NCBI GenBank assembly: GCA_965178125.1
Contig: OZ237748.1
Coordinates: 434,001-498,000 of the forward strand
Origin: Bilabrum cf. latius
Taxonomy: Eukaryota
Length of the DNA: 64,000 nucleotides
Direction of reading: 5' to 3'
A program made the translations under genes and the position numbers. Below, piece by piece: positions 1-64,000 of the stretch; positions within the stretch are counted from its first letter, which is position 1, and every line of letters begins with the position of its first letter. The notes beneath the pieces are model-generated. The model was not told the origin of the DNA. It ran no database searches and worked only from the letters and a program-made list of their open reading frames with translations.

Positions 1-1258
1 GGGGGGATGTGCATGCGGTGAACAAGGTGAGAGAGAGAAACAAATGTTGAGGAAGAGGTTGGTCTTGTGTGTGTCTGTGCTTGTGTGTTGGATGGGTGTG
101 TGTGTCTGTCCGGCTTGGGATTGACCACTCCCGGGTCCGAGACCCGCTGGCAGGTTACTTCGCGGTGCTCCCGCTACGTTGACGGATTGGGCCTGGACGC
201 TAGTGCGTGTATCTCGGGCTGTAGGCATACTGTGCTATCATGGTTTGGTTCCATGGGCGTGATTCGGGAGGTGTAATCCTTTGCTTGGATTTGACTCCGG
301 ATCTGAATGGTCGCATCGTGTTCGTGGAGCTTGCTTATAGCGCAACTGGATGCTGTGTAAAAAGTCTGCATTCGTTCGAGCACAGCACCTAAGCTCTGTG
401 GGTTTGGTACAATGTACATTCTTTGAATATGGTACCGGCGCATGTGGCTTGGTTGGCTTGTCGTTAGTGGTGATTTCGCAGTGCACCTTGCGCTACATCT
501 CGGTCGTCGGATCGCTTCCGGACCGCTGCCACACCAGGCCAAGCAAATCGGGGGAATATGTATTTCATGGATTCAAGCTCTGAAATATCTATCGATTTGC
601 CGGGCAATTGTTACAGATTTTCCATGTTGACTCATGACCTTTTAGAACCCTCCGATTCACCCGCAGGATGGAAAAACTCCCCTCCATGATGCAGCGTACT
701 GGGGCTACACCGCCTGCGCCACCATCCTCATGGAGGCAGGAGCCCGCAGGGACATCAAGAACATAGTGAGCTTGTCGAACTGCATCGTAATAGCTCTGGA
801 TTTCCGAATATCCAACAAGCTATCCTAAGGATCAAAGGACTCTCCCACCCACGAATCCCCCCCGTGCATCGCCGACACCCTGACCCCTCCAACCCCTTTT
901 GACTTCCTTGATCGAGCAGGCTGGCAGGACTCCTGTTCAGCAGGCACACGCCTTTGGTAGGACGGAAACCGCTACAGCCATCCAATCGTTCATCCCTGCT
1001 CGACTCCGTGCACCCCTATGCTGGAGGAGGGCAGTGGACGCCAAGAGGGATGCATCGATGGTGTTCAGGGCAGCGAGTGAGGGCAGGCCACTGGAGCTGG
1101 CCAGGAGGCTGAGGCTAGGCAAGCTGGCCGGTGGGTTGGATATCAAGGGAATAGCGATACATGGCAGTGGGAGCTCTAGGCTGGTGCTTCCACTGAAGGC
1201 AGCTAGGTTGGGTGGGCACGACGATTGCGTGAAGCTGCTGCAGTAGGCCTAGGGATGA
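1..1258 (+). CDS. Ankyrin-repeat gene, copy A (5'-truncated by window edge); exons <1-26, 667-765, 920-1258
   Basis: GT-AG bounded exons; 667-765 = DGKTPLHDAAYWGYTACATILMEAGARRDIKNI (33-aa ankyrin repeat). The last exon reads through TAG 1244 and 1250 to TGA 1256-1258. Homologous to copies B-E. Confidence 0.85.
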
Positions 1259-2052
1259 GCTCTAGGCTGGTGCTTCCACTGGAGGCAGCCAGGCTGGGAG
1301 GGCACGACGATTGCGTGAAGCTGCTGCAGGAGGCCTATGGAGGAGCTCTAGGCTGGTGTGGAGGTGGATCCCGCAGGGAGCGGGTCCGTGGACGTGGTGG
1401 AGGCGTGGGTGCGGGAGCAGCGGCTGCGGCTGTGCGAGGCCGAGCACCGGCGGGCCCCTCTGTCGCGGGCCGTGCTGGTGGGTCATACTCCACACTTCTT
1501 CGCCCGTTTGGGGGAGCCCTTTCGGATCGTAAGATAGCTATGTGATCGAACAGCAGGCTTTGCCCACGCGCATGCGGACGCAGCGGCTGGGGCGGGCTGC
1601 AGACGGCCGGGAGCGCGTTTGGATGGGCCAGCTAAAGAGGCTTCTCCACCCGAACCAGCACCAGCCAGCCTCTCACACGAGTACAATCGAATGAACATAC
1701 CATAAAGAGCAATATATCCAAATTCTGCCATGGAGGCCGTAGGAGGAACAAATTGCCGGGCCCGCACGTTTCGGCCGCAGTGGGCGAGACAGTCGCGCAG
1801 CGCCGCCGGCAAATTTTCTGCCGCCGATCAAATTCCGGCACAATCGACGCATACGGTCACAAAGAATAGGGTGGGAGCATTTTTCTTGTAGGGTCACTCC
1901 CCGCCCGCTCACAGGCGCCCATACATGATCCGTGCGCCTCGCCGGCTGTGCGCGGCGCCAAAACAAGTTCCGCTAATATGAATCCACGGATGTGGTCGGC
2001 AGCTGCTACCGCCTCTTGGAAAGCGCTAGTCCGATTGTTCTATCAGTTTGAG

Positions 2053-5000
2053 ATGTGAGGAAGTTTGTACTTTTTTTCTAGTACCGGTACAACTTGTTCA
2101 GACTGATGCCGCTCCGTAGCAGCTGTTGTATCCTAGCTACCTATGGTGCGTTGAGATCTCCTCGTGGATTCGATCCACATGAGTCTGCTGGAAGCGATAC
2201 AATACAATATGTTGGTGGATTTTCAAACTTCACAGGGGAGACGCACTTCGAACAGCAGCCCGATATGGCAAGGTGGACGACCTGAGGGCCTGCCTGGATT
2301 CGGGAACGGACATCGAATCCAAAAATTGCGTGAGATTGAGTACTTTGTCGAGCTGTTAGACTCCTTCTTGTGTTAGATTTCTCGTTTACGCTAGAAGGTC
2401 CATGTACAGGCTTTCACAAAGCTCACCATTGATGGGATGATGGCGATCCACCATTGGAGACCTGATGCACGCCATTGATTCTTCGATGAGCTAATTTAGG
2501 GGGCGATGCGGGGAAGCTAATAAGACTATGGATTGCTGCTGCTATATATACATGGCAGTGGCATCCACCTTTCGTTCTGCTTGCTCTCCGCGCCTGGCCA
2601 TTAGCGGATCCTCACCCCCCGCCACCAGGTTGCTCCCTTTCCTCGGGGTCTGCCACCCGCGACTACCCACCAACGGTTACGTATTTCTTAAGCGCATTGC
2701 AGAGTGGTCGGACAGCTGCATGGTTGGCTGCATGCTTCGGCGAGACGGACTGCCTGAAGCTGCTCATCGAGAGGGGCGCCAACGTGAACGCTGCCACCAA
2801 CGTGAGAGAGAGAGAGGCTGCCTGCCCCACAGGGCGGGTTGTAGGCGATACTTGGGATATTCTAGTTAGCTTGAGAGTTTATTATACTGTTTGTACCCGT
2901 TCAAGTGGCTGACACGACATCTAGCTAGCTCCTCGTCGATCGAGCCGGGCCGGACCCCCGAGCAAGTGCTCCCCGGTGACTGACGAAGTCTCAAGAAAAG
3001 GAGTGACTGTGTTTTGCTGTCTTGTGGACGCGGTCGATTGTATGTTGGTATGATTAAACCAAGCATGTCTTCAAGTAGTGGTGTGAGGCACCCTGGTCAT
3101 CGCTCAGCCCCGCCCGGCTGGCCCACCTGGCTCCCGTGCTGGGTGGGGCAGGTGGGTGGTGGCTTGCGGGATGCGGATTCACCCGAATTGTGTATGAGAT
3201 TTTAAGGCGAATGCATTTTGCTTGGTCGCCTTAGTATACTAGCTATATTCAAGGTTGGTTCTTGCCGGATGACAGCTCCCAGGGTGAGAACAGGACTGGC
3301 CTGTGTGACGAGCATGCATATCAATCCTCATTGCCTGGCTTGCGCCTTTGATGGGCAGAGTTCAATGAATTTGCACTAATCCGTACATACACAGTACAAC
3401 ATTGATGTAACTGATTTGAGTCATTTGTCTTCCAGGACCTGCACAGCTGGCGAGGCGGTCCCCCAGAGGGCCCCTCGGCTATTTCAGCCCACAGGCGGAT
3501 CCAAAGGCCGGGACCGGTCCCTGTCGTGATGGAATGGCTTGATAGGAAGATTGGTGTATGTTTGGATTGGTTTAGAATTTTAATGATTTTGTCCCTCGAG
3601 CGGGAATCGATCCGAGGACTACACCCCTAGGGCCCAGAGGGACTCCCACCGGTCTGTGCCAGCGCCCCCCCACACCCCCAGCACCCGCCCCATGCCCGCA
3701 TACACCCACGCCCACACCCTCCCCAAGCATATTCCCTGCCCCCCCCCCCCGCCCCCTGTCTCCCATCCCCCCACCGCAGAGTGGCTCCACACCCGTTCAT
3801 TGGGCATCCAGGAGTGGGCACGATGATTGCCTTCGATTGCTGCTTGAAAATGGGGGGGACGTGAATGCGGTGGATAGGGTGAGAGAGAGAGAGAAATGTT
3901 GAGGGAGAGGTTGGTCTTGTGTGTGTGTGTGCTTGTATGTTGGATGGATGTGCGTGTCTGTCCGGCTTGGGATTGCCCGCTCCCGGGTCAGAGACCCGCT
4001 GGAAGGGGCCCTTCGCGGTGCTCCCGCTGCGTTGATGAATTGGGGCTGGACACTAGTGCGCGTATCTCTGGCTGTAGGTCTGGTATGGTATTATGGTTCG
4101 GACCCATCGGCGTGATTTTGGGAGCGCAATCTTGCGATCGGATTCGACTCCGGATCCGAATGGTCGCATCGGATCTCCGTTTAGGAGCGATTGGTCGCTT
4201 TCAAAAGGTTCGGAGAGCTTTCATCTTATCAAAATGTGGTTGGTTTTCTATTTTAGGTCGAGCATCTACGGATTGACCGGTTCCGGAAGGATGCAATTGC
4301 GCTCGCCTGGCCAAGCCTTGGCTCATGGCCGATGGTCCATTCGATTCTCAAGCGGAGAGCAGTTGGCTCTGCTAGCGGGGCTGATTGTCTTCATTGTTGT
4401 GTAATTTGTCCTTTTAGCATGGTATTGGAGGCGGGGAGACATAGCCAGCGGAGATGAGCCTCCTGCTGTGGTTCCTCGCAAGAACAGTGGCCGTCCATGA
4501 GCGTGTGTATTTGATGAATGGTATATCTGATGAATCGAAGTTGACTGGGTCAGATCGATGGTGCGTTGGATGTATGGCGGGCCTTGGACTGTGTGTCTGA
4601 ACGGGTCTGACCCGAGATCGGAATGTTGGGCTGCTTGGCAAGTCAAATCAATTTCCTTGGTTAGTTTGAATGTAGATCCTGTATCAAAATACTTGGTGTG
4701 CATGGAGCTTGCTGACATCGCAACTGGATGCCCTGTGAAAAGTATTCAGTAGTCGTTCCAGCACAGCACCTGAACGCTGTGGATGCAGCCTGTCTCAATC
4801 GGCACTGCCTGGTCTGGAGCCGCAATGGATTCAAAGAAATATATGTGGTCAAGGTATTGTACGAATACTTTTGGTTTGGTCCGAGTGTCGTAAGTGGTAG
4901 TTTGACAGTGCACCTGGTGCTGCCTCTCAGTCGTCGGCTCGCTGCCGGACCGCTGCCACACCAGGCCAAGCACATCGGCGGAATATGTTTTGCATTGGGA

Positions 5001-5694
5001 TTTAGTCTCTGAAAGATCGATCGACCGGGCAATTGTTTGAGATTTGCCATGTTGGCTCATGACCTTCGAGAACCCTCCGATTCAACCGCAGTGGGGGGAC
5101 ACTCCCCTTCACGATGCAGCGTACAATGGCAAGACCGCCTGCACTACGATCCTAATGGAGGCAGGGGCCCGCAGGGACATCAAGAACAACGTGAGCTTCC
5201 ACAGATGCATCGCAATAGCCCTGGATTCCCAAATGTCCATCAAGCTATCCAAGGGATCGAAGAACCCTCCCACCCAAGAATCCACCCCCCGTGCATCTTT
5301 GACCCCGTGACCCCTCCTCTCTCCGTCGCTTTCTTTGATCGAGCAGGATGGCAAGACTCCCGCAGAGCTTGCAGACAGACGGGGGAATCCAATAACCGCT
5401 GCCGCCATCCGGTCATTCGTTACGCCAAGGCTCCGTCGGATTAAGGGTATCAAGTGCTGGAGGCGGGCAGTGGAGGCCAAGAGGGATGCATCGATGGTGT
5501 TCAGGGCGGCGACTGAGGGCAGGCCACTGGAGCTAGAAAAGAGGCTGAGGCTGGGCAAGCTGGCAGGTGGGTTGGAGATCAAGGGAATAGTGATGGATGG
5601 CAGTGGGAGCTCTAGGCTGGTGCTTCCACTGAAGGCAGCCAGGCTGGGAGGGCACGATGATTGTGTGAAGCTGCTGCAGGAGGCCTAGGGATGA
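2053..5694 (+). CDS. Ankyrin-repeat gene, copy B; exons 2053-2054 (AT), 2236-2329, 2703-2801, 3780-3878, 5092-5190, 5347-5694
   Basis: Splicing gives M-GDALRTAARYGKVDDLRACLDSGTDIESKNC / SGRTAAWLAACFGETDCLKLLIERGANVNAATN / SGSTPVHWASRSGHDDCLRLLLENGGDVNAVDR / WGDTPLHDAAYNGKTACTTILMEAGARRDIKNN / DGKTPAELA...CVKLLQEA(Q)G-TGA. The three internal repeat exons are each exactly 99 nt with CAG| and |GTGAG sites. Confidence 0.88.
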
Positions 5695-7040
5695 GGTCTT
5701 GGCTGGTGCTTCCACTGAAGGCAGCCAGGATGGGAGGGCACGATGATTGCGTGAAGCTGCTGCAGGAGGCCTAGGGATGAGGTCTAGGCTGGTGAGGAGA
5801 AGGATCGCGCGGGGGGCGGGTCTGTGGACGTGGTGGAGGTGTGGGTGAGGGAGCAGAGGCTGCGGCTGTGCTAGGCCGAGCACCGGCGGGCCGCTCTGTC
5901 GTAGGCCGCGCTGGTGGGTCACCGGGCTGCCCTCGAGGCAGAGGCAGGGCAAGCTGGCGCAATCGGATGCCGCCCCTGCGAATGGCTCGAGCTCTGCCTC
6001 GGGTTGGGCAATCAAGGGACAGAAGAGGGGCAGAAGGAGGAGGGGGTGGGTGCAAAGGGGGAGAGGGCGGGGGCGGAAATGGAAGGGGTGAGCGACTAGC
6101 CGTGGCGGCCAAGGGCATGGGATGGGTCCAGCGAGGACGAGTACGACCCAGCGGACGCCTCAAAGTGGTCCGACCCCCTGCACTGGTCCTCTCGCAGATC
6201 GACCCGAATGGGGGTGCTCTCGCGATTGGCAGCGGAATACATAGAGGCATTTGCGAGAGCCATGCCGGAGGACTGGAGGATGGCTCCGCGACGGGAGGGC
6301 CGATGACGAGGGTGGGGGGGGGGGCGCCGGGGCCGCAATGGCGGGAGACGAGAACGGAAAGGGTGTGGCTGCTGCTATGGGGGATGAACACAATGGCAGT
6401 GAAGTCGCCCTCGATACGATGCGCGAGGAAATTCCCGATTTCGAGGCGCTGATCGATGACGAGGAGCAAGACGCGGAGGACGCGCCTCGGGCGGCCAGGT
6501 GCTCGGCGGCTGTGTTGGCCAGCAAGTAGCTCTAGGCGTTCGACGCGATCGGAGGGAAGAAGCCCCCCTTGCTGCCAGACCCAGGGGAAGGCATCTGAGC
6601 GCCCTGCCATCTCTGGGGTGGGGGGGGGGGAGCAACGGTGTGGCGCGGCCTGCCAGTGCCGTATTGGGGTGGCTGGACCCGTTCTAGGCAAACCCCCGCA
6701 CTGCCTCGCCAGGTTGGGGGTGTTCCATGTAGTCCATGCGATAGAAATGCAATGCAACAACAGGCTGCATCCTTGGACATGCGGCTGCAGCCGAATTCGA
6801 CCATCTCGCAACAATCGATGTCTAGCGCTTGTCGATACAAATGTTGTAAATACGCTCAGTGATACAATGAAGAAGACGGTTATATCTACATGGACTGCGC
6901 CAGAGGCCCATACGTGATCTGGGCGCCTCTCCGGCAGTGCGCGGCGCCAAAATAAGTTCCGCTCACTTGAATGTGCCCAGCCGCCGCTAACGAAACTATC
7001 CTCTTGAAAGGCGCTGGTCCCATTGTGACAGCAGTTTGAG

Positions 7041-10000
7041 ATGTAAGATAGTGTGTTTCTCTATTTGGCTACCGATACAACTCGTTGAGGAGGGTACCGC
7101 ACCGTAGCAGCTGTTGTTACAGTGTTGTATCCTGGCTACCTATGGTGTGTTGAGATCTCCTCGTGGATTTGATCCATATGAGTCTGCTGGAAGCGATATA
7201 TACAATACTTCCGTCGATCTTCAAGCTTCGCAGGGGAGAAGCACTTCGATTAGCAGCCAAAAATGGCCAGGTGGATGACCTGAGGGCCTGCCTGGATTCG
7301 GGATCTATCATAATGACAATTATTACTGAGAATATCGCGGCACAGCTGTAGAACACAGGTGCCACCGAAATTCCGAACAAGTGAGAGCCTCACATCTGCG
7401 CTCGGACTTGCGACCAATACTACACAATCTCTCCGATCTAAATCACTTCGTAACGTGCCTCCGTACCTACGGCACACAACTGACGGGAACGGACATCGAA
7501 TCCAAAGATGTCGTGAGATTGAGCTCTACTTGTCGAGCAGTTGGATTCCTTTTTGGGATAATATTAATGTGAAGATCGAAAGGTCCACGCACAGGCTGTT
7601 TCGGAGCTCACCAGTGATGGTATGACGGCGATCCACCATTGGAGACCTGTTGCACGCCATCGATTCATCGGCGAGCTAAATTAGAGGGCGAGTCGCGGAA
7701 GCTAATATGATTCAGGTGCAATGGTGTGCGTACATGACATTGGAAGGCACCTCTTCTTCTGCTGGCACTCCGCGCCTGGCCATCAGCGGATCCTCACCCC
7801 CCGCCACAAGGTTGCTCCCTTCCCTCGGGGTCTGCTTGCCATCCACGGCTACCCACCAATGGTTACATCTTTCTTTGGTGCATCGCAGAATGGTAGGACA
7901 GCTGCATACTGGGCAGCATGGGAAGGCAAGACTGACTGCCTGTAGCTGCTCATCGAGAGGAGCGCCAACGTGGACGCTGCAAACAACGTGAGACGGAGAG
8001 GCTGCCAGCCCATGAGAGCGGCATGTGGGCAATTTCTAGGGTATTTAACTTGGTTTGAGAGATCATTATGCTGTTTGTATGCGTTGGAAGATAGCAAGCT
8101 GGCATCTCATTCGCCCCTCGTCGATCGACCCGGGCCCCCGAGCAAGTTCTCCCCGGGGGTGACTGACAAGATCTTAAGAGGAGGCGCGATTTGTTATTGC
8201 TGTCGTCTGGATGCGGTCGATTGCATGTCGTAATATTTGACTATGCATGTCTTCAAGCAGTGGTGCGAGGCACCCTTGCCATCACTCAGCGCCGCCCGGC
8301 TGGCCAACCTGCCTCTCGTGCTGGGTGCGGCAGGTGAGTGGTGGCTTGCAGGATGCGGATTCACCCGAGTTGTGTCTGAGTGTTCGTGGCGAATGCCTAT
8401 TGCTTGGTCGACTTTGTATACTTCCTTTGTTCAAGGTTGGTTGTCGATCGATGGCAGCTCCCCGGGGGAGGACAGGATTGGCCTGTGTGACGAGTATCAG
8501 CTCGATCCTCATTGCCTGGCTTGTGCCTCCGATGGGCGGAGTTCAACGAGTTTGCACTGATCAGTACATATATAGTATGACATAGATGTGATTAATTTGA
8601 GTCATTTGCCTTTCAGGACCTGCACAGCCGGCGAGGCGGCCGCTGCCCGTCCCCCCAGAGGGCCCCTCGGCTATCTCAGCCCACAGGCAGATTCAGAGGC
8701 CGGGACCGGTCTTTGTCGTGACGAAATGGTTTGGTAGGAAGATTGGTGTATGTTTGGATGGGTTTCGATTTTGATGATTTTGTCTCTCGAGCGGGAATCG
8801 ACCCGGGGACTGCGCCCCTTGGGCCCAGAGTGACTCCCACCAGTCCGTCCCAACGCCCCCCCCCACACCCCCATCGCCTGCCCCATGCCTATACACACCC
8901 ACACCCACACCCACCCCAAGCACACCCCCTGCTCCCCCCCACCCCCTGTCTCCCATCCCCCCACCGCAGTATTGCGCCACACCCGTTCATGTGGCAACCG
9001 AGTATGGGCACAAGGATTGTCTTCGAATGCTGCTTGAAAATGGGGGGGACGTGAATGCGGTGGATTGTGTGAGAGAGAAAGATATATGTTGAGGGAGAGG
9101 TTGGTCTTGTGTGTTGGATATATGCGTGTGTCTGTCCGGCTTGGGATTGCCCGCTCCCGGGTCGGAGACCCGCTGGCAGGTCCCTTCGCGGTGCTCCCGC
9201 TGCGTTGATGGATTGGGGGTGGTGCTAGTGCGCGTTTATCTCGGGCTGTAGGTATGCTATGGTATCATGGTTTGGAATCATCGGCGTGATTTTGGGAGCG
9301 CAATCCTGCGATTAGATTCGACTTCGGAACCGAATGGTCGCATCGGATCGCCATTTGGGAGGGATTGGTTGCTCTGAAACAACCAAACGAGGTTTGTTCG
9401 AATGAACTTGTGCATAGATCTAGTTTGTCTGGTCAGTTCGTGCATTGACGGGTTGACCGGTTCTGGAAGGAAGTAACTGCGCTCGCCTGGCCAAGCCTTG
9501 GCTGGTGTTCGATGGTCCATTCGATTCTCCAGCGGAGAGCGTTTGGCTCTCTTCGCGGGTCTGATTGTCTTCATTGTTGTGTAATTCGACATTTTGGCAT
9601 GTTGTTGGTGGCGGGGGGTCATATCCAAGCGCGTGGACCGTCCTGCCGAGATTGCTCGCAGAACAGTGGGCGTCCATGAGAGTTTGTTCGGCTATGAAGC
9701 GATGCCGGATGCCTCATTTGGACTTGATGTATGTGTATTTCTTATGAATCGAACTTGTTCGGGCCGGATCGTTGGTGTGTTTGATGTATGGCGGGCCTTG
9801 GACCGTGTGTCTGAACAGCTCTGTCCGGTTCGTTCTGGCGAAGCTTCGCTGGCATCGGATCACCCGAGATTTTGGGCTGCTTCGCCAGTGGATATCAATC
9901 TGCTTGGTTGGTGTGTGTATGGATCTGTATCAAAATACTTGGAGTGCGTATAGCTTGCCGCTTGTGTTGATTCGCTCGGTTGGTCCGCGATGGCAGAGCT

Positions 10001-13000
10001 CGCCTGGCATGCATGGGTCGCTGGCATGCATGGGTCGCTGGCATGTAGAGATGTGACATGAGTATCAGTTTGGACCTTGTATGGAAGCATATGATCAAGT
10101 GTTTGTGTGGTATTTTCCATGATGTGCAGCGCAACTGGATGCTGTGCGTATAGTGTCCTGCCTTCCTACCAGCGTGGCACCTGAACTCTCTGTGGCAGCA
10201 GCCCGTCTCGATCGGCACTGGCTAGTCTTGAGCAACAATTGATTCATTGCAATATATTTGTATCTGGTATTGCACCAATGCATGTGGATTGCTTGGATTG
10301 TGGTCAATGAGCTGCACAGCTGGCGAGGCGGCCGCTGCCCGTCCCGCCAGAGGGCGCGTCGGCGATCTCAGCTCCCAGGCGGATTCAGAGGCCGGGACCG
10401 GTCCCTGTCGCGATGGAATGGCTTGATCGGATGTTTGGATAGGTTTTGACTTTAATGATTTGGTCCCTCGAGCGGCAATTTGACCCGGGGACTGCGCCCC
10501 TAGGACCCAGAGCGACTCCCACCAGCCCGTGCCAAAGCCCCCCCTACACCCCCGAGCACCCGCCACATTCCAACACAGATCCAAACCCACCCAAACCACA
10601 CACCCCGTATCACCCTACCCCCTGTTTCCCATCCCCCCACCGCAGTATGGCGCCACACCCGTTCATGTGGCATCCGCGGATGGCCACAAAGCCTGCCTTG
10701 GGGTGCTGCTTGAAAATGGGGGGGACGTGAATGCGGTGGTTGAGGTGAGAGAGAGAAAAATATGTTGGTCTTGTGTGTGTGTATGCTTGTATGCTGGATG
10801 GGTGTGCCTGTCTGTCCGGCTTGGGATTGCCCGCTCCCGGGTCCGAGACCCGCTGGCAGGTCTCTTCGCGGTGCTCCCGCTGCGTTGACGGATTGGGGCT
10901 GGAGACTTGCGCCTTTATCTCGGGCTGTAGGTATGGTATGGTATCATGGTTTGGAATCATCGGCGTGATTTTGGGAGCGTAATCCTGCGATCGGATTCGA
11001 CTCCGGATCCGAATGGTCGCATCGGATCGCCTTTCTGGAGCAATTGGTCGCTTCGACATGGTTCGGAGAGCTTTATTCTTATCAAATAGTGGATGACTAT
11101 CTGTATCAAGTCACCCATTGCCGGATTGACCGTTTCCGGAAGGATGCAACTGCGCGCGCCTGGCCAAGCCTTGTCTGGTGTTCGATGGTCCATTCGATTC
11201 TCCAGCGGAGAGCGTTTGGCTCTCTTCGCGGGTCTGATTGTCTTCATTGTTGTGTAATTCGACATTTTGGCATGTTGTTAGAGGCGGGGGGTCATATCCA
11301 GCCGAGATGATCCTCCTGCTGTGATTCCTTGCGAGCACGGTGGCCGTCCATGAGCGTTTGCTCGGTGATGAAGTGATGTCTGATGCATGATTTAAATTAA
11401 TTGTATGTGTATTTCTTATCAATCAAACTTGTTTGGGCCAGATCGATGGTGCGTTTGATGTATGGCGGTCCTTGGACTGTGAGTCTGAACGGCTCTGTCC
11501 GGTTCGATCTGGCGAAGCCTTGTTGGCATCGGATCACCCAAGATTGGGATTTTGGGCTGCTTGGCAAGTGGAAATAATTTGCTTGGTTGGTTTGTTTGTG
11601 GAGCCTGTATCGAATCACTTGGTGTGCGTGGAGGTGGCTGACAGCGCAACTGGGTGCTGTGTGAAAAGTATACTGCAGTCGTTTGAGCACAGCACCTGAA
11701 CCCTGTGGATGTAGCCCGTCTTAATCGGCACTGGCTGGTCTGGAGCCGCTATGGATTCAAGGCAATGTATGTGTACTAGATTTTGTACGGATTCATTCGA
11801 GTTGCTTAAATTGCCATTAGATTAGATTTCGCGGTGCACCTGGCGCTACCTCTCGGTCGTCGGATCGATTCCGTCAGTTGTGTGCCGTAGGTACGGAGGC
11901 ACGTTACGAAGTGATTTAGATCGGAGAGATTGTGTAGTATTGGTCGCAAGTCCGAGCGCAGATGTGAGGCTCTCACTTGTTCGGAATTTCGGTGGCACCT
12001 GTGTTCTACAGCTGTGCCCCGATATTCTCAGTAATAATTGTCACTATGTGGCAATACACACTGGGAAGACAGGCAGGGGCAACTCCAGAGGAGGTGATTC
12101 CCGCTGCTTGTTGTTTTGAACTGGTCCAGCGGGAGGATGATCACCTCGACTCTAGGTCGGGCTGTTCACACCCGTTGCACGGATTGCATGATTGTTTTGC
12201 ATTTGCTTGGAGTTGCAGGTACACTTGATGTGTTCTGCTCTCTCCATGTGCTCAAGCATCTTCGCTTGTGGCGCTGGGGAGATTTCCAGCCAAGACTGGC
12301 GTTGCCACCTCTGCGGTGCCTTCGCTGTCTTGATGCACAATTTGCATGACGTGATATAAATAATTCCATGCTGGATAGTGTTTGCTTGGTGGACTGTGCG
12401 GCTATTGTAGTCGCTGCCGGGACTGTTGTTCTTGGCTGTCTCAAGCGGCACGCGGCAGGAGGTTGATCACCTCGACTCTAGGTCGGGCTGTTCACACCTG
12501 TTGCACGGATTGCATGATTGTTTTGCATTTGCTTGGAGTTGCAGGTACACTTGATGTGTTCTGCTCTCTCCATGTGCTCAAGCATCTTCGCTTGTGGCGC
12601 TGGGGAGATTTCCAGCCAAGACTGGCGTTGCCACCTCTGCGGTGCCTTCGCTGTCTTGATGCACAATTTGCATGACGTGATATAAATAATTCCATGCTGG
12701 ATAGTGTTTGCTTGGTGGACTGTGCGGCTATTGTAGTCGCTGCCGGGACTGTTGTTCTTGGCTGTCTCAAGCGGCACGCGGCAGGAGGTTGATCACCTCG
12801 ACTCTAGGTCGGGCTGTTCACACCTGTTGCACGGATTGCATGATTGTTTTGCATTTGCTTGGAGTTGCAGGTACACTTGATGTGTTCTGCTCTCTCCATG
12901 TGCTCAAGCATCTTCGCTTGTGACGCCGGGGAGATTTCCAGCCAAGACTGGCGTTGCCACCTCTGCGGTGCCTTCGCTGTCTTGATGCACAATTTGCATG

Positions 13001-16000
13001 ACGTGATATAAATAATTCCATGCTGGATAGTGTTTGCTTGGTGGACTGTGCGGCTATTGTAGTCGCTGCCGGGACTGTTGTTCTTGGCTGTCTCAAGCGG
13101 CACGCGGCAGGAGGTTGCTCACCTCGACTCTAGGTCGGGCTGTTCACACCTGTTGCACGGATTGCATGTTTGTTTTGCATTTGCTTGGAGTTGCAGGTAC
13201 ACTTGATGTGTTCTGCTCTCTCCATGTGTCCAAGCATCTTCGCTTGTGGCGCTGGGGAGATTTCCAGCCAAGACTGGCGTTGCCACCTCTGCGGTGCCTT
13301 CGCTGTCTTGATGCACATTTTGCATGACGTGATATAAATAATTCCATGCTGGATAGTGTTTGCTTGGTGGACTGTGCGGCTATTGTAGTCGCTGCCGGGA
13401 CTGTTGTTCTTGGCTGTCTCAAGCGGCACGCGGCAGGAGGTTGCTCACCTCGACTCTAGGTCGGGCTGTTCACACCTGTTGCACGGATTGCTTGATTGTT
13501 TTGCATTTGCTTGGAGTTGCAGGTACACTTGATGTGTTCTGCTCTCTCCATGTGCTCAAGCATCTTCGCTTGTGGCGCTGGGGAGATTTCCAGCCAAGAC
13601 TGGCGTTGCCACCTCTGCGGTGCCTTCGCTGTCTTGATGCACAATTTGCATGACGTGATATAAATAATTCCATGCTGGATAGTGTTTGCTTGGTGGACTG
13701 TGCGGCTATTGTAGTCGCTGCCGGGACTGTTGTTCTTGGCTGTCTCAAGCGGCACGCGGCGGGAGGTTGCTCACCTCGACTCTAGGTCGGGCTGTTCACA
13801 CATGTTGCACGGAATATTCCATGCTGGATAGTGCTTGCTACTTTGGACGGGCAGTCGTGCTTGTTGTCGTCTCGACAAACTTAGCGCCCTGCCCACCGGA
13901 CATTTCGTTTCGGGTTTTGCCATGCAAGTAGCAGCATGCAGCAGGAGCGCGATCACCTCGACTCCAGGTCGGGCTGTTCACACCTGTTGCACGGATTGCT
14001 TGATTGTTTTGCATTTGCTTGGAGTTGCAGGTACACTTGATGTGTTCTGCTCTCTCCATGTGCTCAAGCATCTTCGCTTGTGGCGCTGGGGAGATTTCCA
14101 GCCAAGACTGGCGTTGCCACCTCTGCGGTGCCTTCGCTGTCTTGATGCACGATTTGCATGACGTGATATAAATAATTCCATGCTGGATAGTGCTTGCTAC
14201 TTTGGCCGGGCAGTTGTGCTTGTTGTCGTCTCGACAAACTTAGCGCCCTGCCCACCGGACATTTCGTTTCGGGTTTTGCCATGCAAGTAGCAGCATGCAG
14301 CAGGAGCGCGATCACCTCGACTCCAGGTCGGGCTGTTCACACCTGTTGCACGGATTGCATGATTGTTTTGCATTTGCTTGGAGTTGCCGGTGCACTTGAT
14401 GTGTTCTGCTCTCTCCATGTGTTCAGGCACCTTCGCTTGAGCTCTGGGGAGATTTCAAGCCAAGTCTAGCGTTGCACCCACTCCGGTGCCTTCGCTGTCT
14501 TGATGCACATTTTGCATGACGTGATATAAATAATTCCATGCTGGATAGTGTTTGCAAGGTGGACTGTGCGGCTATTGTAGTCGCTGCCGGGACTGTTGTT
14601 CTTGGCTGTCTCAAGCGGCACGCGGCAGGAGGTTGATCACCTCGACTCTAGGTCGGGCTGTTCACACCTGTTGCACGGATTGCATGATTGTTTTGCATTT
14701 GCTTGGAGTTGCAGGTACACTTGATGTGTTCTGCTCTCTCCATGTGCTCAAGCATCTTCGCTTGTGGCGCTGGGGAGATTTCCAGCCAAGACTGGCGTTG
14801 CCACCTCTGCGGTGCCTTCGCTATCTTGATGCACATTTTGCATGACGTGATATAAATAATTCCATGCTGGATAGTGTTTGCTTGGTGGACTGTGCGGCTA
14901 TTGTAGTCGCTGCCGGGACTGTTGTTCTTGGCTGTCTCAAGCGGCACGCGGCAGGAGGTTGATCACCTCGACTCTAGGTCGGGCTGTTCACACCTGTTGC
15001 ACGGATTGCATGATTGTTTTACATTTGCTTGGAGTTGCAGGTACTCTTGATGTGTTCTGCTCTCTCCATGTGTCCAAGCATCTTCGCTTGTGGCGCTGGG
15101 GAGATTTCCAGCCAAGACTGGCGTTGCCACCTCTGCGGTGCCTTCGCTGTCTTGATGCACAATTTGCATGACGTGATATAAATAATTCCATGCTGGATAG
15201 TGTTTGCTGGGTGGACTTTAGGGCGGCTATCGTCGTCGCTGCCAGCACCTTGTCATCGTACTTTCGTCACAATGTTAAAAGTACTCACTACAAGCTAAAT
15301 CAGAGCATATCTGTGGTCGCGACGTCACGGTCGCGACGTCACTGACTCAGGTCGACATGGTTGATCCCGAATTCGTTGGGGCTGTTGAGTTTTGCCTATG
15401 CTCATTCCCCGATACTGCCGCTAAATTATCATCATCTCTGGTGAAGCGGATGAAGAAGCATCGCTCAAAAGATCCTCGTGGCAGCGCCGTCTTCGGTGTG
15501 CTTCGGCACTTGCTCTTGTCCGCTATGGCTCAGTTGGCCTGGCCATGATCGCATTTGCCCGAGCTGATCCCTGCCCACGTCTGGGCTACGGAGATGTAGT
15601 TGCTCATGGCAGCGCCGTCCGTGGTGTGCTTAACCGCTTCCTCTTGTGCGCCATCGCTGACTTGGCCCGAAAATATTCGCAATTGCCCGAGCTAATTCCT
15701 GCCCACGTAGGGGCTTCGAAGTTGCAGTTGCTCGTGGAAGCGCCGTCCGTGGTGTACTAAACCACTTGCTCTAGGCTGCCGTCGCTCAGTTGGCCTGGCC
15801 ATGGTCGCATTTGCCCGATCTGATCCCTGCCCACGAAGGGGCTTCGGAGATGCAGTTGCTCGTGGCAGCGCCGTCCGGGGTTTGCTTAACCGCTTCCTCT
15901 TGTCCGCCATCGCTGACTTGGCCCGAAAATATTCGCAATTGCCCGAGCTGATCCCTGCCCACGTAGGGGCTTCAGATAATTTGCTCGTGGCAGCGATGTC

Positions 16001-19000
16001 TTCGGTGTGCTTCGGCACTTGCTCTGCGCCACCCTCTGTGATTTGGCCCGGTCGTGCTCGCACTTGCTAGAGCTGCTCCACGCCCGCATATGGGCTTCGC
16101 AGCAGTTGCCCACGGTAGCGCCGTTCGTGGTGTGCTTCGGCACTTGCTCTGGGCCGCCCTCTGTGAGTTGGCCCGGTCGTGCTCGCACTTGCTCTAGCTG
16201 CTCTTCGCCCGCATATGGGCTTCGCAGTAGTTACTCACGGCAGCGCCGTCCGTGGTGTGCTTCGGCTCTTGCTCTGTGCCGCCATCGCTGACTTGGCCTG
16301 GGCATGGTCGCATTTGCCCGAGCTGATCCCTGCCCACGTCTGGGCTTCAAATATACATTTGCTCGTGGCAGCGCCGTCCGTGGTGTGCTTCGGCACTTGC
16401 TCTGCGCCACCCTCTGTGAGTTGGCCCGGTCGTGCTCGCACTTGCTAGAGCTGCTCCACGCCCGCATATGGGCTTCGCAGCAGTTGCCCACGGTAGCGCC
16501 GTTCGTGGTGTGCTTCGGCACTTGCTCTGGGCCGCCCTCTGTGAGTTGGCCCGGTCGTGCTCGCACTTGCTCTAGCTGCTCTTCGCCCGCATATGGGCTT
16601 CGCAGTAGTTACTCACGGCAGCGCCGTCCGTGGTGTGCTTCGGCTCTTGCTCTGTGCCGCCATCGCTGACTTGGCCTGGGCATGGTCGCATTTGCCCGAG
16701 CTGATCCCTGCCCACGTCTGGGCTTCAAATATACATTTGCTCGTGGCAGCGATGTCTTCGGTGTGCTTCGGCACTTGCTCTGGGCCGCCCTCTGTGAGTT
16801 GGCCCGGTCGTGCTCGCACTTGCTAGAGCTGCTCCACGCCCGCATATGGGCTTCGCAGCAGTTGCCCACGGTAGCGCCGTTCGTGGTGTGCTTCGGCACT
16901 TGCTCTGGGCCGCCCTCTGTGAGTTGGCCCGGTCGTGCTCGCACTTGCTCGAGCTGCTCCACGCCCGCATATGGGCTTCGCAGTAGTTGCTCACGGCAGC
17001 CCCGTCCGTGGTGTGCTTCGGCTCTTGCTCTGGGCCGCCCTCTGTGAGTTGGCCCGGTCGTGCTCGCACTTGCTAGAGCTGCTCCACGCCCGCATATGGG
17101 CTTCGCAGTAGTTGCTCACGGCAGCGCCGTCAATGGTATGCTTCGGCTCTTGCTCTGCGCCACCCTCTGTGAGTTGGCCCTGTCGTGCTCGCACTTGCTA
17201 GAGCTGCTCCTCGCCCGCATATGGGCTTCGCAGTAGTTGCTCACGGCAGCGCCGTCCGTGGTGTGCTTCGGCTCTTGCTCTGGGCCGCCATCGCTGACTT
17301 GGCCTGGGCATGGTCGCATTTGCCCGAGCTGATCCCTGCCCACGTCTGGGCTTCGGATATACATTTGCTCGTGGCAGCGATGTCTTCGGTGTGCTTCGGC
17401 TCTTGCTCTGGGCCGCCCTCTGTGAGTTGGCCCGGTCGTGCTCGCACTTGCTAGAGCTGCTCCACGCCCGCATATGGGCTTCGCAGTAGTTGCTCACGGC
17501 AGCGCCGTCCGTGGTGTGCTTCGGCTCTTGCTCTGCGCCACCCTCTGTGAGTTGGCCCGGTCGTGCTCGCACTTGCTAGAGCTGCTCCTCGCCCGCATAT
17601 GGGCTTCGCAGTAGTTGCTCACGGCAGCGCCGTCCGTGGTGTGCTTCGGCTCTTGCTCTGGGCCGCCATCGCTGACTTGGCCTGGACATGGTCGCATTCG
17701 CCCGAGCTGCTCCCTGCCCACGTAGGGGCTTCGAATTTGCAGTTGCTCACGGCAGCGCCGTCCGTGGTGTGCTTCGGCACTTGCTCTGGGCCGCCCTCTG
17801 TGAGTTGGCCCGGTCGTGCTCGCACTTGCTAGAGCTGCTCCTCGCCCGCATATGGGCTTCGCAGTAGTTGCTCACGGCAGCGCCGTCCGTGGTGTGCTTC
17901 GGCTCTTGCTCTGGGCCGCCATCGCTGACTTGGCCTGGACATGGTCGCATTCGCCCGAGCTAATTCCTGCCCACGTAGGGGCTTCGAATTTGCAGTTGCT
18001 CACGGCAGCGCCGTTCGTGGTGTGCTTCGGCACTTGCTCTGGGCCGCCCTCTGTAAGTTGGCCCGGTCGTGCTCGCACTTGCTCGAGCTGCTCCACGCCC
18101 GCATATGGGCTTCGCAGTAGTTGCTCACGGCAGCGCCGTCCGGTGTGTGCTTCGGCACTTGCTCTGGGCCGCCCTCTGTGAGTTGGCCCGGTCGTGCTCG
18201 CACTTGCTCTAGCTGCTCCACGCCCGCATATGGGCTTCGCAGTAGTTGCTCAAGGCAGCGCCGTCCGTGGTGTGCTTCGGCTCTTGCTCTGGGCCGCCCT
18301 CTGTGAGTTAGCTCTACCGTTCTCGCATCTGCCCGAGCTGATCCCTGCCCACGTCTGGGCTTCGGATATACATTTGCTCGTGGCAGCGATGTCTTCGGTG
18401 CGCTTCGGCACTTGCTCTGCGCCACCCTCTGTGAGTTGGCCCGGTCGTGCTCGCACTTGCTCTAGCTGCTCCACGCCCGCATTTGGGCTTCGCAGCAGTT
18501 GCCCACGGTAGCGCCGTTCGTGGTGTGCTTCGGCACTTGCTCTGGGCCGCCCTCTGTGAGTTGGCCCGGTCGTGCTCGCACTTGCTCTAGCTGCTCCTCG
18601 CCCGCATATGGGCTTTACAGCAGTTGCTCGTGGCAGCGCCGTCCGTGGTGTGCTTCGGCACTTGCTCTGAGCGTGCTTCGGCTCTTGTTCTGGGCCGCCC
18701 TCTGTGAGTTGGCTCTACCGTTCTCGCATTTGCCCGAGTTGATCCCTGCCCACGTCTGGGCTTCGGATATACATTTGCTCGTGGCAGCGATGTCTTCGGT
18801 GCGCTTCGGCACTTGCTCTGCGCCACCCTCTGTGAGTTGGCCCGGTCGTGCTCGCACTTGCTCTAGCTGCTCCTCGCCCGCATATGGGCTTCGCAGTAGT
18901 TGCTCACGGCAGCGCCGTCCGTGGTGTGCTTCGGCTCTTGCTCTGGGCCGCCATCGCTGACTTGGCCTGGACATGGTCGCATTCGCCCGAGCTAGTCCCT

Positions 19001-22000
19001 GCCCACGTAGGGGCTTCGAATTTGCAGTTGCTCGTGGCAGCGATGTCTTCGGTGTGCTTCGGCTCTTGCTCTGGGCCGCCCTCTGTGAGTTGGCGCTACC
19101 GTGCTCGCATCTGCCCGAGCTAGTCCCTGCCCGCATATGGGCTTCGGATATACAGTTGCTCGTGGCAGCTATGTCTTCGGTTCGCTCCGGCACTTGCTCT
19201 GGGCCGCCCTCTGTGAGTTGGCCCGGTCGTGCTCGCACTTGCTCTAGCTGCTCCTCGCCCGCATATGGGCTTCGCAGTAGTTGCTCACGGCAGCGCCGTC
19301 CGTGGTGTGCTTCGGCTCTTGCTCTGGGCCGCCATCGCTGACTTGGCCTGGACATGGTCGCATTCGCCCGAGCTAGTCCCTGCCCACGTCTGGGCTTCGG
19401 ATATACATTTGCTCGTGGCAGCGATGTCTTTGGTGCGCTTCGGCACTTGCTCTGCGCCACCCTCTGTGAGTTGGCCCGGTCGTGCTCGCACTTGCTCTAG
19501 CTGCTCCTCGCCCGCATATGGGCTTCGCAGTAGTTGCTCACGGCAGCGCCGTCCGTGGTGTGCTTCGGCTCTTGCTCTGGGCCGCCATCGCTGACTTGGC
19601 CTGGACATGGTCGCATTCGCCCGAGCTAGTCCCTGCCCACGTAGGGGCTTCGAATTTGCAGTTGCTCCTGGCAGCGATGTCTTCGGTGTGCTTCGGCACT
19701 TGCTCTGGGCCGCCCTCTGTGAGTTGGCCCGGTCGTGCTCGCACTTGCTCTAGCTGCTCCTCGCCCGCATATGGGCTTCGCAGCAGTTGCTCACGGCAGC
19801 GCCGTCCGTGGTGTGCTTCGGCTCTTGCTCTGGGCCGCCCTCTGTGAGTTGGCTCTACCGTGCTCGCATCTGCCCGAGCTAGTCCCTGCGCGCATATGGG
19901 CTCCGTATATACATTTGCTCGTGGCAGCGACGTTCGTAGTGTGCTTCGGCACTTGCTCTGGGCCGCCCTCTGTGAGTTGGCCCGGTCGTGCTCGCATCTG
20001 CCCGAGCTGCTCCACGCCCGCATAATAGCTTCGCAGCAGTTGCTCACGGCAGCGCCGTCCGTGGTGTGCTTCGGCTCTTGCTCTGGGTCGCCCTCTGTGA
20101 GTTGGCTCTACCGTGGTCGCATCTGCCCGAGCTAATTCCTGCCCACGTATCGGCTTCGGATATACAGTTGCTCGTGGCGGCAATGTCTCCGTGTTGTGCT
20201 TCGGCACTTGATTTGGGCCGCCCTCCGTTTGTTGGCCCGGTCGTGCTCGCACTTGCTCAAACTGCTCCACGCCCGCATACTAGCTTCGCAGTAGTTGCTC
20301 GTGGCAGCGACGTCGTGGTGTGCCTCGCCACGTGCCCTGGTCCGCCATCGCTCAGTTGGTCTGAACAAAGTCGTATTAGCCCGAGCTGCTCCCTGCCAAC
20401 GAATGTGTTTCGGATATACATTTGCTCGTGGCAGCAATGCCTCCGTGGTGTGCTTCGGCTCTTGCTTTGGGCCGCCATCGCTCAGTTGGCCTGGGCATGA
20501 TCGCATCTGCCCGAGCTGATCCCTGCCCACGAAGTGGCTTCGGATGTACATTTGCTCGTGGCAGCGATGTCCGTGTTGTGCTTCGGCACTTGCTCTGGTC
20601 CGCCATCGCTCCGTTGGCCCGGTCGTGCGCGCACTTGCTCTAGCTGCTCCACGCCCGCATCTGGGCTTCGGATATGCAGTTGCTCGTGGTAGCGCCGTTC
20701 GTGGTGTGCTTCGCCACGTGCCCTGGTCCGCCATCGCTCAATGGGCCTGGACATAGTCGCATTAGCCCGAGCTGCTCCACGCCCACGAATGGGCTTCTGA
20801 TTAGTAGTTGCTCGTGGCAGCGACGTCCGTGGTACTATTTGCCACTTACGCGGGGCCGCCATCGTGTTGTTGGCCCTGGCATTGTGGCATTGGTCCAGAT
20901 CTGCAATAGGCGTTGACCATCTGGTCCTTGTTATTCTGGGAGTTTGGTTGGTTAATGTCTATAGTTTAATGGGCATTTCGTAGTAATTCAGGTTTTGCAA
21001 TAGTCGTTGCCATCCTAGACGATTGTGGGAGTTTCATTTTGGGAGTTTGACTGAGGAGTTCGTCTGGGTTTGAGTGCAATCGTTTTGGATGGAGGGAAGA
21101 AGTAGCATTTGGGAATACAGCTTGGGATTTCGTGACACACCTTTGCATCGGTTTACCTACCAATGCATTGAGTGGCCGTGCACAGCACTGGGAGTTCACT
21201 TTGATACCTGACCATACACGCGCTTTCGACGTGGCATTACATACGGCAAAGGGCAATACCACGTCAGTGCAATACCCCGCATGTGGGTAACGGCGGGGCA
21301 AGCACTGACTGGCAGTGAATCGATACAGGGCTGTTGCTCCGCGCTGTTAGCGGTTGTAACCGCTTCGCCAAGACAATCCAAGTCTTGGCAGAGCCGTGAG
21401 GCATGGTGACTCGGCAGCCCATACCAGGGCTGCCCGACCACTAGCACATGACCTGGAGATAGAGCCAGGTCGGTCACTAGACACACGCGTGTCTACAAAG
21501 GTGGCAATACGCCACCGCCCTGAGAGCCAAGCATCGTAGCGAGGACTGTAGACCATGACGAAACAATCTCGCAGTGATAGATCCCGTCAGTTGTGTGCCG
21601 TAGGTACGGAGGCACGTTACGAAGTGATTTAGATCGGAGAGATTGTGTAGTATTGGTCGCAAGTCCGAGCGCAGATGTGAGGCTCTCACTTGTTCGGAAT
21701 TTCGGTGGCACCTGTGTTCTACAGCTGTGCCCCGATATTCTCAGTAATAATTGTCACTATGTGGCAATACACACTGGGAAGACAGGCAGGGGCAACTCCA
21801 GAGGAGGTGATTCCCGCTGCTTGTTGTTTTGAACCCACCCACCATCCCCGCAGTTACTACCACTGCCGCGCCACTGCAGCAGTGCCTACTATCGCATCCC
21901 ATCGCCAGTCTTTTCATTTGTAACTCATCACATTTTTCCCGCCCACCTTCCCCCTTGGGCAAGCACTGACTGGCAGTGAATCGATACAGGGCTGTTGCTC

Positions 22001-23471
22001 CGCGCTGTTAGCGGTTGTAACCGCTTCGCCAAGACAATCCAAGTCTTGGCAGAGCCGTGAGGCATGGTGACTCGGCAGCCCATACCAGGGCTGCCCGACC
22101 ACTAGCACATGACCTGGAGATAGAGCCAGGTCGGTCACTAGACACACGCGTGTCTACAAAGGTGGCAATACGCCACCGCCCTGAGAGCCAAGCATCGTAG
22201 CGAGGACTGTAGACCATGACGAAACAATCTCGCAGTGATAGATCCCGGGCCCCTGCCGCACCAGGCCGCGAACATCGGTGGAATATGTGTTGCATGGATT
22301 CAAGCTCTCGAAGATCGGTCAGCCGGTTAATTGTCTGAGATAATCCATGTTGGCTCATGACCTTTCAGAACCCTTCGATTCATCCGCAGATTGGAAACAC
22401 TCCCCTTCACTTGTCAGCGTGGAATGGCCACACCGCCTGCGCCATCATGCTCATGGAGGCAGGGGCCCGCAGGGACATTAAGAACAATGTGAGCTTGCAC
22501 AGCTGCACCGAAACAGCTTTAGATTCCAAAATGTCCATCATGCTGCCCAAGGGATCAAAGGACACTCCCACCCACGAATCCATCCCACGTGCATCTTTGT
22601 CACCGCGACCCCTCCTCTCTCCCTTTCGCTTTCTTTGATCAAGCAGAGAGGCTAGACTCCTGCTGAGGTGGCAGACTCAAGGGACAAACCAGAGGTAGCT
22701 GACGCTATCCGATCGTTCATTCTGCTGGGGCACCGTATCAAGAGTATCCAATGCTGGAGGCGGGCAGTGGAAGCCAAGAGGGATGCATCGATGGTGTTCC
22801 GGGCAGCGAGCACTGGCAGGCCCATGGAGCTAGAAAAGAGGCTGAGGCTGGGCAAGATGGCGGGCAGTATGAGAGCAACAGTGGTAATACCAAATGGAAT
22901 TTTCCCCATGTTGCTCCCAATCGAGGCAGCCTTTATGAATGGGCACGATGAGTGCGTGCAGATCCTCACAGAGCACGGATCTCCGCCCCTGAGTGCAGCC
23001 TTCAAGCGGTTCTGGTTTGGGAGGCTGGTCTTTGAGTATGCGAGGGACGGCCGATCCGAGGATCTTAGTCAAGTCTTGTTTATTCAAGGTGTGCCAACTA
23101 GTGCGCTTTCAACTCGAAACAAGCTTTGTACTGGCTAGTACGTGTTGCCCATCGAGGCAGCTGCCCTCATGGGCCACGAAGAGTGCGTGGATGCTCTGCT
23201 GGCTGCTGGCGCGCCTGACATCGGGCCTGGCTACAACCAGCTCCTCGAGCAGTTCATGAGGTTGAATGCAGCCAGGTCCAAGGAAGCGATCAAAGGGAAC
23301 TAGGGCGAGGGGGAAAGCTCTACCAGTGGGGCGGCGACTGGTGCGCGTTCGTTTATGGCATCGGCGGCGCAGGAACCGCTGTCCGACGGGTGGGAAGAGG
23401 GGTCCATGGGGGGCCGTGTGATGTACGTGCATCCCGCATCGGGGAGGATGCAGTTCGATCGACCCATGTGA
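7041..23471 (+). CDS. Ankyrin-repeat gene, copy C, with an extended C-terminus ending in a WW-like domain; exons 7041-7042, 7234-7512 (interrupted 7302-7486), 7889-7987, 8970-9068, 10646-10744, 22390-22488, 22647-23471; probably disrupted
   Basis: Same exon series, with exon 4 duplicated. A 10.4-kb element lies in the intron before exon 5. The last exon reads through three TAGs to ...EPLSDGWEEGSMGGRVMYVHPASGRMQFDRPM-TGA (23469-23471). The 185-bp insertion in exon 2 shifts the frame. Confidence 0.8.
7302..7486 (-). mobile_element. 185-bp internally deleted Ngaro-family remnant inserted in an ankyrin exon
   Basis: Carries both family termini (+ strand GATCTATCA...CACAACTGACGG). Removing it restores CTGGATTCGG|GAACGGACATC exactly as in copies B and E. 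No target-site duplication. Confidence 0.9.
12139..15243. repeat. Tandem array, 326-bp unit, about 10 units including two variant units
   Basis: CACCTCGACTCTAGGTCGGG recurs at 12142, 12468, 12794, 13120, 13446, 13772, 14638 and 14964 (TCCAGG variants near 13954 and 14313). An alternative segment is present at about 13833-13950 and 14192-14310. Confidence 0.95.
15478..20880. repeat. Tandem array of 125/128-bp monomers (about 43) with local 253- and 378-bp higher-order periodicity
   Basis: GGCAGCGCCGTCCGTGGTGTGCTTCGGC recurs throughout. ORF-track duplicates are offset by 378 (16179/16557, 16304/16682) and 253 (19229/19482/19735). Edge monomers are more diverged. Confidence 0.93.
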
Positions 23472-23940
23472 GGGCATGGATCGAGCTGGGGCTTCTGAGA
23501 ATCTGATCGGGGTAGGTGGTTGGATGTGTCAGCTGAATTTGTAGTTGAACTGGGCCTGGGGCTTGCCTTGGAATGATAGCTCGGGCTACTGCTTGCTCGC
23601 TGTGATTGATTGTACAAAGATGAATCAAATCAGATCTGATACAAATGGATCAAGTTGACTGACTGCATCATGCTTGGTGCATCGCCCAATATTTGTTGTC
23701 AAAGCAAACATGTGCAGACAACACCCTTAAAATATGATGGCTACCATACTAATATAGTAATCAAACTAAGTGACACAATAAAAACGACAATTTCACTCAC
23801 ATGGACTGCGCCAGAGGCCCAGACGTGATCCGGGCGCCTCGCTGGCGCTGCGCGGCGCCAAAATAAGTTCCGCTCACACGTGGTCGGCAGCTGCTACCGC
23901 CACTTGGAAGGCACTAGTCCGATTTTTCTATCAGTTTAAG

Positions 23941-26900
23941 ATGTGAGAAAGTTTGTGTCTTCATTTTAGTACTGGTGCAACTTGTTGAGGCTGATACCGC
24001 TCCGTAGATCTAGCAGCTGTTGTATCCTAGTTATCTACTGTGCGTTGAGATGTCCTCGTGTATTCAATCCACATGAGTCTGCTTAACATGATACATTTAA
24101 TATTAAGGTTAATCATCCAAAATTACAGGGGAGACGCACTTCGATCAGCAGCCAGATATGGCAAGGTGGATGACCTGAGGGCCTGCCTGGATTCAGGAAC
24201 GGACATCGAATCCAAAGATGGCGTGAGATTGAGTACTACTTGTCGAGCTGTTGGATTCCTTCTTGAATTGATGTTAATGTGATGGGAAGAAGGTTTGCGT
24301 ACAGGCTGTCAAGGAGCTCACCATGGGTGGGATAACGATCCACCTTTGGAGCGAAGCAGACCTGATGTATGTGTAGTGTCACTGCTGCTTAGCGTACTTG
24401 ACAGGGGCATGCACCTCTCGTTCTGCTTGCTCTCCGCGCCTGGCCATCAGCGGATCCTAACCCCCCGCCACCAGGTTGCTCCCTTCCATCGGGGTCCGCC
24501 TGCCATCCACGGCTACCTACCAACGGCTACATCTTTCTTTGGTGCACCGCAGGATGGTAGGACAGCTGCATGGTGGGCTGCATGCAACGGCGAGACGGAC
24601 TGCCTGTAGCTGCTCATCGAGAGGGGCGCCAACGTGAACGCTGCCTTCAACGTGAGAGAGATAGACTGCTTGCACCACAGGGCGAGTTATAGGAGGTACC
24701 TGGGATATTTGATTTCGTTTGACAGCTCATCATACTGTTTGTGTTGGTTGCGGTGGCTAGCATGGCATCTGAATGGCTCCTCGTCGGTTGAGCCGGGCCC
24801 ACGATCAATTGCTTCCCGATGACTGATGAAGTCTCAAAATACCGCGCAATTTATTCATGCTGTCTTGTGGATGCGGTTGATTGTATGTTAGTATTTTTTT
24901 TCCTTTTTATGTCTTCAAGTATTGGTGCGAGGTAGTTTTGCCATCGCTAAGCCCCGCCCGGCTGGCCCACATGGCTCCCGTGCTGAGTGGGGCAGGTGAG
25001 TGGTGGCTTGCGGGATGAGGATTCACCCGAATTGTGTCTGGGTTTTCGAATCGAATATCTGCAGATTGATAGACTTGGCGTACTAGCTATATTTAAGTTT
25101 GGTTTTCGATCGATGACAGCTCTCCGGGGGAGGATAGGACTGGCATATGTGACGAGCATTCAGCTCTATTCTTATTGCCTGGCTGGCGCCTCCATTGGGC
25201 AGAGTTCAATAAGTTTGTATTGCTCAGTAGATACATAGTATGACATGGATGCAATACAGCTGGTTCATTTGTCTTGCCCAAACACCCTGCTCCCCTCCCC
25301 CCCAGCCCCTGGCTTCATCCCTCCGCTGCAGTATGGCCACACACCTGTTCATATGGCATCCTGGATGGGGCACGATGATTGCCTGAGGATTCTCATTGAA
25401 AATGGGGGGAACGTCAACGCAGTGGATATAGTGAGAGGTAGAACTATGTTGAAGGAGAGTATATATATATGTGTGCCTGTGTGCTTGTGTGCTGGATGGG
25501 TGTGTGTGTCTGTCCGGCTTGGGATTGCCCGCTCCCGGGTCCGAGACCCGCTGGCAGGTCTCTTCGCGGTGCTTCCGCTGCGTTGATGGATTGGGGGTGG
25601 TGCTAGTGCGCGTATCTTTGGCTGTAGGTATGGTATCATGGTTTGGACCCATCGGCGTGATTTTTGCGGTGCAACCCTGCGATCGGATTCGAATCGAAAT
25701 CCGAATGGTCCCAACGTACCGCTGTTTGGGAGCTATAGGTCGCAATGACAAGGTTCGGAGAGTGTTATTCTTATCAAGATGTGGATGGAGTTATATGTCA
25801 AGTCGCGTATCGACGGATTGGCCGGTTCTGGAAGGAAAAAACTGCGCTCGCCTGGCCAAGCCTTGGCTGGTGGTCGATGGTCCATTCGATTCTCAAGCGG
25901 GGAGCGTTTGGCTTTGTTTGCGGGTCTGATAGTTTTGATTAAAGTGTGTTTCGTCCTTTCGGCATGTTGTTGGAGGCGGGGGGCCATATCTAGCCGAGTA
26001 GATCCTCCTACTGTGGTTCCTAGCGTGGCCGTCTGTAGCGTGTGTTTGGCGATGAAGCGATGCTTGATGCAGTATTTGGATTTGTTGATTGGCATTTCTG
26101 ATGAGTCGAAGTTTTCTGGGTCAGAAAGATGGTGCAATTGATGCTTGGCGGGTCTTGGACTGTGTGTCTGAACGGCTCTGTCTGGTTCGTTCTGGTGAAG
26201 CTTCGCTGGCATCGGATCACCCAAGATCGTGATTTTGGTCTGCTTGGCAATACAAATGAATCTGCTTGGTTGGTTTGGATCCTGTATCAATACACTCTGT
26301 ATGCGTGGAGCTCGCTGCTTGTGTTGATTTGCTCGTAAGGTTCCTGATGGCATAGCTGCGCTAGGCATGCGATGGGTCGATGGCACGTATCGATGGGACA
26401 TGAAAGTCTGCTTGGACGTAATACAGAAGCATATGATCAAGCATTTGTTTGGTATACTTCCTGGCGTACAGCGCGACTGGATGCTGTGTGTATAGTATCC
26501 TGCAGTCTGACCATCACGGCAGCTAAACTATATGGAGGCGGCCAATGTCGATCGGTACTGCCTGGTCTGGAGCCGTAAAGGATTCAAAGCAATGAATGTT
26601 TTTTTGTGTATTGCACGAATGTATGTGGATTGCTTGGATTATGATTCATGATCTCAGCGGCGATCAAGGCGGCTACCGCCCGTCCCCCCAGAGGGCCCCT
26701 CGGCTATCTCAGCTCCAAGGCGGATTCAGAAGCCGGGACCAGTCCCTGTCGTGATGGAATGGTTTAATTGGAAGATTGATACATGTTTGGATTGGTTTTG
26801 ATTATATTGATTTTTTCCCGAGAGCGGGAATCGACCCGGGGACTGCGCCCGTAGGGCCCAGAGCGACTCCCACCAGTCCGTCCCATACCCCCCCCCCCCC

Positions 26901-28055
26901 CCCCCCCGTCCTGCCCACACATCTTCACCTTACGCAAGCACACTCCTTGCTCCCCTCCACCCCCTGGCTTTCATTCCCCACCCCTCCACCGCAGGATGGC
27001 TCCACACCCGTTCATTTGACATCCGCGAATGAGAAGAAGGTCTGCCTGGGAATGTTGATTGAAAATGGGGGAGACGAGAATGCAGTGGATACGGTGAGGG
27101 AGAGAAATATATGTTGAAGGAGAGTATATATATGTGTGTGCTTGTGTGCTGGATGGGTGTGTGTGTCTGTCCGGCTTGGGATTGCCCGGAGATTGCAATG
27201 GATTCAAGGCAATGTATGTGTTTTAGGTGTTGTACGGATGCATTTGGATTGGTTGAATAGCCATTGGGGGTTGTTCCGCAGTCCACATGGCACTACCTCT
27301 CTGTCTTTGCTCGCTTCCGGACCACTGCCACACCACGCCTTGCACATCGGGGGAAGTGATATTGCATGGATTCAAGCTCTGGAAGGTCGATCGGCCGGGC
27401 AATTGCCTGAGATATTTCATGTTGGCCCATGACCATACAGAAACCTCCGATTTCCCCGCAGAATGGAGACACCCCCCTTCACAATGCAGCGTACTGGGGT
27501 TGCACCGCCTGTGCCACCATCCTCATGGAGGCAGGGGCCCGCAGGGACATCAAGAACAACGTGAGCTTCCACAGCTGTATCGCAACAGCACTTGATTCCC
27601 ACATGTCCATCATGCGACCCGATGAATCGAAGGACACTCCCACGCACGAATTCACTCTCCGTGCATCTTTGACCCCACGACCCCTCCTCTCTCCCTGGCT
27701 TTATTTGATCGAGCAGAGAGGCGAGACTCCCACCAAAGTGGCAGACTCTCAAGGCAAGTCTGAAACCGCTGCCACCATCAAGTATTTCATCCCTTCGCAG
27801 ATTCGAAGAGCAATCTGCTGGAGGAGGGCAGTGGAGGCCAAGAGGGACGCATCGATGGTGTTCCAGGCGGCGAGTGAGGGCAGGCCCATGGAGCTGGCCA
27901 GGAGGCTGAGGCTAGGCAAGCTGGCCGGCGGGTCGGAGATCAAGGGAACTGTGACACTTGGTGATGGTAGCTCTAGACATGTACTTCCACTGGAGGCAGC
28001 CAGGTTGGGTGGGCACGACGATTGCGTGAAGTTGCTGCAGGAGGCATAGGGATGA
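23941..28055 (+). CDS. Ankyrin-repeat gene, copy D; exons 23941-23942, 24129-24222, 24553-24651, 25332-25430, 26995-27093, 27462-27560, 27717-28055
   Basis: All exons are GT-AG bounded and in frame. There are two exon-4 variants (YGHTPVHMASWMGHDDCL; DGSTPVHLTSANEKKVCL), an in-frame TAG in exon 3 (DCL*LLIE), and the gene ends EA(Q)G-TGA. Confidence 0.88.
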
Positions 28056-28251
28056 GGTCTAGGTTGGCGCTTCCGCTGGATGCAGCCAGGCTGGGTGGGC
28101 ACGACGATTGCGTGAATCTGCTGCAGGAGGCCTAGGGATAAGGTCTAGACTGGTGCTTCCACTGGAGGCAGCCAGGCTGGGTGGGCACGATGATTGCATG
28201 AAGTTGCTGCCGGAGGCCTAGGGATGAGGTCTTGGCTGGTGCTTCCACTGG
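27972..28251 (+). repeat. 86-bp tandem duplication of the ankyrin gene's final codons (also at 1175-1357, 5611-5793, 36253-36432)
   Basis: TCTAGGCTGGTGCTTCCACTG...GGCCTAGGGATGAGG unit starts at 27972, 28058, 28144 and 28230; also 1175/1261/1347, 5611/5697/5783 and 36253/36339. Confidence 0.92.
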
Positions 28252-29063
28252 TGCACCTTTCCAATCGTCTGCATGTGCTGGATCGCCTCGAGTGCCTGCA
28301 GCAGCCACAGCGCCGCCTCCCTAGGCCCCGTGCATGGCACGTTCCCTGCAGCCGATCGCAGGCTCGTGGGGTACAGGGGCATGGCCAGCCATGTGGTGCG
28401 CCCCACGATCTGTCCTGCCTCCATGAACACAGGGCCCACCCAGGGCAGCAGCAGCATGGAGGACCCGAAGAACGCGTGCCTTACTGGAACGATGTTCTTA
28501 TGCCCCCCAATGATCTGCGGCACCCTCCACTCCTCACGATGTAGAGCCATCAATCGACTCGTTGCGTGCGAATCGCCTTGGGCCTAGGGAAGCAGCCCTT
28601 TCAGCGCCAGCCGCACAGGCGATCAATCCCCAGACCCAGCCCCCCCTTCTGCCCCTGCCCCGCCAGCGCCCCTCGCCCCCCGCCGTGCTACTTCCACCGC
28701 GAACACGAAGCCGTTGACTCCTTGACTTGCCCCCTGCTTGCCCTCTGGCAGGTTAAGCGGAGGGATGCGCCCGGCCTCGATCGCGGCCATCGAGGCAGAG
28801 TCGGGCAGTTGGCAGGCAGCAAAGACAGACGCGCGGCCGGGGCGCCGCTTGGCCGGCCCTGCCTCTATCACTCGACCTTGCCCGCCGATGAGTCTAATTT
28901 CCAGGTCTTCGGGCGGCAGCACCATCCTGAGATCCAGAAAGCCGCCCTGTCCTGTGTCGTAATGCAGCCGCCCGTGCAGATGCCCGAACCAGTCCCGGCC
29001 CCCAACTCCACGTCTTGCAGCGCAGACTGGTGCCGGCCCATGCTCAGAGCCAGCTGCCTCCAC
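28252..29063 (-). pseudogene. Truncated Ser/Thr protein kinase N-lobe, PINK1-like
   Basis: One frame gives SQGVNGFVFAV (Gly loop) ... RLALKGLLP (VAIK-type Lys) ... HREEW (alphaC Glu) ... HKNIVPVRHAF ... GRTTWLAMPLYPTSLR ... LLQALEAIQHMQTIGKVH. It has an in-frame TGA at 28623 and breaks off just before the HRD Asp, at the junction with the 86-bp repeats. Confidence 0.65.
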
Positions 29064-29264
29064 ACGGCCTCGCCCGCCGCCCCCTCGCCAAGCCCCAGCC
29101 GGGCCCGCAGCACTGCCTCAATAGCCGCAGGATCGTCCCCCACGTCCTCCACTGGACATGGCTGTAGACTCTGTGGGGGGGATCTGATATTTTGTGGACT
29201 CAACTCAAAAGCGCACGCTATCACGAAGAAACATCTGGAACGAGGGCCCGGGACCTACCAGACT

Positions 29265-32200
29265 TCACGCTTCAGCTGCAATGGCCTAAACCACCTAAGC
29301 TCCACCCTGGGGACCCATTTCCCCATGGAGAGCGTCAGCATTCACGTTCCCTCCGGCGCCCGCTGCCGGCACCCCGTCCTGCTGCCCGTTCTGAGCCAAC
29401 CCTGCCTTGACGTTGGCGATCGCCACGGCGAGGTTGTTGTTTTCGGCTGCCCCTACAGCCAGGCTGGCAAAGTCCTCTCGGATCGCCCTTGCGAGCGCCC
29501 GTTTGGCCTTCGCTGCAGCCCTCCTCGATCCCTTCGAGACAAAATCGAGGATCCTTGAGTGGTCCTGCATGACCCGTGAGTACATAGTGTGGTACACACG
29601 CTGTTCCCCGCGCACGTGCTGGTGCTAGGCGGCACCAGAGAGGCGAGCCTTTGCCACGGAAGACCACGAGAGGCGCGCGTTGGCCGGACGAGTCGGAACC
29701 CGCCGCCCTTTGTCCTCCTGCCTCTTCTTCCGCAGCTTATCGAGCACCTACAGGAACTCGACCGACTTCTCCCCGATCCCCCCCAACACGTCCACCACAA
29801 AGGGTACGACCCGCACGCCACTGCGTACCGCCCCTTTCTGCGTCCTCACGGTCCCAGGACACCACTTGTCTTCTCCTCCGATCCGGACGCCGAGCGCTCC
29901 GAGGTCGACGGGCCTGCCGTAGCTGGCCAGCTTCGTGGCATGCGCGGCCCGCAGAGCAGACCCCTCTTGCCAGTCGCTGCCAATCCTCCACGACGAGCGG
30001 TCCCACCGGTAAGTTGCCGCAGTGGAATCAACCACCGTGACATCGATGAGATAAGCCGTCCCCTCGTGCTCAAAGAATAGGTCGCCTCGTGGCACGAGCG
30101 GACCGCGCCGACCCGGCAGCCGGGCCACTTGGCCCTCTGGCTCCCGGATAGGGCGTCTGCCCGTGGCCTCGCGGACCACCTGCTCGAGCACGTTGAGCAC
30201 CCGGAAGTGCCTGCGGCCTGGAAGGCCTCCGCAGACACGCTTGTCCTTGCACGTGGCACCGTGGCGAACTGACTAGATCAGTTCGACTACCTTGCCCTGC
30301 TTCCGGCACCCCGGGCAGATCTGCGTGACGCGCCACGCCTCCCCACATGCACCGTGCGTTGCCCCAAGAGGTTGTGGGGGACAGCTGCACGGCTGTGGGA
30401 TGGCGAGGCGCTGGCAGAACATGCCCCGGGCATCTTCAGGCTGGACTCGGCTCAGGACAGAGAGCGGCGCATGCAGCCAAGACCCGGCTCCTTGGGACCT
30501 GGCGGCGCGGATTGTGGCTCGCGCCACTCCTGCGTACTCTCTGGTGACTGCATCGACTGGAGCGAGTCTGTCGTGCGCAAGCGGAGATGAGGCATCCCAG
30601 AGGAGCCTCTCCACCTGCACTCGCTCAGCCAGTGCCGTCACATGGCTCTGGTTGTGCCCTCCTGCGGCACCTTCGAGAAAACGAATAACCGCCTGCGATG
30701 CGGTGGGTGCCGGCTGCTCCCCAGCCAGCTGCCTCGTCACCCATGCCCGAAGGTCCTTCACCTCCAGGCGCCAGGGTTCAGTGGCCCCACCGCACAGCTC
30801 CATACGGGCTGCCTTCTCGGCTGGGCTGCCCAGGAGTTCCGAAGTGCGGGCTGTGTCCCACACCATACCATAGCGTGGGGGGACGTCAGCCTCCGGAACA
30901 AGTGGAAGCAACGGACTCGGGAAACCAGCCATCCCGAAATTGTCTTGCTTCCCCTCTTGTACGAGTCTCCCGTACTTCGAGATTGCGGTCATCACAGTGT
31001 CCACAAGGGAGTTCAGGCGCGCGGTGCGCCCTCGCAGTGGGTTCAGCAGAGGGGGTGCCTCCCCGGCACCTGCCGCCGCACCTTCCCCGACCTCCTCCGC
31101 CGGGTCCCACTGGTTGAGCGCCACCTGCAGGTGTGGCAGGTTGAAGTCGCGTGCTACCCTCGCCAACCAGGGCCACACATCCAACAACCCCCCGACGCAC
31201 ATTGCCTCCCGGGTTAAATCGGCAGGCACGAGCCCCACTCCGAGGCCCCCACGGGCAACGGATAGCGGACCCAGCACGTCCAACACCTGTCTCTGGGCCT
31301 GCGAGAGAGCGCTTACACGCATCCCTGTCAGGAACTCCAGAAACGCTCCCTACACCTCCTTCAAATGGGGTGTCACCCCGTCCTTGAGCTCGGGCAAGAG
31401 GCACCCGCTCCTGTGCACGTGCGTCCACGCCGGCACAACGCACCGGGCAAACAGTGCGCGCGCACTGATTGGGTCCAGGTAGGCCAGGCGAAAAGCCTGA
31501 ACCACCGTCTCTTCCAAGCGTCCCTTCAAGACTTGTTCGGCCACTCCGACGTCGGTCCCTACCGGGACGCCCAGGATCCTCAGCCCATGCTCGTGGACCA
31601 CTCCTTCGAGCCTATCCTCCTGGTCTGGCGCCAATAGGTGGACCAGGCGCTAATAGGTGGCTCGGGAGGGGGAGAAGAACGACGTTTTCTTCTAGTTGAG
31701 GGAGAGGCCGACGTCCCCCAACTTCCCCTCCAACGTGGCGATGGCTGCCCTGACATTATCTAGCTCCCCCAACAGGAACACGTCGTCAAGGTACGCTACT
31801 AGGTACACATCCATGTGGGCAATCTTTGTCGCTTTCAGAGCGCCCTAAATGGCTGCGCAGAACAGCGCTGGAGACAATGGCGACCCCTACAGCACCCCCT
31901 CCAGGTTCTGCACAAGCTCTGTTCCATCCTCGCCAGACACAACACCATGTACTGCGTGCTGCAGACACTGGTGCACGTAAGTGCCCAGTCCGGTGGACAG
32001 CGACGCCAAAGCTTGCAAGGTCGCCTTCCGATGGATGGAGCCATATGCATCCGAGGCATCCAGCGCAGCGACCACCCACTCAGGGTTAGCGCTGAGAAGA
32101 GCCTGGATCGTTGCAATGGCTCCGTCCATCCCGCACTTGAGCCCCGCCCCCATCTGGTGTGGGGCGCAAGCTCGCTACACCTTCGGCAGCAATTCGGGCC

Positions 32201-33635
32201 GAAGGGCTCGGCTCACAAATGTATGCCACTGAGGCTGGATTGCGATGACCCTGAACTCCGAGCCCCCCTCCCCTTTCGGGATTGGGACCCCTCGAAACAG
32301 GCCCAGGCACGCGAATAGGCACGGCGGCAGGGCTCCCTCAACCATGGACTAGCAGAAGGCATGGAAGTCGTCATAAAGCCGCTTCACATCTGCTCCCTCC
32401 CCGGTCAGCAAGGTTTTCAGCACCTCTCTCGTCACACCAAAAGCATCTGGCGCCTTGAGTCGCAGGGCCTTCTAGACCTCCTCCCCTAGTCTAGCCCCCG
32501 ACAGCTCCACCACATGCTCGCGCGCGTCTCCTCCAGTTCCCCCTCGTCGGCCTCTTCGCACCGGGCGTGTCCAGCGGAACCTGGGGATCGGCTGGGACCG
32601 CTTGGTGCGAAACTTCCCCTACACCTTCGCCTGCATTTCGGCTGCCGTGCCCCTAGCGTGGGGCCTAGCAGCCAACCGCGACATGGCCTTACGGTAGTCC
32701 CCGATCGACAAAAACCGGAGGCAACTGCGTACTGCCTTGCGCGAAGGGGGGGAAGGAAGTCCCTTGCCACTGACGCTGGAAAGGATACCCCCCAACTTCT
32801 CCACAATCCTCCCGCGGGCTGCGAGAGACTCGGGATCATCAGATGGGGAGCTCCCACTCTTTCGGTCTACCACGGCTCCGCCAGCTATGGCTTCCTACTC
32901 AGCGGCAGCTTCGCGCGGGACACGAGAATCCGACGGCCGGCGACACAGCAAAACAAACACTTTCAGCTTATGTAAAGCCTACAGCGTGAGCTTCTCCTCC
33001 AGTTCTTTGCCTTTACCAGAATCGTTGGTCCAGGCGGAGGATACATTCATAGTCTCCTTCAGGAAGAGAGAAAGGGCGGTTCGTGCCTCCTTTTTCTAAT
33101 CTAGATTCATACTACGAAGCGCTGTCTCGCGTTCGGGCCAGAACGCACACTCAAGGATCAGCTTGCGAACGTCGTCGGGCAGTGGCACTGCCTCCAACTC
33201 AGCCGCCTAATGCTCCGCAGGAACCCCCGCTCCGGCCCCGCCGGCAACTTGTGGGACCGCATGTGGAACATTTGCTTCACCCTGATCTGCATCTTCTTCA
33301 GCTGCGGCGACTGCGGCATTATCTGCCCCCGGCGCCGCCTCAGCAACCACGATTGCTGCACCTCCGACCGCCGCCTCACCCACAGGCTAGGGAGGCTAAG
33401 CGTGACCGAAGTGCTAGCGTCCAATGACTCCGTCGGAATCAGAATCATTGGAATCGGGGGGGTTGGGGACTCCTGGTCCGGTCTAAGCGGCGCTGGCAGC
33501 ACCGTCAGAATCCTTGGCAAGTAACCTTCCCAAGGCGAATCTTTGCGCGACTCCCACACCCATTCTGGGCATCTTACCCTTACCGGCAACACGCCCTGAA
33601 CGTAGGACGATCTGACCCCCCCCGGGGTCATCCAT
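29265..33635 (-). CDS. Non-LTR retrotransposon ORF (about 1456 aa with TAG read through): reverse transcriptase + Zn knuckle + restriction-like endonuclease, CRE/R2 group
   Basis: Single frame from ATG 33635 to TGA 29265, with only TAG interruptions. Motifs: KAPDAFG, IPKG..FRVIAI, HQMGAG..GMD, ALDASDAYGSIHR, GVL(Q)GSPLSPALF, AYLDDVFL, ILGVPVG, RGGLG, C-rich knuckle, RGDL..YLIDVTV..KLASY..VPFVVDVLG. Confidence 0.9.
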
Positions 33636-33725
33636 TTCCCAAGGAGATTTTTTGTAGACTCTGTGATACAGTATTGAAAGGTGCTATTTGAACTCCACCA
33701 CTGGACCACCAGCCCATTGGCCATT
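29265..33725 (-). mobile_element. RLE-type (CRE-like) non-LTR retrotransposon; termini not resolved
   Basis: Defined by the ORF above. No poly(A) tail or TSD was recognised. Confidence 0.8.
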
Positions 33726-33883
33726 TTACAACCTGCTTGGAACGCACTGGGCTGATTAGGGTATTATGTTGTAATGTAAGACAAACATGTGTATTTGGTG
33801 CCATTATTTGATTATTGGTACAGCATGTTGATTCTGAGAACGATGCTTAGAAGGACGCTGTTGCGTTTTGAACGCCGCCAACG

Positions 33884-36336
33884 ATGTGAGTGACGCGATT
33901 AAAATATTGAATGATCTACCTTTGAAACTCACAGGGAAGATGCACTTAGAAAAGCAGCCATATATGGCAAGGTGGACGACCTGATGGCATGCCTTGATTC
34001 GGGAACGGACATCGAATCCAAAGATAGCGTGAGATTGAGTACGACTGGTCGGGCTTTATGGATATTCTTTTGTTAATTGATGATATTTAGACTCGAAGGT
34101 CAATATAGCGACTGCCACAAAGTTTGCCGGCGGTCTGGTAACGATCGCCATTGGGGCAAGGCAGACGTGATGCCCGCCATCGATTCATTGGCGAGCCAGA
34201 GAGAAGGACAATTCAGGGCAGCATTTGTGAAGTGCAAAGTCGGCATGCGTACATGTCAGTAAAACGCACCTCTTGCATTGCTTGCTCTCTGCGCCTGGTC
34301 ACTACTATTAGCGGATCCCGGCCTTGACATTGCTCTCTTCCCTCGGCTACCTACCAACGGTTTCATTTTTTCTGTAGTACATCGCAGGATGGTTGGACAG
34401 CAGCATGGTGGGCTGTGTACAACGGCAACAAGGAGTGCCTGAAGCTGCTCATCGAGAGGGGCGCCGACGTGAACCCTGCCGACAGCGTGAGAGAGAGAGA
34501 GGCTACCAGGGGTTTCATGGCATCTGTTATAATAAAAAAAGGCTCTGGATCGATTATAGCCTACCGGCGGAGAACAGCAGGGGGTTGCATGACGAATATT
34601 CAGCTTGATCTGTCCTCGACTACCTCGGCATTGAGGCATATGCAGAGGCTGGCACCGGTCCCGATCGGGATGAAATATCTTGATATGGAGATTGGTATAT
34701 GTATGTTTAGATCCTGATTTTGATGATCTTGTCGATCAAGCGGGAATCCACCCGAGGACTACGCCCTAGTGGCCCATAGCGACTCCCATTGGTCCAAGTT
34801 AATGGGCCCCTCACACGCCGAGCACTTGCACCATACCCACACATATCCGCAACCACTTCTTACGCAAGCACATGCCTTGCTAATCTCACTCCTTATCTCC
34901 CATATCCTCATCGCAGAATTGCCAAACCCCTGTTCAATTGGCATCCATGAGAGGGCACAAGGATTGTCTGCGGTTGCTGCTTGAAAACGGGGGGGACGTG
35001 AATGCGGTGGATGATGTAAGAAATACATATAGAGGGAGAGGTTGGTCTTGCGTATGAATGTTTGTGTTGGATGGCTGTATGTGTCTGTTCGGCTTCGGAT
35101 TTGGTGATTTCATTCTGAAGCGGTCCTCTCTTTTGGAGCGGCTCGTTTGATTTTAAGTAGTAAATATTGAACTAATGTTATGCTTTTCGTGGCAGGGAGT
35201 TGTTTGCAGTCGAGTTGATCCTACCGATGCTCTGTGATGTACTTCAGTGGCAGTGCAGCCGTGATTGATCAACAATTGGGTCATATGCTTCCAATTGTGT
35301 GTGGCAGTGGTTTTGTCACTTGACAAACCCGCTCAGCGCCTGGGTTGTAGCCACCCGCTTGGGCCTCGGTCTGCTGACTGCGCCAGCGCAATCTTTAGTG
35401 GTGACGTTGCATGGATTCAAATTCCCAAATATAGCTTGGTTGCCTTAAAAATTATTCAAGAGAAATATGTTGGCTCATGAACTTTCAGTACCATACGATC
35501 CACACGCAGCATGGAGACACTCCCCTTCACAGGGCAGCGTACTATGGCAAGGCCGCCTGCACCACCATCCTCATGAAGGCAGGGGCTCGAATTGACATCA
35601 AGAACTACGTGAGCTTGTACATCGGTGGCAATTATATAGCATGGATTCAAACTCTCACACACGGATTGGTCGAGCAATTATATGAGATGACCAACTTGCC
35701 TCATTAGTTTTCAGTGGATCTATCCTCCGATTCCCCCGCAGTACGGAGACACCCCCCTCCACAGGGCAGCATTCTGGGGCCACATCACCTGCGCCACCAT
35801 CCTCATGGAGGCAGGGGCCCGCAGGGACATCAAGAACAACGTGAGTTTCCACAGCTGTATCGCAACAGCACTTGATTCCCACATGTCCAGCATGCTGCCC
35901 GATGAATCAAAGGACACTCCCACTCACGAATCCACCCCCGGTGCATCCCCGATACCTTGAACCGTCCTCTATTCCTTTTGCTTCTTGGATCGAGTAGGCT
36001 GGCAAGACTCCAGCGGAGCTTGCAGACGCGAGGGGCAACACCAAAACCGCCGCTGCCATTCGATCGTTCATTCCATCACGACTCCATAGAGCCCTGTGCT
36101 GGAGGCGGGTAGTGGAGGCCAAGAGGGACGCTGGGATGGTGTTCCAGGCGGCGAGTGAGGGCAGGCCCATGGAGCTGGCCAGGAGGCTGAAGCTGGGCAA
36201 GCTGGCCGGCGGGTTGGAGATCAAGGGAACTGTGACACTTGGTGATGGTAGCTCTAGACTGGTGCCTCCACTGGAGGCAGCCAGGCTGGGTGGGCACGAC
36301 GATTGCGTGAAGCTGCTGCAGGAGGCCTAGGGATAA
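33884..36336 (+). CDS. Ankyrin-repeat gene, copy E (most diverged introns); exons 33884-33885, 33935-34028, 34388-34486, 34917-35015, 35510-35608, 35742-35840, 35998-36336
   Basis: M-EDALRKAAIYGK.../DGWTAAWWAVYNGNKECL.../NCQTPVQLASMRGHKDCL.../HGDTPLHRAAYYGKAACT.../YGDTPLHRAAFWGHITCA.../AGKTPAELA...EA(Q)G-TAA. Exon 5 is duplicated here rather than exon 4. Confidence 0.88.
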
Positions 36337-36507
36337 GGTCTAGGCTGGTGCTTCCACTGGAGGCAGCCGGGCTGGGAGGGCACGTCGATCCGTCGATCCG
36401 GATTGCGTGAAGCTGCTACAGGAAGCCTAGGGAGGTTATCATTTGTACTTTTTTTACTTTTATTTATGATAATGGACACGCAATTGATCCTTTTGGATCA
36501 TCTGCGG

Positions 36508-36834
36508 CATGGCCCGCTGGCTGGCAGGGCACTCTCAAAGGGGCACTCCCCATCGGGGCGCAGGGGCAGTACTACGAGCCCATGGCCCGCTGGCTGGCAG
36601 GGAATTCTCAGGGGGGCACTGCCCATCGGGGCGCAGGGACAGTACTACGAGCCAAGGACGGATTCTAAGCTGCGTAATAGAGGATAGGTTCAGACTCTCG
36701 GAGCAATTGTTAAATCTGCATGTCCGACCACTAGATCTAGGAGATTGCCTTCAAGCTGCAGTAGCTAGTCGCTTGTTTTGCCCGATGCATCAATACTTGT
36801 AGCTAGTCGCTTGTTTTGCCCGATGCATCAATAC
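36508..36834. repeat. Two short tandem duplications: 73-bp x2 (36508-36653) and 38-bp-period x2 (36761-36834)
   Basis: CATGGCCCGCTGGCTGGCAGGG...GTACTACGAGCC occurs twice; GTAGCTAGTCGCTTGTTTTGCCCGATGCATCAATAC occurs twice. Confidence 0.9.
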
Positions 36835-36954
36835 CATAAGTCTTCAACCTATTTCGAAATCATGCATTGGATACGTCGAGCTAATTTTGCTGGCGGACAT
36901 TCGTGAGCGGCTACTGCTGGTGTTACACACGACAAGTGTTGAGGATCATATCAA

Positions 36955-36988
36955 GCCCCCCCGGGGTCTAGTCTCGAGCCGGGGGGGC
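36955..36988. other. GC-rich hairpin, candidate Helitron 3' subterminal stem-loop
   Basis: GCCCCCCCGG-14nt-CCGGGGGGGC is a perfect 10-bp stem, downstream of the minus-strand Helitron ORFs. No CTRR terminus was seen after it. Confidence 0.4.
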
Positions 36989-37559
36989 TATGGCTACCTG
37001 GCCCTGCCTCCATTTTGCTCTCATATCTGTGCTGGTATAGGCACCGCAGCGTTGCGGATGCAGTAGTACCTTTCAAAATTTGCGTCGGCAGTCGCTGTTT
37101 TACCTTGTCAGCTGCCGACAGCATGAAAGGTATCTTGTTGGCATGCCGTAACGCCAGGTGTGACCATGCATCGGAGCTGTCTTGCTTGCTGCAATGTAGT
37201 ATCGGCAGTTCTCGAAAGCAGCCATGCGTTTAGCGGCCCGTTGCCTTGGAACGTACTCCCACATTGTGTTGACCTTTATTGTGTTCCGCTAGCTAGTCAG
37301 TCTCTTCGTATCTGCCTCAAGGTGCAGCGCACTGTATCAATTTGACGTGGATGCGTCTGGTGAAGGGACAGAAAAACTACGTGGCGTTGCAGTCTACGAT
37401 TACATCTGCAGGTGCTATAGTGAGAAGTGGTTGTTGTTGCCAGAAATAGGATGCACATCATAACCAAGTATATATTCGATCATTTTGAAACTGGTCACTC
37501 TGCGCCACCAGCGTGACTTCTGGAATCAAAATGCGTTCCTGGTTGTCTGTAGATGCGGT

Positions 37560-38474
37560 TCAATTGCGATCTTTCCGTGCTTTCTTGGCAGGTCTTGGTG
37601 ACTCAGCGTCTGGACGGGGTGTAGTCCTTGAGAGGCGCTGCGTTTGACGAGCGGGTGCTTGGGTATTTGGTAGGGCTGACGCCTCAGGAACTGCTGCGGA
37701 TGTGCCTGCGCCGGCCGTCTAGCGTAGGCGGAACCTCGGCCTCCGTACCGGCGATCTTGGAGCGTCTCCATGTACGGATTTGCACGGCTCCAGCTGCTCT
37801 GCTGCCCAGTATGGGCATTTCGATGCGGGGCTGATTGACACAGCGCATTGTAGTAGCCGATCTGGGCTGGTCTTCGCATGGCGACGGAAATGCTTCAGGT
37901 AGCTCTGAAGGATGACGGGCTTAGACAGGTAGTGCAGGTGCGTGGTGATGGTCTGGACCTCTGGATCTGGTGCTGGCGCTGCTCCTGCTGCTGCTCCTGC
38001 GAGCTGCGGTGGTGGCTGGAACAGAGTGCCCTGGCGGATTCCAGCGCGGCCCATCTGGAAGAAGAACGACGCCCATGACACGCAGGAAAGGAAGATCTCT
38101 TCTTGAGATGCCTCATCGTACCTCTGCAGCCCCTGGACCGCCTTAGCTGGCCCTAAGAATGCTTTTTTGAGCACTGCAGCAGACGCATGCATGAACGGCA
38201 GGCTGGAGCACAGGCGAGCATGCCCTCCTGCTTCCTCGATGCACTCCTTGAATCGCGCCTGGAATGCTTCTTGCACTGATGTCAGAACATGGCCACAGCT
38301 CGCAAGCTCCTGTAGAGTGGTTGCCTTGCAACTGCTCAATGCAGTCAGGATGTCTTCAGCCGAGCACGGCTTGAGGGCCTCAGTGAACATCTTTATGTGT
38401 TCTGCCGTGCATTCTGCGGCTTCATCTTTCTCCAGATGCTCCACAACGCTGATGATGACTTGTGTTAGAGCCAT
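37560..38474 (-). CDS. Hypothetical protein with weak BACK-domain-like segment, possible Helitron passenger gene
   Basis: 251-aa ORF extends through TAG 37719 to TGA at about 37560. SQEEIFLSCVSW resembles the BACK 'E..v..a...W' motif. Pyrimidine-rich TTTTTGCAG acceptor at about 38479 suggests an upstream exon. Confidence 0.45.
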
Positions 38475-38954
38475 ATGCCTGCAAAAAGTGTGGAAAGCGG
38501 AATCAAGTTGGCTGTGCTTTGCTTCCGTCTCTCTGAGACGATGCTTTTACTATCTGTTCGGGAAAATGATCTAGTATGATTGTTATACTATACAACTTAC
38601 GGCGTTTGAACGACTGCGGCACTGCTTGAGCTGCGAGATCGTCCAAGTGAAGTGTGAATGTCCTGACTCGGTTAGGCTGTTTCATGAGCGCATAGAGTCA
38701 TTGATCGTTGGATTTAAGCCATGCAAACCATCATTGAATATAGAATTGGTAATGAACCACTTACGCGGCTTTGCTTTGTGCTGACGATGCTGCCATACTC
38801 TGCGAGAAGAAGAAGTGAGCACGTGTTCCTTTCGAGTGATGAATTAGCGGAACCTAATATTTATGTCGTTACAATTAATGCGCGGCCTATAAAGCACTGT
38901 ACAATATAATATGTTTTCTTTACCGGACGTGATATTTAGAGTATTAGCCTAGTG

Positions 38955-41900
38955 TCAATCATCTGAATCCGATGCATCAATAGTTAAATCTAACAATCTA
39001 CTCTATTGTGATCGCCTCGTCCCTATCCAGTCGTGGTCCTGTAAGCTCCCTCCTGCCACTTGGAAGAACCATTTCTGGATTCCGAATCCGTCTGCATCGG
39101 GGCCGCATCGCAGGATCTGTAACATGAATGTGTATCGCAGGATCTTCATGTCCGTTGACTTGAAGCGCTGGTGAGCAGGCACGAGCACTGTGCGGTTGTC
39201 CCATGGTATCGCGAGCGGTCTCCTTTGCATTCCGGTAAGGTTCAAGACGGAATGCAAGCCGCAATTGGTGGAGTCGGATAATGGCTGCTGTTGCCCACCT
39301 GAATAGCGATGAAGGTGGATGCTGTGATCACTCCGAATAACTCCGATATGGAGTGCTGCAGCTAGAACTGTGCATAAGCGCTGTGCAAGTTGTGGAGTAT
39401 ACCTACTGTCAGCGCCGTAGGAGTCCTGGACGTACAGTCGTGAAGTTTCGCCCTCGTTGACAACTTGCGCGCAAACGTAGTGAAAGCCGTAGTGGATCAG
39501 GCTGCCTATCCATTTCAAAGGCCCTATGTTAGCGCGTCGTCTCCACAGCTCAACGTGGCGGTTGTTCAGCCCGATCTACGAGGGGAAGTTACAGCAGGAG
39601 CCTCTGAGGCATTCTTTGATCGCCGCGTAATGCTCAGATGGCACTGGTTGCTATGGGCTGGAAGCAAATTCCTGCAGTTCAGTAGATGACAGGTTTATAC
39701 CAGCGCTCTTCGAACCAAATTGACCTGGCCAAAACCGTGGAGGTAGCTTGATGACGTCGTACGACGTTGCACGCAAGTGCTGGCCAGTCATTGCGTACCG
39801 AGCATGGGCTCTGGTTAAACCTAGCCTGATTCGCAGCTAAGCCGGACTCCCCCCTCGTGCTTCTATGTTCAGCAGTTTGACGAAGAAATTCACGACCGGA
39901 GATCGAAGGCACTTGCCTGGTTGCAACGTCTGCATAGCCCAGTAATTTACAGATTGGCCAGGCAGTCTGGCCATGATTCGGGTACTCTCGGCAGGTTTCT
40001 GCAACCAGGCCGCTAGCACTGCAATCTCGATAGCTTCTGGTAGTGGCTCAATCCTGAGCAAGTCTGTGTCTTCCACGAAACGCATGGCTGCCTGCGTCTG
40101 GGTCGAAGATAGGCTAGTCATCCTGACGATCAAATTCTTGGCTTCAGCAACAATACGCTGATGATACGCAGGTACTTGCGCGAGAGTGGTGAGCTGCAAT
40201 GCACCACGAACGTCAACACGCGGGGACAGTACAAAAGTCGAGGGTGGCCTTTGCAATTGACCTGCTCTAAGGCTCAAGTCACCACCGCTGCGCTTCTCCT
40301 GCAATGGGCGAAAGCGTCTTTGGGACATCAGCATGCTTTCGTTTGCTGAAAACACAGCCTACGACACTCTGTGGATTTGATCTGGAGTGAGCACGTAGCC
40401 ATCTACTCTTTCTGACACACGTTCGTTGGAAATGGCTGGAACGGCGGCTCTGTCAGTGGTCTGTTGCGCGGGCGTCGTTGATCCGGCGAACATGCTGGGG
40501 TGTGACCCGTCCTTGCGAGACTGTCCTGAGCATCTTGGGTCCGAACGCTTTTGGGAGACGCGTGCCCACTGAGCGAAATCTGTGCATGTAGCGCCTGGCT
40601 GTCGTGAACTCTCAGAGGCAGACCTTGGATGGAGAGGGCGAGGAGCTAGTATGGACGGTATCCCCACGCCTCCCAATTGTTGTCTCTGTCTCACTGTAGA
40701 ATTTGAGGCAGCCAACAGGCTGGGGTGCAACATCTCGTCACGTGCTAACTGCTACCAATCCTTGGCCTTGCTCGTTTCGGTTCGTGACGAGTCAAATGAG
40801 TGTGGCACAGCAGTGCGTGGCTGAAGCGAGTTCCTCGCAAGTTCGGGCGCTGTACGAAGACCTAGTGATGGCGGGGTCGTGGCAGCATCGAAGTTCTCGA
40901 CATGTGTATCTCGCAGCAACAGAGCCGGTACTGTAGATGGAACCTCTCCGATAGACATAGCTCGAAGAACACGATACCCAAGGCGAAGCGTCCATTTGTC
41001 TGAATCACGCATCCGATGCATTTGCGCAACGCCACACACGTACAGGGACGTAATCATTTGGTCCCAGTCACTGAGCGTAGCAGTCGGCGGGCGACTGACT
41101 CTGTCCTGCTGTGCAGCTACTGAGCCGCTCCCGTGGAGCGTGCCGAGCGCTCTGTGCGCCAAGGCAGCGATAGGATCAGAGAGCACCAGGGCAAGACGGA
41201 CTACAGGGTTGGCGCTCCCAACGGTTTCACCAAGCACCTGTGCTATTGCGACTTCAATGAAGGAGTGGATCTTCTAGCGAAATAGATCAGGCATCCTGTC
41301 GGGTGGCCGTTCTTGGCCTGCCTGCTTCTGAGTTTCAATTGCGTCAATGAGCTGCCTTGACGGGTTGCTAGTCACAATCGATGTCAGGCGGTCCTGCGTA
41401 GCTCGCAGTTCTTCTTTGGTACCGTTTGGATGAAGCTGCATCACTATGCCAGGAACGATGGAGACGGCCTGAAACTGGTGCTCATTGGCAATCGTGTGCA
41501 TGGCCCGTAGAGCTGCAAGCCTTGTATGAAGAATGCTGAAAGCGAGGTTCCTTCTGTCCGGCTAGCAAGCTTCTGCTAAAAACCTCGGGCCGTGGCTTTC
41601 GTGAAGGTCGATATGCAAGTCGTTCTCACGCTACACTCTGCTCGCTGCCACGTAGAAACACTGATGCCAAGGGATTTCTTGCGTAAGCAGAAGAACTTTG
41701 TTCAGCGTGAGCCCTTGGCTGGCATGTACAGTTGATCCGAAGGCTTGCTTGATAGGATTGGCAATGACACTGATCGCCTTTCCTGATCTTCGGCCTCTTT
41801 GCCTCGCGTCAGATGGCTCGAATGGCAGAATGGATGGGACAGGCTTGACATATAGCACGGATGGCTTTCCTCTAGCGGGTGACTCAACCTCAAATGATAG

Positions 41901-44900
41901 ATACCCACCGTGGCCGGCGGCGTTGCAGCAAGAGTGTATCACTTTTCCACGGACCTGGTTTGTGATTCCCGCAGAAATGTTGATGTTCTTCGTAATTCGG
42001 ATTGGCAGTCCTGCATACAGCATCATTTCTAATCCCGGCACACGCTTGCTGACTCCTGACCGCTTAAGCTTCTTTGCAATGCCAAACACCAGGCTCTAGG
42101 ACTTGGCGTGCTGCAGGTCCAGGGTTCGCAATATCTTTCCATGCGGATCGACAACGTGAGCTTGAGCTCTGTGCAGCTTAGCCGTTCGCCGTTCCATGGA
42201 GTTTCCTGGGTCCGCTAAGATCGAGGCGATGCATTCACTATTCACGAGATCAACCTACGTGTTGGTGGCACACAGCGTCATGCTATTGTGAATGCTGGCA
42301 AGTTCATGAGGCGTACTCCGATTGCACTTGTGGTGTCCGCAAGCACGAAGCATTAGCCGATCGATGTCATCGGCAGTGCTCTACCCAACCCGCATGCGTG
42401 CAAGGAGATCGGCGTAACTGGTGTCCTGCTTGGCTCTGTGATTGGTCGTGAGGGTTAGTTGAATAGCTTGGCCCCACGCTGGAAAGTCGAAGGCTTGACC
42501 TGCAGATGATGTGACAGTCTGCCGTAGCCTGCTTGCTTCCTCTTTATCCAACTGGGCAGCAGCACTATCTATGCCGAACTTCTAATCTATAGCATGCAAG
42601 GCATCTTCGGTCAAGGCAGTTGGCTATATTGCGGACGCGAATGCGTCTACAACCGGGTGAGGCGGAGAAGCAGCTTCCATTGGTGAGACAATTGCTGGCA
42701 TTTGCCCAGCGTCGCCCGCCCACAGTACTGATCGGTAGCCCCAGGTAGGGATTTGCTATAGCGCATCCTCGTGCTGTATACCCTCTTGCTCTACCAAGTA
42801 TCTGTACCTATCAGTCGCCATCTTGAGAACGTTGTTCGCCACACCAAGCAATGCTGACGATGCAAAAAAAGCCTCATCAATGATGATTGCATCGCAGCCT
42901 TGGAGATGGCGATACCTCTGCACTGCTTTGCTTCTGTCAGCGGTCGCAGGTATCGAGAGCAGAAGTGCTCTGTGCAATGTGCATCCGGACTGGTCAAGGT
43001 TCTGTGCAGCCGTTGCAGTCGTGGCCGCCATGACGCAGCATATGCCACTTGCAGCGGCTGTGCCTCTGATAGCCTGAGACACGAATGACTTTCCACTGCC
43101 GGCAGAGCTGGCGAGGACCGCGAATGCGCCCGGTGTGTTTTGGGCCTGATTCGCGCGCCATGGCCTGAAGCCGCTGTGGCCGCAGAAGGAGCGAAGCACT
43201 AAGCGCTACTCCTCGTTCAACTGCGCAAAGGTTCCTGGGAATGAACTGATGCAACCAGCTTCGGCCCAAAGTGCAATCCTAGCTGACCTACGAAGAAGCT
43301 TCCGGGTGTCTTCGTCAAAGTACTTGGTTGAGCCTTGGATGAAACGCTGAAGACCTGCTAGGTTGTCGGTGATGTAATCAGCCTGTCGCTTCGATATGCA
43401 CACCATGCCTCGTGCCAGGAGTGCTTTCTGCGTGTCAGTCACAGTCGATCGTACGGCTTCTTCGACGGCAGAGTCGATGGACCTTGCAGGAAGTCGTGCT
43501 TGGAATGATCTGTGCATCGCAGCCATGTCGTCATAGGCCTTTCTTTCAGCAGCCAACCTCTGCGATCGATCCAAGCTACTCTCCTCATCCTCCCGCATGC
43601 GGTCGGCCGACTCTTCAACTGGTGGCATAACGTCGAACGAAGCTGTTGTCGTATTCTAATCCATGTCAGCAATCGGCACGGGTGCGTGTCTGGTCACATG
43701 GCCAAGCAGACCGACTGATCCGTTCTCACGGATGTGATCCATCTCGCGAGCGAACGAAGCGTCACTGTGTGCTGCCACACTGCCGACGCGACGCTCGGAC
43801 TAACTACCAGATGGAATCGAATGCTGGTCTTCCTAGGCACATCGCAAGCCTAATTCCGACAAAACTGATTCTGGATTGAATGGCTCTGCCCCAACAGTAT
43901 GAGTAGGCAGCTCTCGGGCACCGTCAGCTAGTGGAGCTGTAGCCTCACGTAGCAAAGTGGCCAATTGTGACTCGTCGATGGCGTACGCGAGCAGGTCATC
44001 GGTGTGGTCGAGCTGCATGTCGTTGTCGAATCGAAGTGTGACAATCATCTGCTGGAACCTCCGGGATTCGGTCGAGTTTCTCTGCACAAATCGTCGGCAC
44101 ACTGCCGGACCGCACTAAGATATCAGGGATCCAGGCAGCAATGCGTAGTCCTCTAGTCCGTGTTCGATTGTTTGAAGCGGCAGGCATGGTAAAGACTTCA
44201 CTGCAGCCGCAGCTTGAAGGGCTGAAGTTGTTACTAACGGCACCGGCCATTCGAGTGTGCCATGCGCGGGGCAGAGCGGGACCAGTGCCTGATACGTACT
44301 GTGCCCTACATATAACACATGCACAGCTGGGTAATTCCTTGTCGCCTCGAGATCTGGCGAATTCAACCGTCTCACCTCGCATATGTGGTTGCTTGGATCC
44401 CCTGGTTTGCGCTGTCCACACGGGGCGAACCCTAGTGCAAGCCGCACGTTGCAGTGAATGTCGCCCTCGCGAAGGCCGTCCAATCCGTCTGGTTGCGTCG
44501 CGATAGTGGGAGTGTGGGCAGGTAGCTCAGAGTGCGGTTCCGATGACCATTTCTGCCGCACATCGGCCTATCGAGCAATGCTGCACGGCACATAAACAAA
44601 CACGGCACACTGCAGCAACTTGCATGAGCCAATCAGTAGCGGCACACCAGCGAATGCATCCGGCCTTCCCATGTAGGCTATCAATGAGCGGGCGTAGTCA
44701 ATGGCGCTGGAACTTTCCATTGAGATCTAGCCGCGCACAGGCCGTTGTAATTCTGCAGGAACTTTGCCGTGGACTTCGACGGCATGTCTCCACATGCCTC
44801 GCACAGCGGCGGCAAGGTCTTTGCCTGCCATAACATTGGATACATCTGGAGATAGCCCTGCAGCAACAGCAAGAGACATCTGAAGGCTTTCATTTTGCGG

Positions 44901-47900
44901 CCACGTATTGCCGTGGCAACACTACCACACTGCAGGCATCGATTCGGATACATCCAACGCTGCCGAAGCTGATGATGACGAAGTGATGCTGGAGGCCAAA
45001 CTCGACGCAGATGGCAGACTCCAAGAAACCAGAGCGCTCCTTGCAGCCTGCTCGACTCCGACATGTAACGTGTCACGAACAGGCAGTGTGGTACAGACTG
45101 TCTGTGCAGGAATCCGCAAGATGGGCCCGAGGGCGTTCTGGGCCTACTTTCCGGATGGCAGAACGCCCATCGTTGCAACCGCGGAATTGTTGAGGTGCAT
45201 CAGTGACTCGATACACGTCCTGAGCATGAAGTACTTCTGTTCATGAGAGCTCCCTTCTTCAGTGCATTGATCAGCTCCAGATAGTATGAACCTGAAAGTC
45301 GTGACCAGTTGCTGCGTCAGCGAGTCCTTGGACGACCGTGCAGTAGCACTGTGAAGCAGGCACAGTCCAGCTATGTCTGACACGCCACGCAGCTCAGCTT
45401 CTCTCATGTAGGGCCGTTCGTGCTGTTTGGCTTCCTCGGACAGCATATCGTTTGAGTCTATGAAAGGCAAAAACGTTAACATGTGCCCGCGGCAGAACGC
45501 TTCAGCCGAATCCCCCGGGCTGTACGCGGTCACAGACACGAGCTTCTCACGCGAGAGAGCCCGATACTCTCGCCCAGCGCGGTCGTAGTATCGGTCAAGC
45601 TTGCTCGTGTATACTCTGCAATTCTTCGGACCGTCGGGGTCAACTTCCCGCTTGTACCTCTTTACAACCTAGCTAGCATGCTCTGCTCTAGTTGGAGTGA
45701 ACCACGCAAAGAATTCCTTGGCACAAAGCTCTGACGAAGTGATAACCTTGTTGGCGCTGATATCGATGCCGTATGCTCCCGGGCGCTATTCATCTGCAGC
45801 GAAATCCTCTGGATCAGTGCCGTTCACCACCCACATATGGTCTACTCCGTCGCCACTGTCTCGATAGAATGACACGTTTTCTTCTTCGCCAACGGTAGGA
45901 GCGTAAGCCTGAAGCACCGCCGCCTGAAGAGCACGTGAATGTGCTTCAACTACTTCACAGACCGTGTTGTCCTCACGCGTTCTGCTTGAATCTGCGGCAC
46001 TACTGCTGATTGGTGAAGAAGAGCAACTGTCATATACTGCTCGAAGTGAATCCGCCGAGGGCCCATGCAATCGACTGAAGGCAATTTCTTCGGCAGTGGA
46101 AACATCAAGGCCATGCTACAGGCCAGAGACGATGCCCTCATCCCCTCGTTCTGTTGTTGCTAACGTGTGCCTCTGATAATCAGCTACGAGAGGGGTACCG
46201 TATACCCTTGTCGCTTCTGCAATACCTTCCTTGAGCTGAACGAAGTGCCTGAGTCGTGATGGAGACTCGTCTGGTGATATGCATCGACCAAGCATTGGAA
46301 GTCGGATACCAAGAAATCGCTGCTCGTACCTAGTCAAGTTATCGAGGCCGAGTACAGCAGGATCTACGACATCATGGATTCGTGTTTGCGCGTAAATGCT
46401 TCGCTGCTGCTCGGAGATGCTGGAGTCATGTGAAGTTCCAAATGAACCGTCTGCAGCAGCCGCTCCCTTGGCTCTCTTGAGCTAGTCTTTTGCAGCGTTT
46501 GCATCTTGGACGATCTTCTTAGCCCTAGCCCTAGCCTCATTCAGCTTGGCTTCCAGGAGGGCATCGTCTGCGCCACCTGATCCCCGTTTCTGCAACTCTC
46601 TAGCAATCTATCGCCTGCTCTTGACAACTGCGGTTCTATGCTCAACTGGTCTAAGATCAACGTTGATCCCTGACCTCGATGACGAAAACATGCTTTGCCC
46701 TAGCAGCTGCGCTACGAGTTCCTGCGCACCTACGACGCGGCATCTCGCGTCTCTGGACTGTGCTGACATGGATGACTGCTCGTCAGCCGAGAGCACAGAA
46801 TATTTCTCCGTTTTGGACACATACATTGAGATGTAACTCGCCACTTTCGATGAATTGCAGTGCTACAGGTTCACGTGGCAATCCAGTGTATCAATCAGCA
46901 CTACGGAACTCGGTACCAGCCGCCGCTCGTCGTCACTACGGTGAAATTCGGTCATTCGACAACACTGCAATCGCGTCGAGTCAGGGTTCACGTCGAACTC
47001 GATGTTGTATCTGCATTTTGAAGCTTGGCTCTTGCCATGGTGGGAAACTTTGATGAAGCACCGGTTGGAACAGCGGTGGTATGCAGTCTAGACCCAGCTC
47101 TTTACAGCAGAATCTAGACGGGCAGACCCTGTGCTACTTACGCGCATAGTACTGAACAGCTCTCTCTAGGAGGGAACCTATTCCAGGGGGGTACCTGCCG
47201 GAATTCGCTACAGTCCGGATATCTTTGGAGCTACTGCCACGATTGAGTGAAGAGGCAATGGTACCCGGTCGTCAATCCAACCAAGGGCATGGGAATGCAG
47301 TGCACCTCTGGACTGAGCTTCTACACGGACGAGACCATCAAGCTGCCTCCCAAGGGGGCCGCATACAGGATCTTCTAGCATACACTGGATCGCATTCTGC
47401 ATGGCAAAGAACACGAGTGTTCTCTCTACGGGACAGTCCCTTGCTTTCAGTTTTCCAGTTCCAACCTGCCATTCTGGGTTGCAGTACAGTTTCATGTGTC
47501 GGATAGCATGCCACGTTTCACTAACAGTGATAGTGAGGAAAGTCTTGGGACACCCCAGGTGATCGACCATTAGGTTGGCTTTCTAGATTGCCTACTTCCG
47601 GGAAGCCTCTGATCCAGTGAGCAGTACTTGGACACTGGTGTCAGAGCTAGCACGGGCCTGCTATGAGGCAGCCTGCTTTGCAGTCAACTTGCGCGTACGA
47701 CTGTGGAGGACAACGCCAGAGCTATACGTGCCCTTCGCCCTCAGCGTCTCCTGAGCTAGAACAGTGACACGAACGAGTACATCGAACAGGGTTGCAAGTA
47801 GTCCTACACAGCCGCGAACAGATCTCGACGGCATGCGAACAATTGACTTGATCCAGTCGCGAAATCCAGCGGTCAGCTCATCTCTGTTGAGAAATTGAAA

Positions 47901-48484
47901 CACTGTTGCACCGATGGACTTGCCAGGCGTCGCATTTTTACCTTCATGACACGTCTCGACGATGTCACCTCGGTAGATAGCAGCTGCGATTGCAGGAATA
48001 AACTGTCCAATATATTGCAGTACTATCCGCTTGGTATCACGTAGATCCATCCGAGTGCCGTCAGCCACTTCACAGTACGGCGGTAGGCTGACAGACTCAT
48101 TTGTCTTGCTCTCAGCTGGAAGTTGCTGTGGCAGATGACCGCACGTTACCTTGACCGGTTTAGGTTGCTTCCATAGAGGTACTGTAGCGTCAATGTCAGG
48201 TGGAACCGTCTACGCATCATTGGCATACTGCTGCCGCAACCGTACGTTTGCTCGTGCCCATCGTCCACCACTTAGCTCTATTGACGTGACGAAAATATCT
48301 GGGACCTAAGACGGAGGTACTGCATTGCGATCGCTGTACGACACTGGGACAACTCCCTGTTCTACTAAATGAGGTACGTCGCATGGAATTTCGTCAGCAC
48401 TATTTCGATCACCCGAAGTGTAGCAACTCTAAACTGCTTTAGCTTTCGCAAGATGCTCGGCTCGATGGGGCCCGTTCTGAATGC
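38955..48484 (-). CDS. Helitron RepHel polyprotein, 3' part (about 3176 codons): HUH Rep, PIF1 helicase, C-terminal Ulp1/C48-like protease
   Basis: 17 ORF-track fragments share one frame and all end in TAG; terminal TGA at 38955. Rep: PKTFLTITVSETW, VEAQSRGALHSHALGW, HRCSNRC..KCRY, CHVNL(Q), YISMYVSK. Helicase: AGSGKS, AATTATAA..TLH, IIIDEA, GDAGQMPAI, TNHRAKQD, TVHASQGLTL, YVAASRV. Protease: LQPGKCLRSPVVNFF, HYVCA, QDSY, QQQP..DSTNCGL. Confidence 0.92.
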
Positions 48485-49904
48485 GATCTATCACTGCGAG
48501 ATTGTTTCGTCTTGGTCTACAGTCCTCGCTACGATGCTTGGCTCTCAGGGCGGTGGCGTATTGCCACCTTTGTGGACACGCGTGTGTCTAGTGACCGACC
48601 TGGCTCTATCTCCAGGTCAAGTGCTAGTGGTCGGGCAGCCCTGGTATGGGCTGCCGAGTCACCATGCCTCACGGCTCTGCCAAGACTTGGATTGTCTTGG
48701 CGAAGCGGTTACAACCGCTAACAGCGCGAAGCAACAGCCCTGTATCGATTCACTGCCAGTCAGTGCTTGCCCGAGGGGGAAGGTGGGCGGGTAAAATGTG
48801 ATGAGTTACAAATGAAAAGACTGGCGATGGGATGCGATAGTAGGTACTGCTGCAGTAGCGCGGCTGTGGTAGTAACTGCGGGGATGGTGGGTGGGTTCAA
48901 AACATCAAGCAGTGGGAATCACCTCCTATGGAGTTGCCCCTGCCTGTCTTCCCAGTGTGTATTGCCACATAATGACAATTATTACTGAGAATATCGGGGC
49001 ACAGCTGTAGAACACAGGTGCCACCGAAATTCCGAACAAGTGAGAGCCTCACATCTGCGCTCGGACTTGCGACCAATACTACACAATCTCTCCGATCTAA
49101 ATCACTTCGTAACGTGCCTCCGTACCTACGGCACACAACTGACGGGATCTATCACTGCGAGATTGTTTCGTCTTGGTCTACAGTCCTCGCTACGATGCTT
49201 GGCTCTCAGGGCGGTGGCGTATTGCCACCTTTGTGGACACGCGTGTGTCTAGTGACCGACCTGGCTCTATCTCCAGGTCAAGTGCTAGTGGTCGGGCAGC
49301 CCTGGTATGGGCTGCCGAGTCACCATGCCTCACGGCTCTGCCAAGACTTGGATTGTCTTGGCGAAGCGGTTACAACCGCTAACAGCGCGAAGCAACAGCC
49401 CTGTATCGATTCACTGCCAGTCAGTGCTTGCCCCGCCGTTACCCACATGTGGGGTATTGCACTGACGTGGTATTGCCCATTGCCGTATGTAATGCCGCGG
49501 GTACAGCTTGTATAGGGCGAGGTAGTGAAGTGAATCCCAGTGCTGTGCACGGCCACTCAATGCATTGGTTGTGTAACCGATGCAAAAGGGTGCTACGAAC
49601 TCCCAAGTGTCTCCCAGAATGCTACTTCTTCCTTTCATCTAGAACGATTGCTGGCAAATCCCAACTAGTTTACACATACATACCGAGACGAACTCCCAAA
49701 ATCAAACTCCCACAATTGTCTAGATGGCGAGGGAAAACCCCTGATGCGTCGAAATCAAAATCCCAAAGACTATATTTATAGAAATCAAACTCCCGGTATT
49801 GGCTAGACTGTGCCGGGGCCGAGCACAGATGACGGGTCTGGCCGAGAAGCAGTGGAGGCTAGTTGTCGCCAACATGCCGTGACTGAATGCATTGTGCAAA
49901 GCTA

Positions 49905-51104
49905 TTAAACAAAAATGCTCTTGATACTAGCAGCAAGGAACTCGGGCGTGGGATGCAAATAATCCCTGTAAGCATCGCTGGCCCACCTGCCTAAGGCCTA
50001 CAAGACATCGGCCGGGACGCCACGTTCCAAGCAGCACGTTGCTGCTCCATGGCGGAGAGAGTGAGCTGTTAGTCGCTCGAACCCGATAACGTCGGCTGCC
50101 TAGGCTGTGTCTCGAATCAGATCGGTCCAGTGCCGCTTTGTCAAGATTGGTTTACCCCTCCTGCGGGACCATGAGGGGGCCGTGCTCGGGAAAAGGCCGC
50201 TCGAGATGGAGAAATCCTTGCGGGCAGTCAGTCGACGGAGCCGCTTTTGCACGTTGAAGGGCGCAGGAGCCTCAGGGAATGCGATACAGCGATCGTCTTC
50301 GCCTCGCTAGTTGGTCTTGTCGCGAGGGAGAGCAAGGATTAGGGTCTGTCCACTCTTGTCCAGGTGCCTCCATGTCAGAGGTACGGCGGCATCTTTGGCC
50401 GATGGGTAGCATTCGCTGCCACGAAGCATGCCGATAAATGCTATCAACAATGCCACCTGACAGTGCTCGTCTGCGGCTGAGTGGCATGGCAGCTGGAGCA
50501 TACGTCTCAGCTCGCTGAGACGGAGCGGCCGCTTCGATGCCAAGTGCGCCGTGATATCGAATCTAGCCAGCGTATTGAACACACCCTTGACGAACTGCTT
50601 CACGATACGGTCTTGGCGGGGGGAGACCCAGGCTGGTGTCCAGTCACGGCGCAGGGCGATGCTGGCGAGCTAACTGAGCTTCTTGAGCATCGTCCGAGTG
50701 GAGGAGACTCGGCGTGGGGGTGACTTGCCGTTGCTTGAGACAGTTGGAGGCTGAGCTAAGGCTAGATCAAGAATGAAAGTCTTCAATCTGGCTGCAGTCA
50801 CACCGAAATCACTCGAGCTCCTTCGATCCTCTTGCGACACTGACCGCCTCCATTGCTCCTGAGTTGCCCGATAATGGTCCCAGGTGGAGGCAGCAAGATC
50901 AGCAACCTCCGCTGTCGCTGCAAGCTCCTTGAGAGAGCTGGCTGACAGGCGAGCACCGGTCGAGACTGCCCGATGAAGCTGATGGCCGTCCATTTGGGCC
51001 GGGCCTCCCCCCTCATTTCCTGCCTTTGGTCTTGCCTGCACTAAGAGAAGAGGTAGCAGCAGACGGAGCAAATCCCGAAGGGTGCAAGTCTTGAAGACAC
51101 GCAA
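49905..51104 (-). CDS. Tyrosine recombinase (DIRS/Ngaro type); start codon uncertain
   Basis: One frame through four TAGs to TAA 49905: LAASTWDHY, GMLRGSE, LPRDKTN(Q)RG, TAHSLRHGAAT, VL(Q)ALGRWASDAYRDY. The R-K-H-R-W-Y catalytic set is present. Confidence 0.9.
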
Positions 51105-51596
51105 TAGGGGGATGCAGGCGAAATGGCATTGCTGCCGTCACCGTGGATCGCGATGGGCCGGACGCGCAAGCAAGAGCATCAGCAAGCGTGTTAGCCTCGC
51201 GAGACAACCAGGCAGGCAGTAGGCCAGGCACAGCAAGGCGCTGAACCTCTTTGAAAATGAGGAACAGCGCTTCATTCAGTTGCCGCGACGAAGAACTTCG
51301 CTTTGCAACTGCCCCAGCGAGGGCTCCACTATCACCAATCCAAACAGCGCCGGTGGCACCGTGGGTGGTATGAGAGCAGAACAACAAGGCCATGTACAGT
51401 CCGACCGCCTCGCGAAGTGTACTAGATGATGCTGCTAGAGCCGAACCAGGCGAGAAGTCTACAGCCAACGCGAGAGGCTTGACAACGTGCCGTGGTCGCT
51501 CAATGATAGCCGCAGCGCCTGACTCCCCCGCGTCAGACGTGATGATGATGAGGTCGTCCCAGAACCGTGGCGCCTGCAGAGGACAACAGGTAGGAG
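51013..51596 (-). pseudogene. RNase H domain remnant of the Ngaro pol ORF
   Basis: IITSDAGESG ... SSTLREAVGL ... WIGDS ... WLSREANTLADALA (D-E-D-D pattern of DIRS-like RNase H). It begins abruptly after repeat A1 and overlaps the YR frame. Confidence 0.8.
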
Positions 51597-51841
51597 AACA
51601 TCAAGCAGTGGGAATCACCTCCTATGGAGTTGCCCCTGCCTGTCTTCCCAGTGTGTATTGCCACATAATGACAATTATTACTGAGAATATCGGGGCACAG
51701 CTGTAGAACACAGGTGCCACCGAAATTCCGAACAAGTGAGAGCCTCACATCTGCGCTCGGACTTGCGACCAATACTACACAATCTCTCCGATCTAAATCA
51801 CTTCGTAACGTGCCTCCGTACCTACGGCACACAACTGACGG

Positions 51842-54800
51842 TACCATTGATACCTGCATGAGCGGAAAGTGCCCGCGCGAAGCGCGGTCGTCGGCCCATT
51901 ACATAAGGTCTTGCCTCGCTTTTTGCCTTGTCCTACTTCTTCGAATGTTTAGTCGATCCAATATCGAAGGAGCACGCAATGATTCTAAAGTGACCCTCGA
52001 GGGAAGGCTCTGCCAGCGAGGTGGACTTAATGCTAGATCTTGCTGATGCATTCGTTGCAGAGTGCTTCACACGGCGCAGCTTCAGAACGATACCGGATCG
52101 ATACTCCAGTGACTCGCAATCACTGCTACTTGCATGCAGTGATTCCATACCAGCCCGTGGAGCTGCAGCAGCGAAGCCAAGAGCTGACTGTCTACTGCTT
52201 ATATCGTCCAGTAGTTCCATGCCAGAACTTGGTCTTTCAGCGGAAAGACCAGCTGATGCACGACAACTACTTCGTGAGGGCACTGCTTCCATGCCAGTGC
52301 TCGCAGCAGTACCGTAGCCCACTGATGCCTTCCTACCGCTGCCTGCATCCAGTTCTTCCATGCCAGCGCTGGAAGCAGAACCGTAGCCCAGTGCTGCCTT
52401 CCTACCGCTGCCTGCATCCAGTGCTTCCATGCCAGCGCTGGAAGCAGAACCGTAGCCTAGTGCTGCGTTCCTACCGCTGCCTGCATCCAGTGCTTCCATG
52501 CCAGCGCTGGAAGCAGAACCGTAGCCTAGTGCTGCGTTCCTACCGCTACTTGCATCCAGTGCTTCCATGCCAGCGCTGGAAGCCGAACCGTAGCCTAGTG
52601 CTGCGTTCCTACCGCTGCCTGCATCCAGTGCTTCCATACCAGCCCGTGGAGCTGCAGCAGCGAAGCCAAGAGCTGACTGTCTACTGCTTATATCGTCCAG
52701 TAGTTCCATGCCAGAACTTGGTCTTTCAGCGGAAAGACCAGCTGATGCACGACAACTACTTCGTGAGGGCACTGCTTCCATGCCAGTGCTCGCAGCAGTA
52801 CCGTAGCCTAGTGCTGCGTTCCTACCGCTGCCTGCATCCAGTGCTTCCATGCCAGCGCTGGAAGCAGAACCGTAGCCCAGTGATGCCTTCCTACCGCTGC
52901 CTGCATCCAGTGCTTCCATGCCAGCGCTGGAAGCAGAACCGTAGCCCAGTGATGCCTTCCTACCGCTGCCTGCATCCAGTGCTTCCATGCCAGCGCTGGA
53001 AGCAGAACCGTAGCCTAGTGCTGCGTTCCTACCGCTGCCTGCATCCAGTGCTTCCATGCTAGCGCTGGAAGCAGAACCGTAGCCTATTGCTGCGTTCCTA
53101 CCGCTGCCTGCATCCAGTGCTTCCATGCCAGCGCTGGAAGCAGAACCGTAGCCCACTGATGCCTTCCTACCGCTGCTTGCATCCAGTGCTTCCATGCCAG
53201 CGCTGGAAGCAGAACCGTAGCCCAGTGATGCCTTCCTACCGCTGCCTGCATCCAGTGCTTCCATGCCAGCGCTGGAAGCAGAACCGTAGCCTAGTGCTGC
53301 GTTCCTACCGCTGCCTGCATCCAGTGCTTCCATGCCAGCGCTGGAAGCAGAACCGTAGCCTACTGATGCCTTCCTACCGCTGCCTGCATCCAGTGCTTCC
53401 ATGCCAGCGCTGGAAGCAGAACCGTAGCCTAGTGCTGCGTTCCTACCGCTGCTTGCATCCAGTGCTTCCATGCTAGCGCTGGAAGCAGAACCGTAGCCTA
53501 TTGCTGCGTTCCTACCGCTGCCTGCATCCAGTGCTTCCATGCCAGCGCTGGAAGCAGAACCGTAGCCCAGTGATGCCTTCCTACCGCTGCCTGCATCCAG
53601 TGCTTCCATGCCAGCGCTGGAAGCAGAACCGTAGCCCAGTGATGCCTTCCTACCGCTGCCTGCATCCAGTGCTTCCATGCCAGCGCTGGAAGCAGAACCG
53701 TAGCCTAGTGCTGCGTTCCTACCGCTGCCTGCATCCAGTGCTTCCATGCCAGCGCTGGAAGCAGAACCGTAGCCTAGTGCTGCGTTCCTACCGCTGCTTG
53801 CATCCAGTGCTTCCGTGCCAGCGCTGGAAGCCGAACCGTAGCCTAGTGCTGCGTTCCTACCGCTACTTGCATCCAGTGCTTCCATGCCAGCGCTGGAAGC
53901 AGAACCGTAGCCTAGTGCTGCCTTCCTACCGCTGCTTGCATCCAGTGCTTCCATGCCAGCGCTGGAAGCAGAACCGTAGCCTAGTGCTGCGTTCCTACCG
54001 CTGCCTGCATCCAGTGCTTCCATGCCAGCGCTGGAAGCCGAACCGTAGCCTAGTGCTGCGTTCCTACCGCTGCCTGCATCCAGTGCTTCCATGCCAGCGC
54101 TGGAAGCAGAACCGTAGCCTAGTGCTGCGTTCCTACCGCTGCCTGCATCCAGTGCTTCCATGCCAGCGCTGGAAGCAGAACCGTAGCCTAGTGCTGCGTT
54201 CCTACCGCTGCCTGCATCCAGTGCTTCCATGCCAGCGCTGGAAGCCGAACCGTAGCCTAGTGCTGCGTTCCTACCGCTGCTTGCATCCAGTGCTTCCATG
54301 CCAGCGCTGGAAGCAGAACCGTAGCCTAGTGCTGCGTTCCTACCGCTGCCTGCATCCAGTGCTTCCATGCCAGTGCTCGCAGCAGTACCGTAGCCTAGTG
54401 CTGCGGTCCTACCGCTGCTTGCATCCAGTGCTTCCATGCCAGCGCTGGAAGCCGAACCGTAGCCTAGTGCTGCGTTCCTACCGCTGCCTGCATCCAGTGC
54501 TTCCATGCCAGCGCTGGAAGCCGAACCGTAGCCTAGTGCTGCGTTCCTACCGCTGCCTGCATCCAGTGCTTCCATGCCAGCGCTGGAAGCAGAACCGTAG
54601 CCCAGTGATGCCTTCCTACCGCTGCCTGCATCCAGTGCTTCCATGCCAGCGCTGGAAGCCGAACCGTAGCCTAGTGCTGCGTTCCTACCGCTGCTTGCAT
54701 CCAGTGCTTCCATGCCAGCGCTGGAAGCCGAACCGTAGCCTAGTGCTGCCTTCCTACCGCTGCCTGCATCCAGTGCTTCCATGCCAGCGCTGGAAACAGA

Positions 54801-57800
54801 ACCGTAGCCCAGTGATGCCTTCCTACCGCTGCCTGCATCCAGTGCTTCCATGCCAGCGCTGGAAGCCGAACCGTAGCCTAGTGCTGCGTTCCTACCGCTG
54901 CCTGCATCCAGTGCTGGTCTGCCTGCACGCGCTGATTGAATCGCGTTGAGACGGCTGTCACTGAAGTCACTTATCAGTTTCGCAGTACGGTGCAAAGTAT
55001 TAGGCTACAGCGAGTTCACGACAGCTTCAGCTCTTTGACGAAGTACACGTTCTACGTTGTGAAGAGGACGAACTGGGGTCGACAGCCTTTCCAGGTCAAG
55101 CACGGTATATTCGGGTGTAGCGGATTCCTTTGATCGCTGTAGTACTGCAGTGTGTGACAATTGGCCTGACTTGTCTGGTCCTTTTGACGGTCGCGGACCC
55201 TCAACTTCCGGTGAGCCTGTCTGCTACAGTACCCCAGACGAAGCCGAATGTTGAAAGTCGTCTGCATAAGAAGATCTATGGGGCCCTTCCGGTGCCAATG
55301 ATGCAGAGGCGGAAGGAGCACTACCATCTCCAACACATTGCGGAGTAGACGAAGCTTCGATACCATCGTCGTCATCGCTGTCGAACGTAGGACCACTTAT
55401 GACACAGGAAGAAGCAATTCTCTCAAAGTGAACCTTGCTTGCTCGAAAGTGATCCATACTGTATCCCTCGTGTAACAGAGCACTGCCTACATCCTTTTGC
55501 AGCTCTAGCGACAGCTTACTAAACTCAGACGTGATCAATTGAAGCAGGTTTTTCTCGCCGAGTCTGTCGCTATGACTATCCACAAACTACTACAAACGAG
55601 ATCGATATGGTAGCCCCTTGTAACCGCAGCAGTACACTAAGGCCCGAATCAAACGCTATGGACGGATGCCGTGTTCGTCCTTGTTCAGCCTCGTATCAGT
55701 GAGCCTACTCATCATGACACCCATCTGTGCGTCTGCATACAGAGCGTCGCGCTGAAGCTGCTTCCTCAGCGATGACGAAAGCTTTGCACCAGACACCATG
55801 GAACCAAGAACGGCTTGCTCGTCTTTCCTACTGTGGTGTACGTTTGACCCTACCAGATGGTGCGTCGCATCGCAACGTAGTGACTGCGACATGCTTCCCT
55901 GTATTTTTGCGTGTGGCTAGAGGCTAGTCGGATTCAGTGTTAGCCTGCTTCTGATAGAGCACGATACCATCTGCACGGCGCATAGCTCGGCTGGTGTCAG
56001 GCCTTTCAAGGGAGCGGGTGTTGCAACTCGATATCTCACTGCACGGCCTGCATCGTGCACCAGCTGCGCTGCAATCTTCCGGGCCTCGGACACCACTGGA
56101 TCTGAATCGTGAGCAGGAATACCGCCATTGTCTTCGCAATATGTGACGACGGCTTTGATTGCCTCCACGCACGCTTTGTGGGAGCATGTTCCTACAAAAT
56201 ACCGCGCAGAAAATTCTCTTCTGTCTGGTACTGCCATGGCTTCGAGTCTGCCGGCAAGCCTGCTGGATGATCGTCCAACTTGCACTGGCCTCTTGTTCTT
56301 TCCCCACTGAGAGGCACTCGGAGTGTGCAGCAGTGGCCCCACGACATCTCTCGCGAGCATGCCATGGCCCCTGGAGAGGATGGGGAAGGGATCTACCCCG
56401 AGGATGCGAGGATGTCCGTCAGCCCGAGGTTCAAGCATCTTCTGCTCAAATGTCTGTCCATAGAACTCCCAAGCAGGCAGCAGTTGTTCCCGGATTTGCT
56501 CGCTCGGCTCACCAATCCTTGTGTCGGTGACTGGTCTTTGCTTGAAGAAAGCTTCACTGATTGGCTGGAACACGCTGGTTCTCCAATCTCGTAACTGTCC
56601 GCAGCTGACGCAATGGCCAAGACGTTGTCCAGCGGCAAGGTCCCCCCGCCACACGTCAAGCATTGGGCTACGTAGTTGACCATCAATTGCTCTGCAAGGG
56701 ACGTGCACGTAAGCTTTTTGTCCATCATGCTGAAAAGTCTTCACCTGCATAGGGGCGAGTGACAGGAATCTCTCCGTCATGCTGAGTAGCAAGTGCTCCC
56801 ACCCACCCGCCGACTTCAGGATCTCCAATGCATTGACTGTCTGTTGTGCCAGATCTGTAAACTGGTGCCCGCAGTGCTTCATGACTTTGCGAACTCGATT
56901 TAAAACAGCGTGTCGACCGATGAATGGCCTCTCGTGCTGAGGCAACCCTTCGCCAAGTTCCTGGAATGGGAACACGTACCGTGCCATCAAGCGAAGCAGA
57001 TGAGAGTCCCAAGCGTGTGGGCCAGAATCGAGTAGAATCTCCCTAAAAACAGTGTGTAGCCAGTCCTTGTTTTTGTCTCTACTGCGTTTCAGCGTGATTG
57101 CGCCCAATCGAATCAAATTTGGGTTGTCAATCAAACGACGTGCGAGAATTTGCAGTCTCGAGCCCTTGATCTGGCCGGTTGTGTTGTCGAAGTGGGTCTG
57201 GAGCAATTTTGCTAACCTCTCAGCTTCGAAGCAAGTACAATCATGAATAGCAGTCTTGCCCTCTGATTCTATACCCTCTGCATTATTGGAGGTAGAATCA
57301 CCGTTCTCACTACCTATGTGAGCAGTGCCTGTGAAGGTCTAGTAGGAAAGGCTGGATCACTTGCAGAACTCTTTGTGCAATATGATGATTGGCAAGAAGG
57401 TCGTACATGATAGGGGTAGTGGTTGTCTCACTGCCGGAGCTGCACCTTGAACAGCTTTTCCATGCCGCTTGCATGTCTTCGCCGAGCATGCACGAGGCAA
57501 CCACTGGATCTGGTCCCATTTTTTCGATGAGCAACTCTTGAAATCGTTTCAAGCGCGGTGGTGTAGCTTCTCGCTACGGCACTATAGCTGCTTCCTCTGC
57601 TACGTTGCCAGGAGATGGCTGTGGCGGTAGAGAAGCATCGGGCTGGGCAGTATCTCGCCCTAATGCAGTTCGTGCTGATCTGGAGACTGCGCTGGCGAGG
57701 CTACTGTCGGTAGATCTAGTGCGTCCACTGCTAGTGCCGAAAAAATCAGCACGCTCCATTGACTGCCTGGAACCGCGTGATTTTGCCATAGCCTGACCTT

Positions 57801-57831
57801 TCCGCACTGCTTTCTATGACCTCTTCGGCAT
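51842..57831 (-). CDS. Helitron polyprotein, 5' part: uncharacterised N-terminal region plus 23-aa repeat tract
   Basis: Frame is open (TAG only in the segments read) from about 57356 to 51842 and is the same frame as 48484-38955 after removing the 3357-bp insertion. Candidate ATG 57831 (MPKRS(Q)KAVRKG) is in another frame, so a frameshift or intron is needed near 57310-57450. Probable 5' intron GTAAGT..CTCGCAG at about 57971-57865. Confidence 0.7.
52140..54915 (-). repeat. Coding minisatellite, 69-bp unit (ALDAGSGRNAALGYGSASSAGME), about 40 units
   Basis: Directly visible. Several unit variants are synonymous in this frame (TCT/TCG, CTA/CTG). Confidence 0.95.
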
Positions 57832-58199
57832 TGCAGACGGCCTCCGTAAATCAGCTTTCTTTTCCTGCGAGAATTGGTGCGATGAAAGAAGCCGTGCCCT
57901 TGTACCGAGTCGTTTAGTACACGTTGTTCAGCTGCGTCGCAAAATTTCAACCATTTCCAGTCCATACTTACGATCTAGATAGTCTTAAAATTCCCAAGCT
58001 GAGTAAATGCTGGTATGTAACCTTGATTGGGTGCGCAGAGCGCAAGTTCCGAGATGTGAAAAACGATTGGAATCGAGGATCGGATCATTTGTCGCCGCGG
58101 CGGAACATTATGAGCCAGTGGTAACCGATGCTAGCATGGCTTTGCAGAGCTGCGCAGGTGTACGATTTTCAGTACACCTCTGTCTAGCCATACCTAGCA

Positions 58200-58670
58200 G
58201 CCGTGACCATCCCAGCGCGCCCCGATTAGCGGCCACGCATGAGACGACGCTGCACCTCACCGCACCTCACTGCTCGTCTGGTCGCCGTCTCCTCCTGGCC
58301 CGACTGTGCGTCTTCCCCTTGCCCAGCTCACCGTCCACCAGTGCCTAGCTGCCGTAAGCGCCCCCGACAGCGGCCACGCATGAGACGACGCTGCACCTCA
58401 CCGCACCTCACTGCTCCTCTGGTCGCCGTCTCCTCCTGGCCCGACTGTGCGTCTTGCCGTTGCCGTCTGCTCGCCGTCCTCTCCTGAACCGGCTTGCCGT
58501 CCACCAGTGCCTAGCTGCCGTGAGGAGTCCGGCGCGCACTCGACAGCGGCCACGCATGAGACGACGCTGCAATGCGCTGTACTGCACCTCACGGGCCGTC
58601 TGCTCGCCGTCCTCTCCTGACCCGGAGCACCGTCCACGAATGCCTAGCTGCCGTGAGGAGTCCGGCGGGC
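58200..58670. repeat. Degenerate tandem repeat, about 140-180-bp units
   Basis: AGCGGCCACGCATGAGACGACGCTGCA occurs at about 58228, 58369 and 58546; CCTAGCTGCCGT recurs. Confidence 0.85.
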
Positions 58671-59682
58671 ACTGGAAAGCGCGCACCTGTAGAAGAGGTT
58701 GGGGTCGAAGCTTGTTCGCCAATAGTCACCTCGTAGATCAACATCTTGGCATTGTCTGACTGTATCAGACAACATCATCCCGCCGAATGGAGGCTGATGT
58801 TTTGCTCTCAATAGAGGACGAGATGGTTGCTTGGCGTGTTCATCATGGTTGGACGGCGACGCTGTTGATTTTTGGCCTACGTTGAGGAAGGCACTTCTGG
58901 TAGGCTTTGGAATGTACACGTTTACGTAAACAGGTACTGGCGACGACTTGCAAAACAGCAAATCTGCGCCTCTGGCAGCATTATGGTCTGGCTGCAAGGT
59001 TTGAGACACCTCAGAGATAGGGAAGATAACAGCTCGAAGAGACAAATATTCAGCGAATACGAAACTGTTAATTAGAACACTCTTACTGTGCTTGTTATCA
59101 TGCCGTGTAGAGTACTACAGCAGCAGCGCAAACTACTTTCTCAGATCAAGGCAGGTACCCAGAGAAATTCAAGCCAAAGCGATATAGCACTCTTCAGCTA
59201 GTGCTATAGAATCGATATTGATCTTATCTGTTAAGCGAGTCAGTCGCAAGACGCTATGATTGAAGTCAAATAGTAGGTTCGCTGCTGGACCTTACTGGGA
59301 AGTACTCTGATGATCGGATCAGCCTGCAGCCACACAGATTTTCCGGGCGGGAGAATCGTAAAGGCTTTTTCCCTAGTACATGCACTGACTTAAAGACACC
59401 AGATTTCTTCCTCATTTTACAATTAGGAACTTTTGTACTGGCAAATTTTTGAGATATGCTCTCAATATGTCTGTGGCCCGAAAGGTTCGCTGGAGGTGGC
59501 CGTCGGCGTCATGATTTTCGATTCGTGCTCGTTGCCTGAAACCTCGATTTAGAAACAGCCAGCGGCAAACGATTCTACTAAGATAGACAAAGATAGTCCG
59601 GGGGCTCCGGGTGGGGCCCCGCGGGGCAGAAAGGTTCGAAATCAAAACCCCCTGAGGGCGAACTATAGTACTAGTTCGTTTC

Positions 59683-62600
59683 TTAACAAGAGGGAAAGGA
59701 CCTAAGCCCGCCCCCCATGGGTTCGGAGATGGGAGTGGGTGGCGGGCCGGGTAGCGGGAGTGGCGAGCTGCCGTCGCGTGCCGGGCGGTCGCAGCCTGCC
59801 GCCAGCGATGATGATGGTCGCAAGCAGGGGAGCGTCAGGCACAATGGGCGTGCCCGCCACGATGGAGGCAACGCAGAGTTAGGAGATGCAGGTGAGCCGT
59901 GAGATGCAACTGGCTGCCGCCGTGGTGCTTCGCGGTGCTGCTGCCGGGGTGCTGGAGGGCGGTAGCTCGCAGATGTCAGCATTACATGAGCTCACGAGGC
60001 ACTGAACGCCTGCCGGCGGTCGGCGGCGGCGATGCAATTTGCCATGAATAGCTCCATAGAGTCCATTGTGCCGGCGCGTCGTCGTCTCCCTGAAGCCTGG
60101 ATCGCTCCCGCGGTCGGATTCAGCAGCGGCGGGGCGGAGGGAGGGCGAGCCGGCCGCTTGGAGCCCTCCCTCCCCGATCAAAGCAGCAGCGCACGCGGGC
60201 AATCGAATCTATGTCTTACTTGATTTTGTTTTAAAGCGCTGTTGCATCTGCGATAGGAGCTGACTGGAGCGCGGACGCGTTGTGCCTCGAGGCTCGTGGC
60301 GTTGGAAGCTGCTGTTGGTCCGCTCACTCGACTCATCGATGCTATCACGCCTATCTCACCGTGGAATTGCGTGTTTGATATTCAATCAAGTAAGATTCCG
60401 TTGCTCGTGGCATCGATGCTGCGGGGATTGAGCTTGCTGTTGGAGGTGACAGCATTTGCGCGCCACCTCAGTGCTTCTCCAGAGCCGGGCACGGCATGGG
60501 CAGCCGATCGGCCAGCAGAAATCATGATGTTATAATGCAAAGACAACAATCTATTGGCTTACCGGCGCATTCGAGGGGTGGAATGAATCGGATCGAGTGG
60601 AGCGCGAGAGGGATCGGATCAGTGCGCGGCAGGGAGGAGTTTATCCGGGCGCGCGAATCCCTAAGGGGTTTTGTTTCGTGGGAGAATCCAACAGGCACCA
60701 AGGGCAACCTTATTCCTTTATTGATGATCATACTAATTGGTCAGGGATAAGCGATCCCTTGCGTTTTAGTCGAGATACTTTCCGAAACGCGGTAGCCGAA
60801 CGGACAACTCGGGGTGGCAGGCACTTCCCGCCGCCGCTCGCGCCCCGCCAGATTGCGATGGCGGCGCGCGCGCCCATTGAATGTTATCTTGTAGAACTAA
60901 ACTAAGTTCTCCGCTCGGTCCCTGAGCGGGCCCGGGCCCGCAAGCCCCCGATCCCGGATCCCGCCCCGACTCGTTCTAATATTACTATTTATGTTAACAA
61001 GAGGGAAAGGACCTAAGCCCGCCCCCCATGGGTTCGGAGATGGGAGTGGGTGGCGGGCCGGGTAGCGGGAGTGGCGAGCTGCCGTCGCGTGCCGGGCGGT
61101 CGCAGCCTGCCGCCAGCGATGATGATGGTCGCAAGCAGGGGAGCGTCAGGCACAATGGGCGTGCCCGCCACGATGGAGGCAACGCAGAGTTAGGAGATGC
61201 AGGTGAGCCGTGAGATGCAACTGGCTGCCGCCGTGGTGCTTCGCGGTGCTGCTGCCGGGGTGCTGGAGGGCGGTAGCTCGCAGATGTCAGCATTACATGA
61301 GCTCACGAGGCACTGAACGCCTGCCGGCGGTCGGCGGCGGCGATGCAATTTGCCATGAATAGCTCCATAGAGTCCATTGTGCCGGCGCGTCGTCGTCTCC
61401 CTGAAGCCTGGATCGCTCCCGCGGTCGGATTCAGCAGCGGCGGGGCGGAGGGAGGGCGAGCCGGCCGCTTGGAGCCCTCCCTCCCCGATCAAAGCAGCAG
61501 CGCACGCGGGCAATCGAATCTATTTCTTACTTGATTTTGTTTTAAAGCGCTGTTGCATCTGCGATAGGAGCTGACTGGAGCGCGGACGCGTTGTGCCTCG
61601 AGGCTCGTGGCGTTGGAAGCTGCTGTTGGTCCGCTCACTCGACTCATCGATGCTATCACGCCTATCTCACCGTGGAATTGCGTGTTTGATATTCAATCAA
61701 GTAAGATTCCGTTGCTCGTGGCATCGATGCTGCGGGGATTGAGCTTGCTGTTGGAGGTGACAGCATTTGCGCGCCACCTCAGTGCTTCTCCAGAGCCGGG
61801 CACGGCATGGGCAGCCGATCGGCCAGCAGAAATCATGATGTTATAATGCAAATACAACAATCTATTGGCTTACCGGCGCATTCGAGGGGTGGAATGAATC
61901 GGATCGAGTGGAGCGCGAGAGGGATCGGATCAGTGCGCGGCAGGGAGGAGTTTATCCGGGCGCGCGAATCCCTAAGGCTTTTTGTTTCGTGGGAGAATCC
62001 AACAGGCACCAAGGGCAACCTTATTCCTTTATTGATGATCATACTAATTGGTCAGGGATAAGCGATCCCTTGCGTTTTAGTCGAGATACTTTCCGAAACG
62101 CGGTAGCCGAACGGACAACTCGGGGTGGCAGGCACTTCCCGCCGCCGCTCGCGCCCCGCCAGATTGCGATGGCGGCGCGCGCGCCCATTGAATGTTATCT
62201 TGTAGAACTAAACTAAGTTCTCCGCTCGGTCCCTGAGCGGGCCCGGGCCCGCAAGCCCCCGATCCCGGATCCCGCCCCGACTCGTTCTAATATTACTATT
62301 TATGTTAACAAGAGGGAAAGGACCTAAGCCCGCCCCCCATGGGTTCGGAGATGGGAGTGGGTGGCGGGCCGGGTAGCGGGAGTGGCGAGCTGCCGTCGCG
62401 TGCCGGGCGGTCGCAGCCTGCCGCCAGCGATGATGATGGTCGCAAGCAGGGGAGCGTCAGGCACAATGGGCGTGCCCGCCACGATGGAGGCAACGCAGAG
62501 TTAGGAGATGCAGGTGAGCCGTGAGATGCAACTGGCTGCCGCCGTGGTGCTTCGCGGTGCTGCTGCCGGGGTGCTGGAGGGCGGTAGCTCGCAGATGTCA

Positions 62601-64000
62601 GCATTACATGAGCTCACGAGGCACTGAACGCCTGCCGGCGGTCGGCGGCAGCGATGCAATTTGCCATGAATAGCTCCATAGAGTCCATTGTGCCGGCGCG
62701 TCGTCGTCTCCCTGAAGCCTGGATCGCTCCCGCGGTCGGATTCAGCAGCGGCGGGGCGGAGGGAGGGCGAGCCGGCCGCTTGGAGCCCTCCCTCCCCGAT
62801 CAAAGCAGCAGCGCACGCGGGCAATCGAATCTATGTCTTACTTGATTTTGTTTTAAAGCGCTGTTGCATCTGCGATAGGAGCTGACTGGAGCGCGGACGC
62901 GTTGTGCCTCGAGGCTCGTGGCGTTGGAAGCTGCTGTTGGTCCGCTCACTCGACTCATCGATGCTATCACGCCTATCTCACCGTGGAATTGCGTGTTTGA
63001 TATTCAATCAAGTAAGATTCCGTTGCTCGTGGCATCGATGCTGCGGGGATTGAGCTTGCTGTTGGAGGTGACAGCATTTGCGCGCCACCTCAGTGCTTCT
63101 CCAGAGCCGGGCACGGCATGGGCAGCCGATCGGCCAGCAGAAATCATGATGTTATAATGCAAAGACAACAATCTATTGGCTTACCGGCGCATTCGAGGGG
63201 TGGAATGAATCGGATCGAGTGGAGCGCGAGAGGGATCGGATCAGTGCGCGGCAGGGAGGAGTTTATCCGGGCGCGCGAATCCCTAAGGGGTTTTGTTTCG
63301 TGGGAGAATCCAACAGGCACCAAGGGCAACCTTATTCCTTTATTGATGATCATACTAATTGGTCAGGGATAAGCGATCCCTTGCGTTTTAGTCGAGATAC
63401 TTTCCGAAACGCGGTAGCCGAACGGACAACTCGGGGTGGCAGGCACTTCCCGCCGCCGCTCGCGCCCCGCCAGATTGCGATGGCGGCGCGCGCGCCCATT
63501 GAATGTTATCTTGTAGAACTAAACTAAGTTCTCCGCTCGGTCCCTGAGCGGGCCCGGGCCCGCAAGCCCCCGATCCCGGATCCCGCCCCGACTCGTTCTA
63601 ATATTACTATTTATGTTAACAAGAGGGAAAGGACCTAAGCCCGCCCCCCATGGGTTCGGAGATGGGAGTGGGTGGCGGGCCGGGTAGCGGGAGTGGCGAG
63701 CTGCCGTCGCGTGCCGGGCGGTCGCAGCCTGCCGCCAGCGATGATGATGGTCGCAAGCAGGGGAGCGTCAGGCACAATGGGCGTGCCCGCCACGATGGAG
63801 GCAACGCAGAGTTAGGAGATGCAGGTGAGCCGTGAGATGCAACTGGCTGCCGCCGTGGTGCTTCGCGGTGCTGCTGCCGGGGTGCTGGAGGGCGGTAGCT
63901 CGCAGATGTCAGCATTACATGAGCTCACGAGGCACTGAACGCCTGCCGGCGGTCGGCGGCGGCGATGCAATTTGCCATGAATAGCTCCATAGAGTCCATT
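59683..64000. repeat. Near-perfect 1311-bp tandem array, 3.3 units visible, continuing beyond the window
   Basis: TTAACAAGAGGGAAAGG occurs at 59683, 60994, 62305 and 63616, with only a few substitutions between units. Confidence 0.97.

Follow-up and report, generated by a model that had tools for sequence, protein, structure and literature searches.

Outside animals and plants, the leading genomic candidates for recognition of a pathogen or partner are families that combine one repeat per exon with diversifying binding faces. A cluster of ankyrin exons in a 64,000-nt stretch of DNA from Bilabrum cf. latius (the whole stretch is called the window below) raises the question of whether such genes are diversified binders or ordinary ankyrin paralogues whose surfaces have drifted apart. 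An initial annotation had described a five-copy tandem family with one repeat per 99-nt phase-0 exon; this architecture was confirmed in 16/16 exons, and 16/16 of the peptide strings quoted there were recovered letter for letter.

Five tandem units built from single-repeat exons

The array consists of five tandem + strand units, A to E, spanning 667..36336 of the window, with unit A cut by the window edge. A six-frame motif search with flank extraction located 16 ankyrin exons, all on the + strand, and every one of them is 99 nt long, codon-aligned at both ends and of phase 0-0. The tetranucleotide gcag lies directly 5' of all 16 exons and gtgag directly 3' of 15/16, the exception being gtaag after exon 4 of unit E; the splice-site pairs are canonical at 16/16. 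All eight of the 99-nt exons scanned matched Pfam PF00023 (Ank) above its cut-off of 21.1 bits, scoring 28.5-41.4 bits and covering model positions 1 or 2 to 32 or 33 of 33, and because the model is matched end to end, the exon borders are the repeat borders. Exon 2 and the three terminal exons scanned gave no Pfam match.

The internal exons run 3-4-5 in unit B, 3-4a-4b-5 in units C and D, and 3-4-5a-5b in unit E, giving three internal repeats in B and four in each of C, D and E, and these differences in repeat number arise from duplicated segments of exon plus intron. Because the units align through their introns too (67-84% identity), the array is far beyond chance. Repeats of one gene share 7-15 of 33 residues between exon classes (3, 4, 5), and duplicated exons inside one unit share 18-24 of 33.

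Intact and broken units

Unless stated otherwise, the features below lie on the + strand. What the window holds of unit A is exon 5 (667..765, a 99-nt ankyrin exon), the 5' part of the unit lying beyond the window start, and the terminal exon (920..1246), which carries one ankyrin repeat and the conserved C-terminal module and ends in TAG. An 86-nt tandem duplication of 2.2 copies (1170..1358) overlaps the end of this terminal exon and has counterparts at 5607-5794 in unit B and 27984-28251 in unit D.

In unit B, exon 1 appears to end at 2053..2054 with AT before a gtgagg donor; the start codon would then be split by a 181-nt intron, AT being completed by the first G of exon 2. Units B, C (7041-7042) and D (23941-23942) all keep AT followed directly by GTRAG, and in unit E an AT before gtgag lies upstream of exon 2; the exon 1>2 joint of unit B was not among the contig joints listed. 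Exon 2 (2236..2329; 94 nt, one base plus 31 codons) encodes the conserved N-terminal repeat GDALRTAARYGKVDDLRACLDSGTDIESKNC. The 99-nt ankyrin exons 3 (2703..2801), 4 (3780..3878) and 5 (5092..5190) were all matched by Pfam, with a contig joint at exon 3 and the 3' border of exon 5 confirmed by the joint 5190>5347. The terminal exon (5347..5688) has 113 codons plus TAG and contains the conserved 77-aa C-terminal module at 5455-5685. Between exons 2 and 3 lies a relic ankyrin pseudo-exon (approximately 2440..2545, reading DGMMAIHHW... with stops), which the contig joint 2329>2703 skips; the relic is also present in C (about 7619) and E, and the copy in D is partly deleted.

Unit C carries several defects. 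Its exon 2 (7234..7512) is split by a transposon, a 178-nt repeat element (7309-7486) flanked by a GGGA duplication, with four more copies in the window at ~99% identity, and its exon 3 (7889..7987) has an in-frame TAG at codon 19. The 99-nt exon 4a (8970..9068) is followed by exon 4b (10646..10744), which derives from a segmental duplication of ~1.7 kb (8617-9949 versus 10309-11629, 82% identical). Satellite arrays of 8.7 kb (12132..20833, unstranded) lie inside the intron between exons 4b and 5, with a 326-nt unit at 12132-13813 and 14289-15243 and a 125/253/378-nt unit at 15475-20833. Beyond the 99-nt exon 5 (22390..22488), the terminal exon (22647..23138) is stopped at codon 3 and diverges at its C-terminal end. 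Unit D comprises exons 2 (24129..24222), 3 (24553..24651), 4a (25332..25430, 99-nt ankyrin), 4b (26995..27093, with the framework changes G13E, H14K and V28E), 5 (27462..27560, 99-nt ankyrin) and the terminal exon (27717..28049); its exon 3 shares the codon 19 TAG of unit C, and the frame ends after 50 aa when exon 3 is included. Units C and D are pseudogenes, which means that two of the four complete units are broken. The initial annotation had mentioned neither the stops in C and D, nor the element and satellites of C, nor the altered framework of D4b.

Unit E contains exon 2 (33935..34028), four exons matched by Pfam, namely 3 (34388..34486, 99-nt ankyrin), 4 (34917..35015, with the sole gtaag donor), 5a (35510..35608) and 5b (35742..35840), and the terminal exon (35998..36330). 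Exon 5b belongs to a local duplication of ~230 nt (35409-35616 versus 35639-35848, 72% identical). Intact frames are confined to units B (244 aa) and E (274 aa), each of 6-7 exons with a single terminal stop, and both gene models begin directly with an ankyrin repeat. The neighborhood of the array contains a Helitron remnant and other repeats, and the ORFs between the units gave no Pfam match.

A conserved C-terminal module

Searches with the 77-aa C-terminal module returned relatives in 121 representative clusters at E <= 1e-3, of which 71 reach E <= 1e-10, and the module is almost always at the C-terminus; in the homologue P0017 and in P0070 it sits behind ankyrin repeats. A structure model of the terminal exon reached pLDDT 89.2, and its Foldseek neighbors, among the matches listed, were almost all ankyrin or DARPin structures with weak scores (best E = 0.059). 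The model of P0017 is poor in its ankyrin part (mean pLDDT 62.9). Judged from the terminal-exon model, the module looks ankyrin-like. Pfam detected no signaling or effector domain (ROC-COR GTPase, NB-ARC and NOD included) in the exons or terminal exons scanned, and no signal peptide or membrane segment was seen in the array proteins; in all these respects the array proteins differ from known repeat-based immune receptors.

Spliced contigs

The initial annotation presupposed spliced transcripts, and contigs with GT..AG joints at predicted exon borders were indeed found. Contigs were mapped at 90% likeness, and paralogues therefore cross-map. In unit B, the joints 2329>2703 (runs X5 and X6) and 5190>5347 (X5 and X7), both GT..AG, fall exactly on predicted exon borders, and both are absent from the DNA-like run X4; the runs that carry spliced contigs are RNA by our guess. 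The depth in X5 is 381-631 in exon-containing bins versus 8-56 in intron bins, and because intron contigs show zero differences, the same sequence is present in this run. Further joints represent paralogue transcripts, in which exon 4 is followed by exon 5 or two exon-4-type repeats are consecutive; the contig joints listed include neither the exact 3>4 joint nor the exact 4>5 joint of unit B. The exons of one mosaic contig follow the order B3 > C4a > A5 > B-terminal; since this order is not that of the array, the contig is better read as another paralogue located elsewhere in the genome.

Variable positions and selection

Amino-acid change is concentrated at repeat positions 1, 3, 8, 11, 12, 14 and 33, and helix 2 is nearly constant, as the initial annotation had stated. 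Tryptophan, tyrosine and phenylalanine make up 27/112 residues at the hypervariable positions versus 5/416 elsewhere, a composition that, judged from the sequence, would resemble a binding site. In DARPin numbering, the randomized positions of these designed proteins are 2, 3, 5, 13, 14 and 33; exon positions 1 and 33 are among the positions randomized in DARPins. The alignment of solved DARPin repeats covers exon positions 2-32 and shows differences between them at 3, 11, 12 and 31, and the proposed overlap between the variable residues and the DARPin randomized positions holds. Position 31 varies in these DARPins but is constant in the array, whereas 8 and 14 are fixed in them and vary here.

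The framework is under purifying selection: its first and second codon positions are variable at 24/162 sites, whereas introns vary at 576/1618 sites and third positions at 31/99. The surface positions defined a priori from DARPins are variable at 21/36 sites (pooled Fisher P = 0.005). For the exon 4 trio, 9/12 surface sites (first and second codon positions) vary versus 111/534 intron sites (P = 1e-4), but those of exon 5 (7/12 versus 286/562) and exon 3 (5/12 versus 179/522) do not exceed intron divergence, and the same picture was obtained when surface sites were chosen from the other exon classes. By the intron yardstick, change faster than neutral is clear in exon 4 only, and the surface variation of exons 3 and 5 is explicable by relaxed constraint alone. 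The comparison of B4 with C4a gave pN 0.63 for the surface and 0.11 for the framework, with pS 0.04 and an intron p of 0.13.

Codon models were fitted with our own M1a/M2a implementation to 4-6 sequences of 33 codons, pseudogene exons included, on trees inferred from the same exons as tested. For exons 3, 4 and 5, the likelihood ratios (LRT) of M2a against M1a were 9.69, 17.06 and 25.84, with omega2 of 29, 4.6 and 10.5, and the sites with posterior > 0.8 were 12 and 32 in exon 3; 1, 3, 8, 11, 12, 20 and 33 in exon 4; and 1, 8 and 12 in exon 5. Parametric null simulations reached the observed values in 0/17, 0/15 and 0/23 cases, respectively (0/55 overall), from a heavy-tailed null distribution that gave 11.37 in 1/23 simulations. 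In each of the three exon classes, the codon models thus favor omega > 1 for some of the sites. For the elevated dN/dS anticipated at the variable sites the outcome is mixed, favored by this measure throughout but against introns in exon 4 and not in exons 3 and 5. Targeted mutagenesis like that of a diversity-generating retroelement was rejected, since the variation is not confined to adenine (columns that vary, grouped by their majority base: A 31/72, C 31/80, G 35/94, T 21/51).

Weighing the explanations

We consider it moderately probable that the tandem paralogous genes encode small, all-ankyrin, diversified binders, in a family where both genes and exons are born and lost. A gene opens with a short 5' exon, at whose end the start codon would begin with its first two bases, followed by the conserved N-terminal repeat of exon 2 and three or four symmetric 99-nt repeat exons, and the terminal exon contributes one further repeat, a long helix and the conserved ankyrin-like module. 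The proteins of B (244 aa) and E (274 aa) are probably cytosolic. Their variable positions would line the concave binding face, where positive selection may keep them diverse so that paralogues bind different ligands, and the constant C-terminal module may couple all paralogues to one common partner or location. A diversifying binder family is supported; immune or non-self recognition as its role, suggested by analogy, is a tentative and on the whole unlikely proposal.

It seems rather unlikely that these are ordinary ankyrin paralogues in which purifying selection holds the fold, the surface drifts under relaxed constraint and the diversity is unselected, so that the hypervariability accrued over roughly 20-25% nucleotide divergence. 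Such drift agrees with units that are 16-33% divergent through their introns, enough to alter most unconstrained codons, and with surfaces in exons 3 and 5 whose variability does not exceed that of introns; across ankyrin repeats generally, the same positions are the least conserved, and tiny alignments can yield false positives in site models, as the null value of 11.37 illustrates. However, it does not readily account for the excess at the exon 4 surface, for a surface pN of 0.63 between B4 and C4a beside their low pS and intron divergence, for the preference for M2a in 3/3 classes, matched by none of the 55 null simulations, or for the enrichment of aromatics at the variable positions.

The stops of C and D, the transposon, satellites and terminal-exon stop of C, the relic pseudo-exon in each unit, and the Helitron remnant and repeats nearby could all belong to a decaying, non-functional and repeat-rich duplicated region, whose exons are relics with a framework kept by recent duplication or gene conversion. 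This is highly improbable, given that variation at the first and second framework positions is less than half as frequent as in introns, the B and E frames are intact over 244 and 274 codons in 6-7 exons, splice pairs are canonical in 16/16 exons with spliced contigs at predicted borders, and 71 clusters at E <= 1e-10 contain conserved relatives of the C-terminal module. A combinatorial repertoire, in which cassette alternative splicing (for example, skipping exon 3 of C or D) or exon exchange produces more binders than genes, appears very unlikely. Skipping or duplicating equal-length phase 0-0 exons preserves the frame, the units differ in repeat number, contigs contain two consecutive exon-4-type repeats and mosaics of exons that best match different units, and brown-algal ROCO genes are reported to splice their per-exon LRRs alternatively (PMC11378527). 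Yet the non-collinear mosaic is better read as a separate paralogue, none of the contig joints listed skips an exon in any unit, isoform proportions cannot be read from contigs, and skipping exon 3 would leave unit C broken in three other ways. An expressed, genome-wide DARPin-like repertoire serving non-self recognition in a protist or alga, with symmetric exons both exchanged and alternatively included, would generate its recognition surfaces combinatorially, each of them joined to a constant C-terminal docking module; we regard it as quite unlikely.

Relation to known systems and significance

For the family of diversified binders that we favor, several known systems offer comparison. In the membrane-binding domain of vertebrate ANK1/2/3, many of the 24 repeats have a 99-bp exon to themselves, and one ankyrin repeat per exon is therefore not new in itself; to our knowledge, these are single conserved genes without a tandem paralogue array or surface hypervariability. 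DARPin libraries likewise have a constant 33-residue framework, capping repeats and few diversified surface positions, but they follow one consensus, whereas the array is natural and exon-modular with three framework types (exon classes 3, 4 and 5). The likeness lies in how the array would work, not in family membership.

Brown-algal LRR-ROCO and NB-ARC-TPR genes, which encode candidate receptors, have a fixed-length, frame-preserving exon per repeat, occur in tandem clusters with many pseudogenes, owe their repeat number to exon duplication, and show inferred positive selection on the ligand-binding face (PMC3341825, Zambounis et al. 2012; PMC11378527, Teng et al. 2024). The array likewise is tandem and pseudogene-rich, with one exon per repeat and a number varied by duplication. 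It differs from them in its repeats, which are ankyrin, 99 nt and phase 0 instead of LRR (72 nt) or TPR, and in being all ankyrin, without their ROC-COR GTPase or NB-ARC core. The hypervariable ANK repeats of fungal NOD-like receptors have few positively selected positions, on the inner helix and beta-hairpin/loop of the concave face, and vary in number; they lie behind NACHT/NB-ARC and effector domains and are >85% identical within a gene through concerted evolution (PMC4986451, Dyrka et al. 2014). The array shares the variation in repeat number and the few variable positions, selection being clear against introns in exon 4 only. It lacks a NOD domain, has only 7-15/33 identity between exon classes within a gene, holds its diversity between paralogous genes, and is built as one repeat per exon, an arrangement not given for the fungal repeats in the passages of that paper (PMC4986451).

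Families of this kind are known so far with LRR and TPR repeats from brown algae; fungal NLRs diversify WD, TPR and ANK repeats but lack the exon modularity. If our reading is true, ankyrin would be a third fold for one evolutionary device, in which the scaffold is fixed, each repeat has its symmetric exon and a few surface codons are positively selected, and small stand-alone ankyrin proteins would mean that it works without a fused signaling domain; were the genome-wide repertoire real, it would match the LRR-based variable receptors with an ankyrin-based system of minimal domain content. Natural combinations of framework and paratope would then be of interest for binder engineering, and the unnamed 77-residue C-terminal module may serve as a handle for finding the common partner.

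Tandem ankyrin genes built of one repeat per exon

By a six-frame motif search with flank extraction, we located 16 ankyrin exons on the + strand (667-35840), arranged in five tandem units named A to E. Unit A, truncated at the window start, contributes exon 5; unit B has exons 3, 4, and 5, units C and D each have exons 3, 4a, 4b, and 5, and unit E has exons 3, 4, 5a, and 5b, where a and b denote duplicated exons. All 16 are 99 nt long with both ends on a codon border, in a context of ~55% GC and a gtgag/gcag splice consensus: gcag directly precedes every one of them and gtgag directly follows 15, E4 carrying gtaag instead. Because the Pfam Ank matches of the scanned exons (8/8, 28.5 to 41.4 bits against a cut-off of 21.1) span model positions 1/2 to 32/33 of 33, the exon borders are the repeat borders. 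The tandem family of one repeat per 99-nt phase-0 exon, proposed in the initial annotation, is therefore real and could be resolved in finer detail than first noted; all the peptide strings quoted there were found in the sequence. Between-unit identity is 67 to 84% with introns included, and since the units can be aligned through their introns, whole genes were duplicated, not exons alone. In addition, exon-plus-intron segments of ~1.7 kb (C4a/C4b) and ~230 nt (E5a/E5b) were duplicated. Rfam and tRNA scans of the 64-kb window gave no match.

In each unit, a 94-nt exon 2 (1 base plus 31 codons; 2236-2329 in unit B) lies 5' of exon 3 and encodes a conserved N-terminal repeat. No in-frame ATG was found upstream of it; AT/GTRAG is common to B, C, and D ~180 nt upstream, with AT/gtgag in E, and we infer that the start codon is split by the first intron. 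The terminal exon (A, 920-1246; B, 5347-5688; D, 27717-28049; E, 35998-36330) codes for one further repeat, followed by a conserved C-terminal stretch that closes with ...GGHDDCVKLLQEA. When the exons were joined by script for a codon count, units B and E gave 244 and 274 codons, each with one terminal stop. Between exons 2 and 3 of every unit lies an ankyrin pseudo-exon disrupted by stops and by shifts of frame (2440-2545, about 7619, and equivalents in D and E); as it is decayed in every unit, this exon was lost before the units were duplicated. An 86-nt tandem duplication of 2.2 to 3.1 copies, not a multiple of three, occurs in units A, B, and D (1170-1358, 5607-5794, and 27984-28251), starting among the final codons of the terminal exon, with the exon end repeated just past the stop codon.

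Units C and D are damaged, and none of the following features was noted in the initial annotation. Codon 19 reads AAG in B3 and E3 but is an in-frame TAG in both C3 and D3, and because of this TAG the D reading frame ends after 50 aa with exon 3 included. Exon 2 of unit C is interrupted by a repeat element of 178 nt (7309-7486) with a 4-bp GGGA duplication on its flanks, the intron 5' of its exon 5 contains 8.7 kb of satellite arrays, and its terminal exon has a stop at codon 3. D4b has lost framework residues. Judged from their sequences, two of the four complete units are pseudogenes, unless D skips exon 3.

Spliced joints at predicted exon borders in unit B

Eight coded sequencing runs were found for this stretch, none recorded as RNA. 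Contigs, not reads, of X4 (DNA-like, with depth in 30/30 bins) and of X5 to X7, whose RNA label is a guess, were aligned to positions 1-12100 at 90% likeness. Two contig joints with GT..AG ends, 2329>2703 (X5, X6) and 5190>5347 (X5, X7), fall exactly at predicted unit B borders and are absent from X4; the former skips the pseudo-exon at 2440-2545. The spliced transcripts that the initial annotation had set as a check were thus seen as contig joints, in runs only guessed to be RNA. The exact unit B joints 3>4 and 4>5 were not among the joints listed, and further joints differ in letters precisely at the junction codons (3876>5099 with nine, 2323>2705 with eight). Summed X5 depth reached 381 to 631 in exon-containing bins versus 8 to 56 in intron bins; X5 also has intron contigs with 0 differences, showing that the run contains this very sequence. 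One contig chains best matches to B3, C4a, A5, and the B terminal exon, an order not collinear with the array, and we therefore read it as the transcript of a further paralogue from elsewhere in the genome. The bin of unit C exon 3 had almost no depth in X5 to X7, and missing cover was not counted as evidence. Another joint with GT..AG ends, 1134-1285, skips 150 nt and is present in X4 to X7; because the DNA-like X4 has it too, it probably reflects variation in the DNA or a paralogous copy of the unit A 3' end rather than an intron.

Conserved framework and variable surface

The hypervariable exon positions of the family are 1, 3, 11, 12, and 33, plus 8 and 14, and position 31 is constant. In alignments of solved DARPin repeats, which cover exon positions 2-32, the residue varies from one repeat to another at positions 3, 11, 12, and 31; the designed library also randomises the two positions equivalent to exon positions 33 and 1. 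According to a review, it is the randomised positions of the concave surface through which DARPins bind (PMC8229355). At the seven hypervariable positions, 27 of 112 residues are W, Y, or F, versus 5 of 416 elsewhere, and such a composition is typical of binding sites. The predicted fold of P0017, a full-length homologue, was unusable for mapping the variable positions, with a mean pLDDT of 62.9 and values below 50 over long stretches of the ankyrin part.

Pairwise Nei-Gojobori counts were compared with the p-distances of 200-nt intron flanks. Between B4 and C4a, pS was 0.04 and framework pN 0.11, pN at six a-priori DARPin positions was 0.63, and intron p was 0.13. We also counted variable columns in the close sets B4/C4a/C4b, A5/B5/C5/D5, and B3/C3/D3, which gave 576/1618 for introns, 31/99 for third codon positions, 24/162 for framework first and second positions, and 21/36 for first and second positions of the a-priori surface (Fisher P = 0.005). 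By exon class, the surface exceeded the introns in exon 4 (9/12 versus 111/534, P = 1e-4), with no significant difference in exon 5 (7/12 versus 286/562) or exon 3 (5/12 versus 179/522). Sites picked from the other two exon classes, as a guard against circularity, gave the same picture.

Goldman-Yang models M1a and M2a were then compared with our own implementation on IQ-TREE trees, the null being parametric simulation under M1a, on a tiny data set that also contains exons of pseudogenes. The LRT was 9.69 for exon class 3 (omega2 29; sites 12 and 32 with posterior > 0.8; 0/17 null replicates reaching it, maximum 4.10), 17.06 for class 4 (omega2 4.6 at 23% of sites; sites 1, 3, 8, 11, 12, 20, and 33; 0/15, maximum 6.53), and 25.84 for class 5 (omega2 10.5; sites 1, 8, and 12; 0/23, maximum 11.37). 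From the three measures we conclude that the framework is under purifying selection and that the surface positions evolve no slower than neutral sequence. Positive selection at the surface is likely, and against an external neutral standard it is firm for exon 4 only. The diversification proposed in the initial annotation is accordingly upheld in part: M2a is favoured in all three classes and exon 4 lies above intron divergence, but exons 3 and 5 do not. A DGR-like pattern of adenine-specific variation was absent.

A conserved C-terminal module

The last 77 residues of the terminal exon (5455-5685 in unit B; other copies at 1028-1243, 27825-28046, and 36106-36327) matched 121 representative clusters with E <= 1e-3, of which 71 had E <= 1e-10, and the match almost always formed the C-terminus of its protein. 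This module, with the pattern WRRAVEAKRDA...GRPLEL.KRLRLGKLAGG...GGH..CVK.L, has no Pfam family in the array or in the relatives scanned, and it may deserve one of its own. It stands behind ankyrin repeats in the homologues P0017 and P0070. In the predicted fold of the terminal exon (pLDDT 89.2), a repeat helix pair is followed by a helix of 43 residues, a further helix, a hairpin, and a closing helix pair; almost all its Foldseek neighbours listed are ankyrin or DARPin structures with weak E-values (best 0.059), and the language-model neighbours are ankyrin clusters. Because predicted fold and both kinds of neighbours are ankyrin-like, the whole protein would be an ankyrin solenoid whose C-terminal end is conserved and to which no signalling domain is attached.

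Five "longer" terminal-exon relatives have N-termini that are non-ankyrin, and 22 of 25 further relatives lack a Pfam ankyrin match. We do not take this as domain promiscuity, since protein calling on unspliced contigs would leave intron translated 5' of the last exon. A scan of viral_contigs with alignment A2 yielded 5 pattern matches, none of which was a relative. Scanning metagenome_contigs with a single 77-aa protein gave 595 pattern matches and one locus, L001, which is an unrelated ankyrin ORF that has no introns and 44% GC and whose match is confined to residues 50-76.

Repeats and mobile elements around the genes

The 178-nt element occurs in five copies, ~99% identical (7309-7486; 11871-12048, - strand; 21582-21761, - strand; 48968-49147; 51664-51841), some of them part of longer repeats (21009-22244 versus 48485-49728, 94% identical, inverted); no inverted repeats were found at the termini of the insertion. 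The satellites in the unit C intron comprise a 326-nt unit (12132-15243, 98% matches, 5.2 + 2.9 copies) and a GC-rich 125-nt unit (15475-20833, about 42 copies, higher-order periods of 253 and 378 nt). Units D and E are separated by a 64% GC block (28300-33900) with long ORFs on both strands, such as 30273-31349 (- strand, 358 aa), and 0/3 ORFs scanned had a Pfam match; the block may represent an unclassified mobile element by which the array was split.

Further downstream, a Helitron remnant on the - strand (about 41600-48200), broken into many ORFs, retains Helitron_like_N (47208-47582, - strand, E = 8e-11) as well as part of a PIF1/AAA_30 helicase (42756-43205, - strand). A 69-nt tandem repeat (52284-54915, 38 copies, 92% matches) keeps open a 1023-codon - strand frame (51933-55004) encoding a 23-residue Gly/Ser/Ala-rich peptide repeat. 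A 1311-nt tandem unit (59683-64000, 99.7 to 99.9% identity, at least 3.3 copies) continues past the window end; it had no Rfam or tRNA match, and two of its ORFs had no Pfam match.

Relation to known systems and proposed working

Vertebrate ankyrin genes likewise encode one ankyrin repeat per 99-bp exon, so the exon anatomy by itself is not new. The nearest known counterparts are the LRR-ROCO and NB-ARC-TPR genes of brown algae, named in the initial annotation for their repeat-per-exon diversification. In these, each repeat has its own exon, and exon shuffling, tandem clusters, pseudogenes, and positive selection on the binding face are described (PMC3341825, PMC11378527). The array shares this device, with positive selection likely at its surface, but differs in its ankyrin repeat type and in having no ROC-COR core. 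In the ankyrin repeats of fungal NLRs, positive selection is reported for five positions of the concave face (PMC4986451); the array has no NOD core, and its within-gene repeats share 7-15/33 residues versus >85% in fungal NLRs. The literature searched contained no diversifying ankyrin repeat-per-exon family; supplementary table 2 of PMC3341825 covers non-LRR/TPR candidate loci and might list ankyrin loci.

The reading in the initial annotation of a diversifying recognition system is supported in part, as a family of diversifying binders. An immune-like role, with foreign targets, is rather unlikely, as the proteins have no effector domain and no expression context points to such a role. In the array itself, we observed tandem gene duplication, exon-plus-intron duplication, and copy loss by stops and insertions, with the scaffold conserved and change concentrated on few codons. 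Most probably the paralogues bind different targets through their concave faces, and the constant module would tie them to a shared partner or cellular place.

Follow-up and report, generated by a model that had tools for sequence, protein, structure and literature searches.

The 64,000-nucleotide stretch of DNA analysed here (the window) very probably carries a Helitron with a single giant RepHel gene, in which UAG is likely read as Gln, which is interrupted by an Ngaro-type insertion and which likely ends in a captured host Ulp1-type protease. The gene is predicted to encode a transposase of ~5,100 residues (about 5,140 aa with the predicted 5' exon), exceeding every Helitron transposase in the literature compared. 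The element had first been placed at 38955..57831; ends common to other copies extend it to 59686-36933 (Table 1).

Table 1. Features of the giant Helitron and its surroundings, in window coordinates
Feature	Position	Strand	Basis
Full-length family A Helitron, 22,754 bp (19,397 bp once the Ngaro insertion is taken out)	36933..59686	-	Ends common to the C22, C34 and C28 copies
Head-to-tail copies of a non-autonomous, Helitron-like unit of 1,311 bp (5'-TTAA...hairpin, CTTG-3')	59687..64000	-	Repeat comparison
5' terminal sequence, TTAAG start; small hairpin at ~59678-59659	59311..59686	-	Three other copies; folding
Exon 1, predicted; MPKRS start, basic, ~134 codons	57432..57831	-	Upstream ORF in another frame
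Intron, predicted, 103 nt	57329..57431	-	GTGAGA...CACAG
Conserved N-terminal region, ~590 aa, Cys/His motifs	55494..57263	-	Likeness to two sisters
In-frame 69-bp minisatellite (23 aa x 38)	52284..54915	-	Tandem repeat; in neither sister
Ngaro-type tyrosine-recombinase retroelement without RT, 3,357 bp	48485..51841	-	Phage_integrase E 2.9e-10; split repeats
Ngaro A1 repeat	51841-51597	-	Repeat comparison
Ngaro tyrosine recombinase ORF	51137-49905	-	Phage_integrase
Ngaro B1 repeat	49433-49146	-	Repeat comparison
Ngaro A2 repeat	49145-48901	-	Repeat comparison
Ngaro B2 repeat	48772-48485	-	Repeat comparison
Rep (HUH) nuclease	46600..47680	-	PF14214 (Helitron_like_N) E 1.4e-13
Rep-helicase linker, expanded	43150..46600	-	Partly conserved in sisters
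PIF1-like SF1B helicase	41630..43150	-	Walker A GSGKS at 43100, Walker B DE, motifs III-VI present
Post-helicase region	40215..41630	-	Initial part alone aligns to sisters
Ulp1/C48-like cysteine protease, likely	39051..40214	-	BLASTP to two host genes
Second ORF, ~304 codons	37560..38474	-	ORF call
3' terminus: 11-bp GC-rich hairpin at 36989-36954, 21 nt to CTTG, host T next	36933..36989	-	Kept in C22, C34 and C28

The original prediction held that removal of 48485-51841 would open a single frame from about 57356 to 38955. Under table 15, 57356-51842 and 48484-38955 on the minus strand indeed formed one frame of 5,014 codons plus a stop, and the junction left by the 3,357-bp excision reads GING-S-IQNGPH. 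This frame holds 48 TAG and no internal TAA/TGA, the previously unread gaps included, against ~135 expected from base composition (log10 P of none ~ -59) and 92 and 137 TAA/TGA in the two other frames of the same stretch. Even before excision, the two table-15 frames, 38955-48668 (3,237 codons) and 51798-57356 (1,852 codons), share one minus-strand frame. Under table 11, the Rep-helicase part is open for 190 codons at longest.

The removed segment is an Ngaro-type insertion whose A1 and A2 repeats, like B1 and B2, are 100% identical, with other genomic copies at 95-99.6%. Its ends were set independently, in that unrelated flanks adjoin the 5' and 3' ends in other copies, with no target duplication; the excision points were not fitted to the frame. 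The A1-[ORF]-B1A2B2 split direct repeats and tyrosine recombinase resemble those described for the Ngaro of Cafeteria burkhardae (PMC8547959), whereas this insert is 3.4 kb long and has the recombinase ORF alone, without RT/RNase H. Because RT and RNase H are absent and the sole frame inside is a 410-codon recombinase, we regard it as a non-autonomous derivative. The Helitron copy was broken recently, the insert repeats being 100% identical mutually and 99.6% identical to another copy, and, with stops placed ahead of Rep by the insertion, this copy is predicted to have no activity at present. No empty-site joint across the insertion was found in four sequencing runs, in which contigs reach 27 and 30 letters across the two insertion junctions, just short of the 31-letter bar; the read contig is identical where it covers the Helitron, so no second allele comes from it.

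Linkage of the 5' part to RepHel was sought in sister copies and was found in two, both of which have the same ~600-aa N-terminal region in frame with Rep and helicase and no insertion. The C21 sister, in the same genome, is a single frame of 3,272 codons that contains one TGA, and the L046 sister, on a metagenome contig, is an intact ORF of 4,197 codons with 47 TAG and no TAA/TGA, in which Helitron_like_N, PIF1 and UCH (E 1.3e-28) share a single frame. It could be argued that the N-terminal region with its repeats belongs to a gene other than RepHel, or that the two make up an accidental chimera, and that they look continuous only once the insertion is removed, since the junction falls in a poorly conserved stretch (sister similarity ends ~1,200 aa before it and resumes ~40 aa after) and an empty-site allele was not seen in the reads. 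However, the independently set insert ends join in frame, and the one-frame architecture recurs in two divergent sisters; with L046 largely refuting it, we consider this explanation extremely unlikely. An uninterrupted copy of the exact giant-element family was not found in the same genome, and the viral contigs searched for relatives gave none. The open frame and the sister linkage bear out the proposal of a recently intact, unusually large Helitron, of which ~880 of the 5,014 codons are minisatellite and which likely has a small 5' intron.

Recoding of UAG had been proposed to hide the ORF, and the frame does open with TAG as Gln, but the recoding is host-wide rather than particular to the element. 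In-frame TAG also occurs in RPC1, RPB1, a LINE and the Ngaro recombinase; the RPB1 TAG lies opposite Gln in 2/2 aligned RPB1 chains, and the two TAG in RPC1 lie opposite Cys and Asn in the single alignment shown. In the Rep-helicase part, 27 aligned homologue residues stand opposite TAG, of which 14 are Gln and none is Tyr or Glu; the same comparison gave Gln for CAG in 24/63 and for CAA in 10/24. A nuclear tRNA with a CUA anticodon scored 69.8 bits. Overall, this tRNA resembles tRNA-Tyr (score 50) more than tRNA-Gln (43; 23 compared), and the Gln signal in family B is weak (2/11 residues), both of which would fit TAG as another residue such as Tyr, or as true stops in a decayed pseudogene. 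Against this, there are 48 TAG to no TAA/TGA, TAG in conserved motifs is opposite Gln in 6/6 and 4/4 homologues at two sites, and the codon is used in frame in the other genes named above, so that this reading is highly improbable and UAG is likely read as Gln.

The giant frame is open from ~57356, as first described, but its first Met is not reached until codon 124, and an upstream exon beginning at 57831 likely forms the start of the gene. A comparable basic exon (MPRGRKR) followed by an in-phase GT-AG intron is present in the C21 sister, and the 103-nt intron, one of 33 listed frame-compatible GT-AG pairs, was picked for its likeness to that sister's acceptor. On this sequence evidence the giant gene likely has a small 5' intron; with the predicted intron spliced, the joined frame is stop-free at 5,138 aa. 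The N-terminal region is 33% identical to that of C21 (E 3e-78) and 26% to that of L046 (E 6e-33). Pfam and PDB searches with it returned nothing above cut-off, a word-index search of 5,539 candidates with its profile returned one match, an 81% identical fragment, and AlphaFold2 with four sequences gave a poor model (pLDDT 37). The repeats, predicted as about 40 of 23 aa, comprise 38.1 copies of the 69-bp unit, or ~880 aa of the frame, and 15 of 17 unit variants are non-synonymous; as this minisatellite has no counterpart in the sisters, the family core is ~4,200 aa. Pfam gave no family match for the post-helicase region, no homologue of the second ORF was found by homologue search, and AbiEi_1 (E 0.06-0.09) and HAUS-augmin3 (E 0.018) fell below cut-off and were disregarded.

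The domain order originally predicted was recovered for the repeats, Rep and helicase by repeat search, Helitron_like_N and AAA_30/PIF1, and for the protease only via host paralogues. Rep contains H-S-H near 47290 and Y-x-x-x-Y at ~46835-46821, and both motifs line up with Helraiser 7LCC at a weak overall score (E 0.0036). The PIF1-like helicase lies downstream of Rep in the same ORF; AAA_30 is above cut-off, the PIF1 profile is below its own (20.6 of 25.9 bits), and PIF1 reaches E 1e-16 in L046. The linker, predicted at over 1000 aa, gives a Y2-to-Walker A spacing of 1,245 aa, compared with 1,400 and 1,551 in the sisters and 286-467 in 12 distant Helitron proteins. Pfam did not match the linker. 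An OTU-like domain, suggested there by eye from a motif resemblance, was unsupported: a three-sequence profile against PDB gave no support, the best score in a stored-protein search was only at shuffle level, and hhalign to the OTU domain of P0012 gave a probability of 0.1%. A word-index search for Rep homologues among proteins of 1,780-5,665 aa returned none from 6,450 candidates. In a quick tree of stored proteins that kept 53 of 62 rows, with no curated HLE2 sequence among them, Rep formed a long-stemmed clade outside a five-row clade that we label HLE1-type by its motifs; deeper forks were unresolved.

Three dispersed non-autonomous family A copies in the same genome (C22, C34 and C28) have the element's complete ends, with 95% identity over the 5' terminal 376 bp and 85-86% at the 3' end. 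All four family A copies start with TTAAG and end with CTTG before T, with a preceding base of A in two and G in two; they thus share an R^T target, together with a subterminal 3' hairpin and no target-site duplication. The G that precedes the window copy belongs to the terminus of an earlier unit, and the array has A as its outer flank. Family B units start with TTAAGG, end with CTAG and have an A^T target, and family C units start with TTAA, end with CTTG and have an outer flank of A, so that 5'-TT is found in all three families. Between the first 60 and last 200 nt, the longest exact inverted match is 6-7 nt, and Rfam returned no match in the window and three other loci. The unit array comprises seven copies counting the adjoining genome stretch, and the giant element begins where the last unit ends. 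A domesticated, immobile host gene of Helitron origin would account for the single copy in the genome, the long frame that stayed open and the likely intron, but is very unlikely given the ends common to the dispersed copies, the location at the end of a Helitron-like array and the disruption of the gene with no intact allele seen in reads.

The C-terminal domain is likely, by sequence comparison, a captured host Ulp1-type SUMO protease. BLASTP matched it to two host genes, L049 (E 1e-7) and L050 (E 3e-7), in two colinear segments each, and both host genes pass the PF02902 cut-off; the element's own domain had no Pfam (PF02902 included), PDB or database match, and a word-index homologue search returned none of 1,531 candidates. 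Candidate catalytic residues, placed by eye against the two host proteins, are His ~39482, Asp ~39425, Gln ~39293 and Cys ~39263; BLAST and MAFFT aligned the Gln and Cys with the host, and MAFFT left the His and Asp unaligned. AlphaFold2 of the C-terminal 500 aa from a single sequence gave a poor model (pLDDT 31). L046 carries a USP/UCH deubiquitinase at the corresponding C-terminal place.

By analogy with Helraiser (PMC4778049), transposition would begin with a Rep nick at the 5'-TT end, followed by 5'-to-3' peeling of the strand by the helicase as far as CTTG, where the GC hairpin would act as the stop; the circle would integrate into an A^T or G^T site and leave no duplication. This enzyme also likely mobilised the short non-autonomous copies and made the head-to-tail arrays, which are consistent with rolling-circle transposition through circles. 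We tentatively propose that the fused protease may remove SUMO, or ubiquitin in the sister with UCH, from the transposase, the covalent protein-DNA intermediate or nearby chromatin, by which the element would evade degradation or silencing. For this protease step alone, the rival is that the domain is inert cargo of a real Helitron, taken up by 3' read-through capture: Helitrons are described to take up flanking DNA through hairpin bypass (PMC4778049), and the C2 copy of family B stops ~220 aa past the helicase without a protease, which would make the protease accessory. Yet the domain is fused in frame, is still open at ~25-30% identity to its host paralogues and seems to retain His, Asp, Gln and Cys, and the L046 sister independently has a different isopeptidase at the same position; we consider inert cargo rather unlikely.

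The element resembles Helraiser (HLE1) in its HUH motif with two Tyr and PIF1-like helicase in one ORF, its 3' hairpin and its A^T target without duplication (PMC4778049), the target here being R^T in 4/4. It differs in length (~5,140 aa compared with 1,496 aa), in a roughly fourfold Rep-helicase spacing, in the extra N-terminal region and C-terminal protease, and in its ends: HLE1 has 5'-TC and CTRR-3' (PMC4778049), whereas 5'-TT occurs here throughout, CTTG in families A and C deviates from CTRR, and family B has CTAG. The proto-Helentron RepHel of Phytophthora infestans, 1,783 aa with DUF6570 and grouped with HLE2 (PMC4067079, PMC11417382), was compared by description, its sequence not being in the Rep tree. 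It is alike in 5'-TT, 3'-CTAG (family B matches exactly, whereas A and C have CTTG), A^T target and lack of an AP endonuclease, and differs in DUF6570, not matched here, and in SET or TIR ORFs, not seen here (PMC4067079). Pfam matched neither DUF6570 nor AP endonuclease in P0001, P0002 or L046, and divergence could mask DUF6570. HLE2 (Helitron2/Helentron) shares the small 5' hairpin, but the 8-15 bp asymmetric terminal inverted repeat is absent here and the target is not T^T (PMC3627910, PMC11417382). HELIANO lists UCH and Peptidase_C48 among Helitron-captured domains, UCH being enriched in subgroups c and d of HLE2, and places them in ORFs separate from RepHel (PMC11417382); in the present elements they are fused to RepHel.

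The Paramecium Helitron clade also combines very long transposase ORFs with a protist host that has recoded stops, satellites within elements and ORF-less derivatives, but its ORFs are 9-10 kb, compared with 12.6-15.4 kb here, and its CCAA ends and telomeric-repeat targets differ (PMC13085455). The word 'protease' is absent from the main text on that clade (PMC13085455). In the Ulp1-bearing MULE/VANDAL element Kaonashi, a DNA transposon likewise captured and retained a host Ulp1, which is described in an anti-silencing context with its precise role unknown; it belongs to another transposon class, and its Ulp1 is fused to VANC rather than to the transposase (PMC13317346).

Together, a quite possible reading is that these elements form a major Helitron clade that has not been described before and lies apart from HLE1, HLE2 and the Paramecium group. 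Its RepHel proteins would be the largest yet (4,200-5,100 aa) and would carry a new N-terminal domain of ~600 aa as well as a C-terminal slot with exchangeable content, into which a SUMO protease and a deubiquitinase would have come independently to counter host ubiquitin-like defences. Such a clade, if real, would have been overlooked because its hosts read UAG as glutamine; standard-code gene callers split this lineage's gene into fragments of <500 aa (P0004-P0011). Helitron transposases are described as over 1,500 to 2,000 aa (PMC6431247), and the giant RepHel extends the known sizes, also with regard to the 9-10 kb ORFs (PMC13085455). The TT...CT(A/T)G ends give the proto-Helentron end type, previously reported from Phytophthora alone, its second example. 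Two ubiquitin-like isopeptidases at the same place in sister elements make it testable why transposons keep Ulp1, OTU and UCH, and L046 is an intact natural copy available for study.

The giant Helitron gene was read on the minus strand with stops limited to TAA and TGA, under which its two long frames share a reading frame. Excision of the insertion joined them into one frame of 5,014 codons with 48 TAG and no TAA or TGA, in agreement with the original prediction of a single gene hidden by UAG recoding and a nested insertion. About 135 TAA/TGA are expected in such a frame, and the other two frames contain 92 and 137; in the standard code, the Rep-helicase part falls into fragments of at most 190 codons. 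The first Met is codon 124, downstream of the onset of conserved sequence, and an upstream ORF can be joined to the frame via a predicted GT-AG intron, giving a product of 5,138 aa. The sister Helitron on host contig C21 (family B) has a 116-nt intron corresponding in place and phase.

Positions of features in the window (plain numbers) and on contigs of the host assembly (G000)
Feature	Position	Strand	Details
Giant Helitron	59686-36933	-	
Long frames of giant gene	38955-48668; 51798-57356	-	
Excised insertion	48485-51841		Ngaro-type
Predicted intron	57431-57329	-	
Upstream ORF	57831	-	
Direct repeats	~58200-58700		Imperfect; long 5' non-coding region of Helitron
Ngaro fragments, solo repeats	7309-7491; 11863-12121; 21009-22247		Insertion's family; the last a related non-autonomous subtype
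Family B-like segment	8041-9688		1.65 kb, 98% identity to part of C21 array
Satellite arrays	12132-20833		Large; 326-bp and 125/128-bp units
Ankyrin-like gene fragments	22482-23471	+	Repeated, scattered through window
86-bp repeats	1170-1358; 5607-5794; 27984-28251; ~36260-36400		With ankyrin-like fragments
Non-LTR retrotransposon	29265-33725	-	Intact frame, 1,486 codons, 23 TAG; RVT_1 E 2.8e-17; 3' end found again at C2, C11, C28
Family B array	G000:C21:880808-900569		1.23-kb non-autonomous units in tandem on both sides of truncated transposase gene
Host frame (L014-L015)	G000:C2:287975-301663	+	4,562 codons (table 15), a 31-aa unit repeated ~18 times; a membrane-transporter-like gene comes next
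Endogenous virophage (L034-L036)	G000:C28:~122100-143400		AT-rich, inside 82-bp satellite of non-autonomous Helitron copy; V20-like major capsid, chromodomain-bearing rve integrase, ATPase, a 28-bp repeat at each end
CUA tRNA (L069)	G000:C23:907607-907679	-	Nuclear, high score

The insertion has the order A1 - recombinase ORF - B1 A2 B2, the layout of Ngaro retrotransposons (PMC8547959), and its recombinase ORF matches Phage_integrase (E 2.9e-10). Its core recurs in three more genome copies at 94-99%, plus seven partial matches. In other copies, unrelated flanks begin at exactly the excision bases at both ends, with no duplication, and the repeat pairs within the insertion are 100% identical to each other. 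The ends fixed by other copies and the identical repeat pairs show that the gene was broken recently and that its joined frame is no artefact of frame fitting. No joint of an empty site was found in four runs (at most two samples) over 36500-52140.

TAG readthrough is host-wide, with 23 TAG in a LINE frame, four in the Ngaro recombinase, two in an RPC1 match and one in RPB1. The RPB1 site stands opposite Gln in both aligned RPB1 chains, and the RPC1 sites opposite Cys and Asn of human RPC1. In well-aligned context, Gln accounted for 14 of the 27 homologue residues facing TAG in the giant element, in line with CAG (24/63) and CAA (10/24), with a weaker signal in family B (2/11). The CUA tRNA is overall nearer tRNA-Tyr(GUA) than tRNA-Gln, with a D arm resembling the genome's tRNA-Gln(UUG); its overall likeness contrasts with the protein comparisons, which point to Gln. 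UAG-only Gln codes are described in some ciliates and Iotanema (PMC11687900). The literature searched, which omits most subscription journals, yielded no description of a UAG-Gln stramenopile, and this code may be so far unreported for the host lineage.

The Helitron flanks match three other loci, on C22 (2.4 kb), C34 (4.1 kb) and C28 (28.1 kb, virophage-bearing), which share 5'-terminal (376 bp) and 3'-terminal (~100 bp) sequence with the giant element. All four family A copies open with TTAAG and close with an 11-bp GC hairpin and a 21-nt tail whose last bases are CTTG; the flanking base is A or G on the 5' side and T on the 3' side, and these common ends delimit the Helitron. A search of its ends revealed no HLE2-type asymmetric inverted repeats. 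Upstream lie seven head-to-tail 1,311-bp units with ends of like style, and since the outer flank of this array is A, the whole cluster of units and Helitron occupies a single A^T site. On C21, tandem TTAAGG...CTAG units surround the family B transposase gene; the proto-Helentron pattern is 5'-TT, 3'-CTAG and A^T (PMC4067079). As a lead only, the Ngaro elements and the rve-integrase virophage are reminiscent of Cafeteria.

The C21 sister has a single 3,272-codon frame containing one TGA, ends abruptly inside the helicase, and is 29-33% identical to the giant protein across N-terminal region, Rep, linker and helicase. A frameshifted 3' family B fragment on C2 stops ~220 aa past the helicase, without protease. 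The two differ at 106 synonymous and 87 non-synonymous codons over 1,035, which suggests purifying selection. A further sister, L046 on a metagenome contig, has an unbroken 4,197-codon frame with 47 TAG, encoding the N-terminal region of the giant gene, Rep, a long linker, helicase and a UCH deubiquitinase (E 1.3e-28). N-terminal region, Rep and helicase are in frame in both C21 and L046, so the proposed linkage of the 5' part to RepHel holds in sisters.

A Rep search of 1.84 billion representatives returned 65 matches, nine of them fragments of this group and the others at E 4e-11 or weaker. A quick tree built from 53 of the 62 Rep cores grouped the four family members as a single clade (SH-aLRT 100; stem, 1.32 changes per column). 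This clade lay outside that with HLE1 motifs, and deeper forks lacked resolution. Labels in the tree were assigned by motif, in a set with no curated HLE2, proto-Helentron or Paramecium sequences, and on this basis a new Helitron clade is plausible.

The giant, C21 and L046 elements all conserve the ~590-aa N-terminal region, which had no match to known families or structures in the searches run. The 23-aa repeat is a minisatellite that the sisters lack: three of six frames are open, two more are almost open, and 15 of 17 variants are non-synonymous. Minus this repeat, the giant protein has ~4,250 aa, similar to L046. Rep and helicase retain the residue classes established as essential in Helraiser (PMC4778049), spaced by 1,245 aa compared with 286-467 in 12 distant proteins. 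Library searches with the C-terminal domain gave no match; it aligns with two host Ulp1/C48 genes (L049 and L050), themselves found with PF02902 and both above the Pfam cut-off (segment one, E 1e-7 and 3e-7; colinear segment two, 2e-5 and 3e-4). His, Asp, Gln and Cys, placed by eye, occur in order. Because idiosyncratic segments are common to element and host genes, the protease domain was probably captured from this host lineage. At least seven divergent Ulp1/C48-like genes occur in the host (L049, L050, L047, L048, L051, L053 and L054), some of them as look-alike pairs. HELIANO already placed Peptidase_C48 and UCH among captured Helitron domains, in separate ORFs (PMC11417382), and the longest published transposase ORFs that we found measure 9-10 kb (PMC13085455). 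We found no description of a Helitron like the giant element in the literature searched, which omits most subscription journals and Repbase.

By homology to Helraiser, Rep would nick at 5'-TT, the helicase would peel the strand, and the hairpin would direct the stop at CTTG, producing a circle that would insert at R^T; the short copies would be trans-mobilised by the giant transposase. The isopeptidase appears accessory because it is exchanged, being Ulp1 in the giant element, UCH in L046 and absent from family B, and a C-terminal domain that is inert cargo is a live rival to a functional one. More speculatively, a functional fused isopeptidase might strip SUMO or ubiquitin off the transposase-DNA adduct or local chromatin.
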